This document shows positions 1-52,265 of a DNA stretch of 52,265 bases, piece by piece. The DNA lies in NCBI GenBank assembly GCA_031423655.1, contig JANPFZ010000274.1, positions 1 to 52,265 on the forward strand. Direction: 5' to 3'. The stretch comes from Polaromonas sp. GTDB lineage: Bacteria; Pseudomonadota; Gammaproteobacteria; Burkholderiales; Burkholderiaceae_C. The translations under genes and the position numbers were made by a program. The notes beneath the pieces are model-generated. The model worked only from the letters and a program-made list of their open reading frames with translations, was not told where the DNA came from and ran no database searches. Within the stretch, counting starts at the first letter, position 1. Each line of letters starts with the position of its first letter.

Positions 1-1487
1 CGCCTGAAGTGCCCGGCCTCCACCTCTTTAAGCAAGTCACGGTTGGTCATTGCAAGCAGGCGCACATCAACGCGTCGCGGTTTGGCTTCCCCCAGTCGGC
101 AGACGACGCCCTCCTCAAGCGCGCGCAGCAGCACGGGCTGAAGCTCCAGAGGTAGATCACCGATCTCGTCCAGGCACAGTGTGCCGCCGTGAGCCAGCTC
201 AAAACGACCGGCGCGACCTTCGTTCGTGGCGCCGGTGTAAGCCCCCCGCACATGACCAAACAGTTCGCTGCCGATCAATTCCTTGGTAGTCGCGCCACAG
301 TTGAACGTGATGAAAGGGCCACTGCGTGCCTCATCGCCATGGATGGCCCTCGCAAATAACTCCTTGCCAACGCCGGTTTCGCCGTGGATGAGTACGGATA
401 CGCGTCGGCTGCTGAGCTGTTGCGCCCTGTTGATGGCTGTCCGCAACGCAGGGCTGTTGCCCGCCAGGTTGCCAAAGCCGTTGCGGAAGGGGTCAATTTC
501 TGAGCTGCTCTCAGCCCGTGCGGCGGGTCCGGGACAGAGGTGACTGGCAGCAGCTGATCCGCGCAAAGTGTTCGGCACTACGAGCAGTGCGCCTATGCCC
601 CGGCCATCAACGCTGACAGGATGTAGCCAGTCGGGGCGCAATCCATCTGGTAAACGGCGGCCCCATTCTTCTGCGGCACGTCCGGGGTCCAAGCCGGGCA
701 TGGAACTGCCCAAACGCAGATCGAAGCCTGGCAAGCCGCCGCTGAGGTGGATGATCTTTGCGTTCCGGTCAAGCACGATCATGGCGACCATGTTGCCCCG
801 CGCACCGAACTTCAGGCACGCCTCAAGAAGGTAGATATGCTCACGGCTGGCGCGCTCGGCCAGCACAGCTTCAATCTGGCGCGCTGCGGCTACGGCCAAC
901 ACTAGGTTGCTGCCTTGGTAAGTGGAGGGCGGCCCGGAGATGTCGACCACGCCGAGGATTTGCTCCGTACCCGGAAAGAACACCGGCGCAGCAGCGCAGG
1001 TCCAGCGTTTGATGCCCTCGCAAAAGTGCTCTGCCGCGTGTACTTGAACCGGCCGTCGCATCGCCAGCGCTGTGCCGATTCCGTTGGTTCCGACGACGCT
1101 CTCGTGCCAGTTACCCCCTTCCACGAGGTGAATGGCCTGCCCTGACTCGCGTGTGCCCATGTCTCCGGCAACTTCCAGTACCACACCATGCTGGTCGGTC
1201 AGCATCATGATTGAGCCAGAGCGCTCAAGCAGATGTGCTGAATTGACGAACAGGCCTTTCGCGGCCCACATCAGGTCGTAGCTGCGGTTTCGAAGCTGCT
1301 CTAGGCCATCGTCGCCGCGCACCGCCAACGGGGCCAGTCGCGCCCCCGGCTCGACACCGGCGCGTGCGCTGCGCTGCCATGACGACAAAACCAGTTTTGA
1401 CACGGGCGGCATGACCGCAAGTGATTCGCCCGCAACAAAGCTTTCCCATGCCACCATGGTTTGGCGCTCAGCCAATGGCTCCAACAT
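1..1487 (-). CDS. sigma54-dependent activator, GAF + AAA+ (AcoR/PrmR/MimR-like); 3' end runs off the window
   Basis: Manual minus-strand translation from ATG 1487 (MLEPLAERQ...SSWQRS...GTNGIGTAL...EHFCEGIK..WTCAAP = GAF domain), Walker A HGETGVGKELFARAIH, FNCGA, ELFGHVRGAYTGA, LDEIGD. Absent from the ORF track because it is truncated. Confidence 0.9.
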   Translation of the reverse strand, partial: MLEPLAERQTMVAWESFVAGESLAVMPPVSKLVLSSWQRSARAGVEPGARLAPLAVRGDDGLEQLRNRSYDLMWAAKGLFVNSAHLLERSGSIMMLTDQHGVVLEVAGDMGTRESGQAIHLVEGGNWHESVVGTNGIGTALAMRRPVQVHAAEHFCEGIKRWTCAAAPVFFPGTEQILGVVDISGPPSTYQGSNLVLAVAAARQIEAVLAERASREHIYLLEACLKFGARGNMVAMIVLDRNAKIIHLSGGLPGFDLRLGSSMPGLDPGRAAEEWGRRLPDGLRPDWLHPVSVDGRGIGALLVVPNTLRGSAAASHLCPGPAARAESSSEIDPFRNGFGNLAGNSPALRTAINRAQQLSSRRVSVLIHGETGVGKELFARAIHGDEARSGPFITFNCGATTKELIGSELFGHVRGAYTGATNEGRAGRFELAHGGTLCLDEIGDLPLELQPVLLRALEEGVVCRLGEAKPRRVDVRLLAMTNRDLLKEVEAGHFR

Positions 1488-1603
1488 AGGCACAGTTCGG
1501 TTGATGCCTGAACCGGCGGCTAGGGGCTGACCTTGCGTGTTTTCAGGATAGATAAGTGTCTCCCTCAATGTCGTGTCTCGCAACTGGCACGGTAACCGCA
1601 CAC

Positions 1604-3070
1604 TTAAAGCAGGGAGCGTATTCCGTCTGGCGCAACCCGCAAATTGTCGCCGGCGACTGTGTATAGCATGCTTTCGGCCTTCTGGGGTGACGGTGTGTGT
1701 GAAGGTGTAGGCTGAAGCGGCGCGAACGTGATCCACACCAGCAAGACTCCACAAAACAAGCCAACCAGGGCAAATACCCAGCGCATAGCACCTGCGCCTG
1801 CCAGTGCGCCCTCTGGTCCCAGAGTCCGAAAAACCAGCCACGCATTGAGTGAAATGATCAGCAGCGCAGCGCCGTAGGCCACGCCGCGCAGCCATTTCGG
1901 GCTGGAAAACGAGCCCATGATGCTGGCGGCGTTGGTAAAACGAATGAGCGGCAAAATGGCAAAAGGCAGCTGCAGGCTTAGCACAACCTGACTCAACACC
2001 AGTAGCTGCAGGACGCCGTCTTCACCAGCATGCACAAGCACCGCAACGGCCGGCACGATGGCAAGCGCTCGCGTCAGTAGTCGACGCTTGATTGGGCTCA
2101 TGCGAAGGCGGATGAAACCTTCCATCACAACTTGTCCCGCAAGCGTGCCTGTAATGGCTGAACTTTGCCCGGCTGCCAGCAACGCAACCGCAAAAAGCGT
2201 TGACGCAAGCGTGGTGCCCAGTGCTGGCGTGAGCAACTCGTGTGCCTGGCGCAGCTCGCTGACCACAATGCCGCTTTCAAAAAATGTGGAGGCCGAAAGC
2301 GCCAGGATGGATGCATTGATAAAAAACGCAATCGTCAGCGCCAGCACAGTATCGGCCAGGTTGTAGCGAATGGCCTCTCGCTGTGCCGCCGGATGCCGCT
2401 CAATACGTCGTGTTTGCACCAACGACGAGTGCAGATACAGGTTATGCGGCATGACGGTTGCGCCCAGAATACCAATGGCTACCATCAAGCTCGTGGCGTC
2501 CAGTCGCGGCACGAATCCCGCAGCAACTGCCCCCCACAGTGGTCTCGCCAGGAACATTTCGGTTGCCATGCACGCGCCAATAGTGACCACCAAAGCCGCA
2601 ACCAGAGCCTCAAGTTTGCGCACGCCGTAATGCTGCAACGCGATGATGAGCATGACGTCGACGCCTGTAATCAAGGCACCCCATGCCAGCGGAATTCCAA
2701 ACAGTAAATTGAGTGCGATTGCGCTTCCCAGCAGCTCTGCCAGATCACAGGCAATGATGGCGATCTCGCAAAGTATCCATAGTGCCAGCACCACTGGCCG
2801 GTGATAGTGGGCTCGGCAGGCCTGCGCCAGATCCATTCGGCCGACGATGCCAAGGCGCGCCGCCAGCGTCTGCAGCAGCATGGCAATCAGGCTGGACGCC
2901 AGCAGCACCCACATCAGCTGGTAGCCGAAGCGCGCGCCGCCTTCAAGGCCGGTGGCCCAGTTTCCAGGGTCCATGTAGCCGACGCTGACCATCGCCGCCG
3001 GACCGCAAAAGCGCAGCACTCGCCAGCGTCCAGGCACGCTCATGTCAACGCTTTGCTCCAGGTTAGTCAT
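1604..3070 (-). CDS. mntH: NRAMP-family divalent metal (Mn/Fe) transporter
   Basis: Signature motifs GYMDPGNW and MPHNLYLHS; many hydrophobic segments. Confidence 0.92.
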   Translation of the reverse strand: MTNLEQSVDMSVPGRWRVLRFCGPAAMVSVGYMDPGNWATGLEGGARFGYQLMWVLLASSLIAMLLQTLAARLGIVGRMDLAQACRAHYHRPVVLALWILCEIAIIACDLAELLGSAIALNLLFGIPLAWGALITGVDVMLIIALQHYGVRKLEALVAALVVTIGACMATEMFLARPLWGAVAAGFVPRLDATSLMVAIGILGATVMPHNLYLHSSLVQTRRIERHPAAQREAIRYNLADTVLALTIAFFINASILALSASTFFESGIVVSELRQAHELLTPALGTTLASTLFAVALLAAGQSSAITGTLAGQVVMEGFIRLRMSPIKRRLLTRALAIVPAVAVLVHAGEDGVLQLLVLSQVVLSLQLPFAILPLIRFTNAASIMGSFSSPKWLRGVAYGAALLIISLNAWLVFRTLGPEGALAGAGAMRWVFALVGLFCGVLLVWITFAPLQPTPSHTPSPQKAESMLYTVAGDNLRVAPDGIRSLL

Positions 3071-3196
3071 TTGGCGTCGTGCTCAGGGCCACGCTTTAGC
3101 GCAGCCCCTGTCCCAGCGCGTCGCCGATTGAAACCACCAATCCCGCGCCCGATATGAGAAACCCCACCGAAGGCCGGAAGTGCCGTGAGGCGAGCC

Positions 3197-4834
3197 TCAT
3201 GCCCGTCCCAATCGTTCAGCTCCGCCGCCGGTTGCTGGACCTGCCGTCGGGTCCAACAGGTCAGGTTTTTTGGCAATCAGCGTTTGCGTGGTCAGAATCA
3301 GTCCGGCTACGGAAGCTGCGTTGCGCACCGCGCTGTAGCTTACCTTGACCGGATCGATGATGCCAGCGTCGACGAGGTCGACGAAGCGACCACTGCGCGC
3401 ATCGAGCCCGACACCGGTCTTGGCTTCGAGCGTCTTGCGCACCGCAGCCTTGGGGTCCATCCCGCAATTGGCGGCGATGTGGTGCAACGGCTGATGCAGG
3501 GCCCGTTGCAGCAGTTTGACGCCCTGCTGCACATGGCCTTCGGTACTCGATGCCAGGTTGTCGAGCTCGCTCGCAACCCGCAACAACGCCAGCCCGCCGC
3601 CAGGCACCACGCCCTCAGCGATGGCCGCGCGCGCCGCATTGATGGCGTCTTCGATCAGATGCACTCTGCGCTTTTGTTCCACTGGTGTGGCGCCGCCGGC
3701 CAGCAATACCGCCGTGCCGCCGGAGAGCTTTGACAAACGCTCCTTGATCTTGTCGCGCTCAATGTTCTCCGGCGCGATTTCGTACTGGCGAGCTACCTGC
3801 TGCCGACGTGCCTCGATCATGGCTGAATCCCCACCACCCGCTGTCACCACGGTCTGGTTCGATGAAATGCGAATCTGCCGGGCGCTACCGAGATCGCGCA
3901 ACTGCACGCCTGCGATGGTGCCGCCCAGATCGCGTGCAATCACGCGGCCACCCGTGAGGATGGCGAGGTCTTCGAGCGCGGCCTTGCGCCAATGGCCGTA
4001 CTCGGGCGGGTGGATGGCCGCCACGGTCGAGCCCCCCTTGTCGCGCCACGAGAGCAGCCCGATCACGCAAGCCGGTGCCACCTCTTCAGCGATGACGAGC
4101 AAGGGTCGCTTGGAATCGGCCACCAGCGCGATGACGGCGCCCAGCTCATCCTGGGTCAGCAGGCGCTGGTCGGTCATCAGGATGTAGGGGTTGTCGAGCA
4201 CGACTTGCATCTTCTCGACGTCAGTGATCATGTGGTGCGACAGATAGCCCCGGTCAAAAGCCATGCCATCGACGATATCGAGCAGCGTCTCAACGGTGCT
4301 GCCATAGTCCACATCGACAATACCGTCGGCGCCGACGCGTTCGAGCGCCTCGGCAACCAGCAGCCCGGTCGGATCGTCGTTGGCTGCCACCATGGCGACC
4401 GCGCGCAACTCATCGCCGCCACTCAAGGGTCGGGCGCTGCGCTTTAGCGCGGCAATGACTTCGGCTACCGCCAGCTCCAGCCCCTCAACCAGTTCGACCG
4501 GGTTGGCGCCGCTGGCCAGGCAGGCCAGTCCGTCCTGCACCAAGGCGTCAGCCAGCACAGTCGCTGTCGTGGTGCCATCGCCAGCGACCTCATTGGTTTG
4601 CTTGGAGACCTCACGCAGCACCTGCGCGCCCATGTTTTCAAACGGGTCTTCAAGCTCGATTTCGGCAGCAATGCTTGCGCCATCGCGCGAGATGATGGGC
4701 GTGCCGATCGGGCGGTCGATGATGGCGTTCATTCCTCGCGGGCCGAGTGTGCCGCGCACCGCGCGCGCCATCTTGGCAACCCCGCGTCCGAGTGCCTGGC
4801 GGGCTTCGTCGTCGTGCAACATGATATTGGGCAT
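3197..4834 (-). CDS. GroEL-like chaperonin associated with SDIMO clusters (PrmG/MimG-like)
   Basis: TLGPRG, AGDGTTTATVLA, GVVPGGG and GIIDP motifs. Start moved to ATG 4834 (MPNIMLHDDEAR) behind a GAGGA SD. No GGM tail. Confidence 0.9.
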   Translation of the reverse strand: MPNIMLHDDEARQALGRGVAKMARAVRGTLGPRGMNAIIDRPIGTPIISRDGASIAAEIELEDPFENMGAQVLREVSKQTNEVAGDGTTTATVLADALVQDGLACLASGANPVELVEGLELAVAEVIAALKRSARPLSGGDELRAVAMVAANDDPTGLLVAEALERVGADGIVDVDYGSTVETLLDIVDGMAFDRGYLSHHMITDVEKMQVVLDNPYILMTDQRLLTQDELGAVIALVADSKRPLLVIAEEVAPACVIGLLSWRDKGGSTVAAIHPPEYGHWRKAALEDLAILTGGRVIARDLGGTIAGVQLRDLGSARQIRISSNQTVVTAGGGDSAMIEARRQQVARQYEIAPENIERDKIKERLSKLSGGTAVLLAGGATPVEQKRRVHLIEDAINAARAAIAEGVVPGGGLALLRVASELDNLASSTEGHVQQGVKLLQRALHQPLHHIAANCGMDPKAAVRKTLEAKTGVGLDARSGRFVDLVDAGIIDPVKVSYSAVRNAASVAGLILTTQTLIAKKPDLLDPTAGPATGGGAERLGRA

Positions 4835-4874
4835 AGTGTTCGCGTCCTCGTGTGTAGTCAGTGCAATGGGTGGC

Positions 4875-5927
4875 TCAGAAGCTGTGGTTGATACCCGCCT
4901 GCAACGCGCGCACGCCGCTGCCTGCCTTGGCGGGGATCTGCGTGTAGCCCATTCCCCACGCGGCACCGCTGTCGTTGCTGATGCGGGAGAACGAGCTGTA
5001 CAGGTTGGTCCGCTTCGACAAGGCGTACTCGGCGCCAACACTGGCCATGGTTGCGTTCAGGCCCGACTGGCTGCGTTCCTGGCGCCGTGCGACCTGCGCC
5101 ACCACAGTGGTGTTGCCGAATCCGACGCGCGTGCCGATGTTGTAGACCCGTGCGTTAGTCGAATTTTGAGGGAAGCCGACCGTGTTCTTGAGCAGCTGCA
5201 CGCCGGCGTAAATCTTGGCCATGCCCAAGGCATAGGTGCCGCCTATGACCGTGTACTTCTGGTCGGGCGTGGTCCCCAAGCCGGCGATTCGATCAACCGA
5301 GGCCGTCAGCATCAGCGGGCCGTCGGCGTACATGACGCTGCCGGCCACGTAGCGTCCGTAGAGCAACGACGTTTTTTCGTTCGGCGCAAACATCAGGCGC
5401 GCCGACACCGCACCTAGCTTCGGGGTCTCGTAGACGATGGAGTCGTTTTGCCTGAAGTTCAGGTAGCCACTGACGTTCCACAGGTTGCCTGACTGCCCGA
5501 GCAGGAATGGGTCGAGCACGTAGGTGGTTAGGAACTGTGGGGTGTTCTGCCGGCCCAGGTTCAAGTTGCCCCAGGGTCCACCGAGGCCCACGTAGGCTTG
5601 CCGGCCCCAGGTCAGGCCGCCCTGGTCGAGGGCGCCGGTGTCGGCGAGAATGCCCATCTCCAGTGTGAAATGCGCGTCGAGGCCGCCGCCCAGATCCTCG
5701 CGGCCCCTGAAGCCCAGGCGAGAGCCGTCTCGGCCGCCGCTTTCGATTCGCGTGACCGTGCCATTGCCAGCGCTGGCAGTCTCGACGAAAAGATCGACGA
5801 TGCCGTAAATCGTAACGCTGCTCTGCGCCAGCGCGACCGGCGCAGCAAACAAGGCTAGAAGGGGAAGCGCCTTGGACAAGGTGCGTGGCTTCCGGCTTTC
5901 ATGCGCGGCGTGCACGGATGTTTTCAT
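4875..5927 (-). CDS. Gram-negative general porin (betaproteobacterial type)
   Basis: Signal peptide then AQSSVTIYG, SRLGFRGREDLGGGL, YALSKRTNLY and C-terminal GINHSF. Confidence 0.92.
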   Translation of the reverse strand: MKTSVHAAHESRKPRTLSKALPLLALFAAPVALAQSSVTIYGIVDLFVETASAGNGTVTRIESGGRDGSRLGFRGREDLGGGLDAHFTLEMGILADTGALDQGGLTWGRQAYVGLGGPWGNLNLGRQNTPQFLTTYVLDPFLLGQSGNLWNVSGYLNFRQNDSIVYETPKLGAVSARLMFAPNEKTSLLYGRYVAGSVMYADGPLMLTASVDRIAGLGTTPDQKYTVIGGTYALGMAKIYAGVQLLKNTVGFPQNSTNARVYNIGTRVGFGNTTVVAQVARRQERSQSGLNATMASVGAEYALSKRTNLYSSFSRISNDSGAAWGMGYTQIPAKAGSGVRALQAGINHSF

Positions 5928-5962
5928 TTTTGTCTCCAGTTTTTGTTTTTGTAATGCGCTTT

Positions 5963-6721
5963 TCAGGGCGCGGATACAGCGCGAGGCTGCCTAACGATGT
6001 GGATCGGATGTGAGGTCACCGCGTCCTTGTCGCGCACGGCCAGCAGGCCGCGGCACAGTGTGCCGTTGAACTCAGCATTGACGCCGACGCGGCGCAGGTC
6101 TCGAAGGTAAGAAGGCAGGGTCGCAGCCGCGATGGGTTGACTCTCAATATCAACAAAGGCCCACCCTGCGCACCCGACCAAAGAACGGCGCTCCAGATAA
6201 CGCTCGACCAATTTATCGCCGTCAGCGTCGAGCGCCAAAGCCTGCAATGCCCCGACATCCAGCGAAACCAGCGTTTCGGGGGAGTGCTTGATGTCGATCA
6301 GGTGTGCCAGCAGCGCCTCCTGGCGGCGCTGAAAGGCCTTCAGCTCAAACGTCCGGCGTAACGCCTCCAGTCCGCCTTCTGCGGCGACGCCAAAAGCCGC
6401 CTGAAAGCCGGTCCCATTGGTGACGCCCTGGTTGATAGCCTCGGCATACATGTGGTCGTGCAGCTGAACCTCCACCCTCCTGACCCACGGCAGCGCCTGT
6501 ACTGCGCGGCGCATGTCGTCGGCCATCAGGAAGGCGAAGTTGGCCGCACACCAATAAGTTGGCAGACGAAAGCCGATTCGCACATCGCCTTCGCCCTGCA
6601 GCTCGACCTCGGTGATGAAGCCGAGCTCAGTGACCGACTCGTCAAGCTCTGGATCCATCACGGTCGCCAGGCAAGCTTGCACTTGCATGGCGCGGTCCGG
6701 TCTGGCGTGAACGGCGGCCAT
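5963..6721 (-). CDS. DUF59 / metal-sulfur cluster biosynthesis-like protein
   Basis: DPELDESVTELGFI...LPTYWCAANF motif. Start moved to ATG 6721 just after the amidohydrolase stop. Typical companion of prm clusters. Confidence 0.8.
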   Translation of the reverse strand: MAAVHARPDRAMQVQACLATVMDPELDESVTELGFITEVELQGEGDVRIGFRLPTYWCAANFAFLMADDMRRAVQALPWVRRVEVQLHDHMYAEAINQGVTNGTGFQAAFGVAAEGGLEALRRTFELKAFQRRQEALLAHLIDIKHSPETLVSLDVGALQALALDADGDKLVERYLERRSLVGCAGWAFVDIESQPIAAATLPSYLRDLRRVGVNAEFNGTLCRGLLAVRDKDAVTSHPIHIVRQPRAVSAP

Positions 6722-6725
6722 CTGG

Positions 6726-7802
6726 TCAGGCCGCCTCAGTGACTTGCTGCAGGGTGATCGCGCCTTCTGTCGTGTTTGCTTTTTGCTTTGCTGCGGCAGC
6801 GCGCTCGGGGGCCAGCAGCTTTTTCTGCGCCTCAATGTCGATTCCGTACAGGCGTGCCGCGTTCAGGCCGAGAATTTTGGTCTTGGCTTCGAGGTCAAGC
6901 ACCGTGCCGGTCTCCTTGGCGATATCCTCCGGCAACTCAAACTCCATGAACGCCTTGACCAGCCAGTCGGGTGTCCAGATGCCGTAGTCACTGCCGTAGA
7001 GCAGCTTGTCCGGCCCCAGCCACATCAACAGTTGCGAAATCACATGCGCGAAATATTTCGGCTGCTTCTGGATGAAGGGCAAGGCCACAGCCAGGCCGCC
7101 GTAGACGTTGGTCTCTTGCGTGGCGATCCAGCAAAAGTCGTCTAGCCTGGGCAGGCCGCAGTGTTCGACGATGAAGTTCAGACCCTGGAAGTTGGTCGCA
7201 GCCACGTCGATGTCGGCCACGTCGAAGGCGTCGCGATCCAGCGGCAAGATGGTGGGGCCCTTGTGTACGTGGATGTTTTTGATACCTAGCTGCTCTGCAC
7301 GCTCCAGGTATTTCTCGGCCCAGGGATCGGATAACTTGTAGCCGCGGCTATCGCCCTTCCATTCTGCGGTGTAGAGCTTCACGCCTTTCAGCTTGTGAGT
7401 AGCTGCCAGCTCCTCAAGTGCATCGAGACCGGCCTCCTTGTCGCGCGGGTCGAAGGCACCGTTGAGGACGAACCGGTTCGGATGCTTGGCCTTGAGCAGC
7501 GAGTTCTGTTCGGTGGTGTTGAAACCATCAATATAAAAGTCCTTCAGGTAGGTCGGCTGAAAGATCGCCATGTCGTCGGGACCATCAACAAACAGGTCTT
7601 GATAAAGCTGCTCGCCGCCGTACTGGTCGAATTTCTCGCGTGTCCATTGTTTTTCCTTGGGGCTCAAAAACGAGTGGTAGGCGTAGAAGCAGTTGATGAA
7701 CTGCTCGCCGTGTACGTTTTTCTGGTTCGCCTTGGTGGCGTTCCAGTTGTGGACATGGCCGTCGATGATGAATATTTCTTCGCCGCTTGCGGTTTTGTAC
7801 AT
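6726..7802 (-). CDS. amidohydrolase-family metal-dependent hydrolase
   Basis: IIDGHVH, HVHKGP, VEHCG and LYGSDY motifs; same position as in known prm clusters. Confidence 0.88.
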   Translation of the reverse strand: MYKTASGEEIFIIDGHVHNWNATKANQKNVHGEQFINCFYAYHSFLSPKEKQWTREKFDQYGGEQLYQDLFVDGPDDMAIFQPTYLKDFYIDGFNTTEQNSLLKAKHPNRFVLNGAFDPRDKEAGLDALEELAATHKLKGVKLYTAEWKGDSRGYKLSDPWAEKYLERAEQLGIKNIHVHKGPTILPLDRDAFDVADIDVAATNFQGLNFIVEHCGLPRLDDFCWIATQETNVYGGLAVALPFIQKQPKYFAHVISQLLMWLGPDKLLYGSDYGIWTPDWLVKAFMEFELPEDIAKETGTVLDLEAKTKILGLNAARLYGIDIEAQKKLLAPERAAAAKQKANTTEGAITLQQVTEAA

Positions 7803-7813
7803 GATGCGACTCC

Positions 7814-8176
7814 TTACGCGTAGGCCACGTAGGACATGGCTTCGTTCATGTCGCCAAACAGCATCATGGTGTTTTCATCGATCATCACCATTCGCCCGTA
7901 GTGGGTGGAGGTGGAAATTTCGAACAGATGGGTCGTCATCTCGCGACCAAGCTCCGCAGCGATTTCGTCCATCTTGAATTCGATCTTGCCTTCGCCGTCG
8001 ATGCGGATCATCGCCGGCATGTAGGTAACGGTGATGCCGGGCTTGGTGGACATCAGCTCAGCAATGGCGCGCGCCTCGACGCTGTCGTTGAGCGTCACGC
8101 CGCATTGGTGCGACACGGTGTCCTTGAATTCCAGGTTTTTGAAGGACTTGAAAATGTTATCTGTATGGTCTGACAT
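7814..8176 (-). CDS. prmD: SDIMO coupling/effector protein (MmoB/DmpM family)
   Basis: 120 aa; CGVTLNDS, MPAMIRIDG, EISTSTHYGRMV; fourth gene of the cluster. Confidence 0.88.
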   Translation of the reverse strand: MSDHTDNIFKSFKNLEFKDTVSHQCGVTLNDSVEARAIAELMSTKPGITVTYMPAMIRIDGEGKIEFKMDEIAAELGREMTTHLFEISTSTHYGRMVMIDENTMMLFGDMNEAMSYVAYA

Positions 8177-8201
8177 GGTGGCTCCTTTTGATTAATGATT
8201 C

Positions 8202-9287
8202 TCAGACGCTGATGGACTTGGGCAGCTTGAGGCCAACCTGTGTAGCAATGTTTTGCATGCGGGCGACGGCGTTGGCATAAGCGTCGCTGAATTGAGCCAC
8301 CTTGTTGTGCGGCATTGACCAGATGGGTTGCAGGTTCTTGGCGGCCTTCACGGCCAGATCGCCGTATTTTTCAAGCCAGCCGTTGAAAAGGGCCGTGTTG
8401 TGTTTCGAGTGCGCCGTGTCGCTGACCAGCATGTGCAACAGCTCGATCGTATTGGCCAGGTTGCGCTGGTAATCACCTTCTGCTGAAGATACGACGGTGG
8501 GTGTCATAAAGTCGTTTTGCGATGCTGCCGCCTGCATGATGAAGCCGCTGCGAAAGAGCTCGCCAACCAGGGGCTCAAACACGATGTTGGTTGCAAAATA
8601 CTGCTCCATGTAGTCAGTCGCGCCGCCAATGCTTTCGATCAGCAGCCGGGTCGGCTGCCACATCGGGTCTTCCAGCCAATGCTTTTTCCCGATGTCTGCG
8701 TCAAAGCCATCGATGTCCAGGCCGATGTCGCTGAGATACAGCGTCAGATCCTGCGAGAAGCGAAGTTTGTACGACGAGTTGGTCAGTATGGTCGAGTTCA
8801 CCATCTGCGTGTAACCGTAGCGCTGAGCCTGCATCAATGCCGTTCCCAGGCCAAACTCGGCATGCTTGTAGGCGCCCAAATGCTTCTCCAGAACTTTGAC
8901 CCAGGCCTTGTCGAAGCGTGTCGGGGCACCCGAGCGGCGACCGTTTTCAACCGCCTGCGCGATCATTCCGCAAATGGTCGACTGGCGCTGATAGTGGGTG
9001 CGCTCCCACTCTTCATCGACTGCGCGGTAGGTGTGCCAGTCACTGGACTTGGCTGCCGTCCAACCCTCAAAGTAAGTTGGCGTGCCGTCAGCAAAGTTGA
9101 TGATCCAGTCTTGCATCAGGTAGCGCTTGGGGTCCGGTTGCACGTCGAGGGTCATGTCCTCGTAGTGCGTGGCCTTGCGCCCTTTTGGCGTGAAGTAGTT
9201 GTACTTGCGGCTGTCCGAGCCTGCAAATTTTGCAGCGCCGGCAGCGCCTGAGTTCACGGGTACGTAGTCAGTGGCGGCAATGGTCAT
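8202..9287 (-). CDS. prmC: SDIMO hydroxylase beta subunit
   Basis: ATHYEDMTLDVQPDP, SSDWH, WERTHY and NIVFEPLVGELFRSGF motifs. Confidence 0.9.
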   Translation of the reverse strand: MTIAATDYVPVNSGAAGAAKFAGSDSRKYNYFTPKGRKATHYEDMTLDVQPDPKRYLMQDWIINFADGTPTYFEGWTAAKSSDWHTYRAVDEEWERTHYQRQSTICGMIAQAVENGRRSGAPTRFDKAWVKVLEKHLGAYKHAEFGLGTALMQAQRYGYTQMVNSTILTNSSYKLRFSQDLTLYLSDIGLDIDGFDADIGKKHWLEDPMWQPTRLLIESIGGATDYMEQYFATNIVFEPLVGELFRSGFIMQAAASQNDFMTPTVVSSAEGDYQRNLANTIELLHMLVSDTAHSKHNTALFNGWLEKYGDLAVKAAKNLQPIWSMPHNKVAQFSDAYANAVARMQNIATQVGLKLPKSISV

Positions 9288-9306
9288 GGAATTTTCTCCT
9301 CAAGGT

Positions 9307-10380
9307 TTAATGAACGAGATTCGGCTTGCTTGCGCTCGCCGGGGTGAACTTATCGACATGGGTATGGTCAAGCGCGACGCCCAGGCGTTGAAGTACCGGG
9401 AGCAGGGCATCGATCATGGGTGGCGGCCCGCAGGTGTAAGCGTCAACCTCGCCGGGCAGTTGCTGGGCACGAAAAATGCGCTCTACGGCCTCATGCACAA
9501 AGCCGGTTTCGCCAGTCCAGGCGTCTTCGGCTGTGGCCTGTGACAGCACAGGGATAAATTCAAAGTCGGCGAGCCTGGCAGCGATTGCCTCAAACTCGTT
9601 GAGAAAGAACAGATCCTTGCGCGTACGCGCACCGTAGAAGAAGCGGATCGGTCGTTGCTCACCGCTCTCGATGTGATCTTGCAAGATCGACCATAGCGGC
9701 GACATGCCCGATCCGCCGCCGACGAGAATCATCGGCCCGGTCTGTCCTTCGCGACGAAAGCAGGTCCCGAACGGTCCCTTGACCGTTAACCCGGTGCCTG
9801 GCTCCAGCGTGGTATCGAGCAGCGACGAAAAAGCGCCGTCAGGGTACTTGCGGATGATGAATTGCAGCTTCGACGGGCTGCTCTGCGTGCTCGCCATCGA
9901 GTACGAGCGAGTCACCCCCGCTGCGGGCACGTGGATCTCTACAAACTGGCCGGCCCAAAACTTCATCGGCTGTTCCAGCTGGACTTCAAGCATCCGCGTG
10001 TCGTGGGTCAGTGGCGTGACGGCGCTCAGCACGCCATCAAAAGCCTTTACCGCGATTGCCCGGCGCAAGAGGTCTTCATCAAAGTTCAGCAATTCAATCG
10101 TCAGGTCGCTGAATGCATAACTTCGGCACAGCAGGATATGCCCGGTGTCGCGCTCGTAGTCAGGCAGCGCGAAAGTGGAATAGTCCTCCACCTCCGCGTC
10201 GCCTTCGAGAAGCACGCATTTGCAACTGCTGCACTGGCCCTCACGGCAACCATGCGGCACCGCGATGCCCTGGCGAAAAGCCGCATCCAGAATCCATTCG
10301 CCTTCCTCGACTTCCAATTCCACGCCAACCGGCTCGAAACGCACGGTGTGAACCCTCTTTTTCGACAGGATCTCCGACAT
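9307..10380 (-). CDS. prmB: SDIMO NADH reductase ([2Fe-2S] + FAD + NAD domains)
   Basis: GCREGQCSSCKC ferredoxin motif, RSYS, GGGSGMSP, YTCGPPPMI. Confidence 0.92.
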   Translation of the reverse strand: MSEILSKKRVHTVRFEPVGVELEVEEGEWILDAAFRQGIAVPHGCREGQCSSCKCVLLEGDAEVEDYSTFALPDYERDTGHILLCRSYAFSDLTIELLNFDEDLLRRAIAVKAFDGVLSAVTPLTHDTRMLEVQLEQPMKFWAGQFVEIHVPAAGVTRSYSMASTQSSPSKLQFIIRKYPDGAFSSLLDTTLEPGTGLTVKGPFGTCFRREGQTGPMILVGGGSGMSPLWSILQDHIESGEQRPIRFFYGARTRKDLFFLNEFEAIAARLADFEFIPVLSQATAEDAWTGETGFVHEAVERIFRAQQLPGEVDAYTCGPPPMIDALLPVLQRLGVALDHTHVDKFTPASASKPNLVH

Positions 10381-10448
10381 GTCTATCTTTCTTTTGCATT
10401 CGTTGGCCGCCGCTAACCCAACAGGTCTGGCGGCGGCGTGAGGGTGCT

Positions 10449-12116
10449 TTAGATTGGGTTGATCTTGAAGCCCTTGCGATACTCGATGGCAGCCTCCTCG
10501 CGAGCCTCAGGCGTCAGCGCCCGGAAGCCGATCAACGGGCTTCCCAGCGTGTAGCCCTTCACGTGATCGAGCGTCCACATCTGCTTGTCGTCGAAGCGCA
10601 AGTGCGGCTGCGGGATCAGCGTCTTACCGTCAGATCGCACGAAGCCCAGATCCTTGATGGCGTCAGCCAGGTCCCAGCCGTGGTAGCACTCTTCCCACTC
10701 ACGACGCCCACTGAAGCGGCCCATGGCGGGAGTCGCACGGCCTTCGTACTCGGCAGCAAAGGCCACCTTGTGGGTCCAGCGACAGACCTCGGAGCAATAG
10801 GTAAACGTCTTGCCGTCAACCTCGTCGTAGCAGAAGTCTTCACGGATCAGGCAGGGCACCATACAACTCCAGCAACGGTGCGGATAGGCGTAGCCGTTTT
10901 CCTGGTCGAACAGGATGTTGGTCTGGCCCGGCACGCTCTTTCTGGCATACCACTTCCAGTAGTCGCCGAACTCGGCATACCAACCGGGGTATTTGTGTTC
11001 GAACCAGTCAAAGTCTTTTTCGGTCTGGGCTTCAATGCGCCAGAAATTGACCGGCCAGCCCACCGAGAAGAACTGAGCCGTCTTGTGGATGTAGTTCTTC
11101 TTGACGATCCGGTCCCAGGCTGCGCCGACGTCGTCGTGGTGAATCTTCACGCCGTACTTTTCCAGCGGCAGCATGTAGGTGCGGTAGTAGTCTTCGTAGA
11201 TCCAGCGGTGCCAGAGCTCAGCGTAAGACTCTTTATTTTTGTTGCGGTCGGTCGTGCCGTATTCGACGAGGGTGCCGATCGCCGCATCGACGATGGCGTG
11301 GTTCTGCCAGAACGCGTAGCGAAGATCGCGCTCCAGCAGCAGGTGATTGCTTGGGTCGTTGACCAGCGACATCAGCAGGGAATGCCCGTTGCCGATGTGA
11401 CGCGATTCGTCGGACTGCACCGACAGGAAGACCGTTGAGAGCGCGTAGTCGCCATTGCGTGCGGCCTCGGAGGGCATCGCGACGAACAAGGTGTTGGTGA
11501 AGGCGGTTTCTGCCACCACCGTCAAGTAGATGTTGGCAGCCGTGATGGCATCGCCGGTGAGGAAACCTTCGGCGAACTGGCGGCCAATGGTCGTTGCGTA
11601 GCACTTGCCGAAGGCAGCTTCGGTGATGTCGAATCCAGCAGGGTCGATATAGTTTTCCATATACCACTTTTTCAGGTTCATCTGAATCGTGGAGTGGCGA
11701 AACTCGTCAACCATCTGCATCGTGAAGCCGGTGCGCAGCTCTTCGCCTGGAGCAAGCCGGGCGACCATGGCCATCGAGCGTGCAGCCGATATTTCTGGAA
11801 ATGGAATGATCGCCAGGAACAACTTCATCCACTCGACCCAACGCGGCTGGGTATTGCGGAACATGTCACCGCGCAGGGCGGCGTCGAGCGCGCCATAGAC
11901 GCGGTTGTCCTTTTCTTCCTGCATCGGGAAGTAGGATCGAAGCACCTGCTTCATCGGGTCGCGCGGTGCCTTGCTGATTTTGTAGTCAGTCGGGAAGGTC
12001 ATCGCTTCCTGCACATAGCTCGGTTGCCAGCCGAGATCGGCGATGCGACGAGTCGCCTCGCCGATATTGATCCCCTTTTGAGAGGTGATCTTGTTGAGTG
12101 TTAAACCCGCAGCCAT
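10449..12116 (-). CDS. prmA: SDIMO hydroxylase alpha subunit, group 5 (propane monooxygenase-like)
   Basis: Two di-iron motifs (VDEFRHS, SDESRHIG), QEEKDNRVYG; gene order alpha-reductase-beta-coupling. Confidence 0.93.
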   Translation of the reverse strand: MAAGLTLNKITSQKGINIGEATRRIADLGWQPSYVQEAMTFPTDYKISKAPRDPMKQVLRSYFPMQEEKDNRVYGALDAALRGDMFRNTQPRWVEWMKLFLAIIPFPEISAARSMAMVARLAPGEELRTGFTMQMVDEFRHSTIQMNLKKWYMENYIDPAGFDITEAAFGKCYATTIGRQFAEGFLTGDAITAANIYLTVVAETAFTNTLFVAMPSEAARNGDYALSTVFLSVQSDESRHIGNGHSLLMSLVNDPSNHLLLERDLRYAFWQNHAIVDAAIGTLVEYGTTDRNKNKESYAELWHRWIYEDYYRTYMLPLEKYGVKIHHDDVGAAWDRIVKKNYIHKTAQFFSVGWPVNFWRIEAQTEKDFDWFEHKYPGWYAEFGDYWKWYARKSVPGQTNILFDQENGYAYPHRCWSCMVPCLIREDFCYDEVDGKTFTYCSEVCRWTHKVAFAAEYEGRATPAMGRFSGRREWEECYHGWDLADAIKDLGFVRSDGKTLIPQPHLRFDDKQMWTLDHVKGYTLGSPLIGFRALTPEAREEAAIEYRKGFKINPI

Positions 12117-12224
12117 TGAGTTCTCCTTTAAGTAAGTTGCACCGTTTGGTCAAATCGCTTGGAGCATGACGGCCAGACCGTGTTACCCCTTGCTGTGTTC
12201 GGGCTACTGCCCTACATCTTTATT

Positions 12225-12240
12225 AGCGATTTGTATGCCA
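12225..12240 (-). promoter_or_regulatory. sigma54 -24/-12 promoter of prmA operon
   Basis: Minus strand TGGCATACAAATCGCT (GG-N10-GC), about 110 nt upstream of the prmA ATG. Confidence 0.7.
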
Positions 12241-12314
12241 CAGCTCCAAAACCCTAGTGCGACTTGGTTTTCACTGGAGAGAAACGCCACAGGGTTTATG
12301 CGAAGACGGCGATG

Positions 12315-12364
12315 CGTCGTGTTCTGGGACAGTTCGAAGCAACACCACGTCCAATCGTGGGACG
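12315..12364. promoter_or_regulatory. tandem putative enhancer sites for the sigma54 activator
   Basis: CGTCG-N7-GGACA (12315-12331) and CGTCC-N7-GGACG (12348-12364). The same motif recurs upstream of the adh promoter. Confidence 0.55.
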
Positions 12365-12691
12365 CCTGCGCACAAACGCTAATTTGTTGAGTGCAGCAAT
12401 GCCGCCGTGTTTGTTGAGCTCGTTGCAGTGCGTCTTCCCGGCGCCACGGATGCAGTAGAAATGGACGCGAGCATGGCGCCGGCTGCCAGCAGCGCGTGGG
12501 CGCGAAAGATGTGGTGTCTTCGACAGGGGAGAGGGCGGGCAAGGCGCATGCGGCGTTCACCAGAAACGGCCTTGCCTGAGCGCACGCGCCGTGGCGGGAT
12601 TGCCCGCCTTGCATCGGGCGGGAGGCGCACATGATCGGCCCCGCCATCCTGAGGGCCGGATCGTCGACTGATGGCGCTCTTGCGCCGCAAA

Positions 12692-12892
12692 TCACTGCAG
12701 CACGGTAGGCGGCTGTTTTTCGGGGCTACTACCGGCTTCTGCGGCGGCAGGCCGGTCGCGTTCTGCAATAAAGCGGGCCGCCAGAACCAGTGCGCCCATC
12801 GCAAAGTCCTTGTCATACGCGGCGATCATCTCGTCGGACAGACGGGCCAGTTCGGCGAAAAAAAAGTCTTTGCTGGTTGGGTCTGGGCTCAT
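12692..12892 (-). CDS. small hypothetical protein (66 aa)
   Basis: Start overlaps the WD40 stop; GGAG SD; helical amphipathic sequence (FAMGALVLAARFIAE). Confidence 0.65.
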   Translation of the reverse strand: MSPDPTSKDFFFAELARLSDEMIAAYDKDFAMGALVLAARFIAERDRPAAAEAGSSPEKQPPTVLQ

Positions 12893-14010
12893 TGAATCGA
12901 CTCCTTGATTGAACGATCAGGGTTGCGGGAACGAAAAAGCCCTTCAGGCAAACTGAGCCAGCCCAGCAAGCCATCCTGTGTGCCTAATGCAAGGCGGCTG
13001 CCATCGCCTGACCACGTCAGCACATTGACCGCGCCGCCACCCGAGCCCTTGATGAAAAGCCCTTCGCTGCTGCCGGGCTGGCAGAGCAGCACGGCGCCAT
13101 TGTGATAACCGGCTGCAATCAGCGATTGCCCTGGATGGCATGCGACGCAAGTCACCGGCGTTTTGCTGGCGATGCCGCACTCCACGGGCTGGTCGGCCCC
13201 GTTGGGCGGGTCAAAGCCCCAGCACACCGGCCGCGTGCCGCCGCTGGTGGCGAGGTAACGTCCGTCGTGCGCGAACGAGAGCGACAGCGGCTGGCCTGGA
13301 TAGCCACCCATTTCAATATCGCCGCCATCGGCAACGCGCCAGCCATGCAGGGCGTTTTCCTGCATGCCCGAAACCAGATACTGGCCATCAGGGCTCCAGA
13401 CCAGCGCGCGGTGATAACCGCTCCAGGCCAGCAGCCGGCTGGATCCGTCGTTGGACCATAGTGTGGCGCCGCCGCTGTGTGCAATGGCCAAACATTCGCC
13501 GTCAGGACTGAAGGCGAGGGCTGTGGCGGGCGCCGGCAGAGCTATGGATTCATTCGCCCCTGCAACCATGCGGTGTACCTGCTTGCCGCTGGCAAAGGCC
13601 CGTGTGCCGGTGCGGCTGCAAGACGCCAGCGCATTGACCCATGTGTCGGGCAAATGTGCCAGCACGGCGGGTGCGCCAACTCGTGGAATATGTACCACGC
13701 GCCCGTCGTCACCACCGGTCAAAAAGCCGCCGCCTGCATCAGCCGACAGGGACAGGCAACTGCCTTGGTGGCAAGCCGCACGCACAGGCTGCGGTGCGGG
13801 TGCCTGCGCTTCAATCACGGTAACGCCGCCGCCGGGCTTGGGCTCGACGCGTGGACCGGCTGCCCATTTAGCGTTAACGACTGCGAGGTGGCCGTCGCCC
13901 AGTGCAAAACCAATCGCGCCGCTTTCTGCATCCCAGACCGCAGCCACAACAGGTGCGCCCAGTGTCCAGGACGCGCCGAGAAGATTTAGCAGAGGTGGGG
14001 CCGCGTTCAT
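12889..14010 (-). CDS. WD40-repeat beta-propeller protein
   Basis: Repeated ALAFSPDG / [10 protein letters not shown] / [10 protein letters not shown] / [10 protein letters not shown]; ATGA overlap with cobW. Confidence 0.85.
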
Positions 14011-15020
14011 GCCGCCACCGTATCAGCGTCCGCAAGGCAGTGGAGCAGCTCGCTGCGCAACTCGCCGGCATCAAGCTTGCGGCCAATAAATACGAGCCGC
14101 GATTCGCGCGACTCGCCTTCTGCCCAGGCCCGGTCCAGGCCGCTATCGACGGTCATGTGAACTGCCTGAAAGACAAACCTTCGGTCCGCCCCTTCAAAGG
14201 CAACGATGCCCTTGGCGCGCAGCAGATCAGCGCCGCGCTCCGTCACCAGTCCTTGCAGCCAGGGCATGAAGCGGCTTCGGTCAAGCGCTTGCGTAAAGCT
14301 CAGTGACACGCTGTCGATACCTTTGCTATGTTGACCTGCGGCAGCCGGTCGATAGACGTGTGAGCGCGTGCCGACCGGTGTCGCGCCAAGGCGCGGCCCC
14401 GGCACGCGCATCCGGCTGAGATCAAACGCCCCGCGATCGAGCAGTTGCGAAAGCGGAATGTCGCCGTGGACCGAGCGTCGCAGCTCCGCCGATGGGTTGA
14501 GTTGTTGCACCAGACGCTCGGCCTCGGCCAGCATGGCGTCGTTGGCCAGATCGACCTTGTTCAACAACACCAGATCGGCCTGCGCCAGCTGCGCCCCGGT
14601 CTCCGGCGCATCGTCGAGTTGCCCGGCCAGGTGACGCGCATCGGCCACACAAATCACGCTGTCGATGCGCGTGTGCTGGCGCAGCAAGTCGTCAAAGTAA
14701 AAAGTCTGCACCACCGGTGCCGGATCGGCCAGGCCGGTGGTCTCGATGATGATGCCGTCAAAGCGGCCGGGGCGCTTCAGCAAGTTGCTCGCCACGCGGA
14801 TCAGGTCACCGCGCAACTTGCAGCAGACGCAGCCATTGTTCAGCTCGTAAACCTCTTCTTCGGCGCCAACAACGAGAGACCCATCAATACCCAGCTCGCC
14901 GTATTCATTCACGATCACGGCATAGCGCTTGCCCTCAGCGCCCCGCAGCAGGCGATTGAGCAGGGTGGTCTTGCCCGCGCCCAGAAAGCCGGTCAGCACA
15001 GTTACGGGAACGGGTGTCAT
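14007..15020 (-). CDS. COG0523/CobW-family G3E metallochaperone GTPase
   Basis: [27 protein letters not shown] and C-terminal RAKG...VFIG motifs. Confidence 0.93.
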
Positions 15021-15058
15021 TGAAATCCCTTGAAAGTGAAGGCCAATGGATTACCGGA

Positions 15059-16102
15059 TCAGGGAATCAGCACCGCTCGGCCCTTGACCTTGCCGTGGTG
15101 CAGATCCAGCAGCGCCTGATTCGCGTCCTTCAACTTGTACTCGCGCGTGGCCAGATGCACCAGGCCACGGTCTGCCAGTGCCATCAGCTCTACCAGCTCT
15201 GGATAAGTGCCCACCAGGTTGCCGATGATGCTTTTTTCGCTGGTGACCATATCGATGGTCGGCAGCTCGATCTTGCCGCCGTAGCCAACGATGTAGTAGC
15301 TGCCGGCGTTTCGCGTCATCGCCAGCCCTTTGGCGATGGCATCGCCTTCGCCCACAAAGTCGATCACAGCCTCGGCCCCCTTGCCTTTCGTCAGCTCCAG
15401 CACCCGTGCAACTTCGTTGCCGTCGGCCTTGACCAAGTGGTGAGCGCCGCATTCCTTGGCCAGTTGAAGCGCCATATCGGAACGGTCCACGATGATGATT
15501 TCAGCAGCGCAGAGCGCCGCCAGCACTTGAATGCCGATATGGCCCAGACCGCCCGCACCAATGACTACCGCATATTCGCCCGGCAGCAGATGGCGCGAGG
15601 CCTTTTTTGCAGCGCGGTAGGCGGTGAGGCCGGCGTCGGTGTACGGAGCAACGTCTTTGGGCGCAAGCGTCTTGGGCAGCTTGATCAGCGAGCGTTGGTC
15701 GGTGCGCAGGTACTCGGCATAACCGCCATCAGCGTTGATGCCGGGAAAACGGCTATCTTCGGCGTGCATGTCATCACCGCGCCGGCAAGCCAGGCAGTGG
15801 CCGCTCGTTACCAGCGGGTGGCAGATCACCGCATCACCGACCTTCACGCCAGTAACTGCCGAGCCCATGGCCTCGACCCAGCCGGCGTTCTCGTGGCCCA
15901 TGATGTAGGGCAGCTTGACCTCGACCTTGCTGCGCCAGATGCCCTCGACCACGTGCAGGTCAGTGCGGCACACGCCAGCGCCGCCAATGCGCACAATCAC
16001 ATCGGTCGGGCTCTCAATTTTTGGATCGGGCACGTCTTCGTAGCGCACAAAGGCACCACTGCTGAGCGACTCGTCGTACTCGTGCAGTACAGCAGCTTTC
16101 AT
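15059..16102 (-). CDS. NAD-dependent zinc alcohol dehydrogenase
   Basis: GVCRTDLH, GHENAG, GAGGLG. Start ATG 16102 (MKAAVLHEY) follows an AAGGAAG SD and lies downstream of the sigma54 promoter. Confidence 0.92.
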   Translation of the reverse strand: MKAAVLHEYDESLSSGAFVRYEDVPDPKIESPTDVIVRIGGAGVCRTDLHVVEGIWRSKVEVKLPYIMGHENAGWVEAMGSAVTGVKVGDAVICHPLVTSGHCLACRRGDDMHAEDSRFPGINADGGYAEYLRTDQRSLIKLPKTLAPKDVAPYTDAGLTAYRAAKKASRHLLPGEYAVVIGAGGLGHIGIQVLAALCAAEIIIVDRSDMALQLAKECGAHHLVKADGNEVARVLELTKGKGAEAVIDFVGEGDAIAKGLAMTRNAGSYYIVGYGGKIELPTIDMVTSEKSIIGNLVGTYPELVELMALADRGLVHLATREYKLKDANQALLDLHHGKVKGRAVLIP

Positions 16103-16189
16103 ATTTTGTCTTCCTTGTGTTTGGAGGAATGCGGCGGGTGATGCATTCCGGTGGTGACACATTCGAATGTCACTTTGCTGCAATCTGGT

Positions 16190-16205
16190 AGCAACCACCG
16201 TGCCA
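16190..16205 (-). promoter_or_regulatory. sigma54 -24/-12 promoter of adh-cobW-WD40 operon
   Basis: Minus strand TGGCACGGTGGTTGCT, an exact TGGCAC-N5-TTGC consensus. Confidence 0.85.
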
Positions 16206-16232
16206 CTGACTGCTGCCTGAACCGATCGGTCT

Positions 16233-16245
16233 CAAGCCGTTGATT
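16233..16245 (-). promoter_or_regulatory. IHF binding site
   Basis: AATCAACGGCTTG matches WATCAA-N4-TTR and lies between the promoter and the enhancer sites. Confidence 0.6.
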
Positions 16246-16300
16246 TCACTGGGGAAGTTGGCGTTACTGCTGCTTGTCAGGGCTACCAGGGGACATAGGG

Positions 16301-16362
16301 TGTCCCTAAATCGGACGCAGGTTGCAGGTCTGCGGTCGCAGCCTGTGTCTCGTTCTACTACA
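16301..16362. promoter_or_regulatory. putative enhancer sites for the sigma54 activator
   Basis: TGTCC-N7-GGACG (16301-16317) and the weaker TGTCT-N7-CTACA (16346-16362). Confidence 0.5.
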
Positions 16363-16446
16363 GGGATTTCCCTTTTTTTGAAAAGCGCCAGCAGCGGGAT
16401 TACGAACGGCGCACGTGGGGATGAAGTGGCGCCAAGCCAGAGGCCC

Positions 16447-17373
16447 TCATTTTTGAGCTGCGACCGGCATCTTCTTGCCGACAAACACCGTCGCAATCAC
16501 CGCCAGTCCAAAGCCCACCGTCACCGCATCGAGCTGTTCGCCCAGCAGCGGCACGGCAAACAGCATCGACAAAAACGGCTGCACCAGTTGCACCTGACTC
16601 ACCCGCACCGTACCACCCAGTGCCAGGCCGCGGTACCAGGCAAAAAAGCCCAGCCACATGGAAAACACGGCCACGTAGGCAAAGCCCCACCAGGCCGCAG
16701 CCTTCAGCGGTGCTTGCGGCCAGCTGATGAAGGTCAGTGGCAGCGTCAGCGGCGCCGAGATCACCAGCGCCCAGCAGATCACATGCTCTGCGCGCATCTG
16801 CTGCGACAACCTGGCCCCGTAGCCGTAACCCACGGCGGCGCACAACATGGCGGCCAGCAGCAGCAGGTCGGCCGGGCGTAGCGAGAGGCCGCCGGCGCTG
16901 CCGGACTTCAGCATGGCAAAGGCCACCACCAGCACGCTGCCCAAAGCGGCACAAACCCAGAAGCCCGAAGACGGCCGCTGGCGGTGCAGCAGCGCGCCCA
17001 CAGCGGCGGTGGCCAGCGGCAGCACGCCCACAATCACGCTGGCATGCATGGCTTCTACATAGCGCATGGCAATCGAGGTAAGAAACGGAAAGCCAAACAC
17101 CACGCCACCCGCCGTGATGGCCAGCGGCCACCAGTCGCTACGCCGGGGCAGCGGCGCGCGGGTGGCCAGCAAAAAAGCGGCTGACAGCGCGGCGGCAACC
17201 ACCGCCCGGCCTGCCGCGATGAACATGCCCGACATCTGCGGCGCATCATGAGTGCCCACGGCCAGACGCGTCATCGGCAGCGTGACGGCGAAAATGATGA
17301 TGCCGAGCAGGCCCAGCCAGAGGCCCTTGTTGATCTGAACCTGCATTTCGGCAGCGCGGGGGATGGCGCTCAT
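16447..17373 (-). CDS. EamA/DMT-family transporter
   Basis: About 10 hydrophobic segments, two EamA-like halves, QLVQPFLS...LLGE motif. Confidence 0.9.
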   Translation of the reverse strand: MSAIPRAAEMQVQINKGLWLGLLGIIIFAVTLPMTRLAVGTHDAPQMSGMFIAAGRAVVAAALSAAFLLATRAPLPRRSDWWPLAITAGGVVFGFPFLTSIAMRYVEAMHASVIVGVLPLATAAVGALLHRQRPSSGFWVCAALGSVLVVAFAMLKSGSAGGLSLRPADLLLLAAMLCAAVGYGYGARLSQQMRAEHVICWALVISAPLTLPLTFISWPQAPLKAAAWWGFAYVAVFSMWLGFFAWYRGLALGGTVRVSQVQLVQPFLSMLFAVPLLGEQLDAVTVGFGLAVIATVFVGKKMPVAAQK

Positions 17374-18008
17374 ACGAAAAGCATCCAGACGGCGGTTGCC
17401 ACCAGAACCAGCGCCATCACGCGGTTAAACCACACCAGACGGCGCCCCGACCCATTTGGCCCGGCCAGCCAGTCGCGCAGCAGCGAGCCGACCATGGCGT
17501 AAGTCAGGTTGCTGACAAATGCGTAGAACAGCATGACGGGCAGCACGATGGCAAAGCGAACGGCAGCGTCGCCTCGCCCGGCAATCCAGCCGCTGACGAT
17601 GGCGACAGCGAGCAGCCACGCCTTGATGTTGACAAACTGCAGCGCCGCGCCCTGCCAGAAGGTAACCGCCGGCGGGCTGATGCTAACCCTTGAATCCGTG
17701 AGGCTGGTGTTGCCCGGAAACTGGAATCTAACCCCGATTAATTTGGCGGCGAGCCAGAGCAGGTAAGCAACGCCCAGCAGTTTCACCGCCCAGGCCAACA
17801 GCGGAACCGCCAGCAGCAGCGCGCCCAGGCCCAACGCGCACAGCCCCAGCATCACGCCCCAGCCGACGGGCACGGCGCAGACAAACGGCATCGTCCGGCG
17901 CAGCCCGTGATTGGCACCCAGCGCGCTGGCCAGCGTGGTGTTCGGCCCGGGCGAAAAGCTCATTGCCGTGGCGAGCACCAGTAACGCCGTAAATTCTTGC
18001 CAGTTCAT
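17370..18008 (-). CDS. LysE/RhtB-family translocator
   Basis: SFSPGPNT and FWQGAALQFVNIKAW motifs; ATGA overlap with the DMT gene. Confidence 0.9.
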   Translation of the reverse strand: MNWQEFTALLVLATAMSFSPGPNTTLASALGANHGLRRTMPFVCAVPVGWGVMLGLCALGLGALLLAVPLLAWAVKLLGVAYLLWLAAKLIGVRFQFPGNTSLTDSRVSISPPAVTFWQGAALQFVNIKAWLLAVAIVSGWIAGRGDAAVRFAIVLPVMLFYAFVSNLTYAMVGSLLRDWLAGPNGSGRRLVWFNRVMALVLVATAVWMLFV

Positions 18009-18075
18009 AAGGCGACTTTATCGTCGAAACCCCATTCAAACCGCTATAACGCAAGTTTTGCTTTTGATGCCTGGT

Positions 18076-18140
18076 TTCATACATAAAACAGGCCTCAGGC
18101 CCAGGTATCACATGCGTAATCAGCTATTGAAAACATAGTG
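18076..18140 (-). repeat. dispersed ~60-bp repeat with GCTA-N9-TAGC core (copy 1)
   Basis: Core GCTATTGAAAACATAGT at 18123-18139 plus a TGGGC..AGGCC tail on the minus strand. Confidence 0.6.
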
Positions 18141-18286
18141 ACTCTGAATCAATGCTCGTCGCATCAGCGCAGCGAAATCCGTCATCTGGTTTTTTCCTGC
18201 CAAAGCTGGAGAAGGCTTGGGGATGTCGGGTTGCGTCCCTGGCTAGCCCGAACTGCGCGCGACAAGACAAGCTGCGCAGCCACTGT

Positions 18287-18351
18287 TTCATACGCCAAAA
18301 AGGCCTTCAGCTCATGCGATATGTGTGTGTAAAGCTATTAAAAAAATAGCA
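18287..18351 (-). repeat. dispersed ~60-bp repeat (copy 2)
   Basis: Core GCTATTAAAAAAATAGC at 18334-18350; tail TGAGCTGAAGGCC. Confidence 0.6.
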
Positions 18352-18821
18352 TCAAGCGGCAAATGCTTGACGCCGAAAAACTCGGGGCAGACCTTGCGTT
18401 GACCGTACGCCGACCTGCTATTCATGGCTGACCCGTTGCTGTTTTCCGGTCGCTGCCCTTTTCTTCGTGCGTCCAAATCCGTCAAATTGACCGATTCGTA
18501 CATGTTGAATTGTGTTTCTGTCTGACTTCCGAAAATTTAATAAAAATCATAAAAATCAAAAATAAGCTAAAAAATATAAATGCAATATTTATGTAACTTC
18601 TAATTGATGGCTCATATTTACAACATTTTGTGAAAAAGTAAGCGCTTTGGTAATTTTCAATCGGTGTAGGAATAGGCCTACTGGGTAAACTAGCGCTCTG
18701 TAACGGTACGCTTACCGCTGCGTCGGTATTCCGGATGAAAACACTGATTTTCGACAGGCCGATACCCGTCTAGCTCGACCCGAGTTCTCATTTCAATTCC
18801 CTATTTTCTGTGAAAGTGCTC

Positions 18822-19358
18822 ATGTTTAAATTTATATCAATTTTGGCAGGTTCCCTGCTTTTTGGGGGCATGACCGCGTCGCCTGCCATGGCTCAACAGA
18901 CTGGCAATCAGGCATCAAAGTCCGTTGATGCCACGCTCTCTGTGTTCCGGGTCGGTAAATCCGCAGAGGGAAAAGAAACTTTGCTGCCCGCCGACAAAGC
19001 CGCGCCTGGCGACACGCTGGAATACCAAACCGTTCATAAAAACAACGGCAAATCCACCATCAAGTCACTGGTGGCCACGCTGCCCTTGCCGGACGGCATC
19101 AGCTACCTGCCAGGCAGTGCCAAGCCCGCCAATGCCGAGGCCAGCGTAGACGGCAAAGTTTTTGCCGCCATTCCGCTCAAAACCATGGTCAAAAATGCCC
19201 AGGGCAAGCTTGAAGAGCGGCCGGTGCCTTATTCAGACTACCGCGCCCTGCGCTGGGCACTGGGCGAATTGCCTGCCAATGACCAGGCAACCGTCAGCGC
19301 GCGAGCCGTCGTTGACCCTGTTTCTGGTGCCGTCGCCACGCCGCAGAAGGCGAAGTAA
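18822..19358 (+). CDS. small secreted single DUF11-like domain, C-terminally truncated and lacking isopeptide residues (putative chaperone/cap, operon 1)
   Basis: Signal peptide (..SPAMA/Q), AAPGDTLEY..KNNG, TLPLP in place of TDxLP, RWALGEL. Alternative start GTG 18810. Confidence 0.8.
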   Translation: MFKFISILAGSLLFGGMTASPAMAQQTGNQASKSVDATLSVFRVGKSAEGKETLLPADKAAPGDTLEYQTVHKNNGKSTIKSLVATLPLPDGISYLPGSAKPANAEASVDGKVFAAIPLKTMVKNAQGKLEERPVPYSDYRALRWALGELPANDQATVSARAVVDPVSGAVATPQKAK

Positions 19359-19592
19359 CGTGCCCTTCCTCAACGTGCAAAACACCCGCACGCTTCGCAG
19401 CGCAGTCCGCGCTGCCCGCCAGGCCCTCCAACTTCACTCCATTGTTGCACTGGATCCCCCTGTGCAAAGGAGGGTACCCAATAGCTAACGCCTGCGGCGC
19501 GGCGAAGAGTTCGAGGAAAAGTTAGTGAACGTCCCGCTTTAGTTTTCAGTTTTATTTTTAGTAGAAATCAATTTAACGAGGAGATGTCAGAA

Positions 19593-22241
19593 ATGACTCA
19601 CACATCAAACCCATGGTCCAGTGCCGGAGCAAAGCTCCAGAGCATCTGGATCGCCTTCGCGGCTATCGCTGTTTTCTTCCTGCTCTTTGCCGGGTCCGGT
19701 CACGCGGCATCGCCGCTGGCCGGCACCAGCATCGGTAACCAGGCTTCGGCCACCTATGTTGACGGTTCAGCCGTCACGCGTTCGGTCTCGTCGAACGTGG
19801 TTTCAACCATCGTGCAACAAGTCGCTGCGCTGACCATCACGCAAAACTTGTCCAAAACGGCTGCGGCCGGCACTCAGGTCAGCTACCCGGTCACTTTGAC
19901 CAACACGGGTAACGGCTCAGACACTTTCGCGTTGAGTCAAGCCAATTCCGGCGGGTTTACCTTTACGTCGGTCAGCTTCTATGCTGACGCCAACGGCGAC
20001 GGTGTTGCGGACAACACAACGCTCATTACCAGCACGGGTAACCTGGCCCCCGGCACGGTTTTCCGCTTCGTTGCTGTGGGCAATGTGCCCACTACCGCGA
20101 CCACCGGGGCCATCGACACACTGGTGATCACGGCCACTTCCGGCTTCGCCCCCGCTGTTTTTGCGGCTGTAACGGACACAACCACTATCACCGCAAACGC
20201 CGACATCAACGCCACCAAGACGATGAGCGCGGTGTCGGGTGCGTCAGGTTCCGGTCCCTATACGGTCACTTTGAGCTACAACAACACCGGCAATATCGCG
20301 GCCAGCGCCGTCAAGCTGACCGACGCGCTGCCAGTCGGCATGACCTACGTCGCAGGCTCGGGTCGTTGGAGCGTGACTGGCGCCACCGCGCTGTCTGATG
20401 CAACAGGCGACCTCAATGGCACGGCTCCGACCATCGATTACAGCGTCACCGGCAACACCGTCACGGGCATCATCAGTAGCGTGGCTGCAGGCCAGGCGGG
20501 TACCCTGACATTCCAGGTCAGCATCAACGCTAATCTGGCGGCAGCGCCGTTGAACAACACAGCGACGTTTGCCTACAACGATGGCGCCGCCGCTATTCCG
20601 ACCGCCAATACCAACACGTTTGTGTTCAGTGTGAACCAGACCGCCAGCGTCACTGCAGCCGGTTCGACGGTTGCCAGCGCCGCCCAAGGCAGCACGGTGA
20701 CTTTCAGCAACGTGTTCACCAACACCGGCAACGGTATCGACAGCTTTGATGTGGCAATTTCCACGTCGTCCTTCCCGGCAGGCAGCTCGTTCGCCCTGTA
20801 CAAGGCTGACGGCGTCACGCCGCTGGTCGATACCAATGGCAACGGCATTCCCGATACCGGTCCAGTGACGGGCATCTTGACGGCCCCTAACAACACCTAC
20901 ACCGTGGTGTTGAAAGTGACCCTGCCAGCCGGTGTCACCGGTGGCCCTTACAGCGTATCCAAAACCGCCACGTCGAAGTTTGACCCGACCAAGATCGCAA
21001 CGGCCACCGACACCCTGACGACCATCGCCGTCAACACGGTGGACTTGACGAACAGCATCAACGCCAGCACGACTTCCAGCATTGCAAGTCTGGGTGTGGG
21101 CCCGTTCGCAGGAGCGGGCGCCGGAACCATCGTTACCAACGCCACCAATCCGGGCACCACGACGCGCTTCACGCTGAATGTTGTTAATGGATCAGGTTCC
21201 ACCGGAGACACCTTTAATCTGGCTGCCAGTACCGATTCGACTTTTGGCTCGTTGACCTTGCCATTTGGCTGGACCGTGGTTTTCCGTGACAGCGCCGGAA
21301 CGGTGGTCACCAACACCGGTATCGTCGCGCAGAATGCCACAGCGACAGTATTTGCTGACGTGACGGTTCCGGCCGGCCAAGCCGCCATTCCTGGTGGTCA
21401 GGTCATCACCTTCCGTGCGTTGTCGCCTTCGACGGGTTCCGCCGACAAGATCACGGATTCAGTGATCGTCAACACCATCCGAAGCGTGACCGTGACGCCA
21501 ACCAACGTGGGCCAAGTGGTTCCCGGTGGCAGCGTGATCTACACCCACACCATCACCAATGCGGGTAACGTTGCCGAGAATATTGATGCCACTCGTACCA
21601 TTGGTTTGTCCTTGAGCGAGACGCAAGCCGGCTTCACCTCCGTCGTGTACCTTGATGCGAACAACAACAATATCATCGACGCCACTGATCCGGTCATTAA
21701 TACGGTGGCCGATCTCGGCTCCATCGCGGCTGGTGCCAGCAAGCAGTTGTTGGTCAAAGTGACGGCGTCGTCCGGTGTTGGTATCGGCGTGGTGAACACC
21801 ACCACGCTGACGGCCACCACGGCGGGCTTGATCAATGGCGCGAATGCACCTGTCATCGTCAGCACAACGGACACCACTACCGTGATCTCCGGCAACATCG
21901 TGCTGCTCAAAGAGCAGGCGCTGGATGCAGCTTGCGATGGCACGCCGGATACCGCTTATTCGGTGGCAACCATCACGACAGGTGCAATTCCTAACGCGTG
22001 TATCCGCTATCGCGTGACTGCTACGAACAACGGCTCTGCCAATGTTGATAGCCTGGTTCTGAGCGACGCGACACCAGCGTCCACGACGTACATCGCTGGT
22101 ACCAACCCGGCCGTGACCGTGCCTGCTAGCACGATCACCGCGCCGACAACCGGCAACGCCGGCACTATCAGCGCCACCATCGGCACGCTGACGCCTTCCG
22201 CCTCGGTCGTTCTGACCTTCGGCGTGAAGATCAATCCGTAA
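19593..22241 (+). CDS. secreted multi-Ig/DUF11 protein with N-terminal donor strands and C-terminal acceptor domain (putative major shaft subunit, operon 1)
   Basis: GAGGAG SD 9 nt before ATG 19593 (ORF track start 19584). Signal peptide ..GHA/ASPLAGTSIGNQASATY; ends LTFGVKINP. Confidence 0.85.
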   Translation: MTHTSNPWSSAGAKLQSIWIAFAAIAVFFLLFAGSGHAASPLAGTSIGNQASATYVDGSAVTRSVSSNVVSTIVQQVAALTITQNLSKTAAAGTQVSYPVTLTNTGNGSDTFALSQANSGGFTFTSVSFYADANGDGVADNTTLITSTGNLAPGTVFRFVAVGNVPTTATTGAIDTLVITATSGFAPAVFAAVTDTTTITANADINATKTMSAVSGASGSGPYTVTLSYNNTGNIAASAVKLTDALPVGMTYVAGSGRWSVTGATALSDATGDLNGTAPTIDYSVTGNTVTGIISSVAAGQAGTLTFQVSINANLAAAPLNNTATFAYNDGAAAIPTANTNTFVFSVNQTASVTAAGSTVASAAQGSTVTFSNVFTNTGNGIDSFDVAISTSSFPAGSSFALYKADGVTPLVDTNGNGIPDTGPVTGILTAPNNTYTVVLKVTLPAGVTGGPYSVSKTATSKFDPTKIATATDTLTTIAVNTVDLTNSINASTTSSIASLGVGPFAGAGAGTIVTNATNPGTTTRFTLNVVNGSGSTGDTFNLAASTDSTFGSLTLPFGWTVVFRDSAGTVVTNTGIVAQNATATVFADVTVPAGQAAIPGGQVITFRALSPSTGSADKITDSVIVNTIRSVTVTPTNVGQVVPGGSVIYTHTITNAGNVAENIDATRTIGLSLSETQAGFTSVVYLDANNNNIIDATDPVINTVADLGSIAAGASKQLLVKVTASSGVGIGVVNTTTLTATTAGLINGANAPVIVSTTDTTTVISGNIVLLKEQALDAACDGTPDTAYSVATITTGAIPNACIRYRVTATNNGSANVDSLVLSDATPASTTYIAGTNPAVTVPASTITAPTTGNAGTISATIGTLTPSASVVLTFGVKINP

Positions 22242-22270
22242 GCCTTAACCAGACATTAGCTAAACGGTTC

Positions 22271-22335
22271 GCGGGGAGAGCATGGCTCTTCCCGCTTTTC
22301 AACGGGCACTTGCAACAGTGCCCGTTGAAAAGCGG
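22271..22335 (+). terminator. terminator-like hairpin with U-tract overlapped by a second 19-bp perfect inverted repeat
   Basis: GCGGGGAGAGC-ATG-GCTCTTCCCGC-TTTT (22271-22299); arms 22292-22310 and 22317-22335 are exact reverse complements. Confidence 0.65.
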
Positions 22336-22400
22336 CCGCAAAACCAGCCCAAGCCTCTTCATCGCATGTTTCTCGATCAACCCTCTGTGAAAGTTAGCCG

Positions 22401-25400
22401 GTGCGCAGCCTAGTTGCACGCCTTATTAGTCTTTTTCTGGCGTCGCTGTTGCTCCTGGCATCGGCGTATGCCGCCACGCCGCTGGCGGGCCTGCGCATCA
22501 ACAACCAGGCCAGGGCAACCTTTTTTGACACCAACGCTGGCTTCTTCTCCACGCTGAATTCCAATACCGTCGTGGTCATCGTCCAGCCGGTGGAGGCGGT
22601 ACAAATTCGCCCGGCACAAACCTTTAATCGCTCACCTGGCTCTTTCGCTGTTTTCCCGTACCGCGTGACCAACAGCGGCAATGTAACTGCCACCTACGCG
22701 CTGACCTTCGGCAACACAACGGGCGACAACTTTGATCTGACGGGCCTGACGCTCTACCGCGACATCAACGGCAACGGCGCGGCCGATACCGGTGAGCCCG
22801 TGCTCGCCGCAGGCAGCACCATTACTCTGGCACCCGGCGAAAGTGCTGACGTGGTGTTGCAGGGGCAAATCGGTGCCGCCGTGTCACTCGGGCAAACCGC
22901 GCTGGTGAATTTCACCGCTACCAGTCAGCTGCAGGGCGCGACCCGCACCGTGACTGACACCGTGTTGACCGCTTTGGGCGCCAGCATGCGGCTGCAAAAG
23001 GGCGTTTCAAAGCTAAGCGCAGTCACCGCCGAGGTACTGACCTACACGCTGACCGTGCAGAACACCGGCAGTACCGCTGCCACGGGCGTGCCCGTGACGA
23101 TTGACGGCAGCCCTGTATCGCGGGTCGTGGTGCGTGATGCGATTCCCGCCAACACCGCGTTCGTGCGGTTGGGCCCGGCCGGCCCCGGAACACCGCTGTA
23201 CCACAGCGCTGGCACCGATGCCAATACCTACACGTCCACACCGCCCGCCAATCTGGCGCTGGTTGATGCCGTGGGTTTTGGCTTCGCCAAAATTGACCCC
23301 GGCCAGACCGTGGTGCGGACCTTCGACGTAAAAATCAATAGCAACGCGAGTGGCGATATTTTCAACACGGCAAAAGTCGGTTTTAACGACGGTTTGTCAG
23401 CGGTAGCAGCGTCAGTTGATTCGAACCAGACCACGACGACGGTTCCCAAGCTGCCGCCGACGATTGCCTATTTCCGGGACGCCGCTTTCGCGCAACCAAT
23501 CAACGTGGCCCACACGGAGCAGGTCGCTTATGTGCAGGCCAGCGCAGCGCAGTGCAATCTTGATGCGGCAAGGGTTGAGAGCTACACCGTCATCATCAAG
23601 TCGGCCATCACGGGCGACGTTGAGAGCTTCATCGCAACCGAGACGGGTCTGAATACAGGAACCTTCCGCATCGTGCCGAGTATTACCCTCACGAGCCAGG
23701 CTGGTCGTCCGGGTGACACCATACTCAACACCACGAAAAACGACACCCTTGGGGCCACCATGCTGGGTTGTGGTGGGAATGAGATCAATGTCAATTTGCT
23801 CATCGACCCCTATGGCGTGGTGTACGACGGTCGCAGCAATGCGCCGGTCAGCGGCGCCACCGTGGTCTTGTTCAACGTCAGCACCAATTCACCCGCAGTC
23901 GTTTTTCAGGCCGACGGTGTGACTCCCGCCCCCAATACGGTGGTGACCGGGTCCACCGGCCAGTATGAGTTTCCGACCGTCGCGCCGGACATGTATAAAT
24001 TGCTGGTAACCCCGCCAGGCGGCTACAGTTTTCCGTCGGTGCTGGCGCCGGCGCTTCTGGCTGCCGGTCGGGCTACCGATCCAAAAGGCTCGTATGGCGG
24101 AGAGTTCCTGGTGAGCCTGGCCACTGGCCCGGTGCGTATTGATGTGCCACTCGACGCCAGCAACCTGGGCGGCTTGTCCGTTGAAAAAACGGCGTCACGC
24201 TCAACCGTTGATCTGGGCGAGTTTGTTGACTACAGTGTCAAGATAAAAAACAGCAGCGGCCAACTGCTAGGACAGATACAGCTCGAAGATCACCTGCCAG
24301 CAGGTTTTGCCTATGTGCCGGGCAGCGCTCGCCTGAACGCAGGCACCGCGCGCCTTGATGGGTCAAAGGTGCCCGAGCCCGAGGGGGGCATCGGTCCCAA
24401 GCTCATTTTTAACGTGGGCTCCATTGCCGACAGCGTCGTCCTCACCATGAGTTACCGCGTTCGTGTGGGTCCGGGAGCCCTGCAAGGTGACGGTATTAAC
24501 CGTGCCCAGGCTTTTAGCGCGCGAGTCACTACGGGAATTGTGACCAAGGCCAGCAATATCGCAACCGCCACCGTGCAGGTGTTGCCGGGTGTTTTCAGTG
24601 ACCGGGGCTTCATCGTCGGCAAGGTGTTTGCTGACTGCAACCGCGACCGCATTCAAAACGCCGAAGAACGCGGCATTCCAGATGTGCGCCTGTACATGGA
24701 AGACGGCACCTTCGTGACCACCGACGCCGAGGGCAAATTCAGCCTCTACAACATTCGCCCCCAGACCCATGTGCTCAAGGTTGATGCCACCACCTTGCCC
24801 GAGGGTGCCCGACTGGCGGTGCTTGATGCGCGCAACGCGGGCGACGCGGCCACGCGTTTCGTCGATATGAAAAAAGGGCAGCTTTTAAAGGTGAACTTTG
24901 CTGTCGATGGTTGTGCCGTGGCCGTGCAGGAGGCCATTGACCTGCGGCTGCAGCGCGCCCGCGCCGGCTCTGAAGCCGAATTCGCCGTCAAGGCCCGCAT
25001 CACGGCCGATGGCGTCGCGCCACTGGTTGACGTCAAAGGCTTGCCCGCCAGCGGCCTTGTCGGCGTGAAAACGCCACTCATCACCAGCCCCGGTGTGAAG
25101 CCTGCTATTGCCTCGCCGGCAAAGCCTGGCACCACTTCAGAACGCCTCGACCTCGATAAATTGATGCCGACGTTTGACGCCAGGCTGCAGATTGTCAGTC
25201 CCACCGACAAACAGACCTTTGGTGTTGCGCAGACAGATGTTCTCGTCAAAGGCGCAGCCGGCAGCGACTTCCGCCTGCGCGTCAATGGCGTTGAAATATC
25301 GCAAAAACGCGTGGGCCGTAAAAGTGTTCTGGATTCCAGCGGCGTCCAGGCCTGGGAATACATCGGCGTTGATCTGAACCCTGGGCTGAACAACATTGAG

Positions 25401-28247
25401 CTGGAGCAAGTCGATTCATTTGGCAATGTGCGCGGTAAAACCGCCGTTCAGGTCAGCGCTGCCGGCAAGTTCTCCAAGCTAAGCGTGCAGGTGCCGCCCA
25501 CCGGCGTTCCTGCCGACGGCCGTAGCATGACCGAAGTGACCCTGCTTTTGACTGATGCCGAAGGCCTGCCGGTCAAGGGTCGCATTCCCGTGACGCTGGA
25601 AACCTCCATCGGCATCTGGCAGGCTGAAGACCTCGACAAAAAAGAGCCGGGCCTGCAGCTTTTCGCGGAAGACGGCGAAGCCAGGCTCATGCTGCTGTCG
25701 CCGCTCGACCCGGGCGAGGCAGAAATTCGCGCGGCATCGGGGGGCATCAAGTCCTATGCAATTGTGAAGTTCTTGCCCGAGCTGCGCCCCCTGATCGCCG
25801 CTGGCGTGATTGAAGGTGCAATTAATTTCAGAAGCCTCAACGCCCAGGCGTTGCAGCCGACGCGGTCGCAAGACGGGTTTGAGCAAGAGTTGCGGCATTT
25901 TTCACGCACCAGTGCCGACGGCAAACGCGACGCCGGCGCACGGGCTGCGTTGTTCCTAAAAGGCAAAGTCAAAGGCGACTATCTGTTAACGCTGGCCTAT
26001 GACTCCGACAAGGCATCCAAAGAACGTCTGTTCCGCGACATTCAGCCCGACGAGTTCTACCCCGTTTATGGTGACGATTCGGTCAAGGGATTTGACGCGC
26101 AATCTACCGGCCTGTTCTATGTGCGGGTAGACAAAGGCAGCTCGTATGCGCTGTATGGTGACTACACCACTCAAAGCCAGACGGCGTTTTCAAGCGGGCC
26201 GACCCGTCAGCTGAGCCAGTACAGCCGCAGCCTGAATGGCGCGCGGACCCATCTTGAGGGCGAGCAAGGTAGCCTGAATGCGTTCGCGGCGCGGACCAGC
26301 TCGCGCTCTTTCACTGAAGAATTTGCAGCGCGCGGCGTGTCGGGCTACTACCCGCTGGGCCGTACCAATATTGTTCCGAACAGTGAAAAAGTCGAGATTC
26401 TTACGCGCGACCGCAACCAGCCCACCATCATTTTGAACGCTGTGCCGCTCGCGCGTTTCACTGACTACGAAATCGAGTCGCTGAGTGGCCGCCTTCTATT
26501 TAGAAATCCTATTTCGACGCTTGACCAGAACTTCAACCAGATCTCTATTCGCGTCACCTACGAGTTTGAGCAGGGTGGTCCCCAGTTCTGGGTTTACGGC
26601 GTCGATGGACAAGTCAAGCTGGGCGATCGGGTTGAAGTGGGCGGCACCCATGTGCGCGATCAAAACCCGTTTGACAACTTCTCCATGCAAGGTGCCAATG
26701 TCGTCGTCAAGCTAGCCGAAAAAACCACCCTTAATGCCGAAGTCGCGCAAACCAGCAATGTCATCTCCGGCTCTGGCAAGGGCGCGCGGGTAGAGCTGAA
26801 GCACGAAGGCGAGCAGTTGCAGGCGCAGGCGTTTGCAGGCAAAACCACGGCGGGTTTCGACAACCCCAGCGCTTTGCTCAGCAAGGGGCGGGCAGAAGCC
26901 GGCGCCAAGGCCAAACTGAAGATTGACGACCTGACCAACATCAAGGTCGAGGCTATCCGCAGCGAAGACGCCATCACCAAAGGTGCGCGTGATGGCGCCC
27001 TGGTGGTCGTCGAGCGCAGCCTGGGTGAGAACCTTAACGGCGAAATCGGTCTGCGCTATTTCAAGGAAACAGCCATCCCGGCAGACCTCAGCACCTTGGG
27101 CGTGACGCCCAATGAAGGCACGGCGGCCCGCTTCAGGCTGTCGGGGCCGGTGCCCCATGTCTCAGGGCTCACCGTATTTGGCGAGTACGAGCAAGATATT
27201 GCCAACAGCGAAAAAAAAATGGCCGCCATCGGCGGTGAATACGGCTTGTATGAACGCAGCAAGCTTTACTTGCGCCATGAGCTGATATCCAGCCTGGGCA
27301 ACCGCTACACGCTCAACAGCACGCAGCAGCAAAACGCCACCGTGTTGGGTATCGATGCCGGCTACCTTGACGAAGGACGGGTCTTTAGCGAATACCGCCT
27401 GCGCGACGCCCTGACCGGACGCGAAGCCGAGGCCGCAATGGGTCTGCGTAACTTCTGGACGGTAGCCGAGGGCCTGCGCATCCAGGCTGGCCTGGAGCAG
27501 ATTCGCACCCTGAACGGCGTTGACCACCGAAGCGTTGCCGTAACAGGCGGTGTTGAGTACACCGCCAATCCGGACTGGAAAGTCAGCGCCCGTCTGGAAT
27601 ACCGCACCGACGTGTCGTCCAAACAGTTGCTAAGTACTGTCGGCCTGGCCTACAAAGTTTCCAGCGAATGGACCTTCCTGGGGCGCAATGCGCTGCAGAT
27701 CCAACAGGCCAAAACGGCCACCGGCGGCCGCAAGACGCAAGATCGTCTTCAGCTTGGCATGGCTTACCGCGACAGTGCCGTCAATCAATGGGACGCCCTG
27801 GGCCGCTATGAGCTAAAGCACGAAAGTGACGACATTGCGGTGGTACAAACCAAGCGGACGGCGCACATTGTATCGACCCACCTGAGCTACCAGCCGCAGG
27901 CTGATTTGGCGTTCTCGGGCCGCTACGCCGGTAAATATGTGCTCGAAGATTCCCTCGGCATCAGCAGCCGCTACACCGCGCATCTGCTGTCTGCGCGGGC
28001 CGACTACGACATTGCCCGTGACTGGACGATTGGAGTCAATACCGGCGTTTTGTTCAGCGCCGGCATGCGCAGCCGTCAGGGGGCATTGGGCGCGGAGCTG
28101 GGCCGCGTACTGACCAAAAACCTGTGGCTGTCCGTCGGCTACAACCGTTTTGGCTTCCGTGACGACGACCTCGCCAGCGAGGGCTACACCAGCAAAGGCG
28201 TGTTCCTCCGCCTGCGCTACAAGTTTGACGAGAATTTGCTGAATTGA
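22401..28247 (+). CDS. 1948-aa protein: donor strands, Ig/DUF11/SdrD-B-like stalk, large C-terminal outer-membrane beta-barrel (putative anchor/secretion pore, operon 1)
   Basis: Signal peptide AYA/ATPLAGLRINNQARATF; two complete DUF11 domains; roughly 800 aa of amphipathic beta-strands ending GVFLRLRYKF. Confidence 0.82.
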   Translation: MRSLVARLISLFLASLLLLASAYAATPLAGLRINNQARATFFDTNAGFFSTLNSNTVVVIVQPVEAVQIRPAQTFNRSPGSFAVFPYRVTNSGNVTATYALTFGNTTGDNFDLTGLTLYRDINGNGAADTGEPVLAAGSTITLAPGESADVVLQGQIGAAVSLGQTALVNFTATSQLQGATRTVTDTVLTALGASMRLQKGVSKLSAVTAEVLTYTLTVQNTGSTAATGVPVTIDGSPVSRVVVRDAIPANTAFVRLGPAGPGTPLYHSAGTDANTYTSTPPANLALVDAVGFGFAKIDPGQTVVRTFDVKINSNASGDIFNTAKVGFNDGLSAVAASVDSNQTTTTVPKLPPTIAYFRDAAFAQPINVAHTEQVAYVQASAAQCNLDAARVESYTVIIKSAITGDVESFIATETGLNTGTFRIVPSITLTSQAGRPGDTILNTTKNDTLGATMLGCGGNEINVNLLIDPYGVVYDGRSNAPVSGATVVLFNVSTNSPAVVFQADGVTPAPNTVVTGSTGQYEFPTVAPDMYKLLVTPPGGYSFPSVLAPALLAAGRATDPKGSYGGEFLVSLATGPVRIDVPLDASNLGGLSVEKTASRSTVDLGEFVDYSVKIKNSSGQLLGQIQLEDHLPAGFAYVPGSARLNAGTARLDGSKVPEPEGGIGPKLIFNVGSIADSVVLTMSYRVRVGPGALQGDGINRAQAFSARVTTGIVTKASNIATATVQVLPGVFSDRGFIVGKVFADCNRDRIQNAEERGIPDVRLYMEDGTFVTTDAEGKFSLYNIRPQTHVLKVDATTLPEGARLAVLDARNAGDAATRFVDMKKGQLLKVNFAVDGCAVAVQEAIDLRLQRARAGSEAEFAVKARITADGVAPLVDVKGLPASGLVGVKTPLITSPGVKPAIASPAKPGTTSERLDLDKLMPTFDARLQIVSPTDKQTFGVAQTDVLVKGAAGSDFRLRVNGVEISQKRVGRKSVLDSSGVQAWEYIGVDLNPGLNNIELEQVDSFGNVRGKTAVQVSAAGKFSKLSVQVPPTGVPADGRSMTEVTLLLTDAEGLPVKGRIPVTLETSIGIWQAEDLDKKEPGLQLFAEDGEARLMLLSPLDPGEAEIRAASGGIKSYAIVKFLPELRPLIAAGVIEGAINFRSLNAQALQPTRSQDGFEQELRHFSRTSADGKRDAGARAALFLKGKVKGDYLLTLAYDSDKASKERLFRDIQPDEFYPVYGDDSVKGFDAQSTGLFYVRVDKGSSYALYGDYTTQSQTAFSSGPTRQLSQYSRSLNGARTHLEGEQGSLNAFAARTSSRSFTEEFAARGVSGYYPLGRTNIVPNSEKVEILTRDRNQPTIILNAVPLARFTDYEIESLSGRLLFRNPISTLDQNFNQISIRVTYEFEQGGPQFWVYGVDGQVKLGDRVEVGGTHVRDQNPFDNFSMQGANVVVKLAEKTTLNAEVAQTSNVISGSGKGARVELKHEGEQLQAQAFAGKTTAGFDNPSALLSKGRAEAGAKAKLKIDDLTNIKVEAIRSEDAITKGARDGALVVVERSLGENLNGEIGLRYFKETAIPADLSTLGVTPNEGTAARFRLSGPVPHVSGLTVFGEYEQDIANSEKKMAAIGGEYGLYERSKLYLRHELISSLGNRYTLNSTQQQNATVLGIDAGYLDEGRVFSEYRLRDALTGREAEAAMGLRNFWTVAEGLRIQAGLEQIRTLNGVDHRSVAVTGGVEYTANPDWKVSARLEYRTDVSSKQLLSTVGLAYKVSSEWTFLGRNALQIQQAKTATGGRKTQDRLQLGMAYRDSAVNQWDALGRYELKHESDDIAVVQTKRTAHIVSTHLSYQPQADLAFSGRYAGKYVLEDSLGISSRYTAHLLSARADYDIARDWTIGVNTGVLFSAGMRSRQGALGAELGRVLTKNLWLSVGYNRFGFRDDDLASEGYTSKGVFLRLRYKFDENLLN

Positions 28248-28252
28248 TTTTG

Positions 28253-31200
28253 ATGCGCTTATCTTCTTTTTTGCGGACCTGGTTGGCGACCTTTGTTGCG
28301 TTTGGCCTCGCGCTCGCGCTGATGCTGGCAAGTCCGGCGGCGTCGGCTGCGATCACTTTTGATCCGACGCCCTCCACTGGCAGTTCCATCTCGAACCAGA
28401 TGGAAATCATTCAGGACGCTGGCAACGCCGCGCTGTCGGGGGCGTATCTGGGTGTGCGGTTTAGCAGCAACATAGCACTCACCAATGTTTACGCACGCGC
28501 AACGGTGGGCGGCACGAGTTACGTACTCGATGCAACGGAAGCGCAGGATCATTTTATTGGCGACTTGAGCGGTACAGCTAAAACTTCCTATTGGTTCATC
28601 AACTACCCGACCAGCGGCAATGGCACGTTCACCGTACAGATCTACGCCGGTAACCCTGCGGCTGGGGGTGTGTTGCAAGGTACTTCAACTACATATACTG
28701 TAAGTAGTGCTAACGCAGACAACTCTGCTTCAGCAAACAAGATCGTCAGCGTCGCGGTGGTGCCGTCCAGCCTTCAGCTCGGCCAGACCTTCAACGTCGT
28801 GGTTTGCTACAGCGTGAACTCGACTGCCAGGCTGCTGGTACAGCCCGCCATCAGCTCAGCCTTCGACCCGAACAACCTGCGCCTGGGCAATGTGGTGGTC
28901 GATATTTACGGCAGCGCCGACTGTACTGGTGCAGCCACGGCGACGTTGGCAAACCAACTCCTGTTCGAGGGGCCGATCTCATCGAACAGTGCCCGGGCAA
29001 CCTACACGTTTCAAACCGTCGGTACCGTTAGCGTGGCGCTGACACCCATTGTCAGCGCGCGCAGCGGCATCTACAAGTACAACGCCGATTTCAATACGCC
29101 TCCCGCCGGCGTGAGCTACACCGTTCCGGCGCCGTCCAACAGCGTTACGCTGGCCAAGAGCGTGAACATCGCCACGAACTCGGTCGGAAACATCACCGTC
29201 ACCTACACGATCACCGCCACCAATGCCGGGTCTGCATCCGTGGTGCTGGACCAGATCATCGACACGCTGCCGTCCAGCCCCGGCGCGGTGACCTACACCG
29301 CGAACAGCACGACGGTAAATGGCAGCGCCCAGGCCAGCTTCAACCCAGTGGTCTCGGGGCAGACGCTGACCTGGGGTAGCACCGGAAACGCAGGCACCAC
29401 GTTCACCGTTCCGGCTGGTGGCACCATGACCATGGGTTTCAATGCTGTCATTCCTGCTGCCAACGGTGTCTACATCAACAGCGCGATCGCAAAGATAAAT
29501 ACCACCCAGATTGACGCGACGGCGGCTACCGGGGACAGTGCACCCGCCACTGCCACGACCCGCATCGGTCCACCGGTGCTGGTGATCACCAAGACTGCGG
29601 ACACGCCGACGATCATCAACACAGCTGCAGGTACCACGGCGCGCTACACCCTCAAGGTGACAAACAGCGGTACTGTAGCGACCAGCGTCATGCTGAACGA
29701 TACCGCGTTGCCCTCGGGGTTTGCGTACCTGGCCACGGTGGCCGTTAACACCCCAACCAGCGGCAGTTGCCCAACCGCCGCCACGCGCACCAGCGCGGTC
29801 AATCCTGTTGTTGGGGCCACCAGCCCGAGCTGGGGGAGTTTCAGCATTCCGGGTGGTTGCGAGGTGTCCGTGCAGTTTGACGCCAGCGTGGCAAGCAGCG
29901 TGGCCGACGGCACTTACAGCAATAGCGCCACCACGACCACAGCGACAGCGGGTGCCACCATCACCAACTTCGATGGCACGCCGACAGCAACCATTGCTGA
30001 CAACGTGACAGTGACCAGCCCGGTGCTGGCGGTAACAAAAACCACCAGCACGCCGAACGTCGCGCCTTTGGGTACTGCGACATACACCATTACCGTCACC
30101 AACAGCGGTACGGCAAACGCGGCTGGCACCAGGGTGACCGATACCTTGCCAGCAGGTTTCGTCTACACCGGCACAACCAGCGTGACGGTCAACGGCGCTG
30201 CTACTGCGGCCTATACGGCCGGAGGTACGGTAGCGGCACCGCAGTGGGATACCAACCCTGCAGGTGGCTTTACTGTCAACGCAGGCCAAACGCTGGTCAT
30301 TGTTTTCAATGCAACCGCGGTGGCGACGGCTGGAACCTACAACAACGATGCGTCCGCGACAAGCACTAATGCCAGGAGCATCACCAACTTTGTCGGTACA
30401 GCCAGCACTACAGAAGATGTGACAGTATCAAACATTATTTTGGCGGTGACCAAAACGACCAGCACGCCCACCGTCGTCAATACAGTGACCGGCACCACCG
30501 CCGCCTACACTGTTACCGTCACCAACAACGGCAGTGCCAGCGCCACCGGAGTCAAACTCAGCGATACGCTGCCGGCCGGGTTCACTTTTGCCAGCACCAG
30601 CAGCGTCACGGTGAACGGCGCGGCCGTGTTGCCTGCCAATTACACGCGTGCCGGTACGGCAAGCGTTCCCACTTGGGACACCAATCCGACAGGTGGCTTT
30701 ACCGTCGAGGCGGGCAAGGCTTTGGTCATTGCGTTTGTCGCCAATGTGGTCAATACGGTAGCCGATGGGGTGTACAACAACAGCGCCACTACCACCAGCA
30801 CCAACGCGACCAGCATCACCAACTTTGACGGTGCGCTAGCCGCCAATACCGGCGAAGATGTCACTGTGACCAGCGCGGTGCTGGCTGTGACCAAGACCAC
30901 CGGCACGGCAACCGTCGTCAACACATCCATAGGCACGACGGCTGCTTACACTGTTACCGTGACCAACAGCGGATCGGCCAGCGCCACCGGTGTGAAAGTC
31001 AGCGACACCCTGCCGGCCGGCTTCAGTTACTCCAGCACCAGCAGCATGACGCTCAACGGCGCGGCGGTTTTGCCTGCGAATTACCTGGCTGCCGGCACGG
31101 CGGCTGTGCCGACCTGGGACACCAGCCCAACGGGCGGCTTCACAGTCAATGCCGGTAGCACCCTGGTGATTGCCTTCATGGCCAATGTCGCCAGCACGGT

Positions 31201-34003
31201 GGCCGATGGCATTTACAACAACAGCGCCAGCACCACCAGCACCAACGCCAAAACCATTGCAAACTTCGACGGCGCGGCCAGCACGACAGAAAACGTCACG
31301 GTCACCAGCGCGGTGCTGGCGGTGACCAAGACCGCTGGCACGCCGACCGTCGTCAATACATCCACAGGTACGACGGCAACCTACACCGTCACCGTAACCA
31401 ACATCGGCAGCGCAAATGCCTCAGGCGTGAAGGTCAGCGACACCCTGCCGGCCGGTTTCAGTTACGCCAGCACCAGCAGCGTGACGGTCAACGGCACGGT
31501 GGTCGCACCTGCCGGCTACACCACAGGCGGCACTGCGGGCGTGCCGGCCTGGGACACCAACCCGACGGGCGGTTTCACCGTCAATGCCGGGCAAACCTTG
31601 GTCGTCACCTTTGTGGCCAATGTCGCCAGTACCGTGGTCGACGGCATCTACAACAACAGCGCCAGCACCACCAGCACCAACGCCAAAACCATCACCAATT
31701 TCGACGGCGCGGCCAGCACGACAGACAACGTCACCGTTACCAGCGCAGTGCTTGTGGTGACCAAGACCACCGGCACCGCGACCGTGGTCAACACCTCGAC
31801 AGGGACCACTGCCAGCTACACCGTCACCGTCAAAAACAATGGCAGCACCGCGGCCACCGGCGTAGTGTTGACCGACACCCTCGCCGCTGGCTTCGGCTAC
31901 AACGGCGGTGCTGCCACCGTGACCTTGAACGGCACGGTGCTGGCAACGACTGCTTACACCGAAACGGCTGGCGCCAGCCCAACCTGGACGACCAACCCGG
32001 CCGGCGGTTTCACCATCAATGCTGGCGCAACGCTGGTGGTGACGTTTGCTGCGAACGTTGCCAGCAGCGTGGCTGATGGAACCTACAACAACAGCGCCAG
32101 CGTCACCAGCACCAACGCCAGCAGCATTGCCAACTTTGATGGCGCAGTGAGCACGACAGAAAACGTCATCGTCACCAGCGCCGTGCTGGCGGTGACCAAA
32201 ACCACCAGTACGCCGACCGTCACCAATTCCGCCAGCGGTACAACTGCAACCTATGCCATCACGGTCGCTAACACAGGCACGGCCAACGCCATTGGGGTGA
32301 AGGTCAGCGACACGCTGGCGGCCGGTTTCACCTACGCCAGCACCAGGAGCGTGACGGTCAATGGTGCCACTACGACGGCCTATACCGCATCCGGCACTAC
32401 GACCGCAAGTTGGGACACCAACCCCACCGGAGGCTTCACCATCAATGCCGGGCAAAACCTGGTGATCACTTTTGCGGCCAATGTGTCTTCAGCCGTAGCA
32501 CCTGGCACCTACAACAACAGCGCATCGGCCACCAGCACCAACGCCAAGGCCATCAGCAACTTCGATGGCGCGGCCAACATCAGCGACGACGTGACTGTGA
32601 GTGCGCCGGTTGGCGTGTCACTGTATGGCACTACCTATAACGACGCCAATCACAACCTGCAGCTTGATGGCGGCGAGAGTGGCACTGGTCTGACTTTGTA
32701 CGCCAAGCTCATTCCAGGCGCAGGCGGCAGCGCCTTGCAGGCGGTGGCCGTGAACCCCAGCACGGGCGCGTACACCCTGGTTACGGTGTCGCCGGGTAAC
32801 TACAGCATTATTTTGGACGACAACAATGTGCTGACCGACACCACGCCCACCGTTCCGGGCGGCTGGATTGGTACCGAGATGGCCGATTTCCGGCGCACCA
32901 ATGTGCAGGTTGCCGCGACCGATTTGCAAAACCTGAACTTCGGCCTGTTCAATGGCGGCAAGCTTTCGGGCCTTGTGTTTGGTGACATCGGTAGCGGCAC
33001 AGGCATAGCCAACAACGGGATAAAAGAGGGCTTGGAAGCGGGCGTCGCTGGCGTCGCCGTCAAAGTGACCAACGCGGCTGGCACCAGCATGTATGACAGC
33101 ACCGTCACTTCGGCCGATGGGAGCTACACGCTCTGGATTCCGACCGCAACAATCGCCGCCAGCCTGAAAATTGTTGAAACCAACCTGAGCGGCTACCTGT
33201 CAACCGGCGCCTCGGTGGGCAACACCGGCGGCAGTTACGACCGCGCCAGCGACAGCATCACTTTTGGCAACGTCAGCGGCGGCATCTTCACCGGCGTCAA
33301 TTTTGGTGACGTGCCGGTCAACCGCTTTGTGACCAACGGCCAGCAAAGCGGCTCGCCCGGCAATGTAGTGTTTTACCCGCACCAGTTCAATGCTGGCAGT
33401 GGTGGTTCGGTCAATTTAAGTGTCGTCAGTGCCAGCAGCTGGCCTGTCGTCATGTACCGCGACCTGAACTGCAACGGCGTGGTTGATGCACTCGACAGCG
33501 TCGTCAGCGCCGCAACAAGCCTGGTTGCCAACGAGCAGCTGTGCATTGTCAACAAAGTAAGCATCCCGGCTGGGACGGCCGTGGGAGTGCAAGATGCCGC
33601 TACGCTGCAGGCTGTATTTACCTATACCAATGCCAACCCGGCGTTGGCCGCCACGCTACTGGTCATTGACAGCACCACGGTCGGTGCGGGCTCGGCCGGA
33701 CTTGTACTGACCAAAACCACCGACAAAGCCACCGCTTTACCTGGCGACACCATTACTTATACGGTGGCCTATCAGAACAACAGCAGCACGCCCATCGGCA
33801 CCATCGTCATCAGCGACGCCACGCCCGCTTTTACGACCTTTGTATCGGCAGGGTGTGCCTTGCCACTGCCTGCGGGCATCACCGCCTGTAGTACAAGCAC
33901 TCAACCGGCTGTCGGTGGTCAAGGCGGACTGCAGTGGACGTTGACCGGCGCACTCAACCCCGCATCTGCAGGGCAGGTTGTGTTTGCGGTGAAGGTGAAT
34001 TGA
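28253..34003 (+). CDS. large Thr/Ala-rich adhesin with 8 tandem DUF11 repeats, SdrD-B-like domains and a C-terminal acceptor domain (putative tip adhesin, operon 1)
   Basis: Signal peptide ..PAASA/A; repeats VLAVTK..YTVTVTN.G..SDTLP..YNNSA; ends VVFAVKVN. Confidence 0.85.
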   Translation: MRLSSFLRTWLATFVAFGLALALMLASPAASAAITFDPTPSTGSSISNQMEIIQDAGNAALSGAYLGVRFSSNIALTNVYARATVGGTSYVLDATEAQDHFIGDLSGTAKTSYWFINYPTSGNGTFTVQIYAGNPAAGGVLQGTSTTYTVSSANADNSASANKIVSVAVVPSSLQLGQTFNVVVCYSVNSTARLLVQPAISSAFDPNNLRLGNVVVDIYGSADCTGAATATLANQLLFEGPISSNSARATYTFQTVGTVSVALTPIVSARSGIYKYNADFNTPPAGVSYTVPAPSNSVTLAKSVNIATNSVGNITVTYTITATNAGSASVVLDQIIDTLPSSPGAVTYTANSTTVNGSAQASFNPVVSGQTLTWGSTGNAGTTFTVPAGGTMTMGFNAVIPAANGVYINSAIAKINTTQIDATAATGDSAPATATTRIGPPVLVITKTADTPTIINTAAGTTARYTLKVTNSGTVATSVMLNDTALPSGFAYLATVAVNTPTSGSCPTAATRTSAVNPVVGATSPSWGSFSIPGGCEVSVQFDASVASSVADGTYSNSATTTTATAGATITNFDGTPTATIADNVTVTSPVLAVTKTTSTPNVAPLGTATYTITVTNSGTANAAGTRVTDTLPAGFVYTGTTSVTVNGAATAAYTAGGTVAAPQWDTNPAGGFTVNAGQTLVIVFNATAVATAGTYNNDASATSTNARSITNFVGTASTTEDVTVSNIILAVTKTTSTPTVVNTVTGTTAAYTVTVTNNGSASATGVKLSDTLPAGFTFASTSSVTVNGAAVLPANYTRAGTASVPTWDTNPTGGFTVEAGKALVIAFVANVVNTVADGVYNNSATTTSTNATSITNFDGALAANTGEDVTVTSAVLAVTKTTGTATVVNTSIGTTAAYTVTVTNSGSASATGVKVSDTLPAGFSYSSTSSMTLNGAAVLPANYLAAGTAAVPTWDTSPTGGFTVNAGSTLVIAFMANVASTVADGIYNNSASTTSTNAKTIANFDGAASTTENVTVTSAVLAVTKTAGTPTVVNTSTGTTATYTVTVTNIGSANASGVKVSDTLPAGFSYASTSSVTVNGTVVAPAGYTTGGTAGVPAWDTNPTGGFTVNAGQTLVVTFVANVASTVVDGIYNNSASTTSTNAKTITNFDGAASTTDNVTVTSAVLVVTKTTGTATVVNTSTGTTASYTVTVKNNGSTAATGVVLTDTLAAGFGYNGGAATVTLNGTVLATTAYTETAGASPTWTTNPAGGFTINAGATLVVTFAANVASSVADGTYNNSASVTSTNASSIANFDGAVSTTENVIVTSAVLAVTKTTSTPTVTNSASGTTATYAITVANTGTANAIGVKVSDTLAAGFTYASTRSVTVNGATTTAYTASGTTTASWDTNPTGGFTINAGQNLVITFAANVSSAVAPGTYNNSASATSTNAKAISNFDGAANISDDVTVSAPVGVSLYGTTYNDANHNLQLDGGESGTGLTLYAKLIPGAGGSALQAVAVNPSTGAYTLVTVSPGNYSIILDDNNVLTDTTPTVPGGWIGTEMADFRRTNVQVAATDLQNLNFGLFNGGKLSGLVFGDIGSGTGIANNGIKEGLEAGVAGVAVKVTNAAGTSMYDSTVTSADGSYTLWIPTATIAASLKIVETNLSGYLSTGASVGNTGGSYDRASDSITFGNVSGGIFTGVNFGDVPVNRFVTNGQQSGSPGNVVFYPHQFNAGSGGSVNLSVVSASSWPVVMYRDLNCNGVVDALDSVVSAATSLVANEQLCIVNKVSIPAGTAVGVQDAATLQAVFTYTNANPALAATLLVIDSTTVGAGSAGLVLTKTTDKATALPGDTITYTVAYQNNSSTPIGTIVISDATPAFTTFVSAGCALPLPAGITACSTSTQPAVGGQGGLQWTLTGALNPASAGQVVFAVKVN
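30434..32603 (+). repeat. coding tandem repeat, 435-nt period (DUF11 units)
   Basis: Units start at 30875, 31310, 31745 and 32180 (exact 435-nt spacing), with a near-identical unit from 30434. Confidence 0.9.
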
Positions 34004-34240
34004 ATCGTCGGTTTATTCGGTTAACTGTGTTTGCTTGCCCGGTGCAGCGGGCTCGCCCTTAAGCTGCAAAATCGATCGCGCTTTGCCTGGACGCAAGCAG
34101 CGCTTTCCCGCCGGTCCAGCGCTTTTTGCTGGTTCGAGCCATCGCTGCGCGGTTGTTCCAATCCGCATTGCTCTACCCGCGCCTACATAAAACCGCCGCA
34201 GCAGGTCATGGCCATACTTTTGCGTTCGTCCGTCAAAGAC

Positions 34241-34303
34241 TTTTGGCTATTTTGGCCTCCAGCCCATGTAATACCTTGGCAGTGAGCTACTAAATTAATA
34301 GCA
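34241..34303 (-). repeat. dispersed ~60-bp repeat (copy 3)
   Basis: Core GCTACTAAATTAATAGC at 34286-34302; tail TGGGCTGGAGGCCAAAATAGCC. Confidence 0.65.
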
Positions 34304-34507
34304 ATTAGACGCAGGGGTGACGCCTGCGTTGGCGCTTTTTCGGCAAGCTTGCCTCGCTGGACCCATCGGCGCTTCAGAGACTCTGTGTGGCCAGATGCCT
34401 TCGCATCCGCAACAGCCCCGGCGTCTGCCTCGGGCGTGAAAATATGCAACATTTTGTTTCTAGACCTGAATCCTGCGGATCAGGGCTGGAATGTCTGGGC
34501 CAGTCGT

Positions 34508-34570
34508 TGCTATTACTTATATAGCTAACTACTCAAGTAATCATTGGGGCTAAACCGAAATCATCCAAAA
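34508..34570 (+). repeat. dispersed ~60-bp repeat (copy 4)
   Basis: Core GCTATTACTTATATAGC at 34509-34525; tail TGGGGCTAAACCGAAAT. Confidence 0.55.
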
Positions 34571-34974
34571 AGTTCTAACGCGTGCAGTAATTTTGCCGAC
34601 CATCTATGCAGGCGAGAAATTCCGGGTCTTAACCAGCTTTCCTGGCCGAATTCAACGGCCGTCTTGAATCTGAATAACGACACATTACGTACTTTAAGTT
34701 ACTCAATTTGTTGATAAGAACCATATGGTTACGCTCGATATTGGGTTTTTTGGGGATGAGCAAAAGTGTGGGTTTTTCCACAAAATCTTCATCTTTGTTT
34801 GTCTGTAGGACATACGCTTGTTCTTCTGTCGGCCCAGTCTCATTAAAATACGAGTTGTTACGATTCGTAAGTGGTTTTGGGCATTTGGAACCGTATGAAG
34901 CGATTTGCAAAGTATTGAAACGAAAAAGCTGCATCGGTCTTGTTCTTCCAGTCGTCATTTTTTCTGATGGTGCC

Positions 34975-36003
34975 GTGACTCTTTTTGTATCTGTCTGTCC
35001 AATAGGAAAGTGCCTCGCTGCGTTGGCCGCTGCCGTGGTCGGCCTGGCCACGTTCAGCGTATTTGCGGCCGGTACGCCAGCCGGCACACCTATTGCCAAC
35101 TCGGCCACGCTGAGCTATTCCATTGGCGGCCAGGTCGGCGTCCCGCTGACTGCGTCTGCACCGGTGATCACTGTCGCCGAGCTGATCAACGTGGTGTTGA
35201 CCTGGCAAGACGGAACGCCGGTAAGCGTGAATTCGCCCGACCCCGGCAAGGCGCTGGCCTTTTTGCTGACCAACACCGGCAACGGTCTGGAAACCTTCCG
35301 GCTTACCCGCAACAACGCAATTGCGGGCGACCAGTTTGACCCGGTCAGTGCGCCCACCGGCTCGGTCTACCTTGAAAGCGGCTTGCAAGCGGGTTTTCAG
35401 GCCACCGGCCCGAATGCCGACATCGCGTATGTGGCGGGCGTTAACGACCCTGCCCTGGCGGCAGACGCCAGCAGAACGATTTATCTTTACAGCAGCATCC
35501 CGGCTGGCCAGGCTACGGGCGCCCTGGGCTACGCCAGCCTCACGAGCGTATCGACCACAGTTGGCGCGCCCGGCGCTGTGCCGGGTACCACGCTGACCGG
35601 CCTGGGGCAGGGTGGCGTTGACGCGGTCGTCGGCGGCAGCCGGGCGCAGGCTGTTGCGCAGGGCACGTACATCGTCTCGGGTATCGCGCTCAGTGTGGTG
35701 AAGGCTGTTGTTGCGGTGCAAGACCCACAGGGCGGGGCCGTCGTGATGCCAGGCGCCGTGCTGACCTACCGCGTCACGCTTGCCCTGACCGGAGTTGGCA
35801 TCGCCGACAACCTGTCGTTTAGCGATCCACTGCCGCTGGCTACCACCTTTGTGCCTGCCAGCATCACCGTGGATGGCAGCGCCAGAACCGACGCCGTTGA
35901 CACCGACAACGCCAGTTTTTCTGCGGGCGCGGTGGCCGTGGTGTTCGGAAACACCGCAGCGCCTGCCACCCGCGTCATTGAATTCAAAGCCACGGTTAAT
36001 TAA
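34975..36003 (+). CDS. secreted donor+acceptor DUF11 subunit (putative minor/adaptor pilin, operon 2)
   Basis: Start uncertain; GTG 34975 gives a normal signal peptide ..SVFA/AGTPAGTPIANSATLSY. Ends IEFKATVN. Confidence 0.78.
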   Translation: MTLFVSVCPIGKCLAALAAAVVGLATFSVFAAGTPAGTPIANSATLSYSIGGQVGVPLTASAPVITVAELINVVLTWQDGTPVSVNSPDPGKALAFLLTNTGNGLETFRLTRNNAIAGDQFDPVSAPTGSVYLESGLQAGFQATGPNADIAYVAGVNDPALAADASRTIYLYSSIPAGQATGALGYASLTSVSTTVGAPGAVPGTTLTGLGQGGVDAVVGGSRAQAVAQGTYIVSGIALSVVKAVVAVQDPQGGAVVMPGAVLTYRVTLALTGVGIADNLSFSDPLPLATTFVPASITVDGSARTDAVDTDNASFSAGAVAVVFGNTAAPATRVIEFKATVN

Positions 36004-36069
36004 TCGTTGCATCTCCCTGGCCAGCCCTAACCCGCCCTAACCCGCAACCACTCATTTCTGGAGCCCACC

Positions 36070-36606
36070 ATGCGCAACACCCTGATCAAACTTATCTTCG
36101 CCAGCCTTGCCGGTCTGGCCGTAACAGTCACCCCGCTGGTACATGCGCAAGCCCAGACCCCGGCCCAGGCCCAGGCCCGCCCTGCGGCCGGCAATATCGA
36201 ATTCAAAAACGTCGCCGAAGTCGAAGTCGAAACCCAAGCCGCTGACGGCAAGGTTGAAAAGAAACGCGTGCCCGTGCAAAAAGCCATTCCCGGCACGGTG
36301 GTGTTCTACACCTCGACCTTTAAAAACACCGGCGCCAAAGCGGCCGGCAACATCAACGTCACCAACCCGGTCCCCGCCAACACCACCCTGGTAGCCGCCA
36401 GCGCCTACGGCGAAGGCATGGACATCAGCTACTCGGCCGATGGTGGCAAAACCTGGGCTGCAGCCGACAAGGTGAAGGTCAAGGGCGCCGACGGCAAAGA
36501 GCGCCCAGCCGCCATTGGCGAGTTCACCCATGTCAAGTGGACCCTGCGCGGTGAACTGGCTGCCGGCAAGCAGGCAGAAGCGGGCTTTCGCGTCGTCATC
36601 AATTAA
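36070..36606 (+). CDS. small secreted truncated DUF11-like domain lacking the catalytic Asp (putative chaperone/cap, operon 2)
   Basis: GGAG SD; signal peptide ..VHA/Q; AIPGTVVFY..KNTG, TNPVP, KWTLRGEL; ends FRVVIN. Paralogue of 18822-19358. Confidence 0.85.
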   Translation: MRNTLIKLIFASLAGLAVTVTPLVHAQAQTPAQAQARPAAGNIEFKNVAEVEVETQAADGKVEKKRVPVQKAIPGTVVFYTSTFKNTGAKAAGNINVTNPVPANTTLVAASAYGEGMDISYSADGGKTWAAADKVKVKGADGKERPAAIGEFTHVKWTLRGELAAGKQAEAGFRVVIN

Positions 36607-36844
36607 GCCGACGCAAGTCGTCCTCCCAGCATGAACACCCCCAATTTTGTTTTGCCCTGCGTTGTTGCCCTGGCCGTCACGCGTAGCCGCAGCCTTCAAA
36701 ACGCCATCGACGCGCCGGCCATCCTGGGGCCACCCGGCAGCTCCGGGCCACCAGCCTGCCGTCGGTGGCAAGCGGAGGGTCTGCCATCGACACCCTGAAG
36801 CAACACTCCAACAACAAATTTCTAGGTTCAACAACAGGAAAATC

Positions 36845-38107
36845 ATGAAAACACTTTTTAAAAACACATTGACCCGACCGGTCATGGCAATCGCGCTGGC
36901 GATGGCCGGTCTTGTCGCTGGCGGCGCGGCCCATGCAGCCGGCACGGGTGCCGGCACTGCCATCACCAATCTGGCCACGCTGAATTACTCGGTCGGCGGC
37001 GCACCGCAGACGGCCATCGGCTCTTCTGCAGCAGGTAACACGACTGGCGCCGGCACCGCGACTTCGTTCGTGGTTGATAACAAGATCAACCTGCTGGTAG
37101 CGACCACCGACACGACCTTTGTGTCCGTCGTTCCGGGCCTGACCGGTGTCGCTGGTGCCAACCCGAACGGCGCGTCGCAGGTGACAACATTCACGGTCAC
37201 CAACTCCGGCAACAGTACCCAGGATTTCTCGCTGGTAGCAGCCAGCCTGGCCAGCGGCACGACTTTGTTCGGCGGCACCGATAACTTTGACGGCACAGCC
37301 TGCGTGGCCCGCGTTGAAAGCGGCGGCACAGCGGGCTATGACGCCACCGATACCGCGATTTTCATCGACGAACTGCCTGCCGATGGCGTGCGAACCGTGT
37401 ATGTCATCTGCGCGATTCCGGTGGCGCGTGTCAATAACGACGTCGCCGTCGTCTCATTGACGGCTACCGCGTTGGTCGGCGGAGGAGTTGGCGCGCAAGG
37501 CGCGGCGCTGGTCGAAACCACCGGTGCCAACACGGCCGGCGTGGACATCGTGTTTGCAGACGGCGCAGGCACCGATGATTTGGCCCGCAATGCCAACTAC
37601 TCAGCGCGTAGTGCGTTCAAGGTCGTCACCGCCACGTTGACTGTCACCAAGTCAGTTGCAGCGGTCTGCGACCCCCTTAACGGCAGCACCAACCCGAAAA
37701 ATATTCCGGGCACCTTCGTTCGCTACACCATCACGATTGCCAACACTGGCGCGGCTTCGGCAACGCTAAGCACGGTCGGCGACACCTTGACCAATCTGGT
37801 GACCTTCGACGCCAACCTGATCACAGGAGCCGGCGGGCCAGGCACGGCGGCAACTACGTGTGCCGCTGCCACCGGAACGCCGACCTCGGCAGCAGGTTCC
37901 GGCTTCCTGGTGCCTGCCGTGGGCGCTCGGGCCGGCTTTCCGAAGTACTTCACCACGACCAGTACGGCGGACGGTATTGACCTGACTGGCGGTAACGTCG
38001 TCAACGTCAATTTCGGTCAAGTGTTGCCGGTTGAAGCCGGCTACACCGCCGGCGAGTTGAAAGCCACCGAATCTGTGTCGGTGATCTATCAAGTCCTGAT
38101 CAACTAA
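36845..38107 (+). CDS. secreted donor+acceptor DUF11 subunit (putative major shaft subunit, operon 2)
   Basis: AGGA SD, ATG 36845; ..AAHA/AGTGAGTAITNLATLNY; ends VIYQVLIN. Confidence 0.85.
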   Translation: MKTLFKNTLTRPVMAIALAMAGLVAGGAAHAAGTGAGTAITNLATLNYSVGGAPQTAIGSSAAGNTTGAGTATSFVVDNKINLLVATTDTTFVSVVPGLTGVAGANPNGASQVTTFTVTNSGNSTQDFSLVAASLASGTTLFGGTDNFDGTACVARVESGGTAGYDATDTAIFIDELPADGVRTVYVICAIPVARVNNDVAVVSLTATALVGGGVGAQGAALVETTGANTAGVDIVFADGAGTDDLARNANYSARSAFKVVTATLTVTKSVAAVCDPLNGSTNPKNIPGTFVRYTITIANTGAASATLSTVGDTLTNLVTFDANLITGAGGPGTAATTCAAATGTPTSAAGSGFLVPAVGARAGFPKYFTTTSTADGIDLTGGNVVNVNFGQVLPVEAGYTAGELKATESVSVIYQVLIN

Positions 38108-38138
38108 AGCGGGTCTTGAACCTGACTTTGAAAGTCTT

Positions 38139-38174
38139 GCAACCCTCCAGCGCGGTTCGCCGCCTGGGGTTTGC
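38139..38174 (+). terminator. GC-rich stem-loop after putative major subunit gene
   Basis: CCAG-C-GCGG-TTCG-CCGC-CTGG stem, extendable to GCAA/TTGC. Confidence 0.45.
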
Positions 38175-38211
38175 CCTGCGTTCGCTGAAGTATTCTTCAG
38201 CGGGCCTTGGC

Positions 38212-41200
38212 ATGGGTACGCTTCGTACCCATGCCAAGGCTTGCCTTGCTCTTGGACTCAGCCTGGGCCTGGGCCTGAGTGTCACCTTGGCCCTGGCTGC
38301 CACGCCGCCCAACACGGCCATCACCAATACCGCTAGCGCCACTTACACCATCGCCGGCACCCCGGTCACCGTGACCGGCTCGGCCACCGTCACCACCGTG
38401 GGCAGCACCCCGGCGACCATCGCCTTCCTGCAATATGTACCCAGCAGCGTGGGCCTGCCCGCCGGCATGGCCAGCCTGCAAAACGTGCCGGTTTCACAGT
38501 GCAACGCCGGCTCCGGCTTTTTGCCGCTGCCAGCGCCTGTCGTGCCCGGCGGGCCTGCATTGACGGTGCCGGGCAGCGTCTTGTTGGCGCCCGGCAGCCT
38601 TTACGCCAGTGGCGACCCGGTATTTGTGCGTGTCATTGATTACGACCAGAACATCAACCCGCTGGTCGCCGAAACCGTCGTCGTCAGCGTCTCCAGCAAC
38701 GGCATCGACACCGAATCGCTGCGACTGACCGAGACCGGCCCCTCCACTGGTGTATTCATTGGCTATGTGCCCTCGAAGTCCAGCCCGGCGCAGTCGGGCA
38801 ACTGCATGCTGAACGTCGGCGGCAACCAGCGCCTGCTGGCTTCGTATATCGACCAGTCGCAGAACAGCGTGGCCGTCACGGCAGCGGCGCTGGTGGACCC
38901 ATTGGGCGTGGTGTTTGACTCGGCCACCGGCTTGCCGGTCAACGGCGCTCAGGTCACGCTGATCAATGTAGCGACCGGCTTGCCCGCCTCGGTCCTGGGG
39001 AACGACGGCGTCAGCAGCTACCCGGCTTCAGTCACCAGCGGTCGCAGCGCCACCGACGCCGGCGGCACGGTTTACACCTTTGCCCCGGGGCGCTACCAGT
39101 TCCCGCGCATTGCGCCTGGCAGTTACCGCCTGGCCATCGTGCCGCCCGCCAACTATGCATTCGCCTCGCTGGTACTCACGCCGGCCCTGCAGGCCTTGCC
39201 CGGTGCGCCATTTTTTATTGTCAGCGGCTCGCGCGGCGAGGCTTTTTCCGTGGTGCCCGGCCCGCCAATCGAGATCGATGTGCCGCTCGATCCGTCGCTG
39301 GCAGGTGGCGTGCAGATAACGAAAAGCGCCGGCAAGGCCGTCGTCGGCATTGGCGAATTCCTGCCTTACACCATAAGCATCACCAACACGGGCAAAAGCC
39401 CGATCAACGCCCTGAAGATCTCTGACCGGCTACCGGTGGGCTTTCGCTACCAGGCCGGCTCGGCACGGCTGGAAAAAGCAGGCCTTGCTGATCCGCAGGT
39501 CGGCGGCGACGGGCGCGGGCTCGAATTTGGCATCGGCACGCTCCCAGGCAGTGGCACGGTCACGCTGCGCTATGTGGTAGCTGTGCTTGCCGGTGCCAAT
39601 GTCGGCCAGTCTGAAAACACGGCGCAGGTCAGCGCGGGCGCCACCTCGAACGTTGCCCGGGCGAGCGTGATGGTGCGCGAAGACCTCAACCGCAGCCGCG
39701 CCATTTTGATGGGCCGTGTCACGCAGGTTGAGTCGTGTGAAAAAACCGAAGCTGTTGAGCCGCTGGGCCTTAAAGGCGTGCGCGTCATGCTGCAGGACGG
39801 CACCTACATCGTGACCGACAACGAAGGCCGCTGGCACGCCGACAACATTCGCCCCGGCACTCATGTGGTGCAGCTCGATGAGCCCAGTTTGCCCAGGGGT
39901 TACGTGCTTGAAAACTGCGACCCAACCAGCCGCACCGGTGGCCGCAACTTTTCGCAGTTTGTCAACGTGCGCGGCGGCAGTTTGTGGCGTGCCGATTTCC
40001 GGCTAAAGCCGGTGCCGATTTGCATGGGCGAGCAACTGCAGCTCAGCGGCCAGACCGTGCGCGTTCGTCTGGCCGCACCCGTCGCCAGCGAGTCGGTTGT
40101 GGCGACCGTGATGCTGCCACCGAACGCGAAAGTGGTGCCCGGCAGCGTGAAGCTGGACGGGCAGGTTTTTGCGCAGGCGGAGGCCAGCGACGGCGTTTTG
40201 GTGGCGCGTCTGGGTGCGCAGCTTGTCAACTGGAATCGGCTACTGAGCTTCGAGCTTGAATCGGCACCGGGCGCAGACATGACTTTGTCGGTGCAGATTC
40301 AACCGAACGGGCAGCCGATGCAGCGCCTGTCGCAGCTGCGCCTGAAGGCACCGGCGTTTGAGACCGACCAGTGCGCGCCGATTGCGTTGTTGCCCCGCGC
40401 TGCCGTCGCCGCCGTAGCGCTTGACCCGTCGGCGCCCGCGCCGCTCATCGGCCGAAGCGCCGGCCAGCTGCAATTGGTTGAAGTCTTGCCTTACGACGAC
40501 AAATGGATTGCCGCTGCGGCGCCCGGCGCTGAATGGTTGCATCCGCAAACTGCTTTCGTTCCTGCACTTCCTGTGATCAAGGTCGCTGTCAAACACGAGG
40601 CCCGCCACCGGGTGGAACTGCTCGTCAACGGCATTGCCGTGAACCCGATGCGCTACGAGGGTGTGACGATGAACCCGGCTGGCACGCTGGCGGTGTCCAA
40701 TTGGCGCGCGGTCGAATTGCGCGATGGCGCCAACCTGATGGAAGTCACCGTGCGCGACGCGCTGGGACAGGTTGTTTTGCAAGAGAGCCGAAGCATTCAC
40801 TACGCTGTCGGCCCAGCCAGCGCCAGCTTTGACGCCGCTCGCTCGCAGCTGGTGGCTGACGGCCGCACTGCGCCCAGCCTGGCGGTGCGCATGCTGGACA
40901 AGGAAGGCAAGCCGGTGCGCCGGGGCGCCGGTGGTGAATTCCAGATCGCCTCTCCGTATTTATCCAAAGACCAGGCAGACGCCATTCAGCGTGAACCGCT
41001 GACCGGGCGGTTGGGCGGCAGGTCGCGCTATCAGGTCGGCGACGACGGTGTGGCGCTGATTGAATTGCAGCCGACGACGCAAGCCGGCGAAGTCGTCCTG
41101 AACTTCGACTTCGGCAACAACCGCACGCAGGAAATCCGGGCCTGGCTCAAACCTGATTTGCGCGAGTGGGTGCTGGTTGGCTTTGCCGAGGGAAGCAAAG

Positions 41201-43752
41201 GCTTCAAGAGCCTGAGCGGCAACATGGAAAACCTGTCAGCTGGCAGTGCCGATGACCAGCTTTTCGACCAGAACCGGGTGGCTTTTTACGCCAAAGGCCA
41301 GGTAAAAGGCGAATACCTGCTTACCCTGGCCTACGACAGCGCCAAAGAGAAAAACTCTGCCGGCAGCAAGTTGCTCAATCCTTCGTTGAGTCAGCCTTTG
41401 GTTCAGCCGCTGAACCAGGCGATTGACCCGAACCAGTTTTACACGTTGTACGGTGACGCGACCCAGCCGCAGTTTGACGCCGCCAGTGCGCGCAAGCTGT
41501 ACGTGAAGATTGAAAAATCGCAGTTTTACGCGATGTTCGGCGACTACGAAACCGGCTTGTCGGTGACCGAGCTGGGCCGTTACAGCCGCACGCTGAACGG
41601 CTTCAAGTCTGAATTCAAGGGCGAGCGTGCTGCCTACAACGCGTTTGCCAGCCAGACCGCGCAGAGCTTTCGCAAAGACGAAATTCAGGGCGACGGCACC
41701 TCAGGCCTTTACCGTCTGGCCAGCCGGGACATTTTGATCAATTCCGACAAGGTGCGCGTCGAAGTGCGCGACCGTTTCCGGCCCGAAATCATTGTCAGCA
41801 CCCGGGTCTACACACGCTACCTTGACTACCAGATCGACTACGCCCTGGGCACGCTGTTTTTCCGCGAACCGATTGCTGCGCGCGATAGTGATTTCAATCC
41901 CGCTTTCATCGTCGTCGAATACGAGTCCAACAGCCAGCTTGATGCGAAGCTGACCTACGGCGGCCGGGTCGCCGTCAAGATCGGGGACAACCCCGGCGAA
42001 AAAAGCGAGGTCGGCATCACCCGCATCCACGAAGGCAATGTCGGCCGCGAAGCGACGTTGACGGCGGCCGACGCCACCATTCGTTTCGGCGACAAGTCGA
42101 AGCTGCATGCGGAAGTCGCGTCCAGCGAGCGCGTGTCTGGCTTGGGCAAAGAAGACGGCAAGGCCTACGTGCTGGAGGCCACCCATATTGATGAGAATCT
42201 GAGCGCGCGCGCTTACGCCCGCCAGCAAGATGCTGGTTTTGGCCTCGGGCAGCAAGCAGGCTCTGAAGCCGGAACCCGAAAAATCGGGGCTGACGCCCGC
42301 TACGTGCTGTCGGAAACGACGCAACTGCAGGCAGAAGCCTACCGTCAGGAAAACCAGCTGACCAAGGCCAGGCGCGACGTGCTTGAAGGCCGCGGCCAGT
42401 GGAAAAACGAAGGCCTCACCACCCAGGCCGGCTTGCGCGCAGCACAAGAATCCGATGGCAAGGGCAAAGAGGCCAGTGTGCGCCAGCTGATTGGCGGCGT
42501 CGCTTACGAAGTGCCAGACACGGCCCTCACCCTGCGGACGACCACCGAGCTTGACGTGGGCAGCCAGGGCGAAAGCGTCGCCTTTCCGAACCGGGTGACT
42601 CTGGGCGTTGATTACAAACTGAACCCGCAGCTGACCTTGTTCGCGCAGCAGGAGTTCGCCCGCAGCGGCGAGCTGAAGGCCGACACCACCCGCGTCGGTC
42701 TGCGCATGCAGCCATGGACGGGCGGCGAGGTCTTGAGTTCACTGGGCAACCAGACGGGCACCGATGGTGGACGTGTTTACGGCAACCTCGGTCTGGTGCA
42801 GAAGTGGAAAATCAGCGAGCAGTGGGCTGCTGACTTCGGCATAGACCGCTCGCAGACTTTCAGCGGCGCCTCTACCAGTCCCTTCACTTCGGCGCAAGCG
42901 CCGACTTCGGGCACCCTGAATTCTTCAGGCACGGGCAGCACGGCAATCGCCTCAGGCTTCACCAGTACCACGCCCGGCATTTCGACCACGATCGTGACCG
43001 GCGACTACACCGCGCTGTTCGTCGGTGGCGCCTACAAAAACCGCGACTGGAGCGGCAATGCGCGTCTTGAGTGGCGCGGCAGCGATACCGACACCAAGAT
43101 CAATCTGTTGCTGGGCGCGCAGCGCAACCTCGACGAAGGCCGCAGCGCGGCCGCAGCCGTGCTTTACAACAAATCCAGCGGCAGCCTGAACGGCAGCCGG
43201 CTTGATGCGCGCCTGAGCTATGCGCACCGGCCGATCAATGGCACCTTGATCTGGCTCGACCGGCTGCAGTATGTTCATGAGTCGCTGCAAGACCCGCTCG
43301 GGCCTCTGCTGACCCGCAAGCTGATCAACAACTTCAATGCCAACTGGATGCCGGCCCGGCAAACGCAAATCGCGATGCAGTACGGCGCCAAGTATGTGCG
43401 CGACAGTATTGACGGCAGCGGCTACAAAGGCTTCACGCACCTGATCGGCCTGGAGGCGCGGCAAGACATCGGCGAGCGTTTCGATATTGGCCTGCACGGC
43501 GGCATGCTGCACTCGCTGCAAAATAGCGCGCGCGACTACCAGCTCGGTGTATCAGTCGGTTTCAAGCTGGCAGAAAATTCGTGGTTGAGCGTGGGCTACA
43601 ACCAGCGCGGCTTTATTGATCGCGACTTCACCGGCAGCGAATACCGCGCCGAGGGCCTGTACCTGAACCTGCGCGTCAAGTTTGACCAGGACACGTTCAA
43701 TCTAAATGACCGCAGCGGGGGCCAGCTGGCGCCACTGTCGGGCAAGCCGTAG
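38212..43752 (+). CDS. large donor-strand + Ig stalk + outer-membrane beta-barrel protein (putative anchor/secretion pore, operon 2)
   Basis: ATG 38212 preferred over TTG 38116; ..LALA/ATPPNTAITNTASATY. Shares KG.VKG.YLLTLAYDS.K, FY..YGD and LSVGYN motifs with 22401-28247; last strand LYLNLRVKF. Confidence 0.82.
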   Translation: MGTLRTHAKACLALGLSLGLGLSVTLALAATPPNTAITNTASATYTIAGTPVTVTGSATVTTVGSTPATIAFLQYVPSSVGLPAGMASLQNVPVSQCNAGSGFLPLPAPVVPGGPALTVPGSVLLAPGSLYASGDPVFVRVIDYDQNINPLVAETVVVSVSSNGIDTESLRLTETGPSTGVFIGYVPSKSSPAQSGNCMLNVGGNQRLLASYIDQSQNSVAVTAAALVDPLGVVFDSATGLPVNGAQVTLINVATGLPASVLGNDGVSSYPASVTSGRSATDAGGTVYTFAPGRYQFPRIAPGSYRLAIVPPANYAFASLVLTPALQALPGAPFFIVSGSRGEAFSVVPGPPIEIDVPLDPSLAGGVQITKSAGKAVVGIGEFLPYTISITNTGKSPINALKISDRLPVGFRYQAGSARLEKAGLADPQVGGDGRGLEFGIGTLPGSGTVTLRYVVAVLAGANVGQSENTAQVSAGATSNVARASVMVREDLNRSRAILMGRVTQVESCEKTEAVEPLGLKGVRVMLQDGTYIVTDNEGRWHADNIRPGTHVVQLDEPSLPRGYVLENCDPTSRTGGRNFSQFVNVRGGSLWRADFRLKPVPICMGEQLQLSGQTVRVRLAAPVASESVVATVMLPPNAKVVPGSVKLDGQVFAQAEASDGVLVARLGAQLVNWNRLLSFELESAPGADMTLSVQIQPNGQPMQRLSQLRLKAPAFETDQCAPIALLPRAAVAAVALDPSAPAPLIGRSAGQLQLVEVLPYDDKWIAAAAPGAEWLHPQTAFVPALPVIKVAVKHEARHRVELLVNGIAVNPMRYEGVTMNPAGTLAVSNWRAVELRDGANLMEVTVRDALGQVVLQESRSIHYAVGPASASFDAARSQLVADGRTAPSLAVRMLDKEGKPVRRGAGGEFQIASPYLSKDQADAIQREPLTGRLGGRSRYQVGDDGVALIELQPTTQAGEVVLNFDFGNNRTQEIRAWLKPDLREWVLVGFAEGSKGFKSLSGNMENLSAGSADDQLFDQNRVAFYAKGQVKGEYLLTLAYDSAKEKNSAGSKLLNPSLSQPLVQPLNQAIDPNQFYTLYGDATQPQFDAASARKLYVKIEKSQFYAMFGDYETGLSVTELGRYSRTLNGFKSEFKGERAAYNAFASQTAQSFRKDEIQGDGTSGLYRLASRDILINSDKVRVEVRDRFRPEIIVSTRVYTRYLDYQIDYALGTLFFREPIAARDSDFNPAFIVVEYESNSQLDAKLTYGGRVAVKIGDNPGEKSEVGITRIHEGNVGREATLTAADATIRFGDKSKLHAEVASSERVSGLGKEDGKAYVLEATHIDENLSARAYARQQDAGFGLGQQAGSEAGTRKIGADARYVLSETTQLQAEAYRQENQLTKARRDVLEGRGQWKNEGLTTQAGLRAAQESDGKGKEASVRQLIGGVAYEVPDTALTLRTTTELDVGSQGESVAFPNRVTLGVDYKLNPQLTLFAQQEFARSGELKADTTRVGLRMQPWTGGEVLSSLGNQTGTDGGRVYGNLGLVQKWKISEQWAADFGIDRSQTFSGASTSPFTSAQAPTSGTLNSSGTGSTAIASGFTSTTPGISTTIVTGDYTALFVGGAYKNRDWSGNARLEWRGSDTDTKINLLLGAQRNLDEGRSAAAAVLYNKSSGSLNGSRLDARLSYAHRPINGTLIWLDRLQYVHESLQDPLGPLLTRKLINNFNANWMPARQTQIAMQYGAKYVRDSIDGSGYKGFTHLIGLEARQDIGERFDIGLHGGMLHSLQNSARDYQLGVSVGFKLAENSWLSVGYNQRGFIDRDFTGSEYRAEGLYLNLRVKFDQDTFNLNDRSGGQLAPLSGKP

Positions 43753-43808
43753 TCCTGACATCAGTGCCGCACACCCAGCCAGCACTCCCAACCTGCAAAT
43801 CAAGCGAA

Positions 43809-46800
43809 ATGAACGCCCTTAAACACCTCATGCAGCGCAGTGCGGCGGCCTTGCCGGCGCTGGCTATGGCACTGCTTCTTCTGGTGCAGGTACAACAGGC
43901 ACACGCCGAAACCGTCCATGGCATTACAGCCAATGGGATTTTCAGCGTCGACAGCGTCAGCGGTGGCCCTGCTACCCAGCTGGTCACATTCACCTCGCCG
44001 CTTGCAAACGGCGTTACTTTGGCCACCCGCCCCTCCGACGGGATGTTGTTTTATCTCGACAGCACCGGCGCCAACCCCAACCTCTGGCGTTGGGACCCGT
44101 CAACTCCCAGCGTGATGCCGGTGCTGGTCGGCACGCCGGGTGCCACCACCACGGGCGTGATTCGCCTCGGCTTTGACGTGTTCGGCAGTCTGTACGCCAT
44201 GAACTCCGGTGTGGGCACGTCGGTCTGGACGCTTGATCCGAATACTGGCGGAATTTTGACCGTCACGCCAGCCAGCGGCTTCAATGGCGGCAACATCACC
44301 GGCGGTGGCGACATCTGTCTGCACCCCACAACCGGCGTGCTCTACATGATCTCGCAGCAGGATCTGTACACGCTTACACCGGCAGGCGTGGTGACCCGCC
44401 TCGGCACCATCAGTGGAATGGGCGCCATTTCAACCGGCTGTGCCTTTGACCGCAACGGCAAGCTGGTAGTGTCCCCAGGTGCGCAGCTCTACACCGTCAA
44501 TATCGGCACGCTGGTGGCTACGGCCATGCCCAATGCAACGGGCGTGGCGGCTTTCGGCGACCTGGCCACCAATCCTGATTCAAACGTCAGAGCTGCATTG
44601 CGGGTTTCCAAGACAGCCAGCAACCTGACGCCTGGCACCACCGTCACTTTTACTGTGACAGTAACCAACGACGGCCCCAGCAGAGCAACCGATGTTCGGG
44701 TGCTCGACTTGCTTCCTGCCGGCCTGACATTGGTGTCTTCGAGCGCAACCCAGGGAAGTTATTCGGCAACCGCAGTGGTCGGTCCGCCGGCTTATCCGGC
44801 AGGCACGTGGCGCGTCGGCACCCTGACCAATGGTGCCGTGGCCACGCTGACGATCAATGCGAATGTGACCGGCTCCACGCCCATCATCAACTACGCACAG
44901 GTCTCATACGCGGATCAGTACGACCCTAATTCGACACGCGGAAGCACCACGCCGTTTGGCGCAACAGAAAACGACCAGGCCAGCGTTACCATCACGCCCA
45001 GCCCCGACTTGCGCACTGTCAAGACGGCGACCAGCTCATTCGCGGTCGGCACCAGCGCGACCTATTCCATCACGGTTAACAACACGCTGGGCAGCCTGAG
45101 CACTGGTGCGAATGCCTACACGGTCACCGATGTGCTGCCGGCGGGCCTGACCTTTGTTTCGGCTGTCGGCACCGGATGGACTTGCGCGGCCAATGCACCG
45201 GCTGCGGGCGACAACGTTGCAGGAGGGTCACGCATGGTCTGCACCAGCAGTGCCACCATGGCCGCCGGCGCCAGCAATGGCAACGCCATCGTGCTGACGG
45301 TATTGGCTGGCGCTGCAGCCGCGCCTAGCGTGAGCAATACCGCCACAGTGTCCGGCGGTGGCGAACCGGCCAGCAACAATGGCAACAACAGCAGCACGAT
45401 TTCGACACCCGTTTGCACAGCGGGTGGTTGCCCGGATCTGCGCGTCAACAAAACCACAGCGGCAAGTCCTTTTGTCGTGGGTACGGCAGCGAGCTACACC
45501 CTGAGCGTCAGCAACATCGGCGGGCTGACGACCGGCCTCAGCAACTACGTTATTTCGGACACGCTGCCGGCCGGCCTGACGTTAACAACCGCCATTGGCG
45601 GGGCGGGCTGGACAATTGGCGCGGGCTGGACCTGCACGGTCGGTGCGGCCGGCGGCAATCAGGTGACTTGCAACAGCAGCACCAGCATTGCAGCTGGCGG
45701 AACTTCCAGCACCATCGTGTTTCCTGTAACGGTCGCCAACAATGCTGCGCCTGGTGTCTCCAATACGGCCAGCGTCACGGGCGGTGGCGAGCCGGCGGCT
45801 GTCACTGGCAACAACAGCACCACGTTGGCGACGCCAGTCACCGCGTTCGATCTGACCGTAACGAAATCCAAGACGGCTGCCGGCAATTTTGTGCTGGGGG
45901 ACAGCACGGCGACCTACACCCTTACCGCCAGCAACATTGGTGGGGTGGCCACGACCGGAACGATCACCGTCACCGACACCTTGCCCGCCGGGCTGACGCT
46001 GACCACGGCATCGGGTGGCACGGGCTGGACGATAGGTGCCAACTGGACTTGCACGGGTGCCGTCGGCGGGACCGTCGTGAGCTGCACGCGCACTGTCGCC
46101 ATCGCCGCTGCAACCTCCAATGTAGCCGTCGTCATCTTCCCGGTCACGGTCGCCGCTGCAGCGGCACCCAGTGTCACCAACACGGCGTCGATCAGCAACC
46201 CGAATGAGTCGACCAACCTGCTGGGCAATAACTCGTCAACGCTCATCACACCCGTCGACGCGCCCGACCTCGTGGTCACCAAATCACATAACGGCAACTT
46301 CACCGTCGGCGTCAATGGCATCTACACGCTGACGGTTTCCAACCTCGGTGCGCTCGCTACCAGCGCCGCCAATGTGGTCGTGACCGACACCTTGCCTGCC
46401 GGATTGACCTTTGTGTCTGGCACGGGCACCAACTGGACGTGTACAGCCGCTGGGCAAGTGGTGACCTGCGTCCGTCCGCTGGCCAACGCCGTCGCTGCGA
46501 ACGCCTCGGCACCGCCCATCACGCTGACGGTATCGGTCGGTGCCGCTGCAGCCACAGCCTCTCCTGTCACCAACAACGTCAGTGTTGCGGGTGGTAACGA
46601 ACCTGCGGGCAACAACGGCAACAACACCGCTGCCGACATTACCTTCGTTTATTACTCGCCCATCATCACCAAGACATTTTCGCCCGCCACCGTGGTTGCG
46701 GGCATACCCTCCACGCTGACCCTGACCATCAGCAACCCGGCGGGCAACCCGGTGTCACTCGCCGGTCTGGCGGTGGTTGACCCCTTTCCTGCCGGCATGT

Positions 46801-48314
46801 CGGTGGCAAGCACCCCGAGCTTCAGCAACACCTGCGGCGGCACGGCATCGCCGGGCAGCGCGCAAGGCGACACGCTGATCTCATTGACTGGCGGCGCTAC
46901 GGGCGCGGCGGGTAGCAGCTGCGCAATTCAGGTCAATGTCATCAGCACCACGATTGGTGCAAACGTCAACACGACAGGGCAAGTCAGCTCGACCAACAGC
47001 GGCACCGGAGCCGCCGCCTCGGCGACGCTGACGGTCACCGCACCCGGTTCGCCCACCCTGACCATGGTCAGTTCCCCTGACCCGGTGGGCGTGAACATGC
47101 CGGTCACGCTGACCTACACCATCAATAACAACAACGCGGCTAATACCAATCTGGGTTTTACCCACAACTTCCCCATCATCGGTGGTGCGCAGATGGTGTG
47201 GCAGAGCACCGGGTCAACCACCTGTACCGCTGGCGCGGCCACGGTCACCAATCCGGCAGGTGCTGCGCTGGTGGCAGGCACCAGCACGGGTATTCGTCTG
47301 AATGGCTATGGCCCAGCGGCCAATGCGGTATGCACCATCGTTGTTACGGCTACGGTCGGTGCGGCTGGCACAGTCACGACGGTAAATGGCACACCCGGCA
47401 TCAGCGGCCTGACGGGTACGGCATTGTTGGTGTCTGCCGTCAACGACACCTTCAACGTGCGCGCCGTTACGCTGACCAAAGCGTTTACGCCAACCACGGT
47501 TGCGGTCAACGCCGCCTCGCTGTTGACTTTTTCACTTACCAATGGTGTCGGCAACCCTGCTCAAGGCGGCACGACCCCCATCAACAACCTGCTGGCATTC
47601 ACCGAAACGCTGCCTGCCGGGCTTGTGGTGGCTACTGCGCCCGCAGGCACGCAGTGCAACGGCACGGTGGCGGCGACTGTCGGCACGGGCGTCATCACGT
47701 TTAGCGGTGGCACCTTGTCCCTGGGGCAGGCCAGCTGTTCGATTCTGGTCAACGTCATGTCGGCAACCGCAGGGACCTACAACAACCTGCCAGCCAACGT
47801 AACCGGGTTTCCCACCAACATCATCAACAGTGCGAGCGCCACGCTGACAGTCGGCTCGCCCAGCCTGGTGTTCCTGAAAACCGTCGCGGTCCTGAACGAT
47901 CCGGTCAACGGAACGACCAACCCCAAGAACATTCCCGGCGCCGAGGTGCTCTACACCCTGCGCGTGACAAATACTGGCCCTGGCGCGGTAGACCTCGACA
48001 CAACAGTGGTGAGTGACCCGATTTCGCTCAACACTGATCTGTTTGTGGGTGACCTGAGCGGCGTTAGCACCGGTCCGATCCAGTTTGTTCAGGGCGCGCC
48101 CACCAGCGCGCTGAGCTGGACTTACACGGCGCTCAACAGCGTGACCGACGACGTCGGCTTTTACAGCGACAATGCTTGCGTCACTTTAATGGTGCCAACG
48201 GCGCCCTACGATACAACGGTGCGGTGCATACGCCTGAACCCCAAGGGAATCATGGCGGGTACGGGTGGTGGCAACCCGTCCTTTGAATTGAGATTCAAGG
48301 TTCGCGTCAAGTAG
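43809..48314 (+). CDS. adhesin: N-terminal beta-propeller, about 8 DUF11-type domains, C-terminal acceptor domain (putative tip adhesin, operon 2)
   Basis: Signal peptide ..QAHA/E; blade-like repeats (FDVFGSLY, LDPNTG, FDRNGKL, GDLA); DL.V.K repeats; ends LRFKVRVK. Confidence 0.85.
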   Translation: MNALKHLMQRSAAALPALAMALLLLVQVQQAHAETVHGITANGIFSVDSVSGGPATQLVTFTSPLANGVTLATRPSDGMLFYLDSTGANPNLWRWDPSTPSVMPVLVGTPGATTTGVIRLGFDVFGSLYAMNSGVGTSVWTLDPNTGGILTVTPASGFNGGNITGGGDICLHPTTGVLYMISQQDLYTLTPAGVVTRLGTISGMGAISTGCAFDRNGKLVVSPGAQLYTVNIGTLVATAMPNATGVAAFGDLATNPDSNVRAALRVSKTASNLTPGTTVTFTVTVTNDGPSRATDVRVLDLLPAGLTLVSSSATQGSYSATAVVGPPAYPAGTWRVGTLTNGAVATLTINANVTGSTPIINYAQVSYADQYDPNSTRGSTTPFGATENDQASVTITPSPDLRTVKTATSSFAVGTSATYSITVNNTLGSLSTGANAYTVTDVLPAGLTFVSAVGTGWTCAANAPAAGDNVAGGSRMVCTSSATMAAGASNGNAIVLTVLAGAAAAPSVSNTATVSGGGEPASNNGNNSSTISTPVCTAGGCPDLRVNKTTAASPFVVGTAASYTLSVSNIGGLTTGLSNYVISDTLPAGLTLTTAIGGAGWTIGAGWTCTVGAAGGNQVTCNSSTSIAAGGTSSTIVFPVTVANNAAPGVSNTASVTGGGEPAAVTGNNSTTLATPVTAFDLTVTKSKTAAGNFVLGDSTATYTLTASNIGGVATTGTITVTDTLPAGLTLTTASGGTGWTIGANWTCTGAVGGTVVSCTRTVAIAAATSNVAVVIFPVTVAAAAAPSVTNTASISNPNESTNLLGNNSSTLITPVDAPDLVVTKSHNGNFTVGVNGIYTLTVSNLGALATSAANVVVTDTLPAGLTFVSGTGTNWTCTAAGQVVTCVRPLANAVAANASAPPITLTVSVGAAAATASPVTNNVSVAGGNEPAGNNGNNTAADITFVYYSPIITKTFSPATVVAGIPSTLTLTISNPAGNPVSLAGLAVVDPFPAGMSVASTPSFSNTCGGTASPGSAQGDTLISLTGGATGAAGSSCAIQVNVISTTIGANVNTTGQVSSTNSGTGAAASATLTVTAPGSPTLTMVSSPDPVGVNMPVTLTYTINNNNAANTNLGFTHNFPIIGGAQMVWQSTGSTTCTAGAATVTNPAGAALVAGTSTGIRLNGYGPAANAVCTIVVTATVGAAGTVTTVNGTPGISGLTGTALLVSAVNDTFNVRAVTLTKAFTPTTVAVNAASLLTFSLTNGVGNPAQGGTTPINNLLAFTETLPAGLVVATAPAGTQCNGTVAATVGTGVITFSGGTLSLGQASCSILVNVMSATAGTYNNLPANVTGFPTNIINSASATLTVGSPSLVFLKTVAVLNDPVNGTTNPKNIPGAEVLYTLRVTNTGPGAVDLDTTVVSDPISLNTDLFVGDLSGVSTGPIQFVQGAPTSALSWTYTALNSVTDDVGFYSDNACVTLMVPTAPYDTTVRCIRLNPKGIMAGTGGGNPSFELRFKVRVK

Positions 48315-48367
48315 TGGTGAGGGCGCACGCCAGCCAAGCTTGCGTCGCCTCGCTCATCCGAATTAAA

Positions 48368-48432
48368 TGCTATAAAAATAGTAGCTGCTTGCGCTTGTAT
48401 TAACTGGGCTACAGGCTGAAATAGCCTTAAAA
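48368..48432 (+). repeat. dispersed ~60-bp repeat (copy 5)
   Basis: Core GCTATAAAAATAGTAGC at 48369-48385; tail CTTGCGC..TGGGCTACAGGCTGAAATAGCC. Confidence 0.7.
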
Positions 48433-48493
48433 TCTTGCGCAATAGACCTCATCGCTGAAAACGGCCGAAGCGGCGAAACCGGCTTTTGGTTCC

Positions 48494-50278
48494 TCACAGC
48501 ATTTCGTCAGGCGCCAGCGGGCCGATGATTTTCAGCAGCAGCTTCAAACCGGCGCTCGCATCGGGCTCGATCTGCGTGTCTTTCAGGCCCGAGTTCTGCG
48601 GCGCCCGCCAGATCAGCTGACCACTGTCCAGTTCGACCTGATACGCGCCTTTGGCCAGCGCCGGCTCAATCAGGCGCGTGGTCTCAAGCGAAATGGCTCG
48701 GCTGCGTACGACGATGGCGACTTCGCTGTTTTGTAGCTGTGAGCGCAGGTCCAGGTTCATCGAGCCGACGACCAGCAGGCGGTCGTCTATTACCACCACT
48801 TTGGCATGCAGGCTGGCGCGCGAGCCGCCCGCCCCGCCGCCCAGCGAACCACCGATCAGCCCGCCCGTCGAGCCACCCAGAGAGCCCAGGCTGCTGACCG
48901 AGCTGGGATGCTCGGCCCGCATTTCGTAGAGTTCGATGCCCATGCGCAGCAGCGCTTCCCGGTAGCGTGCATAGCCCACATGAGCGGCGGGTGCGTCGTT
49001 GGAGGCCAGCGAGTTGGTCAGCACCCGCACCCGAACCCCGCGCTGACGACAAATTTCCAGCTGCTTCATCATCCGTTGGCCTGGCACGAAATACGGCGAG
49101 ACGATCAGCAGGTCGCGCCTGGCCTCGGTCATCAGCTGCAGCAGGCCATCGACGGTGGTGTCCTGCGCTTCCTCCACGCTGTCGGCGTCGGTACCAATTT
49201 TTGAGGGCTTGTCGACCAGCATCGCCGAGGGCGCCCAGGTCCACTTGATCAGGTCCAGATCGGTGTCGTCGGGCAAGGCGGGCAGCGTGGTGCTGGCGCC
49301 GCCAGGTGAGGTGACAACGCGCGTGGTCGTGGTGGCGTTGGCGGAGCCGTTGCTGCCTATCAGCGCGTGCTGGCCGGGGTCAGCATTCGCGACACTGGCT
49401 GACCGGACCATGTCATCGGTGCGGGGGTCGGGGTTCGTTTCTGGTTTGGCCGCCGGCGGGGCTTTGAGCGCCTCAATCTCTCCAGCAGTTATCAACGACT
49501 GCACCGGATAGGCCAGCGGGTTGTTCCAGTACTGGTCAAAGCTGCGCGACAAATCGCGCGCCATGCGACCGGCCGCCAGCAGATCGATGTCAATGAAGTT
49601 AGTGCCCGCACTCTGACCGAAATAGGTTTCACCGAGGTTGCGGCCACCGGTGATGGCGACGGCGTTGTCGGCGACAAAAATCTTGTTGTGCATGCGCCGC
49701 TGCATGCCTTCAACGTCTTTGAGATTGCCCAGTATGCGGAAAAACAGCGAACCCCTGCCGCCCGGCAGCGGGTTGAAGAGTCGCATTTCCATGTTGTTCT
49801 CGAACGCCAGCTTCAAAACCTGGGCGTTTTTGCCGGAGGTGTTGAAGTCGTCGAGCAGGATGCGAATGCGGACCCCACGGGCGGCGGCTTCGCGCAACGC
49901 ATCGAACATCCGTTCCGTGGTGTCGTCGGCAAAAATCGCGTAGTACTGAATGTCCAGCGTTTTCTGCGCCGCCTTGATCAGCGCCATGCGGCTGGTGAAG
50001 GCCAGCTCGGCACTGCTGATCAGCGCAAAGCCCGAATCATTGCGGGTGCCGGCTTTGGCTGCGCGGGCCGCTACGACCTGGCCGAGGCGGGTTTCGTCCG
50101 GGTTGGTCAGCGCGGTGGACACGGGACGTACAACGTCTTGGGGGAGCGACGCGCAACCTGCGACCCATGCGCTCAGAAGTACGGGAAAAAGCAGGGCAAG
50201 GAGCCGGGCAGCCGCCCACCGGGCACGGCCGTTGGAGCTGACCGGGGGCGAAGCGAAAAGCGGCGGGCGGGCGTGCAT
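48494..50278 (-). CDS. phospholipase D-family protein, cardiolipin synthase ClsC/YmdC-like, probable lipoprotein
   Basis: Two HKD motifs (MHNKIFVAD, LHAKVVVID), GGRNLG, GSMNLD; lipobox VAGC. Start uncertain (50278 vs 50338). Confidence 0.88.
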   Translation of the reverse strand: MHARPPLFASPPVSSNGRARWAAARLLALLFPVLLSAWVAGCASLPQDVVRPVSTALTNPDETRLGQVVAARAAKAGTRNDSGFALISSAELAFTSRMALIKAAQKTLDIQYYAIFADDTTERMFDALREAAARGVRIRILLDDFNTSGKNAQVLKLAFENNMEMRLFNPLPGGRGSLFFRILGNLKDVEGMQRRMHNKIFVADNAVAITGGRNLGETYFGQSAGTNFIDIDLLAAGRMARDLSRSFDQYWNNPLAYPVQSLITAGEIEALKAPPAAKPETNPDPRTDDMVRSASVANADPGQHALIGSNGSANATTTTRVVTSPGGASTTLPALPDDTDLDLIKWTWAPSAMLVDKPSKIGTDADSVEEAQDTTVDGLLQLMTEARRDLLIVSPYFVPGQRMMKQLEICRQRGVRVRVLTNSLASNDAPAAHVGYARYREALLRMGIELYEMRAEHPSSVSSLGSLGGSTGGLIGGSLGGGAGGSRASLHAKVVVIDDRLLVVGSMNLDLRSQLQNSEVAIVVRSRAISLETTRLIEPALAKGAYQVELDSGQLIWRAPQNSGLKDTQIEPDASAGLKLLLKIIGPLAPDEML

Positions 50279-50432
50279 GATGCAAAGCACTGTAGCCCAA
50301 CGGTGCGTCTGAAAACCCGCGAAACGATGGCTTTTCAACGACTCTTGCTGTAGGTGCGCGGCTTGAAAAAACCGTGTCGCTGCAGCCTCGGGCTGGCACC
50401 GTGTCGCAGGGCCGCAAGAGAGCTTGCGAAGC

Positions 50433-52265
50433 TCAAGCCGACAGAGTTTCCCAACGCTGCAGAGCGGCCATCAGGTCTTCTTCGATCTTCGAATTTCGGG
50501 CATTCAGCTCGGCCGCGCGCTTGGCATTGCTGGTGTACAGCGTGCCATCAAAAAGCTCCTGCGCGATGGCTTTTTGCTGCGATTCGAGCTGCTGAATCAT
50601 CGCTGGCAGGCCGTCGAGTTCACGTTGCTCTTTGTAGCTCAGCTTCTTTTTTGATAGCTGCTCGCGCACGTCTTTATTGGGCTGCAGCACGATTTTGTCA
50701 TTATTCTTGGTCTTTTGGGGGCTGGCGACCGCTGTTTTGGCGCTGCTGGCAATTTGCGCTGCCCGCTTTGACTGGGTGATCCAGTCGGTCACGCCGCCTT
50801 CGTATTCACGCCAGAAGCCGGGGTTCTCGGGTGTGCCTTCATAGGCGATGGTGCTGGTGACGACGTTGTCGAGGAAGCGCCGATCGTGGCTGACGAGAAA
50901 GACCGTGCCCTCGTAGTTTTGCAGCAGGTCTTCGAGCAATTCGAGCGTGTCGATGTCGAGGTCGTTGGTCGGCTCGTCAAGCACCAGCACATTGGCCGGC
51001 CGTGCGAACAGGCGCGCAAGCAGCAGGCGGTTGCGCTCGCCGCCCGAGAGCGTGCGCACTGGCGAGTTGGCGCGCGCCGGAGAAAACAGGAAGTCGGTGA
51101 GGTAGCTCTTGACGTGCTTCTTCTGGCCGTTGATTTCAACCCACTCGCTGCCGGGGCTGATGAAGTCTTCCAGCGTGGCGTCCAGATCGAGGCTGTCGCG
51201 CATCTGGTCGAAGTAAGCCACCTGCAGGTTCGCGCCCTGGCGGATCTTGCCGGGCGGTGTCGTCACGTCGGGCTGCAGCTCGCCGAGGATGAGCTTGAGC
51301 AGCGTGGTTTTTCCAGCGCCGTTGGGGCCCAGCAAGCCAACCTTGTCGCCGCGCAGCAGCGTGCCGCTGAAGCGGTTGACGATGATCTTTTCCAGGCCCG
51401 GATGGCCAAAACTTTTCGACACCTCGGTCAGCTCGGCGACGATTTTGCCGCTCTTCTCGCCGCTGGAGACATCCAGATTCACACGGCCCACCGCATCGCG
51501 CCGCGCCGCCCGGTTGTCGCGCAAGGCTTCGAGCCGACCGATGCGGGCCACGCTTCGCGTGCGGCGCGCCTCAACACCTTTGCGAATCCATACCTCTTCC
51601 TGTGCCAGCAGCTTGTCGGCTTTGGCAAAAATCACCGCTTCCTGCGCCATCTGATCTTCTTTTTGCACCAGGTACTGCGCGAAATTGCCGGGGTAGGTCA
51701 AGAGTTTGCCGCGGTCGAGCTCGACAATGGCCGTGGCGACCTGGTCCAGAAAGGCCCGGTCGTGGGTGATGGTGATGATGCTGCCGTTGAAGTTGATCAA
51801 AAGATCTTCCAGCCAGGCAATCGAGTCCAGATCGAGATGGTTGGTCGGCTCATCGAGCAGCAGCACATCCGGCCTGGCAACCAGTGCCTGGGCCAGTGCC
51901 ACGCGCTTTTTGGTGCCGCCCGAGAGCGAGCCGACGATGGCGTCTTTGTCCAGGTGCAGGCGGTGCAGCGTTTCTTCGACGCGCTGCTCCCAGTTCCAGC
52001 CATCGAGCGCTTCGATCTCTGACTGCAGCGCGTCGAGGTCTGTGTGTTCTTCGGCCGCCAGATACATCTCCACCACGTGCCGCGTCCTTGCCAATCCTGC
52101 GCTAGCAGCTATAAAAACAGTAGCATGCGGGTCGAGACTCGGTTCCTGCGGTACGTAGGCAATGCGCAGGTTTTGCTGCAGTTGCAAGGTGCCGTCGTCG
52201 GGTTTATCCAGGCCCGCCAATATTTTGAGCAGCGACGATTTGCCGGTGCCGTTGCGGCCGATCAG
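50433..52265 (-). CDS. uup: ABC-F ATPase Uup; 5' end runs off the window
   Basis: GRNGTGKS, LSGG, LDEPTNHLD, GVEARRTRS, second cassette GPNGAGKT/LSGGERNRL, C-terminal KLSYKEQREL coiled coil. Confidence 0.93.
   Translation of the reverse strand: MIGRNGTGKSSLLKILAGLDKPDDGTLQLQQNLRIAYVPQEPSLDPHATVFIAASAGLARTRHVVEMYLAAEEHTDLDALQSEIEALDGWNWEQRVEETLHRLHLDKDAIVGSLSGGTKKRVALAQALVARPDVLLLDEPTNHLDLDSIAWLEDLLINFNGSIITITHDRAFLDQVATAIVELDRGKLLTYPGNFAQYLVQKEDQMAQEAVIFAKADKLLAQEEVWIRKGVEARRTRSVARIGRLEALRDNRAARRDAVGRVNLDVSSGEKSGKIVAELTEVSKSFGHPGLEKIIVNRFSGTLLRGDKVGLLGPNGAGKTTLLKLILGELQPDVTTPPGKIRQGANLQVAYFDQMRDSLDLDATLEDFISPGSEWVEINGQKKHVKSYLTDFLFSPARANSPVRTLSGGERNRLLLARLFARPANVLVLDEPTNDLDIDTLELLEDLLQNYEGTVFLVSHDRRFLDNVVTSTIAYEGTPENPGFWREYEGGVTDWITQSKRAAQIASSAKTAVASPQKTKNNDKIVLQPNKDVREQLSKKKLSYKEQRELDGLPAMIQQLESQQKAIAQELFDGTLYTSNAKRAAELNARNSKIEEDLMAALQRWETLSA

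Follow-up and report, generated by a model that had tools for sequence, protein, structure and literature searches.

Split CLIPPER/DUF11 domains in two Polaromonas operons: a candidate isopeptide-locked pilus of two-membrane bacteria

How might a two-membrane bacterium use proteins that end in an incomplete Ig-like domain, encoded beside proteins that begin with what appears to be the missing part? The question is raised by nine neighbouring genes in a 52,265-nucleotide stretch of Polaromonas sp. DNA (contig JANPFZ010000274.1), the whole of which is referred to here as the window. The best reading of the sequence evidence, and a moderately probable one, is a donor-strand pilus locked by isopeptide bonds, with a dedicated barrel and a bond-dead holder.

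Sockets and plugs in two operons

The nine genes, all on the + strand, form two operons (A-D and E-I) separated by a gap of approximately 1 kb (34004 to ~34975). The initial annotation treated them as one system; each operon in fact has its own barrel protein and its own small socket-type protein. The barrel proteins C and H are 27-35% identical and the small proteins A and F 33%. The gene cluster is annotated ‘hypothetical’ or ‘DUF11 protein’. In the protein atlas the F clusters are labelled ‘DUF11’, and the barrel clusters have either no name or the generic ‘outer membrane protein’. TIGR01451 scores above cut-off in eight of the nine proteins; G is the exception, yet its C-terminal domain aligns with those of the others. 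A promoter and terminator scan of the locus returned nothing useful.

CLIPPER, the DUF11 domain (PF01345, TIGR01451), has been solved with a Lys-Asn isopeptide bond (9IFR) and is described in the main text of PMC12617251 as a stalk repeat in adhesins. The complete repeats of the window are the same domain. A profile of its 12 complete internal domains (142 positions), in which Lys, Asn, Asp and a late Asn are invariant, matches 9IFR with an E-value of 6.7e-9, placing Lys-715 and Asn-806 in register. The Asp aligned to 9IFR falls at chain position 44, which by that offset corresponds to residue 749; the main text of PMC12617251 names Asp-748.

Five proteins end in a CLIPPER domain that keeps the Lys and Asp and stops before the Asn strand (the socket), and five N-termini carry that piece (the plug). 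All 15 Lys, Asp and Asn codons given for these halves in the initial annotation were found at their positions and in their contexts, and the five C-terminal endings read as quoted. The three residues of the terminal domains do not all lie within one contiguous domain. The sockets of B, D and E match the complete-domain profile up to position 104 and then stop, the profile Asn being at 114. Those of G and I, which contain long insertions, match to 79 and 51, with the same last strand aligned.

Operon 1 begins with A (18822-19358), a small protein with a predicted signal peptide and a socket only, and a candidate plug holder or cap. The putative shaft subunit B (19593-22241) consists of a plug (19707-19820; Asn codon 19737), spacer Ig-like domains, a complete CLIPPER (20199-20639) and a C-terminal socket (21891-22241; Lys 21909, Asp 22065). 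The barrel protein C (22401-28247) has a plug (22473-22589; Asn 22503) and a predicted C-terminal beta-barrel from ~25785. Between these lie a spacer domain, two complete CLIPPERs, and SdrD-B/carboxypeptidase-like and Big_1-like domains. D (28253-34003) is the candidate tip adhesin, with an unassigned N-terminal domain, approximately nine complete CLIPPER repeats, SdrD-B-like domains, a spacer and a C-terminal socket (33695-34003; Lys 33713, Asp 33815). It has no plug.

Operon 2 begins with E (34975-36003; start codon uncertain), a candidate base adapter in which a plug (35068-35181; Asn 35098) and a socket (35683-36003; Lys 35701, Asp 35824) flank a spacer. F (36070-36606) resembles A in being small, socket-only and predicted to carry a signal peptide, and is likewise a candidate holder or cap. 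G (36845-38107), the candidate main shaft subunit, is composed of a plug (36938-37078; Asn 36968), an Ig-like spacer (37079-37630) and a socket (37631-38107; Lys 37649, Asp 37781). The barrel protein H (38215-43752) combines a plug (38296-38403; Asn 38326) with a single complete CLIPPER, Ig-like domains and a predicted beta-barrel of at least 31 long strands (41155-43752). The candidate tip adhesin I (43809-48314), also without a plug, has a weak DUF4394 match at its N-terminus, five complete CLIPPERs, three DUF7933 domains and a C-terminal socket (47859-48314; Lys 47877, Asp 48015).

The claim that the N-termini are the missing piece stands on pattern (Asn-x-Ala-x-x-x-Tyr/Phe), position and conservation; the alignment scores are not strong. 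Four of the five match profile positions 108-140 weakly (2.6-13.3 bits), the plug of G matches elsewhere (2.3 bits), and a profile-profile comparison gave a probability of only 3%, though with the Asn in register. Profiles made from other genomes only were more discriminating. With the socket profile, the seven C-terminal domains of the contig rank 1-7 among the 13,633 ORFs of the genome. With the plug profile, four of the five N-termini rank 1-4, at 18-48 bits against a background of at most 7.3. Absent from this top list is the plug of C, which reaches 10 bits in a scan restricted to N-termini. D was considered as a plug carrier and rejected: it scores 0.1 bits with the plug profile and is therefore treated as socket-only, and in relatives, four tips of the operon-1 type have unrelated N-termini. 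D is the adhesin that the initial annotation took as ambiguous.

Conservation of the split and the bond-dead small proteins

Comparison was extended to two sets of loci, which are related to each other, so that counts are not independent. The first comprised 79 loci seeded on G. The second was seeded on the small gene, although L099 represents a large protein instead and L106 gave no hit. Among 150 representatives of G at 50% clustering, all have their C-terminal end no more than two residues from one common column, and 149 have the Lys. With seven partial sequences left out, 138 of 143 full-length representatives keep Asn42, Lys269 and Asp313, the parts of the triad lying at opposite chain ends.

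The classes are equally ordered. Across the 79 loci, both halves are present in 132 of 144 shaft ORFs; shaft sockets keep the Lys in 135/136 and Asp or Glu in 136/136, and shaft plugs have the Asn in 131/139 and lack it in eight. All 43 other socket ORFs are without a plug, 42 of them with Lys and the acid. Every barrel-class ORF with a scored plug has the Asn (39/39). The 32 without one comprise 10 that are 3′ halves left by a frameshift, their plug lying upstream, 20 with a plug-like Asn peptide by eye and two that are unreadable. In the second set, shafts and barrel adjoin the small gene in 15 of 19 loci, the small gene being alone in four. The layout of B is identical in all eight operon-1-type relative loci. 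The donor/acceptor distribution proposed in the initial annotation, with socket-only tips, two-sided shafts and plug-only barrels, is thus seen in the 79 loci, and the second set agrees. Across homologous loci, where that annotation had suggested looking for it, this distribution is kept, and the three residues are likewise conserved between separate proteins and between genomes. A socket-only tip has no means of completing itself, and a plug-only barrel lacks a socket; that both retain their reactive residues argues for pairing between proteins. Gene decay or chance truncation, to which the frameshifts in some loci might point, has a negligible probability given the common end point in 150/150 representatives, the intact Lys and Asp in all 54 large-protein sockets of the second set (L080-L110) and the genome-wide control.

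The initial annotation, correct in its five sockets and five plugs, left out the small proteins A and F. A has no reactive Lys in register and a Leu where sockets have the Asp, a position occupied by Val or Leu in its relatives; in F, Asn stands in place of the Lys (first register) and also of the Asp. Among 69 small proteins, none has the Lys in the first register, and an acid occupies the catalytic position in six. A second register is possible, in which 17 have the Lys, five of these with the Asp as well. The small protein is found in 74 of the 79 loci, the remaining five being cut by contig ends. A and F are DUF11-like sockets without bond residues and likely act as reversible, periplasmic plug holders. 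Such holding would stop premature locking or self-closure. PapD donates a strand to a groove; A and F are proposed as the mirror image, a predicted socket that holds a plug.

These small proteins also bear on whether the fibre is covalent. A non-covalent donor-strand fibre, in which Lys, Asp and Asn are retained for folding only, would agree with the plug Asn being replaced in some relatives, by Ser (as in two barrels, L092 and L093) or by other residues. Some DUF11 domains lack the bond according to the main text of PMC12617251, and oligomers of the BsaA Asn35Ala mutant are described in PMC11580942 as withstanding unheated SDS. The Lys, however, is buried in the solved relative and kept in 149/150 representatives, and is lost together with the Asp in the small sockets of the same operons. 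Retention in large and loss in small sockets fits chemistry better than folding, and the non-covalent fibre is distinctly improbable.

Equally improbable is a circularly permuted shaft monomer whose plug closes its own socket, only barrel and tip pairing between proteins. In the monomer model of G the plug is confident (pLDDT 90-96 over residues 1-50), which self-closure would also predict, but the plug strand is broken (8-11, 14-15, 18-19). The two ends of an Ig-like domain lie at opposite poles, and a side-by-side ring would be compatible with this. Against self-closure, plug and socket are separated by a single spacer in G and E and by five domains in B, and such closure accounts neither for the conservation of the small protein nor for the layout with two shafts.

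Coevolution was analysed in 346 sequences (effective number 243). The signal is without power, either way, to separate within-chain from between-chain pairing. Coupling between plug and socket is weak: plug-socket pairs are missing from the first 120, and the predicted block comes 102nd out of 2,784. The block between plug and Asp strand has a mean z of 0.17, against a maximum of 0.11 in 28 shuffles. The best anti-diagonal (sum 354) sets Asn42 opposite residue 312, by a margin of only 0.76 against 0.74. The top-30 count of 2 is no higher than in shuffles, and an earlier run over all columns gave 5/30. The strongest couplings of the plug are to the adjacent spacer domain, Ala36-Ser124 ranking 2-3. 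They suggest a rigid end-to-end junction directed away from the socket, a further point against self-closure.

Barrels, export and proposed order of assembly

In the AlphaFold model the barrel has a pLDDT of 75.9, at least 31 long strands, 31 of them consecutive from residue 264, and an inserted beta domain. The fold matches at the top of the list are outer-membrane barrels, with query TM below 0.3, and no usher is among the Foldseek matches listed; the barrel profile gave no credible hit to solved structures. The large barrel is likely to be the export and assembly pore. The usher family PF00577 does not match C or H, while it detects the usher of the genome on contig C109. The statement in the initial annotation that the locus has no sortase, usher or PapD was borne out. 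Sortase (PF04203) has no match in the whole genome (97% complete), and the C-termini of the locus proteins end in a beta strand or barrel. The only PapD match (PF00345) in the genome is also on C109, and that usher and PapD were rejected as partners for lying on another contig. An ABC protein at 50433-52220 was likewise rejected as a type I exporter, being of the soluble ABC_tran_Xtn/CTD type.

An N-terminal Ig-like passenger followed by a C-terminal barrel is the layout of an autotransporter, and the classical (type Va) barrel has 12 strands. C and H could by this layout display their own N-terminal stalks while the other subunits exit otherwise and attach outside the cell. Only Sec-type signal peptides are visible as export signals, in keeping with this. 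No autotransporter Pfam family matches the locus proteins, each operon has its own barrel, and at least 31 strands with an inserted beta domain far exceed the need for threading one chain. Such a role for the barrels is very improbable.

In the preferred donor-strand, isopeptide-locked pilus, each subunit is predicted to be Sec-exported, and its two-strand N-terminal plug would complete the C-terminal socket of the next, a CLIPPER/DUF11 domain minus its last two strands. The plug Asn is predicted to bond the socket Lys with the socket Asp as catalyst. At the tip, the socket-only adhesin would take the plug of a shaft subunit, and each shaft socket would take the plug of the next; the fibre would then grow by addition at its base, like chaperone-usher pili. 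The chain would end in, and be anchored by, the plug-only barrel protein. The probable order is D - (B)n - C in operon 1 and I - (G)n - E - H in operon 2. The latter is proposed because the G and I sockets share a motif (46% identity over 58 residues) that is absent from E, and because the plugs of E and G are closer to each other than to that of H. The plug of B is 50% identical to that of C. The code for pairing is a modest one: in 22 of 30 loci the tip socket lies nearer to G than to E, with four of the 43 other socket ORFs left out as frameshifted shaft halves. Tip domains are variable, for which reason the role of the fibre is likely adhesion.

The same plug-socket locking could instead join single copies, C-B-D and H-E-G-I, into a stalk of short, fixed length: a fibrillar adhesin made from parts. 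The tips and B already contain many stalk domains, loci with three or four different shaft genes (L019, L091, L097) fit an ordered chain with distinct keys, and codon use marks neither G nor B as a highly expressed major subunit. Still, since the sockets of I and G share the motif, a plug suited to I should suit G as well, and repetition would be allowed. The socket of B, the sole shaft of operon 1, should take both its own plug and the similar plug of C. The fixed stalk is unlikely on this balance.

Relation to known systems and significance

The closest chemistry is that of BsaA from Clostridium perfringens, in which, according to PMC11580942, donor-strand exchange is locked by an autocatalytic intermolecular Asn35-Lys74 bond with Glu56, and mutants lose oligomers. 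Both systems have an N-terminal donor Asn, an acceptor Lys and an acid catalyst in an exchange-and-lock polymer made without sortase; the analogous triad is conserved here with Asp instead of Glu. BsaA as described there differs in being a TasA-like single domain in a SipW operon of a one-membrane bacterium, with no barrel or dead socket. A Pfam scan of the nine proteins and of 15 flanking ones matched neither a TasA-family subunit nor a SipW peptidase.

Chaperone-usher pili (type 1 and P), as presented in PMC13721041, share the tip adhesin, shaft and base, an N-terminal extension completing the Ig fold of the neighbour, and an outer-membrane barrel with a small periplasmic helper in the operon. 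The incomplete Ig fold and the extension with its missing part are present here by sequence, in kind, with two strands rather than one. In contrast to the usher, with its 24 strands, the barrel is predicted to exceed 24 and itself bears a plug; the linkage is predicted to be covalent, and the helper is a socket rather than a strand donor.

Other filaments are more distant. Archaeal threads of Saci_0406 are head-to-tail donor-strand filaments with intermolecular isopeptide bonds; the bond described in PMC9715654 joins Asn57 to the N-terminal amine of subunit n+2. Saci_0406 is not among the listed sequence or fold matches of G or its family profile to solved structures. The Elr/WxL pilus of Enterococcus (10.64898/2026.10.17.759780) and the Pam pili of CPR bacteria (PMC13278184) are recently described donor-strand systems with their own chaperones and variable tips. 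They are built of other domains, Elr is anchored by sortase, and neither abstract mentions a split CLIPPER or large barrel. GhlA, the trimeric grappling-hook filament of Litorilinea (6,596 residues, 49 domains), is a surface filament of DUF11 domains, and ‘donor’ and ‘isopeptide’ are absent from its available text (10.1101/2025.08.19.671072); ‘donor’ is also absent from the main text of PMC12617251. G, B and the G-family profile gave no credible hit to solved structures. Fold searches of the G model returned generic Ig-like matches (Foldseek TM of at most 0.35; best Z ~8, the background level), among which no pilus structure stood out; the G spacer against WxLIP (9I1Y; Z 7.8, rmsd 3.9, 119 aligned) is within that background.

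Searches of the open literature, including the main text of PMC12617251, found no description of this system. The initial annotation knew of no described system, and for the layout the searches agree. For the parts a qualifier is due, exchange-and-lock chemistry being published for BsaA (PMC11580942) and DUF11 being solved as CLIPPER (main text of PMC12617251).

Of 301 genomes sampled from the phylum, 25 gave a match to the small marker gene, a count that includes the genome itself and a few matches that are larger proteins. Operon 2 is present in records of Polaromonas and Methylophilus. By record title, the cluster is found in Beta-, Gamma-, Delta-, Zeta- and Alphaproteobacteria, Nitrospirota, Myxococcota, Eisenbacteria and Zixiibacteriota. 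A broader reading, plausible yet slightly short of probable, is that two-membrane bacteria have a widespread, hitherto undescribed class of pilus that follows an assembly pathway of its own. It would be a natural tag/catcher polymer with a self-forming isopeptide at every junction from tip to barrel, exported through a barrel family of ~36-38 strands without a solved relative. A catalytically dead socket, acting as chaperone to the plug rather than to the groove, would set the timing of assembly, and the two operons here would have separate plug/socket keys.

If this is true, the cluster would be a source of many natural, possibly orthogonal, CnaA-type tag/catcher pairs for protein engineering. 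A function would be assigned to genes annotated ‘hypothetical’ or ‘DUF11 protein’, together with a barrel family and a chaperone logic absent from the literature found. Two-membrane bacteria would then have a covalently linked pilus of their own that needs neither sortase nor usher.

Locus and split domains

The locus of nine genes is found on the + strand at 18822-48314, arranged in two groups. Operon 1 (18822-34003) contains A-B-C-D and operon 2 (about 34975-48314) contains E-F-G-H-I, where B, E and G encode shaft proteins, C and H barrel proteins, D and I candidate tip adhesins, and A and F small proteins. The window itself comprises an entire contig. All nine proteins begin with an apparent Sec-type signal peptide, read by eye from the sequence. 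TIGR01451 is matched by eight of the nine and Pfam DUF11 by seven, and no such domains occur on any other contig of the genome (3.56 Mb, 97% complete). The closest named relatives of the window proteins are from Comamonadaceae and Polaromonas. The gap of ~1 kb ahead of operon 2 (34004-34975), which has A+T-rich stretches, and the 240-base gap ahead of G (36607-36844) are possible regulatory regions; a promoter scan of both found nothing.

The - strand region at 3197-16198 encodes two Phenol_Hydrox subunits, an FAD/2Fe-2S reductase, a small ORF (7814-8176), an amidohydrolase, an FeS-assembly protein, a porin, a chaperonin, a WD40 protein, CobW and a zinc alcohol dehydrogenase. It resembles a soluble di-iron monooxygenase cluster of the propane-monooxygenase type. 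A phospholipase-D-family gene and a soluble ABC gene (ABC_tran_Xtn/CTD) flank the locus at 48494-52220 (- strand), with no link to it seen.

The splitting of the CLIPPER (DUF11) domain is real and conserved. The 12 complete internal domains align without variation at the Lys, the Asn, the Asp and a late Asn. A profile built from them matches the solved structure of a CLIPPER domain, 9IFR (E 6.7e-9), and in that match Lys-715 and Asn-806 fall in register. Within D (29990-32600), six CLIPPER repeats that closely resemble one another stand in a row. The ‘sockets’ of B, D, E, G and I, C-terminal domains cut before the Asn strand, retain Lys and Asp; their last strand is the one at profile position 104. 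The ‘plugs’ form the N-termini of mature B, C, E, G and H and carry that Asn within an invariant Ile-x-Asn-x-Ala, and four of the five match profile positions 108-140, weakly. A sequence check found all 15 Lys, Asp and Asn codons of the initial annotation at the positions it had assigned. With profiles built from other genomes only, the seven C-terminal domains of the contig are the top seven among the 13,633 ORFs of the genome, and four of the five plugs the top four. The plug profile detected no plug in D or I (0.1 and 0.2 bits).

Conservation in related loci

Asn42 is present in 119 of 120 close relatives of G, Lys269 and Asp313 in all 120, and the end column is the same throughout. A diverse set of 150 representatives (<50% identical to each other, 35-65% to G) ends within two residues of the same point in every case, and 138 of its 143 full-length members keep all three residues. 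A score of E 1e-30 or better is reached by 1,029 representatives.

The proposed distribution of plugs and sockets over the protein classes is retained in homologous loci, both in 79 loci seeded on G and in a second sample seeded on the small gene. Because the loci are kin, the counts that follow overstate independence: in the G-seeded set, both halves are present in 132 of 144 shaft ORFs, and the other socket ORFs lack a plug (43/43). Shaft sockets contain the Lys in 135/136 and the acid in 136/136, shaft plugs the Asn in 131/139, and tip sockets both Lys and acid in 42/43. The 47 intact barrels end C-terminally in the barrel domain rather than a socket. The barrel class took in 5′ halves whose assignment rested partly on absence of a socket; a plug is scored in 39 of its 71 ORFs, all with Asn (39/39), and the remainder are 10 frameshifted halves, 20 with a plug-like peptide by eye and two unreadable. 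In the second sample, Ser replaces the plug Asn in two barrels (L092 12960-18584; L093 1565-7213), and the base link there would therefore be non-covalent.

The small gene is found in 74 of the 79 loci. Used as a seed on 301 genomes from the phylum, it matched 25, of which 20 regions were taken, and shafts and barrel adjoin 15 of the 19 true small genes. The other four (L081, L082, L084 and L096) are solitary amid housekeeping genes; the genome of L084 also has a complete cluster at another site (L083). A separate tally of 13 of 61, which takes in one unpublished genome, underlies none of the claims made here. Lys and Asp are kept in 54/54 large-protein sockets of this sample. The operon 1 order of small gene, long shaft, barrel and, where the region reaches, tip occurs in 8/8 relative loci of that type. 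Tips of relatives vary freely in length (about 940 to 2,685 codons) and N-terminal domain. Three different shaft genes are carried by the clusters L091 (9208-14895), L097 (8058-12572) and L019, the first of which also has two small genes.

Models, small sockets and proposed assembly

The model of G (pLDDT 92) consists of the plug (1-45), an Ig-like spacer (46-231) and the socket (232-389). Structural matches of the socket include the CnaA-type domains of ACE, PitA and Mfa5, at background level (Z 7.2-7.4). Coevolution couples the start of the plug to the spacer next to it (Ala36-Ser124); between plug and socket the signal is weak. Spacers of this kind (36938-37630 in G; also in B, C, D and E) share a conserved Asn-x-Gly-Asn loop along with several invariant Asp, which covary with the first plug residues; the junction is possibly stiffened by metal. 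For the last 865 residues of H, the model (pLDDT 75.9) shows an unbroken series of 31 long strands starting at residue 264. A less confident part ahead of it adds seven or eight strands, and there is an inserted beta domain; the total, as estimated from secondary structure, is about 36-38 strands. The best structural matches are outer-membrane barrels (LptD, SlpA, MtrB, SprA) at TM <0.3, and no match was found in Pfam or by sequence to solved structures.

The initial annotation overlooked the single-socket proteins A and F. These are 33% identical to each other. The Asp position holds Asn in F and Leu in A, and both lack the Lys when the register is fixed by the first two core residues. Of the 69 small proteins in the family, none has Lys in this register, and the catalytic position is acidic in six; a second possible register gives Lys in 17/69, five of which also have Asp. 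On these counts, most small sockets are read as bond-dead and a few as ambiguous. A putative role is to hold plugs until assembly, which is somewhat favoured; alternatively, the dead sockets may form an end cap.

Plugs and sockets are predicted with high confidence to pair between proteins, since the socket-only tips and plug-only barrels would have to find partners in other proteins. Given such pairing, covalent locking is probable, and a repeated shaft only slightly less so. These gradings, and that of the holder role, are judgements and not computed. The chain would grow from the base, lengthened by subunits bearing both halves, and the plug of the barrel would terminate and anchor it. Of the proposed steps, export via the barrel is the most tentative. 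For operon 2, a motif common to the G and I sockets and absent from that of E, together with the closer similarity of the E and G plugs (0.41-0.43) than of either to H (0.33-0.34), suggests the order I-(G)n-E-H, with modest support (22/30 loci). For operon 1, the 50% identity of the B and C plugs suggests D-(B)n-C, with a key distinct from that of operon 2.

Relation to known systems

The layout is similar to a chaperone-usher pilus and the predicted chemistry to that of BsaA. CLIPPER forms a Lys-Asn bond near an Asp (PMC12617251), and in BsaA a bond of this sort, joining two chains, can fix donor-strand exchange in place (PMC11580942). The locus is assigned to neither group, because it lacks usher and PapD, TasA and SipW were not found in it, and the genome contains no sortase; the initial annotation had reported no sortase or PapD/PapC in the window. 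A separate chaperone-usher locus is present on contig C109 (10883-13731). Archaeal threads use another kind of bond (PMC9715654), and Tafi (PMC11821415), the Elr and Pam pili and GhlA differ in domains. DUF11 and CLIPPER are not mentioned in the first 300,000 of the 525,587 characters of a 2026 bacterial-surface review (PMC13721041).

Full-text searches, covering main texts and few subscription papers, listed no description of a split-DUF11 fibre. The earlier suggestion that no such system has been described holds for the fibre in the literature searched and not for its chemistry. The proposed split-CLIPPER fibre is read as a variant within the donor-strand pilus kind, likely with a family of its own. 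Unexpected and widely distributed, the arrangement lends itself to direct tests, and a precedent for its proposed chemistry has already been published.

Follow-up and report, generated by a model that had tools for sequence, protein, structure and literature searches.

The window, by which we mean the whole stretch of 52,265 nucleotides analysed here, is occupied by two adjacent operons of DUF11 proteins, as recovered by open reading frame and family searches (Table 1). Operon A reads A1, A2, A3, A4 and operon B reads B0, B1, B2, B3, B4, with A1 and B1 as the small genes with which this study is concerned. The frames that had been assigned to them in an earlier, sequence-only reading are right, at 178 aa apiece; a GTG at 18810 is a possible alternative start for A1, but its closest homologues are 178 aa long and start from the same Met. 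No additional copy was found across the 3.56-Mb assembly. Low-GC stretches precede both operons (18100-18800 at 45% and 34010-35000 at 48%, against about 60% elsewhere) and are likely regulatory regions; no sigma-70-like promoter was found ahead of A1.

Table 1. Genes, reactive sites and insertions of the two DUF11 operons (positions in the window).
Feature	Position	Strand	Description
A1	18822..19358	+	178 aa, unreactive acceptor-only DUF11 protein; opens operon A
A1 second hairpin insertion, KTMVKNAQGKLEERP	19179..19223	+	Hairpin predicted in the B1 model
A2	19584..22241	+	Pilin-like, 885 aa; N-terminal donor Asn52 (19737)
A2 C-terminal truncated acceptor	Lys776 (21909), Asp828 (22065)	+	
A3	22401..28247	+	1948 aa; N-terminal donor Asn35 (22503), DUF11/SdrD-B domains
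A3 C-terminus		+	Predicted outer-membrane barrel region, from sequence pattern
A4	28244..34003	+	Tip-like adhesin; tandem complete DUF11 repeats; no donor
A4 C-terminal competent acceptor	Lys1824 (33713), Asp1858 (33815)	+	
B0	34708..36003	+	Minor pilin-like subunit; true start probably near 35000
B0 sites	Donor Asn 35098; acceptor Lys 35701, Asp 35824	+	
B1	36070..36606	+	178 aa, unreactive acceptor-only DUF11 protein; operon B
B1 second hairpin insertion, KVKVKGADGKERP	36469..36507	+	Outside the listed donor interface
B2	36845..38107	+	Major pilin-like subunit; predicted B1 client
B2 start	ATG 36845	+	Likely start; frame open from 36647
B2 sites	Donor Asn 36968; acceptor Lys 37649, Asp 37781	+	
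B3	38116..43752	+	1878 aa, barrel-type; donor Asn 38326
B4	43764..48314	+	Tip-like adhesin; complete DUF11/DUF7933 repeats; no N-terminal donor
B4 C-terminal acceptor	Lys 47877, Asp 48015	+	

The complete DUF11 repeats in the window have an invariant Lys, Asp and Asn, and match at E 4e-8 the sequence of the CLIPPER structure, for which a Lys715-Asn806 bond and Asp748 are described (PMC12617251). A2, B0 and B2 have the closing hairpin of such a domain, Asn motif included, at their start and, at their end, a domain broken off ahead of that hairpin; A3 and B3 carry the hairpin (the donor) only, and A4 and B4 the unfinished end domain (the socket) only. The donor is a two-strand hairpin in the complete repeats, in the pilin model and in the complex model, and its motif, G-T-x-I-x-N-x-A, is carried by A2, A3, B0, B2 and B3. 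Read at the level of sequence, these proteins would assemble into a head-to-tail fibre, locked by isopeptide bonds and running from tip to barrel. The socket of B2 has two peculiarities: its Asp motif (37781-37795) is DTLT, not D-x-L-P, and it harbours a long insertion, modelled with low confidence, at model residues 296-344.

A1 and B1 are 28% identical. Both match TIGR01451 above its cut-off (E 4.3e-7 for A1 and 1.6e-10 for B1), whilst for PF01345, with a cut-off of 24.6 bits, B1 lies above at 24.8 bits and A1 below at 20.4 bits. Each is a single domain, unlike the two-domain PapD_N/PapD_C, and neither gave a PapD-type Pfam or NCBIfam match at E values up to 0.1. The description of both as catalytically dead acceptors without a donor peptide is borne out at each site concerned: the donor motif is missing from both proteins; the catalytic D.LP is replaced by TLPLP starting at 19077 in A1 and TNPVP starting at 36361 in B1, the Asp column being Leu87 (19080) and Asn99 (36364), respectively; and the first-strand Lys site is Leu39 (18936) in A1 and Asn47 (36208) in B1. 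Lys46 of B1 sits one residue before that site, with outward parity. The two proteins are probably secreted, as had been claimed, given that signal peptides can be seen by eye in their sequences (about residues 1-24 in A1). Lipoprotein anchoring was considered and discarded; loose lipobox-like matches occur in 9 of 279 homologues, which include neither A1 nor B1.

The AlphaFold model of mature B1, built on a 93-row alignment (pLDDT 92.7), is a sandwich with two protruding hairpins. Against CLIPPER 9IFR (VIA Z 8.6, rmsd 2.3, 90 aligned, chain range 18-109) the model stops at position 92, past the last core strand, and the Asn is at position 101, the numbering of 9IFR being taken as sequence position plus 17 as inferred from its 123-residue chain. 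The fold is therefore a truncated acceptor, as proposed from the sequence: the B1 model ends before the two last strands, and the closing strands with their Asn, which a CLIPPER isopeptide domain requires, are missing. The A1 fold ends near Asp165 (19314), followed by a 13-residue non-conserved tail, and the chain end is the last strand in 58 of 79 representatives. The small proteins belong to the fold family, with a TIGR01451 match and a CnaA-like Ig sandwich, and lack all three attributes of an isopeptide domain (Lys, Asp and closing strands). Since the Z score is middling and tied with those of other Ig folds, the DUF11 assignment leans on sequence as well. Foldseek returned no match to the small-protein model at E values up to 0.001, its top match being TTHA1873, which is also the tied-best VIA match (Z 8.9-9.0, 99-101 aligned); with the pilin model it returned generic Ig-rich chains only. 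The closest atlas clusters to the small protein are hypothetical or DUF11. Searching PDB sequences gave weak matches to sialidase Asp-boxes and to 9IFR (E 0.075). AbpX, a TasA-like protein in the available text of its description (10.64898/2026.01.04.697558), appeared in the same search at E about 1, which we treated as chance.

Both small proteins had been said to carry Lys-rich hairpin insertions. The insertions are present, are predicted to be beta-hairpins, and are Lys-rich in A1 and B1; across the family it is the hairpins themselves that are conserved and not their Lys content, with Lys making up 7.8% of the hairpin segment compared with 4.6% elsewhere and being wholly absent from that segment in 32 of 79 representatives. 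A further hairpin extends strand A. Among the most conserved family-specific features is S-x-D-G, outside the listed donor interface; in B1 an Asp-box-like SADGGKTW is found at 36433-36456, with a weak PF02012 match.

The Lys assignment needed a check of register, because a global profile alignment (hhalign) set the pilin Lys four residues later, at a site that is Lys in 29 of 79 representatives. We set this alternative register aside on the strand boundaries of two models, the end points of the 9IFR alignment and the complex interface. Strand A begins four residues ahead of Lys238 in the pilin model and of Asn47 in the B1 model, and strand B, whose end in the pilin model is the conserved Asn, is the same in the small-protein model. 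In the ungapped opening stretch of the 9IFR alignment the Lys of 9IFR falls on model residue 21, which is Asn47, and the complex interface described below includes B1 model residues 15-23 and excludes residue 25. At the later site A1 has Arg43 and B1 has Val51, so there is no Lys in either register.

Conservation of the Asp/Lys loss across homologues, which had been put forward as a check, proved complete for Lys and partial for Asp: none of 279 distinct homologues has Lys (3 are gapped at the site), whereas Asp is kept in 13 of 279, and in 8 of the 79 representatives under 60% identity. By comparison, both Lys and Asp are kept in all five pilin and tip end-domains of the window, and Asn11, Lys238 and Asp282 are invariant in 38 of 38 B2-type pilins (34-48% identity). 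A loose Lys/Asp pattern, which fits 119 of 144 acceptor candidates, was discarded as a count because 33 of the 279 small proteins match it too. A residual doubt attaches to the 10 of 279 homologues that have Asp together with Lys at the later site, and that could react if our register were wrong. These two residues coincide in a subgroup from one family, f40 (L008, L012, L016, L017, L021-L024 and others), which is possibly a partly reactive form. At another locus (L033:9207-10854) the operon is headed by two tandem small genes, one of which keeps Asp (VDPIP) while the other has Asn.

We surveyed the distribution of the small gene at several depths. In a phylum sample of 401 genomes, scanned with a small profile and a separate barrel profile, barrels of at least 245 bits were found at 37 loci in 34 genomes, our own included. 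A full-length small gene was present in 27 of these 34 genomes, and in the other seven, which were re-searched, the operon is cut by a contig end; it was in place at 22 of the 23 loci where the fetched stretch spans the operon, and lay 350 kb from the operon in one genome (G204). In one family (f48) the pilin B2 was matched in 33 of 101 genomes, with a small-gene match just upstream at all 30 returned loci, and in another (f8) the small gene occurs in 42 of 42 genomes with a high-scoring barrel and is absent from the one genome that has a low-scoring barrel only. Far from being absent from most homologous loci, the small gene is thus carried by nearly all of them (30/30, 42/42 and 27/34 in the three surveys), although these counts are tallies and not tests, because kin are not independent. 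Within the operon it was also found on plasmids of Deinococcus sp. QL22, Synechococcus NIES-970, Kovacikia minuta and Acinetobacter haemolyticus, the breadth outside Pseudomonadota being that of three plasmid records. Among the small genes of this fibre system, which is widespread, it is the most constant.

At low-scoring barrel loci that lack pilins the small gene was absent in 18 of 18 cases, two of them truncated; the small-profile scan scored 8 candidates per genome, and three genomes re-searched in full were still negative. The low-scoring barrels adjoin one giant adhesin, and separate pilins and the donor motif are absent. These loci (L059-L076) pair a shorter relative of the barrel with one giant DUF11 adhesin and lack the small gene; an OmpA-like domain is often present, and the loci are likely a separate system for adhesin export or anchoring. 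Single-query searches returned less: within the family to which the window belongs, B2 matched in 1 of 200 other genomes, and a scan of the genome collection with A1 alone gave 2 loci. In a profile search of 1.84 billion proteins the top 150 were dominated by long DUF11-repeat adhesins. A search for fused or longer forms gave nine matches, all ordinary DUF11 repeat proteins covering less than 55% of the query, which argues weakly against fusions.

In a quick tree of 83 sequences, A1 and B1 fall in separate parts, each closest to the small proteins of operons with a similar barrel, which suggests two old operon types that have each kept their own small gene. Variations on the layout were seen elsewhere. 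Three loci (L107:11487-11996, L108:18151-18681, L109:2800-3333) have a second, divergent small gene at the far end of the operon, on the opposite strand and facing it; these branch with B-type proteins and their operon is A-type. In two cyanobacteria (L094:12454-18611, L095:12469-18098) the donor-bearing N-terminal part of the barrel protein is a separate gene, and on the Acinetobacter haemolyticus plasmid (L096:7459-10293) the annotation splits the pilin gene into six pieces, while the tip, the barrel, the small gene and the OmpA gene look whole.

The small gene also exists on its own. In the f8 family, 12 of 54 genomes with the small gene gave no barrel match; one of these is fragmented and has a pilin beside the small gene, and one genus (g72) is barrel-less in all seven sampled members. 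Eight orphan-bearing genomes that were checked (99-100% completeness) contained no other DUF11 match, and ten of the orphans form one clade (SH-aLRT 99). The fold was therefore retained, at least once, in the absence of the fibre system, and the word 'dedicated', which the sequence-only reading had used, claims too much for the whole family. The orphans (L097-L106, L050, L051, L091) lie amid housekeeping genes, and a number of them have long low-complexity N-terminal extensions rich in Pro, Thr and Gln, giving forms of about 300 aa; the start of L102 is lipobox-like.

Donor binding by the small protein had been suggested from its acceptor fold, and structure prediction agrees with it. The predictor was given the whole mature pilin B2, so that donor binding, socket filling or neither were all possible outcomes for B1. 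Three runs of B1 with B2 gave ipSAE values of 0.82, 0.81 and 0.82, against 0.00 for three controls, and agreed in at least 94% of contacts with a partner pLDDT of at least 90. The score mark used is reached by 116 of 157 solved pairs compared with 2 of 215 mismatched pairs, a calibration that is approximate for the alignments used. The B1 model takes the N-terminal donor hairpin of B2: the contacts on B2 comprise residues 1-49 and seven residues of the middle domain, and no listed B1 contact lies in B2's own socket (residues 234-389). The first donor strand is placed antiparallel to the Asp-site strand of B1, with Asn11 beside model residues 73-74 (Asn99/Pro100), and the second pairs with strand A. 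The prediction supports a B1 that accepts rather than donates a strand. It covers this one pair and speaks to placement, not to affinity or release, and since B1 plus a donor rebuilds a complete CLIPPER-like domain, the pass may reflect likeness to solved folds.

We propose that A1 and B1 are periplasmic holders that reversibly bind the donor hairpins of pilins during fibre assembly, acting as inverse chaperones, a proposal that we rate as evenly poised between right and wrong. Masking of donors is invoked because each pilin bears both reactive halves. Free pilins of this kind would lock together in the periplasm, or else the donor of the barrel protein would lock onto the first socket it met. 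The open socket of the small protein would take in the donor hairpin in its native register, without forming a bond, and so mask it until the barrel is reached, where a competent socket on the growing fibre would take over the hairpin and the covalent bond would make the exchange one-way. The isopeptide reaction would on this scheme be timed and placed by acceptor exchange, not by donor-strand exchange. Charged residues make up 20% of the small proteins in the window and 6-11% of its pilins and tips, and across loci the KRDE median is 20.7% for small proteins compared with 12.7% for pilin sockets, the small protein having the higher value in 66 of 68 loci. Such a high charge is as expected for a soluble helper, not a fibre subunit, and we infer from the sequences that the small protein stays in the periplasm. 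Reversible donor binding is chemically plausible by analogy with non-reactive SpyCatcher, as the accessible account describes variants with the catalytic Glu changed, Asn included, that bound their tag reversibly (PMC6465384). A two-strand insertion may nonetheless be too stable for release without help from the barrel. The more general picture, of a natural inverse chaperone in which a pseudo-subunit conserved in Pseudomonadota, Deinococcota and Cyanobacteriota sheathes a reactive donor hairpin and hands it over at a giant outer-membrane barrel, is one that we hold tentatively and would place a little on the doubtful side.

Other roles have to be weighed against that of a holder, and two of them begin from the same predicted interaction. 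The small protein might be a non-covalent end cap, remaining on the outermost pilin's free donor hairpin as a minimal tip that starts or ends fibres without a large adhesin. An acceptor groove without a donor of its own is the topology of the tips, donor-strand filaments generally need a terminal subunit according to the accessible part of one account (PMC9715654), many of the fetched loci have no tip within 20 kb, and the predicted donor binding would be identical. A permanent cap would benefit from a bond, yet the Lys has been lost in 279 of 279 homologues, both window operons already encode a competent tip, and the charged composition is unlike that of fibre subunits; we regard a cap as unlikely. 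The protein could instead act mainly on the barrel protein, plugging the donor hairpin with which that protein begins; this would prevent the chain from being anchored or ended too early and thereby set fibre length. A3 and B3 do share the donor motif of the pilins, and over 35 loci the small gene and the barrel co-vary (Mantel rho 0.62, 0 of 2000 permutations), a result that linkage alone could yield. The small gene usually sits directly ahead of the major pilin gene, however, and binding to the pilin donor is itself predicted to be good, so that a plug seems quite unlikely. Taken together, the three readings in which a donor is bound, by holder, cap or plug, have our reasonably firm confidence.

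Two further readings dispense with donor binding. An accessory with another job, such as a barrel or cell-wall adaptor or a folding aid, would have a groove that is incidental or meant for an unrelated partner. The orphan clade, long-lived in genomes with neither pilins nor barrel, points this way, as do the conserved S-x-D-G-G, the two hairpins and an Arg before an invariant Trp, none of which falls within the donor interface as listed. Against such a role, which we consider rather unlikely, stand the close linkage of the small gene to operons that have pilins, its absence from those that have none, and the native-register donor binding that is predicted. The remaining reading is that of a conventional chaperone, in which a hairpin of the small protein fills the unfinished socket of the pilin. 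PapD and FimC donate a strand into the groove of a subunit in this way, as unfinished Ig sockets normally require, and the small protein has two protruding hairpins that might serve. ElrE, in the part of its description that is accessible (10.64898/2026.10.17.759780), is a further donating chaperone. When the whole pilin was offered, the listed contacts missed its socket, and we judge this reading highly improbable.

Where one subunit bears the two halves of a covalent link that seals itself, something has to restrain it until it reaches the assembly site, and an inverse chaperone, if the proposal of a reversible holder is true, would represent a new logic of pilus assembly. It would also supply two ready-made catchers for a single tag, one reversible and one covalent, with the small protein as a natural reversible partner in a new Tag/Catcher pair, and the players are small (a 15-kDa protein and a 45-residue donor peptide). 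No publication on the fibre system was found in a literature search from whose coverage subscription journals were largely absent.

Several known systems share elements with this one. The CnaA-like sandwich of CLIPPER/DUF11 domains (PF01345, TIGR01451, 9IFR) is common to CLIPPER and the small protein, but the latter stands alone, lacks the last two strands with their Asn, the Lys and mostly the Asp, and has two hairpin insertions. The CLIPPER paper concerns intramolecular bonds in tandem stalk repeats, and in its main text, as far as this is accessible, the words 'donor', 'chaperone' and 'operon' are absent (PMC12617251). TTHA1873 from Thermus thermophilus (7WRK, 7WWN, 7WWO) is likewise a small stand-alone protein, its function being given as hypothetical in the entries' accessible text; it likely keeps its closing strands, since the alignment covers residues 17-146 of a chain of 158-160 residues. 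BsaA (PMC11580942) and the archaeal thread (PMC9715654) are similar in being head-to-tail donor-strand polymers with an intermolecular isopeptide lock, and differ in fold (TasA-like or other), in host (monoderm or archaeal) and in having no outer-membrane barrel; the accessible portions of these two descriptions show no dead acceptor, and the putative archaeal thread cap, Saci_0405, is described there as donor-only (PMC9715654). SpyDock (SpyCatcher E77A), as set out in the accessible text, resembles the small protein in being a catcher half stripped of a triad residue that holds its tag reversibly, but it is engineered, has a CnaB fold and binds a one-strand tag, whereas the small protein is natural, CnaA-like, suited to a two-strand hairpin and has lost two triad residues (PMC6465384). 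With PapD/FimC (as summarised in the accessible part of PMC9715654) and ElrE the small protein has in common that its gene is a dedicated, non-structural one within an operon that encodes the tip, shaft and barrel of a donor-strand pilus, and it likely guards a subunit interface before assembly as they do. Those chaperones lend a strand, whereas the small protein is predicted to accept the hairpin of a subunit and, unlike PapD, consists of one domain, which is homologous to the end of the subunits themselves. We would class it as a pilus assembly helper of a new, inverted type.

Follow-up and report, generated by a model that had tools for sequence, protein, structure and literature searches.

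Background

Chaperone-usher pili (FimD/PapC, FimC/PapD, and FimH-FimA-FimI) are built from a small periplasmic protein, a major subunit, a large plugged barrel, and a tip subunit that only accepts; the barrel of the usher has 24 strands, and its plug sits on the periplasmic side. The subunits are joined by donor complementation with their N-termini pointing away from the cell, and FimI is described as the terminator that anchors the rod (PMC12122975). A second point of comparison is SprA, the 36-stranded translocon of type IX secretion (T9SS), which is described as capped on its extracellular side, as opening laterally, and as needing PorV and a motor (PMC10994853). SprA is a very large single-chain barrel for multi-domain proteins, and T9SS cargo is carried out CTD first. 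In type V secretion, which includes the Va autotransporters and the Vb two-partner systems, both fused passenger-barrel genes and split cargo and barrel genes exist.

The chemistry of the fibre discussed below is best compared with the CLIPPER/DUF11 isopeptide domain, in which Lys, Asp, and Asn are arranged within a single chain in the crystal structure PDB 9IFR (PMC12617251, section 2.4). The same section gives the architecture of the source adhesin as CshA_NR2, GEVED, a CLIPPER stalk, and an OmpA anchor, and the words “barrel” and “secretion” do not occur in the main text of that paper. Chaperone-light donor-strand polymers are represented by the Sulfolobus thread (Saci_0406), BsaA of C. perfringens, and the haloarchaeal tafi; intermolecular isopeptide bonds are described for the threads and BsaA (PMC9715654; PMC11580942), and tip, rod, and terminator subunits for tafi (PMC11821415).

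The present study examined a window of 52,265 nucleotides from Polaromonas sp., by which we mean the whole stretch of DNA that was analysed, in which an initial annotation had pointed to two giant barrel proteins, here named g3 and g8, and had read each as an usher-like pore and covalent anchor in one. The annotation is largely right; the feature is confirmed and the reading is partly supported. We consider it fairly probable that g3 and g8 are barrels of about 38 strands that export a covalently linked fibre tip first, the fibre being capped by the barrel’s own donor. A search of the open full text in PMC and bioRxiv returned no description of the barrel or the operon.

Gene content of the two operons

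Two operons lie in tandem on the + strand of the window, g1 to g4 at 18822–34003 and g5 to g9 at about 34975–48314, and Sec-type signal peptides can be read in the sequence of all parts. In the first operon, g1 (18822–19358) is a small secreted acceptor-like DUF11 protein that, by family match and alignment, lacks the catalytic Asp and is a candidate reversible donor cap (chaperone). It is followed by the major subunit A, g2 (19584–22241; 885 aa), with an N-terminal donor hairpin (19707–19823) that corresponds to the last two CLIPPER strands, including the Asn, and a C-terminal acceptor (21897–22241), a CLIPPER domain that has the Lys and Asp and ends before the Asn strand. Barrel protein A, g3 (22401–28247; 1948 aa), precedes g4 (28253–34003), a tandem CLIPPER protein of 1916 aa with a C-terminal acceptor (33701–34003) and no donor scored, which is a candidate tip adhesin. 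The second operon opens with g5 (34975–36003; start codon uncertain), a subunit with a donor (from 35068) and an acceptor, and continues with g6 (36070–36606), a second small acceptor-like protein in which Asn replaces the catalytic Asp; g7 (36845–38107; 420 aa), a subunit with a donor (from 36938) and an acceptor; barrel protein B, g8 (38212–43752; 1846 aa from the ATG at 38212); and g9 (43809–48314; 1501 aa), another candidate tip adhesin, with an unassigned N-terminal head, DUF11/DUF7933 repeats, a C-terminal acceptor (47862–48314), and no donor. Neither operon encodes an energy source or motor, no Rfam element was found in the window, and no sigma-70 consensus was found upstream of g5.

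Both barrel reading frames are real. The six sequence motifs reported as shared between g3 and g8 were each found once per protein and in identical order, and an alignment of the two proteins covers 1140 columns at 27% (E 4e-89). They were called paralogues, and they do align, but they fall into different deep, well-supported subfamilies and so are not the product of a recent duplication; no further barrel gene was found in the source genome. In g3, a signal peptide (residues 1–24; 22401–22472; read from the sequence) is directly followed by the donor hairpin (residues 25–63, with Asn35; 22473–22589), and g8 likewise carries a donor-type segment (38299–38415) directly after its signal peptide. 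The distal Ig stalk of g3, segments S1 to S3 (22593–24170), is probably exported; S4 (24174–24590) is an intact CLIPPER domain (Lys596, Asp630, Asn700) and a candidate pore-resident domain; and S5 (24591–24935) is SdrD_B-like and probably periplasmic, with relatives dividing into two genes shortly beyond it. Two further Ig domains, S6 and S7 (25173–25775), lie before strand 1 and are periplasmic by strand parity, S7 being intimin/invasin-like. The outer-membrane barrel of g3, predicted to have about 38 strands, spans residues 1132–1942 (25794–28226), with an inserted beta-sandwich at residues ~1298–1395 (26292–26585); in g8, S4 lies at 39313–39681, the barrel at ~41152–43701, and the insert at ~41656–41937.

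Pfam and NCBIfam searches of g3 and g8 returned Ig-type stalk domains only (DUF11 and SdrD_B), in agreement with the Ig stalk of the initial annotation, and left the last 820 residues without a family; that region had been put at 750 to 800 aa of beta-strands and is indeed strand-rich, but at about 810 aa, including an insert of about 95 aa, it is slightly longer. The last strand ends in Phe in both proteins and is followed by a tail of 6 residues in g3 and 22 in g8. The absence of an OmpA domain from g3 and g8 holds in the same Pfam and NCBIfam searches. It is a local trait, as relatives often have OmpA, either fused or as the next gene.

A CLIPPER domain split between polypeptides

The intact CLIPPER repeats of g4 carry Lys on the first strand, Asp in mid-domain, and Asn on the penultimate strand, the arrangement of 9IFR. 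The final domains of g2, g4, g5, g7, and g9 end directly ahead of the Asn strand, and it is the two missing strands, including the Asn, that form the mature N-termini of g2, g3, g5, g7, and g8. Across loci, pilin acceptors retain the Lys in 42 of 43 cases and the Asp in 43 of 43, and adhesin acceptors, which end 1–3 residues beyond their last strand, retain both in 12 of 12; the fused loci are mostly from related Betaproteobacteria, so these donor and acceptor counts, and those that follow, are not independent. The triad of S4 is kept in 64 of 64. A two-strand donor pattern was recovered from 59 of the 61 fused barrels whose 5′ end is complete, vs 10% of shuffles, and from 0 of 18 barrel-only rows; the two misses are L004, which has no Asn, and g8, in which the Asn strand is present and the second strand divergent. 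A one-strand pattern was dropped as too loose, since it was found in 43% of shuffles, and many donors that can be seen in the sequence were overlooked by an initial profile. In two loci (L018, L028), pilin and barrel are encoded in one frame, and the acceptor runs into the barrel donor, which restores the whole domain.

By sequence only, then, the donors complement the truncated neighbouring subunits, a case of donor complementation of an incomplete Ig fold; the initial annotation had seen a donor peptide in both barrel proteins. Conservation of the triad residues, the natural fusions, and the solved intramolecular case point to insertion of the donor and formation of an intermolecular Lys-Asn isopeptide bond. 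The barrel proteins have no acceptor, so their donor can only end a chain; of the two roles that had been suggested for the N-terminus, terminating and anchoring the fibre therefore fits better than nucleating it.

The order small protein, pilin, barrel, and acceptor-only adhesin recurs in most of the long loci listed. In the small proteins of the g1/g6 family the Asp is missing at its site in 31 of 31 members; g1 and g6 match DUF11 only, and no two-domain chaperone of the PapD family was found. The small protein also occurs alone, with no pilins or barrel nearby, which leaves the case for a chaperone role weak. Its use as a marker of the system was rejected, as 5 of 30 genomes carrying it had no barrel match, and the barrel-less small-protein loci that were examined are orphans or a degraded locus.

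The predicted barrel

Residues 925–1948 of g3 were modelled with AlphaFold2 from an alignment of 75 sequences. The model (pLDDT 78, pTM 0.63) consists of two Ig domains and then a run of strands, which the DSSP list resolves into 38 membrane strands over residues 1132–1942: seven, the insert of about 95 residues, and then 31, most with alternating hydrophobicity in the alignment. Structure prediction thus gave one barrel with an inserted, plug-like domain between strands 7 and 8, consistent with the plug that had been thought possible and with a barrel much larger than that of an autotransporter. Short turns alternate with long loops, and by strand parity in the model both termini are periplasmic and the insert lies in an extracellular loop. 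Among 19 long homologues, picked for having extensions, 9 have an OmpA domain after the barrel, which fits periplasmic termini.

The covariation set of 379 sequences (Neff 211) overlapped in part with the sequences used for the fold. In 29 of 37 neighbouring strand pairs the signal exceeds that of all 666 non-neighbour pairs, strands 7 and 8 are paired across the insert, and the neighbour-to-neighbour ladder is unbroken from strand 6 to strand 38 with no strong non-neighbour pair, so that a ladder of at least 33 strands is backed by covariation. The closure between strands 1 and 38 was not recovered by covariation (2.7, within noise), nor were the pairs among strands 2–6, and strands 2–5 are poorly supported; the predicted count is therefore about 38, least certain at the N-terminal end, and may be a few lower.

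In a structural search, the barrel model matched many outer-membrane barrels with similar, middling scores, none of them over its whole length: maltoporin at Z 14.9 (rmsd 7.1, 267 aligned), FimD at Z 13.8 (rmsd 9.3, 326 aligned), PapC at Z 13.6 (rmsd 5.5, 299 aligned), and SprA at Z 12.3 (rmsd 8.3, 376 aligned), with FimD and PapC tied with porins and SprA among many barrels. Foldseek with the whole model gave low-TM matches only. Small porins align over model residues 206–1018, an alignment that sets the first strand of the model beside the last; 16-strand barrels could be fitted only to arcs of the model, at rmsd 13–15. Querying the PDB by sequence, with the barrel as a single sequence and as a profile, gave nothing significant, and a protein atlas yielded unnamed clusters only; the barrels kept in 10.64898/2026.03.07.710327 are those of 8–26 strands only.

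The inserted domain and its likeness to SprA

Folded alone, the insert reached a pLDDT of 94, and its best matches among 48,161 chains were phage neck and tail domains and SprA. A phage neck protein came first (Z 9.3, rmsd 3.2, 76 aligned) and SprA second (Z 8.5, rmsd 2.5, 78 aligned, 22% identity), tied within 1 Z, and PapC and FimD were absent from the 50 best matches listed. Profiles were compared using a set of 30 SprA sequences from genomes. With hhalign, the insert and strands 8–10 aligned to SprA over 109 columns (probability 87%, E 3.8e-6, score 68), and one reversed and eight shuffled controls scored no higher than 27; in a windowed comparison the block of insert and strands 8–10 reached 96%, whereas the other four of five barrel blocks did no better than reversed controls. 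Similarity to SprA outside these ~110 residues is not significant, and a colinearity of strands 2–7 with the N-terminal strands of SprA was rejected, reversed controls having scored as well. Against individual SprA sequences the insert profile gave E of about 1, yet it took most top ranks against 20,011 background ORFs; against the PDB it did not retrieve SprA, and Foldseek on the insert gave no match at E 0.001 or better. The SprA family TIGR04189 has no match in the source genome, which is 97% complete. We take this as a local homology with the type IX translocon and not as membership of its family, and the barrel appears from these profiles to share with SprA a piece of ancestry, detected over the insert and the next three strands.

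Relatives in fused and split form

The barrel family comprises 2340 matches among 7990 scored candidates and 3338 representatives at 50% clustering. In the source phylum it was present in 47 of 401 sampled genomes (~12%), the relatives that carry a name being Pseudomonadota, and it extends to Verrucomicrobiota, Balneolota, and cyanobacteria; a Polaromonas MAG, at 94%, is the closest relative with a name. Of the 401 genomes, 20 have donor pilins, and 19 of these 20 also have the barrel, vs 47 of 401 overall; the one exception has a fragment of 122 aa only.

Alongside the fused proteins, there are 18 barrel-only rows, which represent 17 distinct genes (L085 and L116 are one gene) and none of which has a donor. 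Directly upstream of 16 of the 17 lies a cargo gene that bears S4 near its C-terminus, followed by an S5 match in 15 of the 16, and the cargo proteins seen in full or nearly so are mostly of 1750–3400 aa. The cargo at L113 combines a CshA_NR2/GEVED head with a C-terminal OmpA domain, the architecture given for the source adhesin of 9IFR, and that at L114 combines GEVED with OmpA, so cargo of this kind would be expected to span the outer membrane. Among fused members, OmpA lies between S4 and S5 (L129) or after S5 (L131) and never before S4 among the 45 proteins scanned, which puts the boundary between inside and outside near S4. In several fused homologues the stalk itself contains 4–9 tandem DUF11 repeats. 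The split state requires a minimum of two changes on a FastTree tree of 48 barrels, where the fused labels for short loci rest on ORF length.

A proposed route of export

We propose that g3 and g8 belong to an unnamed family of outer-membrane proteins and would export a chain of folded Ig-type subunits. The parts would enter the periplasm by their Sec-type signal peptides; each subunit ends in a CLIPPER domain without its final two strands, and subunits and barrels begin with those strands, so that a donor could enter an acceptor and Lys, Asp, and Asn could form the intermolecular isopeptide bond spontaneously. An acceptor-only adhesin (g4 or g9) would lead, and subunits (g2 in one operon, g5 and g7 in the other) would be added in the periplasm at the base of the chain; reversible capping of donors may be the task of the Asp-less small proteins g1 and g6. 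The chain would then pass tip first through the barrel and past the extracellular insert, a candidate lid or plug, until the barrel’s own donor closed it and tied the fibre to the pore. The stalk would trail the fibre outward as far as S4 while S5 to S7 remained periplasmic, a placement drawn from the OmpA insertion sites and the gene split points; strand 1 begins in the periplasm, so the stalk root is placed there and the outward passage of the stalk is what we infer. Many relatives encode the whole chain as one giant adhesin gene beside a barrel-only gene, a two-partner form in which the machine would be the same. The polarity of the chain g4-(g2)n-g3 is the same as that of the single-chain cargo.

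Export of subunits had been suggested in the initial annotation, and the barrel-only relatives make it probable. These genes keep S4-bearing cargo encoded separately upstream, which argues for a translocon and is our strongest argument for export. A predicted complex of barrel and S4 lends weak support to an interaction between them: it scored 0.58, vs 0.00 for the best control, with runs agreeing in at least 70% of contacts and partner pLDDT of at least 77. In calibration, that score was reached by 116 of 157 solved pairs and by 2 of 215 mismatched pairs, and of the pairs that reached it, only 18 of the solved ones and both mismatches stood at 0.60 or under.

The barrel might instead be an anchor only, displaying its own stalk like an oversized autotransporter while the subunits leave by another route (type II secretion) and click onto the exposed donor on the outside. 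Split-domain pairs of the SpyTag/SpyCatcher type bond without any machine, a type II secretin is encoded in the source genome, GspE/PilB-type matches occur in 31 of 37 barrel genomes, and the stalks with tandem DUF11 repeats resemble autotransporter passengers. We nevertheless regard this account as unlikely: the barrel-only relatives have neither stalk nor donor to display and still keep their upstream cargo gene in 16 of 17 cases, and the GspE/PilB-type ATPase match is absent from 6 of the 37 barrel genomes, all scored 100% complete, among which pilus-type operons persist in two (G179, G276). With a donor on the cell side and a single donor-less end, moreover, a fibre growing on the outside could be captured only once its chain was complete. 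Highly improbable, in our judgement, is that the chain stays in the periplasm, as a scaffold or tether of the envelope, with the barrel serving a different substrate as a large channel. Strand parity and the OmpA fusions do put both barrel termini in the periplasm, but tandem-Ig proteins of 2000–3400 aa are far longer than the periplasm is wide, and the cargo carries CshA_NR2/GEVED adhesin heads. CLIPPER repeats, too, are described as the stalks of surface adhesins (PMC12617251).

Two further alternatives concern the pore itself. If it worked as SprA does, it would be a translocon capped on the outside by the insert and long loops, with cargo leaving laterally near strands 3–5 rather than past a displaced plug; the match of the insert and strands 8–10 to SprA, the extracellular cap and lateral opening of SprA itself, and the shortness of strands 3–5 in the model, with nearby loops at pLDDT <50, would all suit such an exit. 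SprA, though, carries insertions of much greater size and depends on PorV and a motor (PMC10994853), the operons encode no carrier barrel, and outside ~110 residues the similarity lacks significance, so that a side door seems to us decidedly unlikely. That the C-terminal region is not one barrel at all, but two smaller barrels or an open sheet, would accord with a pTM of just 0.63 and with the strand 1–38 closure missing from covariation; the continuous ladder of strands 6–38 with no strong non-neighbour pair, the porin alignments that set the end strands next to each other, and the fit of 16-strand barrels to arcs only speak against it, and we think it extremely improbable.

Comparison with described systems

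The system is chaperone-usher-like in function, with its terminator fused to the pore; it is fused or split like type V systems and contains a SprA segment, and it falls outside all three. With chaperone-usher pili it shares the parts list, the donor complementation, and the orientation of the N-termini set out above, with a terminator that anchors the rod, so that the description as usher-like holds for logic but not for descent: the usher family PF00577 (PapC/FimD) has no match in g3 or g8, the single usher match of the genome being on another contig, and the PapD family has none in the operon genes. In contrast to an usher, the barrel is predicted to have about 38 strands rather than 24 and its insert lies in an extracellular loop; the donor is of two strands, the bond predicted to be covalent, and the subunits multi-domain, at 340–900 aa. 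SprA and the barrel share, besides very large size, the beta-sandwich and the three strands that follow it, but the barrel spans ~810 residues here vs ~2400 in SprA, the source genome has no SprA family match, PorV, GldLM, and CTD families are absent from the nine operon genes, and cargo is apparently held by its C-terminal part. Type V barrels are about a third of the size, the autotransporter type having 12 strands, and the passenger here is of isopeptide-type Ig domains in a polymerising donor-acceptor system; g3 and g8 match no autotransporter, Omp85, or POTRA family, and Omp85, POTRA, and the TPS domain had no Pfam match in g3, g8, or 26 related-locus proteins. The CLIPPER triad of 9IFR is intact in g3 S4 and in the g4 repeats; its bond is intramolecular, whereas at the acceptors here the domain is split between polypeptides. 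Threads, BsaA, and tafi differ in having no outer membrane and no barrel, other subunit families, and a single donated strand.

Conclusions

It is possible, if somewhat less than an even prospect, that the family as a whole is a motor- and carrier-free translocon of about 38 strands, larger than SprA and of part SprA ancestry, which passes chains of folded, self-bonding Ig subunits to the outside, whose N-terminus then becomes the covalent base of the fibre and which also serves giant single-chain adhesins in many other diderms. If true, this would add a route by which proteins are exported and pili assembled across the outer membrane, and it would supply an export mechanism for adhesins that have a surface head, a peptidoglycan-binding tail, and no known exporter, such as the source of 9IFR. 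It would also be a Gram-negative case of a fibre polymerised through isopeptide bonds without sortase, and it would yield naturally occurring tag-catcher pairs and a way into the origin of the type IX translocon.

Features of the window

Upstream of the two operons, the minus strand carries a soluble di-iron monooxygenase cluster (window 3197-16198) comprising two hydroxylase subunits, a reductase, a GroEL-like chaperonin, a porin, CobW, and an alcohol dehydrogenase, and this cluster is unrelated to the barrel and fibre operons. Within g3, one of the window's two barrel proteins, the most highly conserved of the barrel loops is that following strand 3 (residues ~1195-1236; window 25983-26108), most of which has a pLDDT of <50 in the model, which was built without a partner; we regard it as a candidate cargo-binding loop. 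The candidate tip adhesin, g4, has a short donor-like segment 3' of its signal peptide (window 28253-28450), which received no score with the donor profile and may be a relic.

Related loci and homologues

The SprA family profile gave weak second matches at positions 601-689 in ORFs of 1050-1270 aa from many genomes of the phylum of genome G401, for example at G413:C1:1794296-1794445; these ORFs are possibly another barrel family that shares the inserted domain. Two barrel homologues, P0233 and P0249, have long C-terminal regions beyond the barrel with MAP3K_TRAF_bd/TPR-S domains, and this run-on may be a fusion or an assembly artefact.

Among loci of relatives, a Slam-type TPR barrel gene lies 3' of the cluster at L004:19098-20930, L007:19092-20900, and, as a weak match, L075:19773-21224, and a FecR-domain gene occupies the same side at L008:7467-8966. 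The whole operon is present on an Acinetobacter haemolyticus plasmid record (L111:8095-21608), where the pilin gene is split into several pieces and the operon adjoins transposase and arsenic-resistance genes. At L163-L166 and L168-L172, an orphan gene encodes the small acceptor-like protein that lacks the Asp, and neither pilin nor barrel lies nearby in the stretches of DNA examined. Pilin and barrel are joined in a single reading frame of 3150-3330 codons at L018:2624-12619, L028:2999-12517, and L057:3509-12973, and in two of these fusions, L018 and L028, an intact CLIPPER domain is restored at the pilin-barrel junction.
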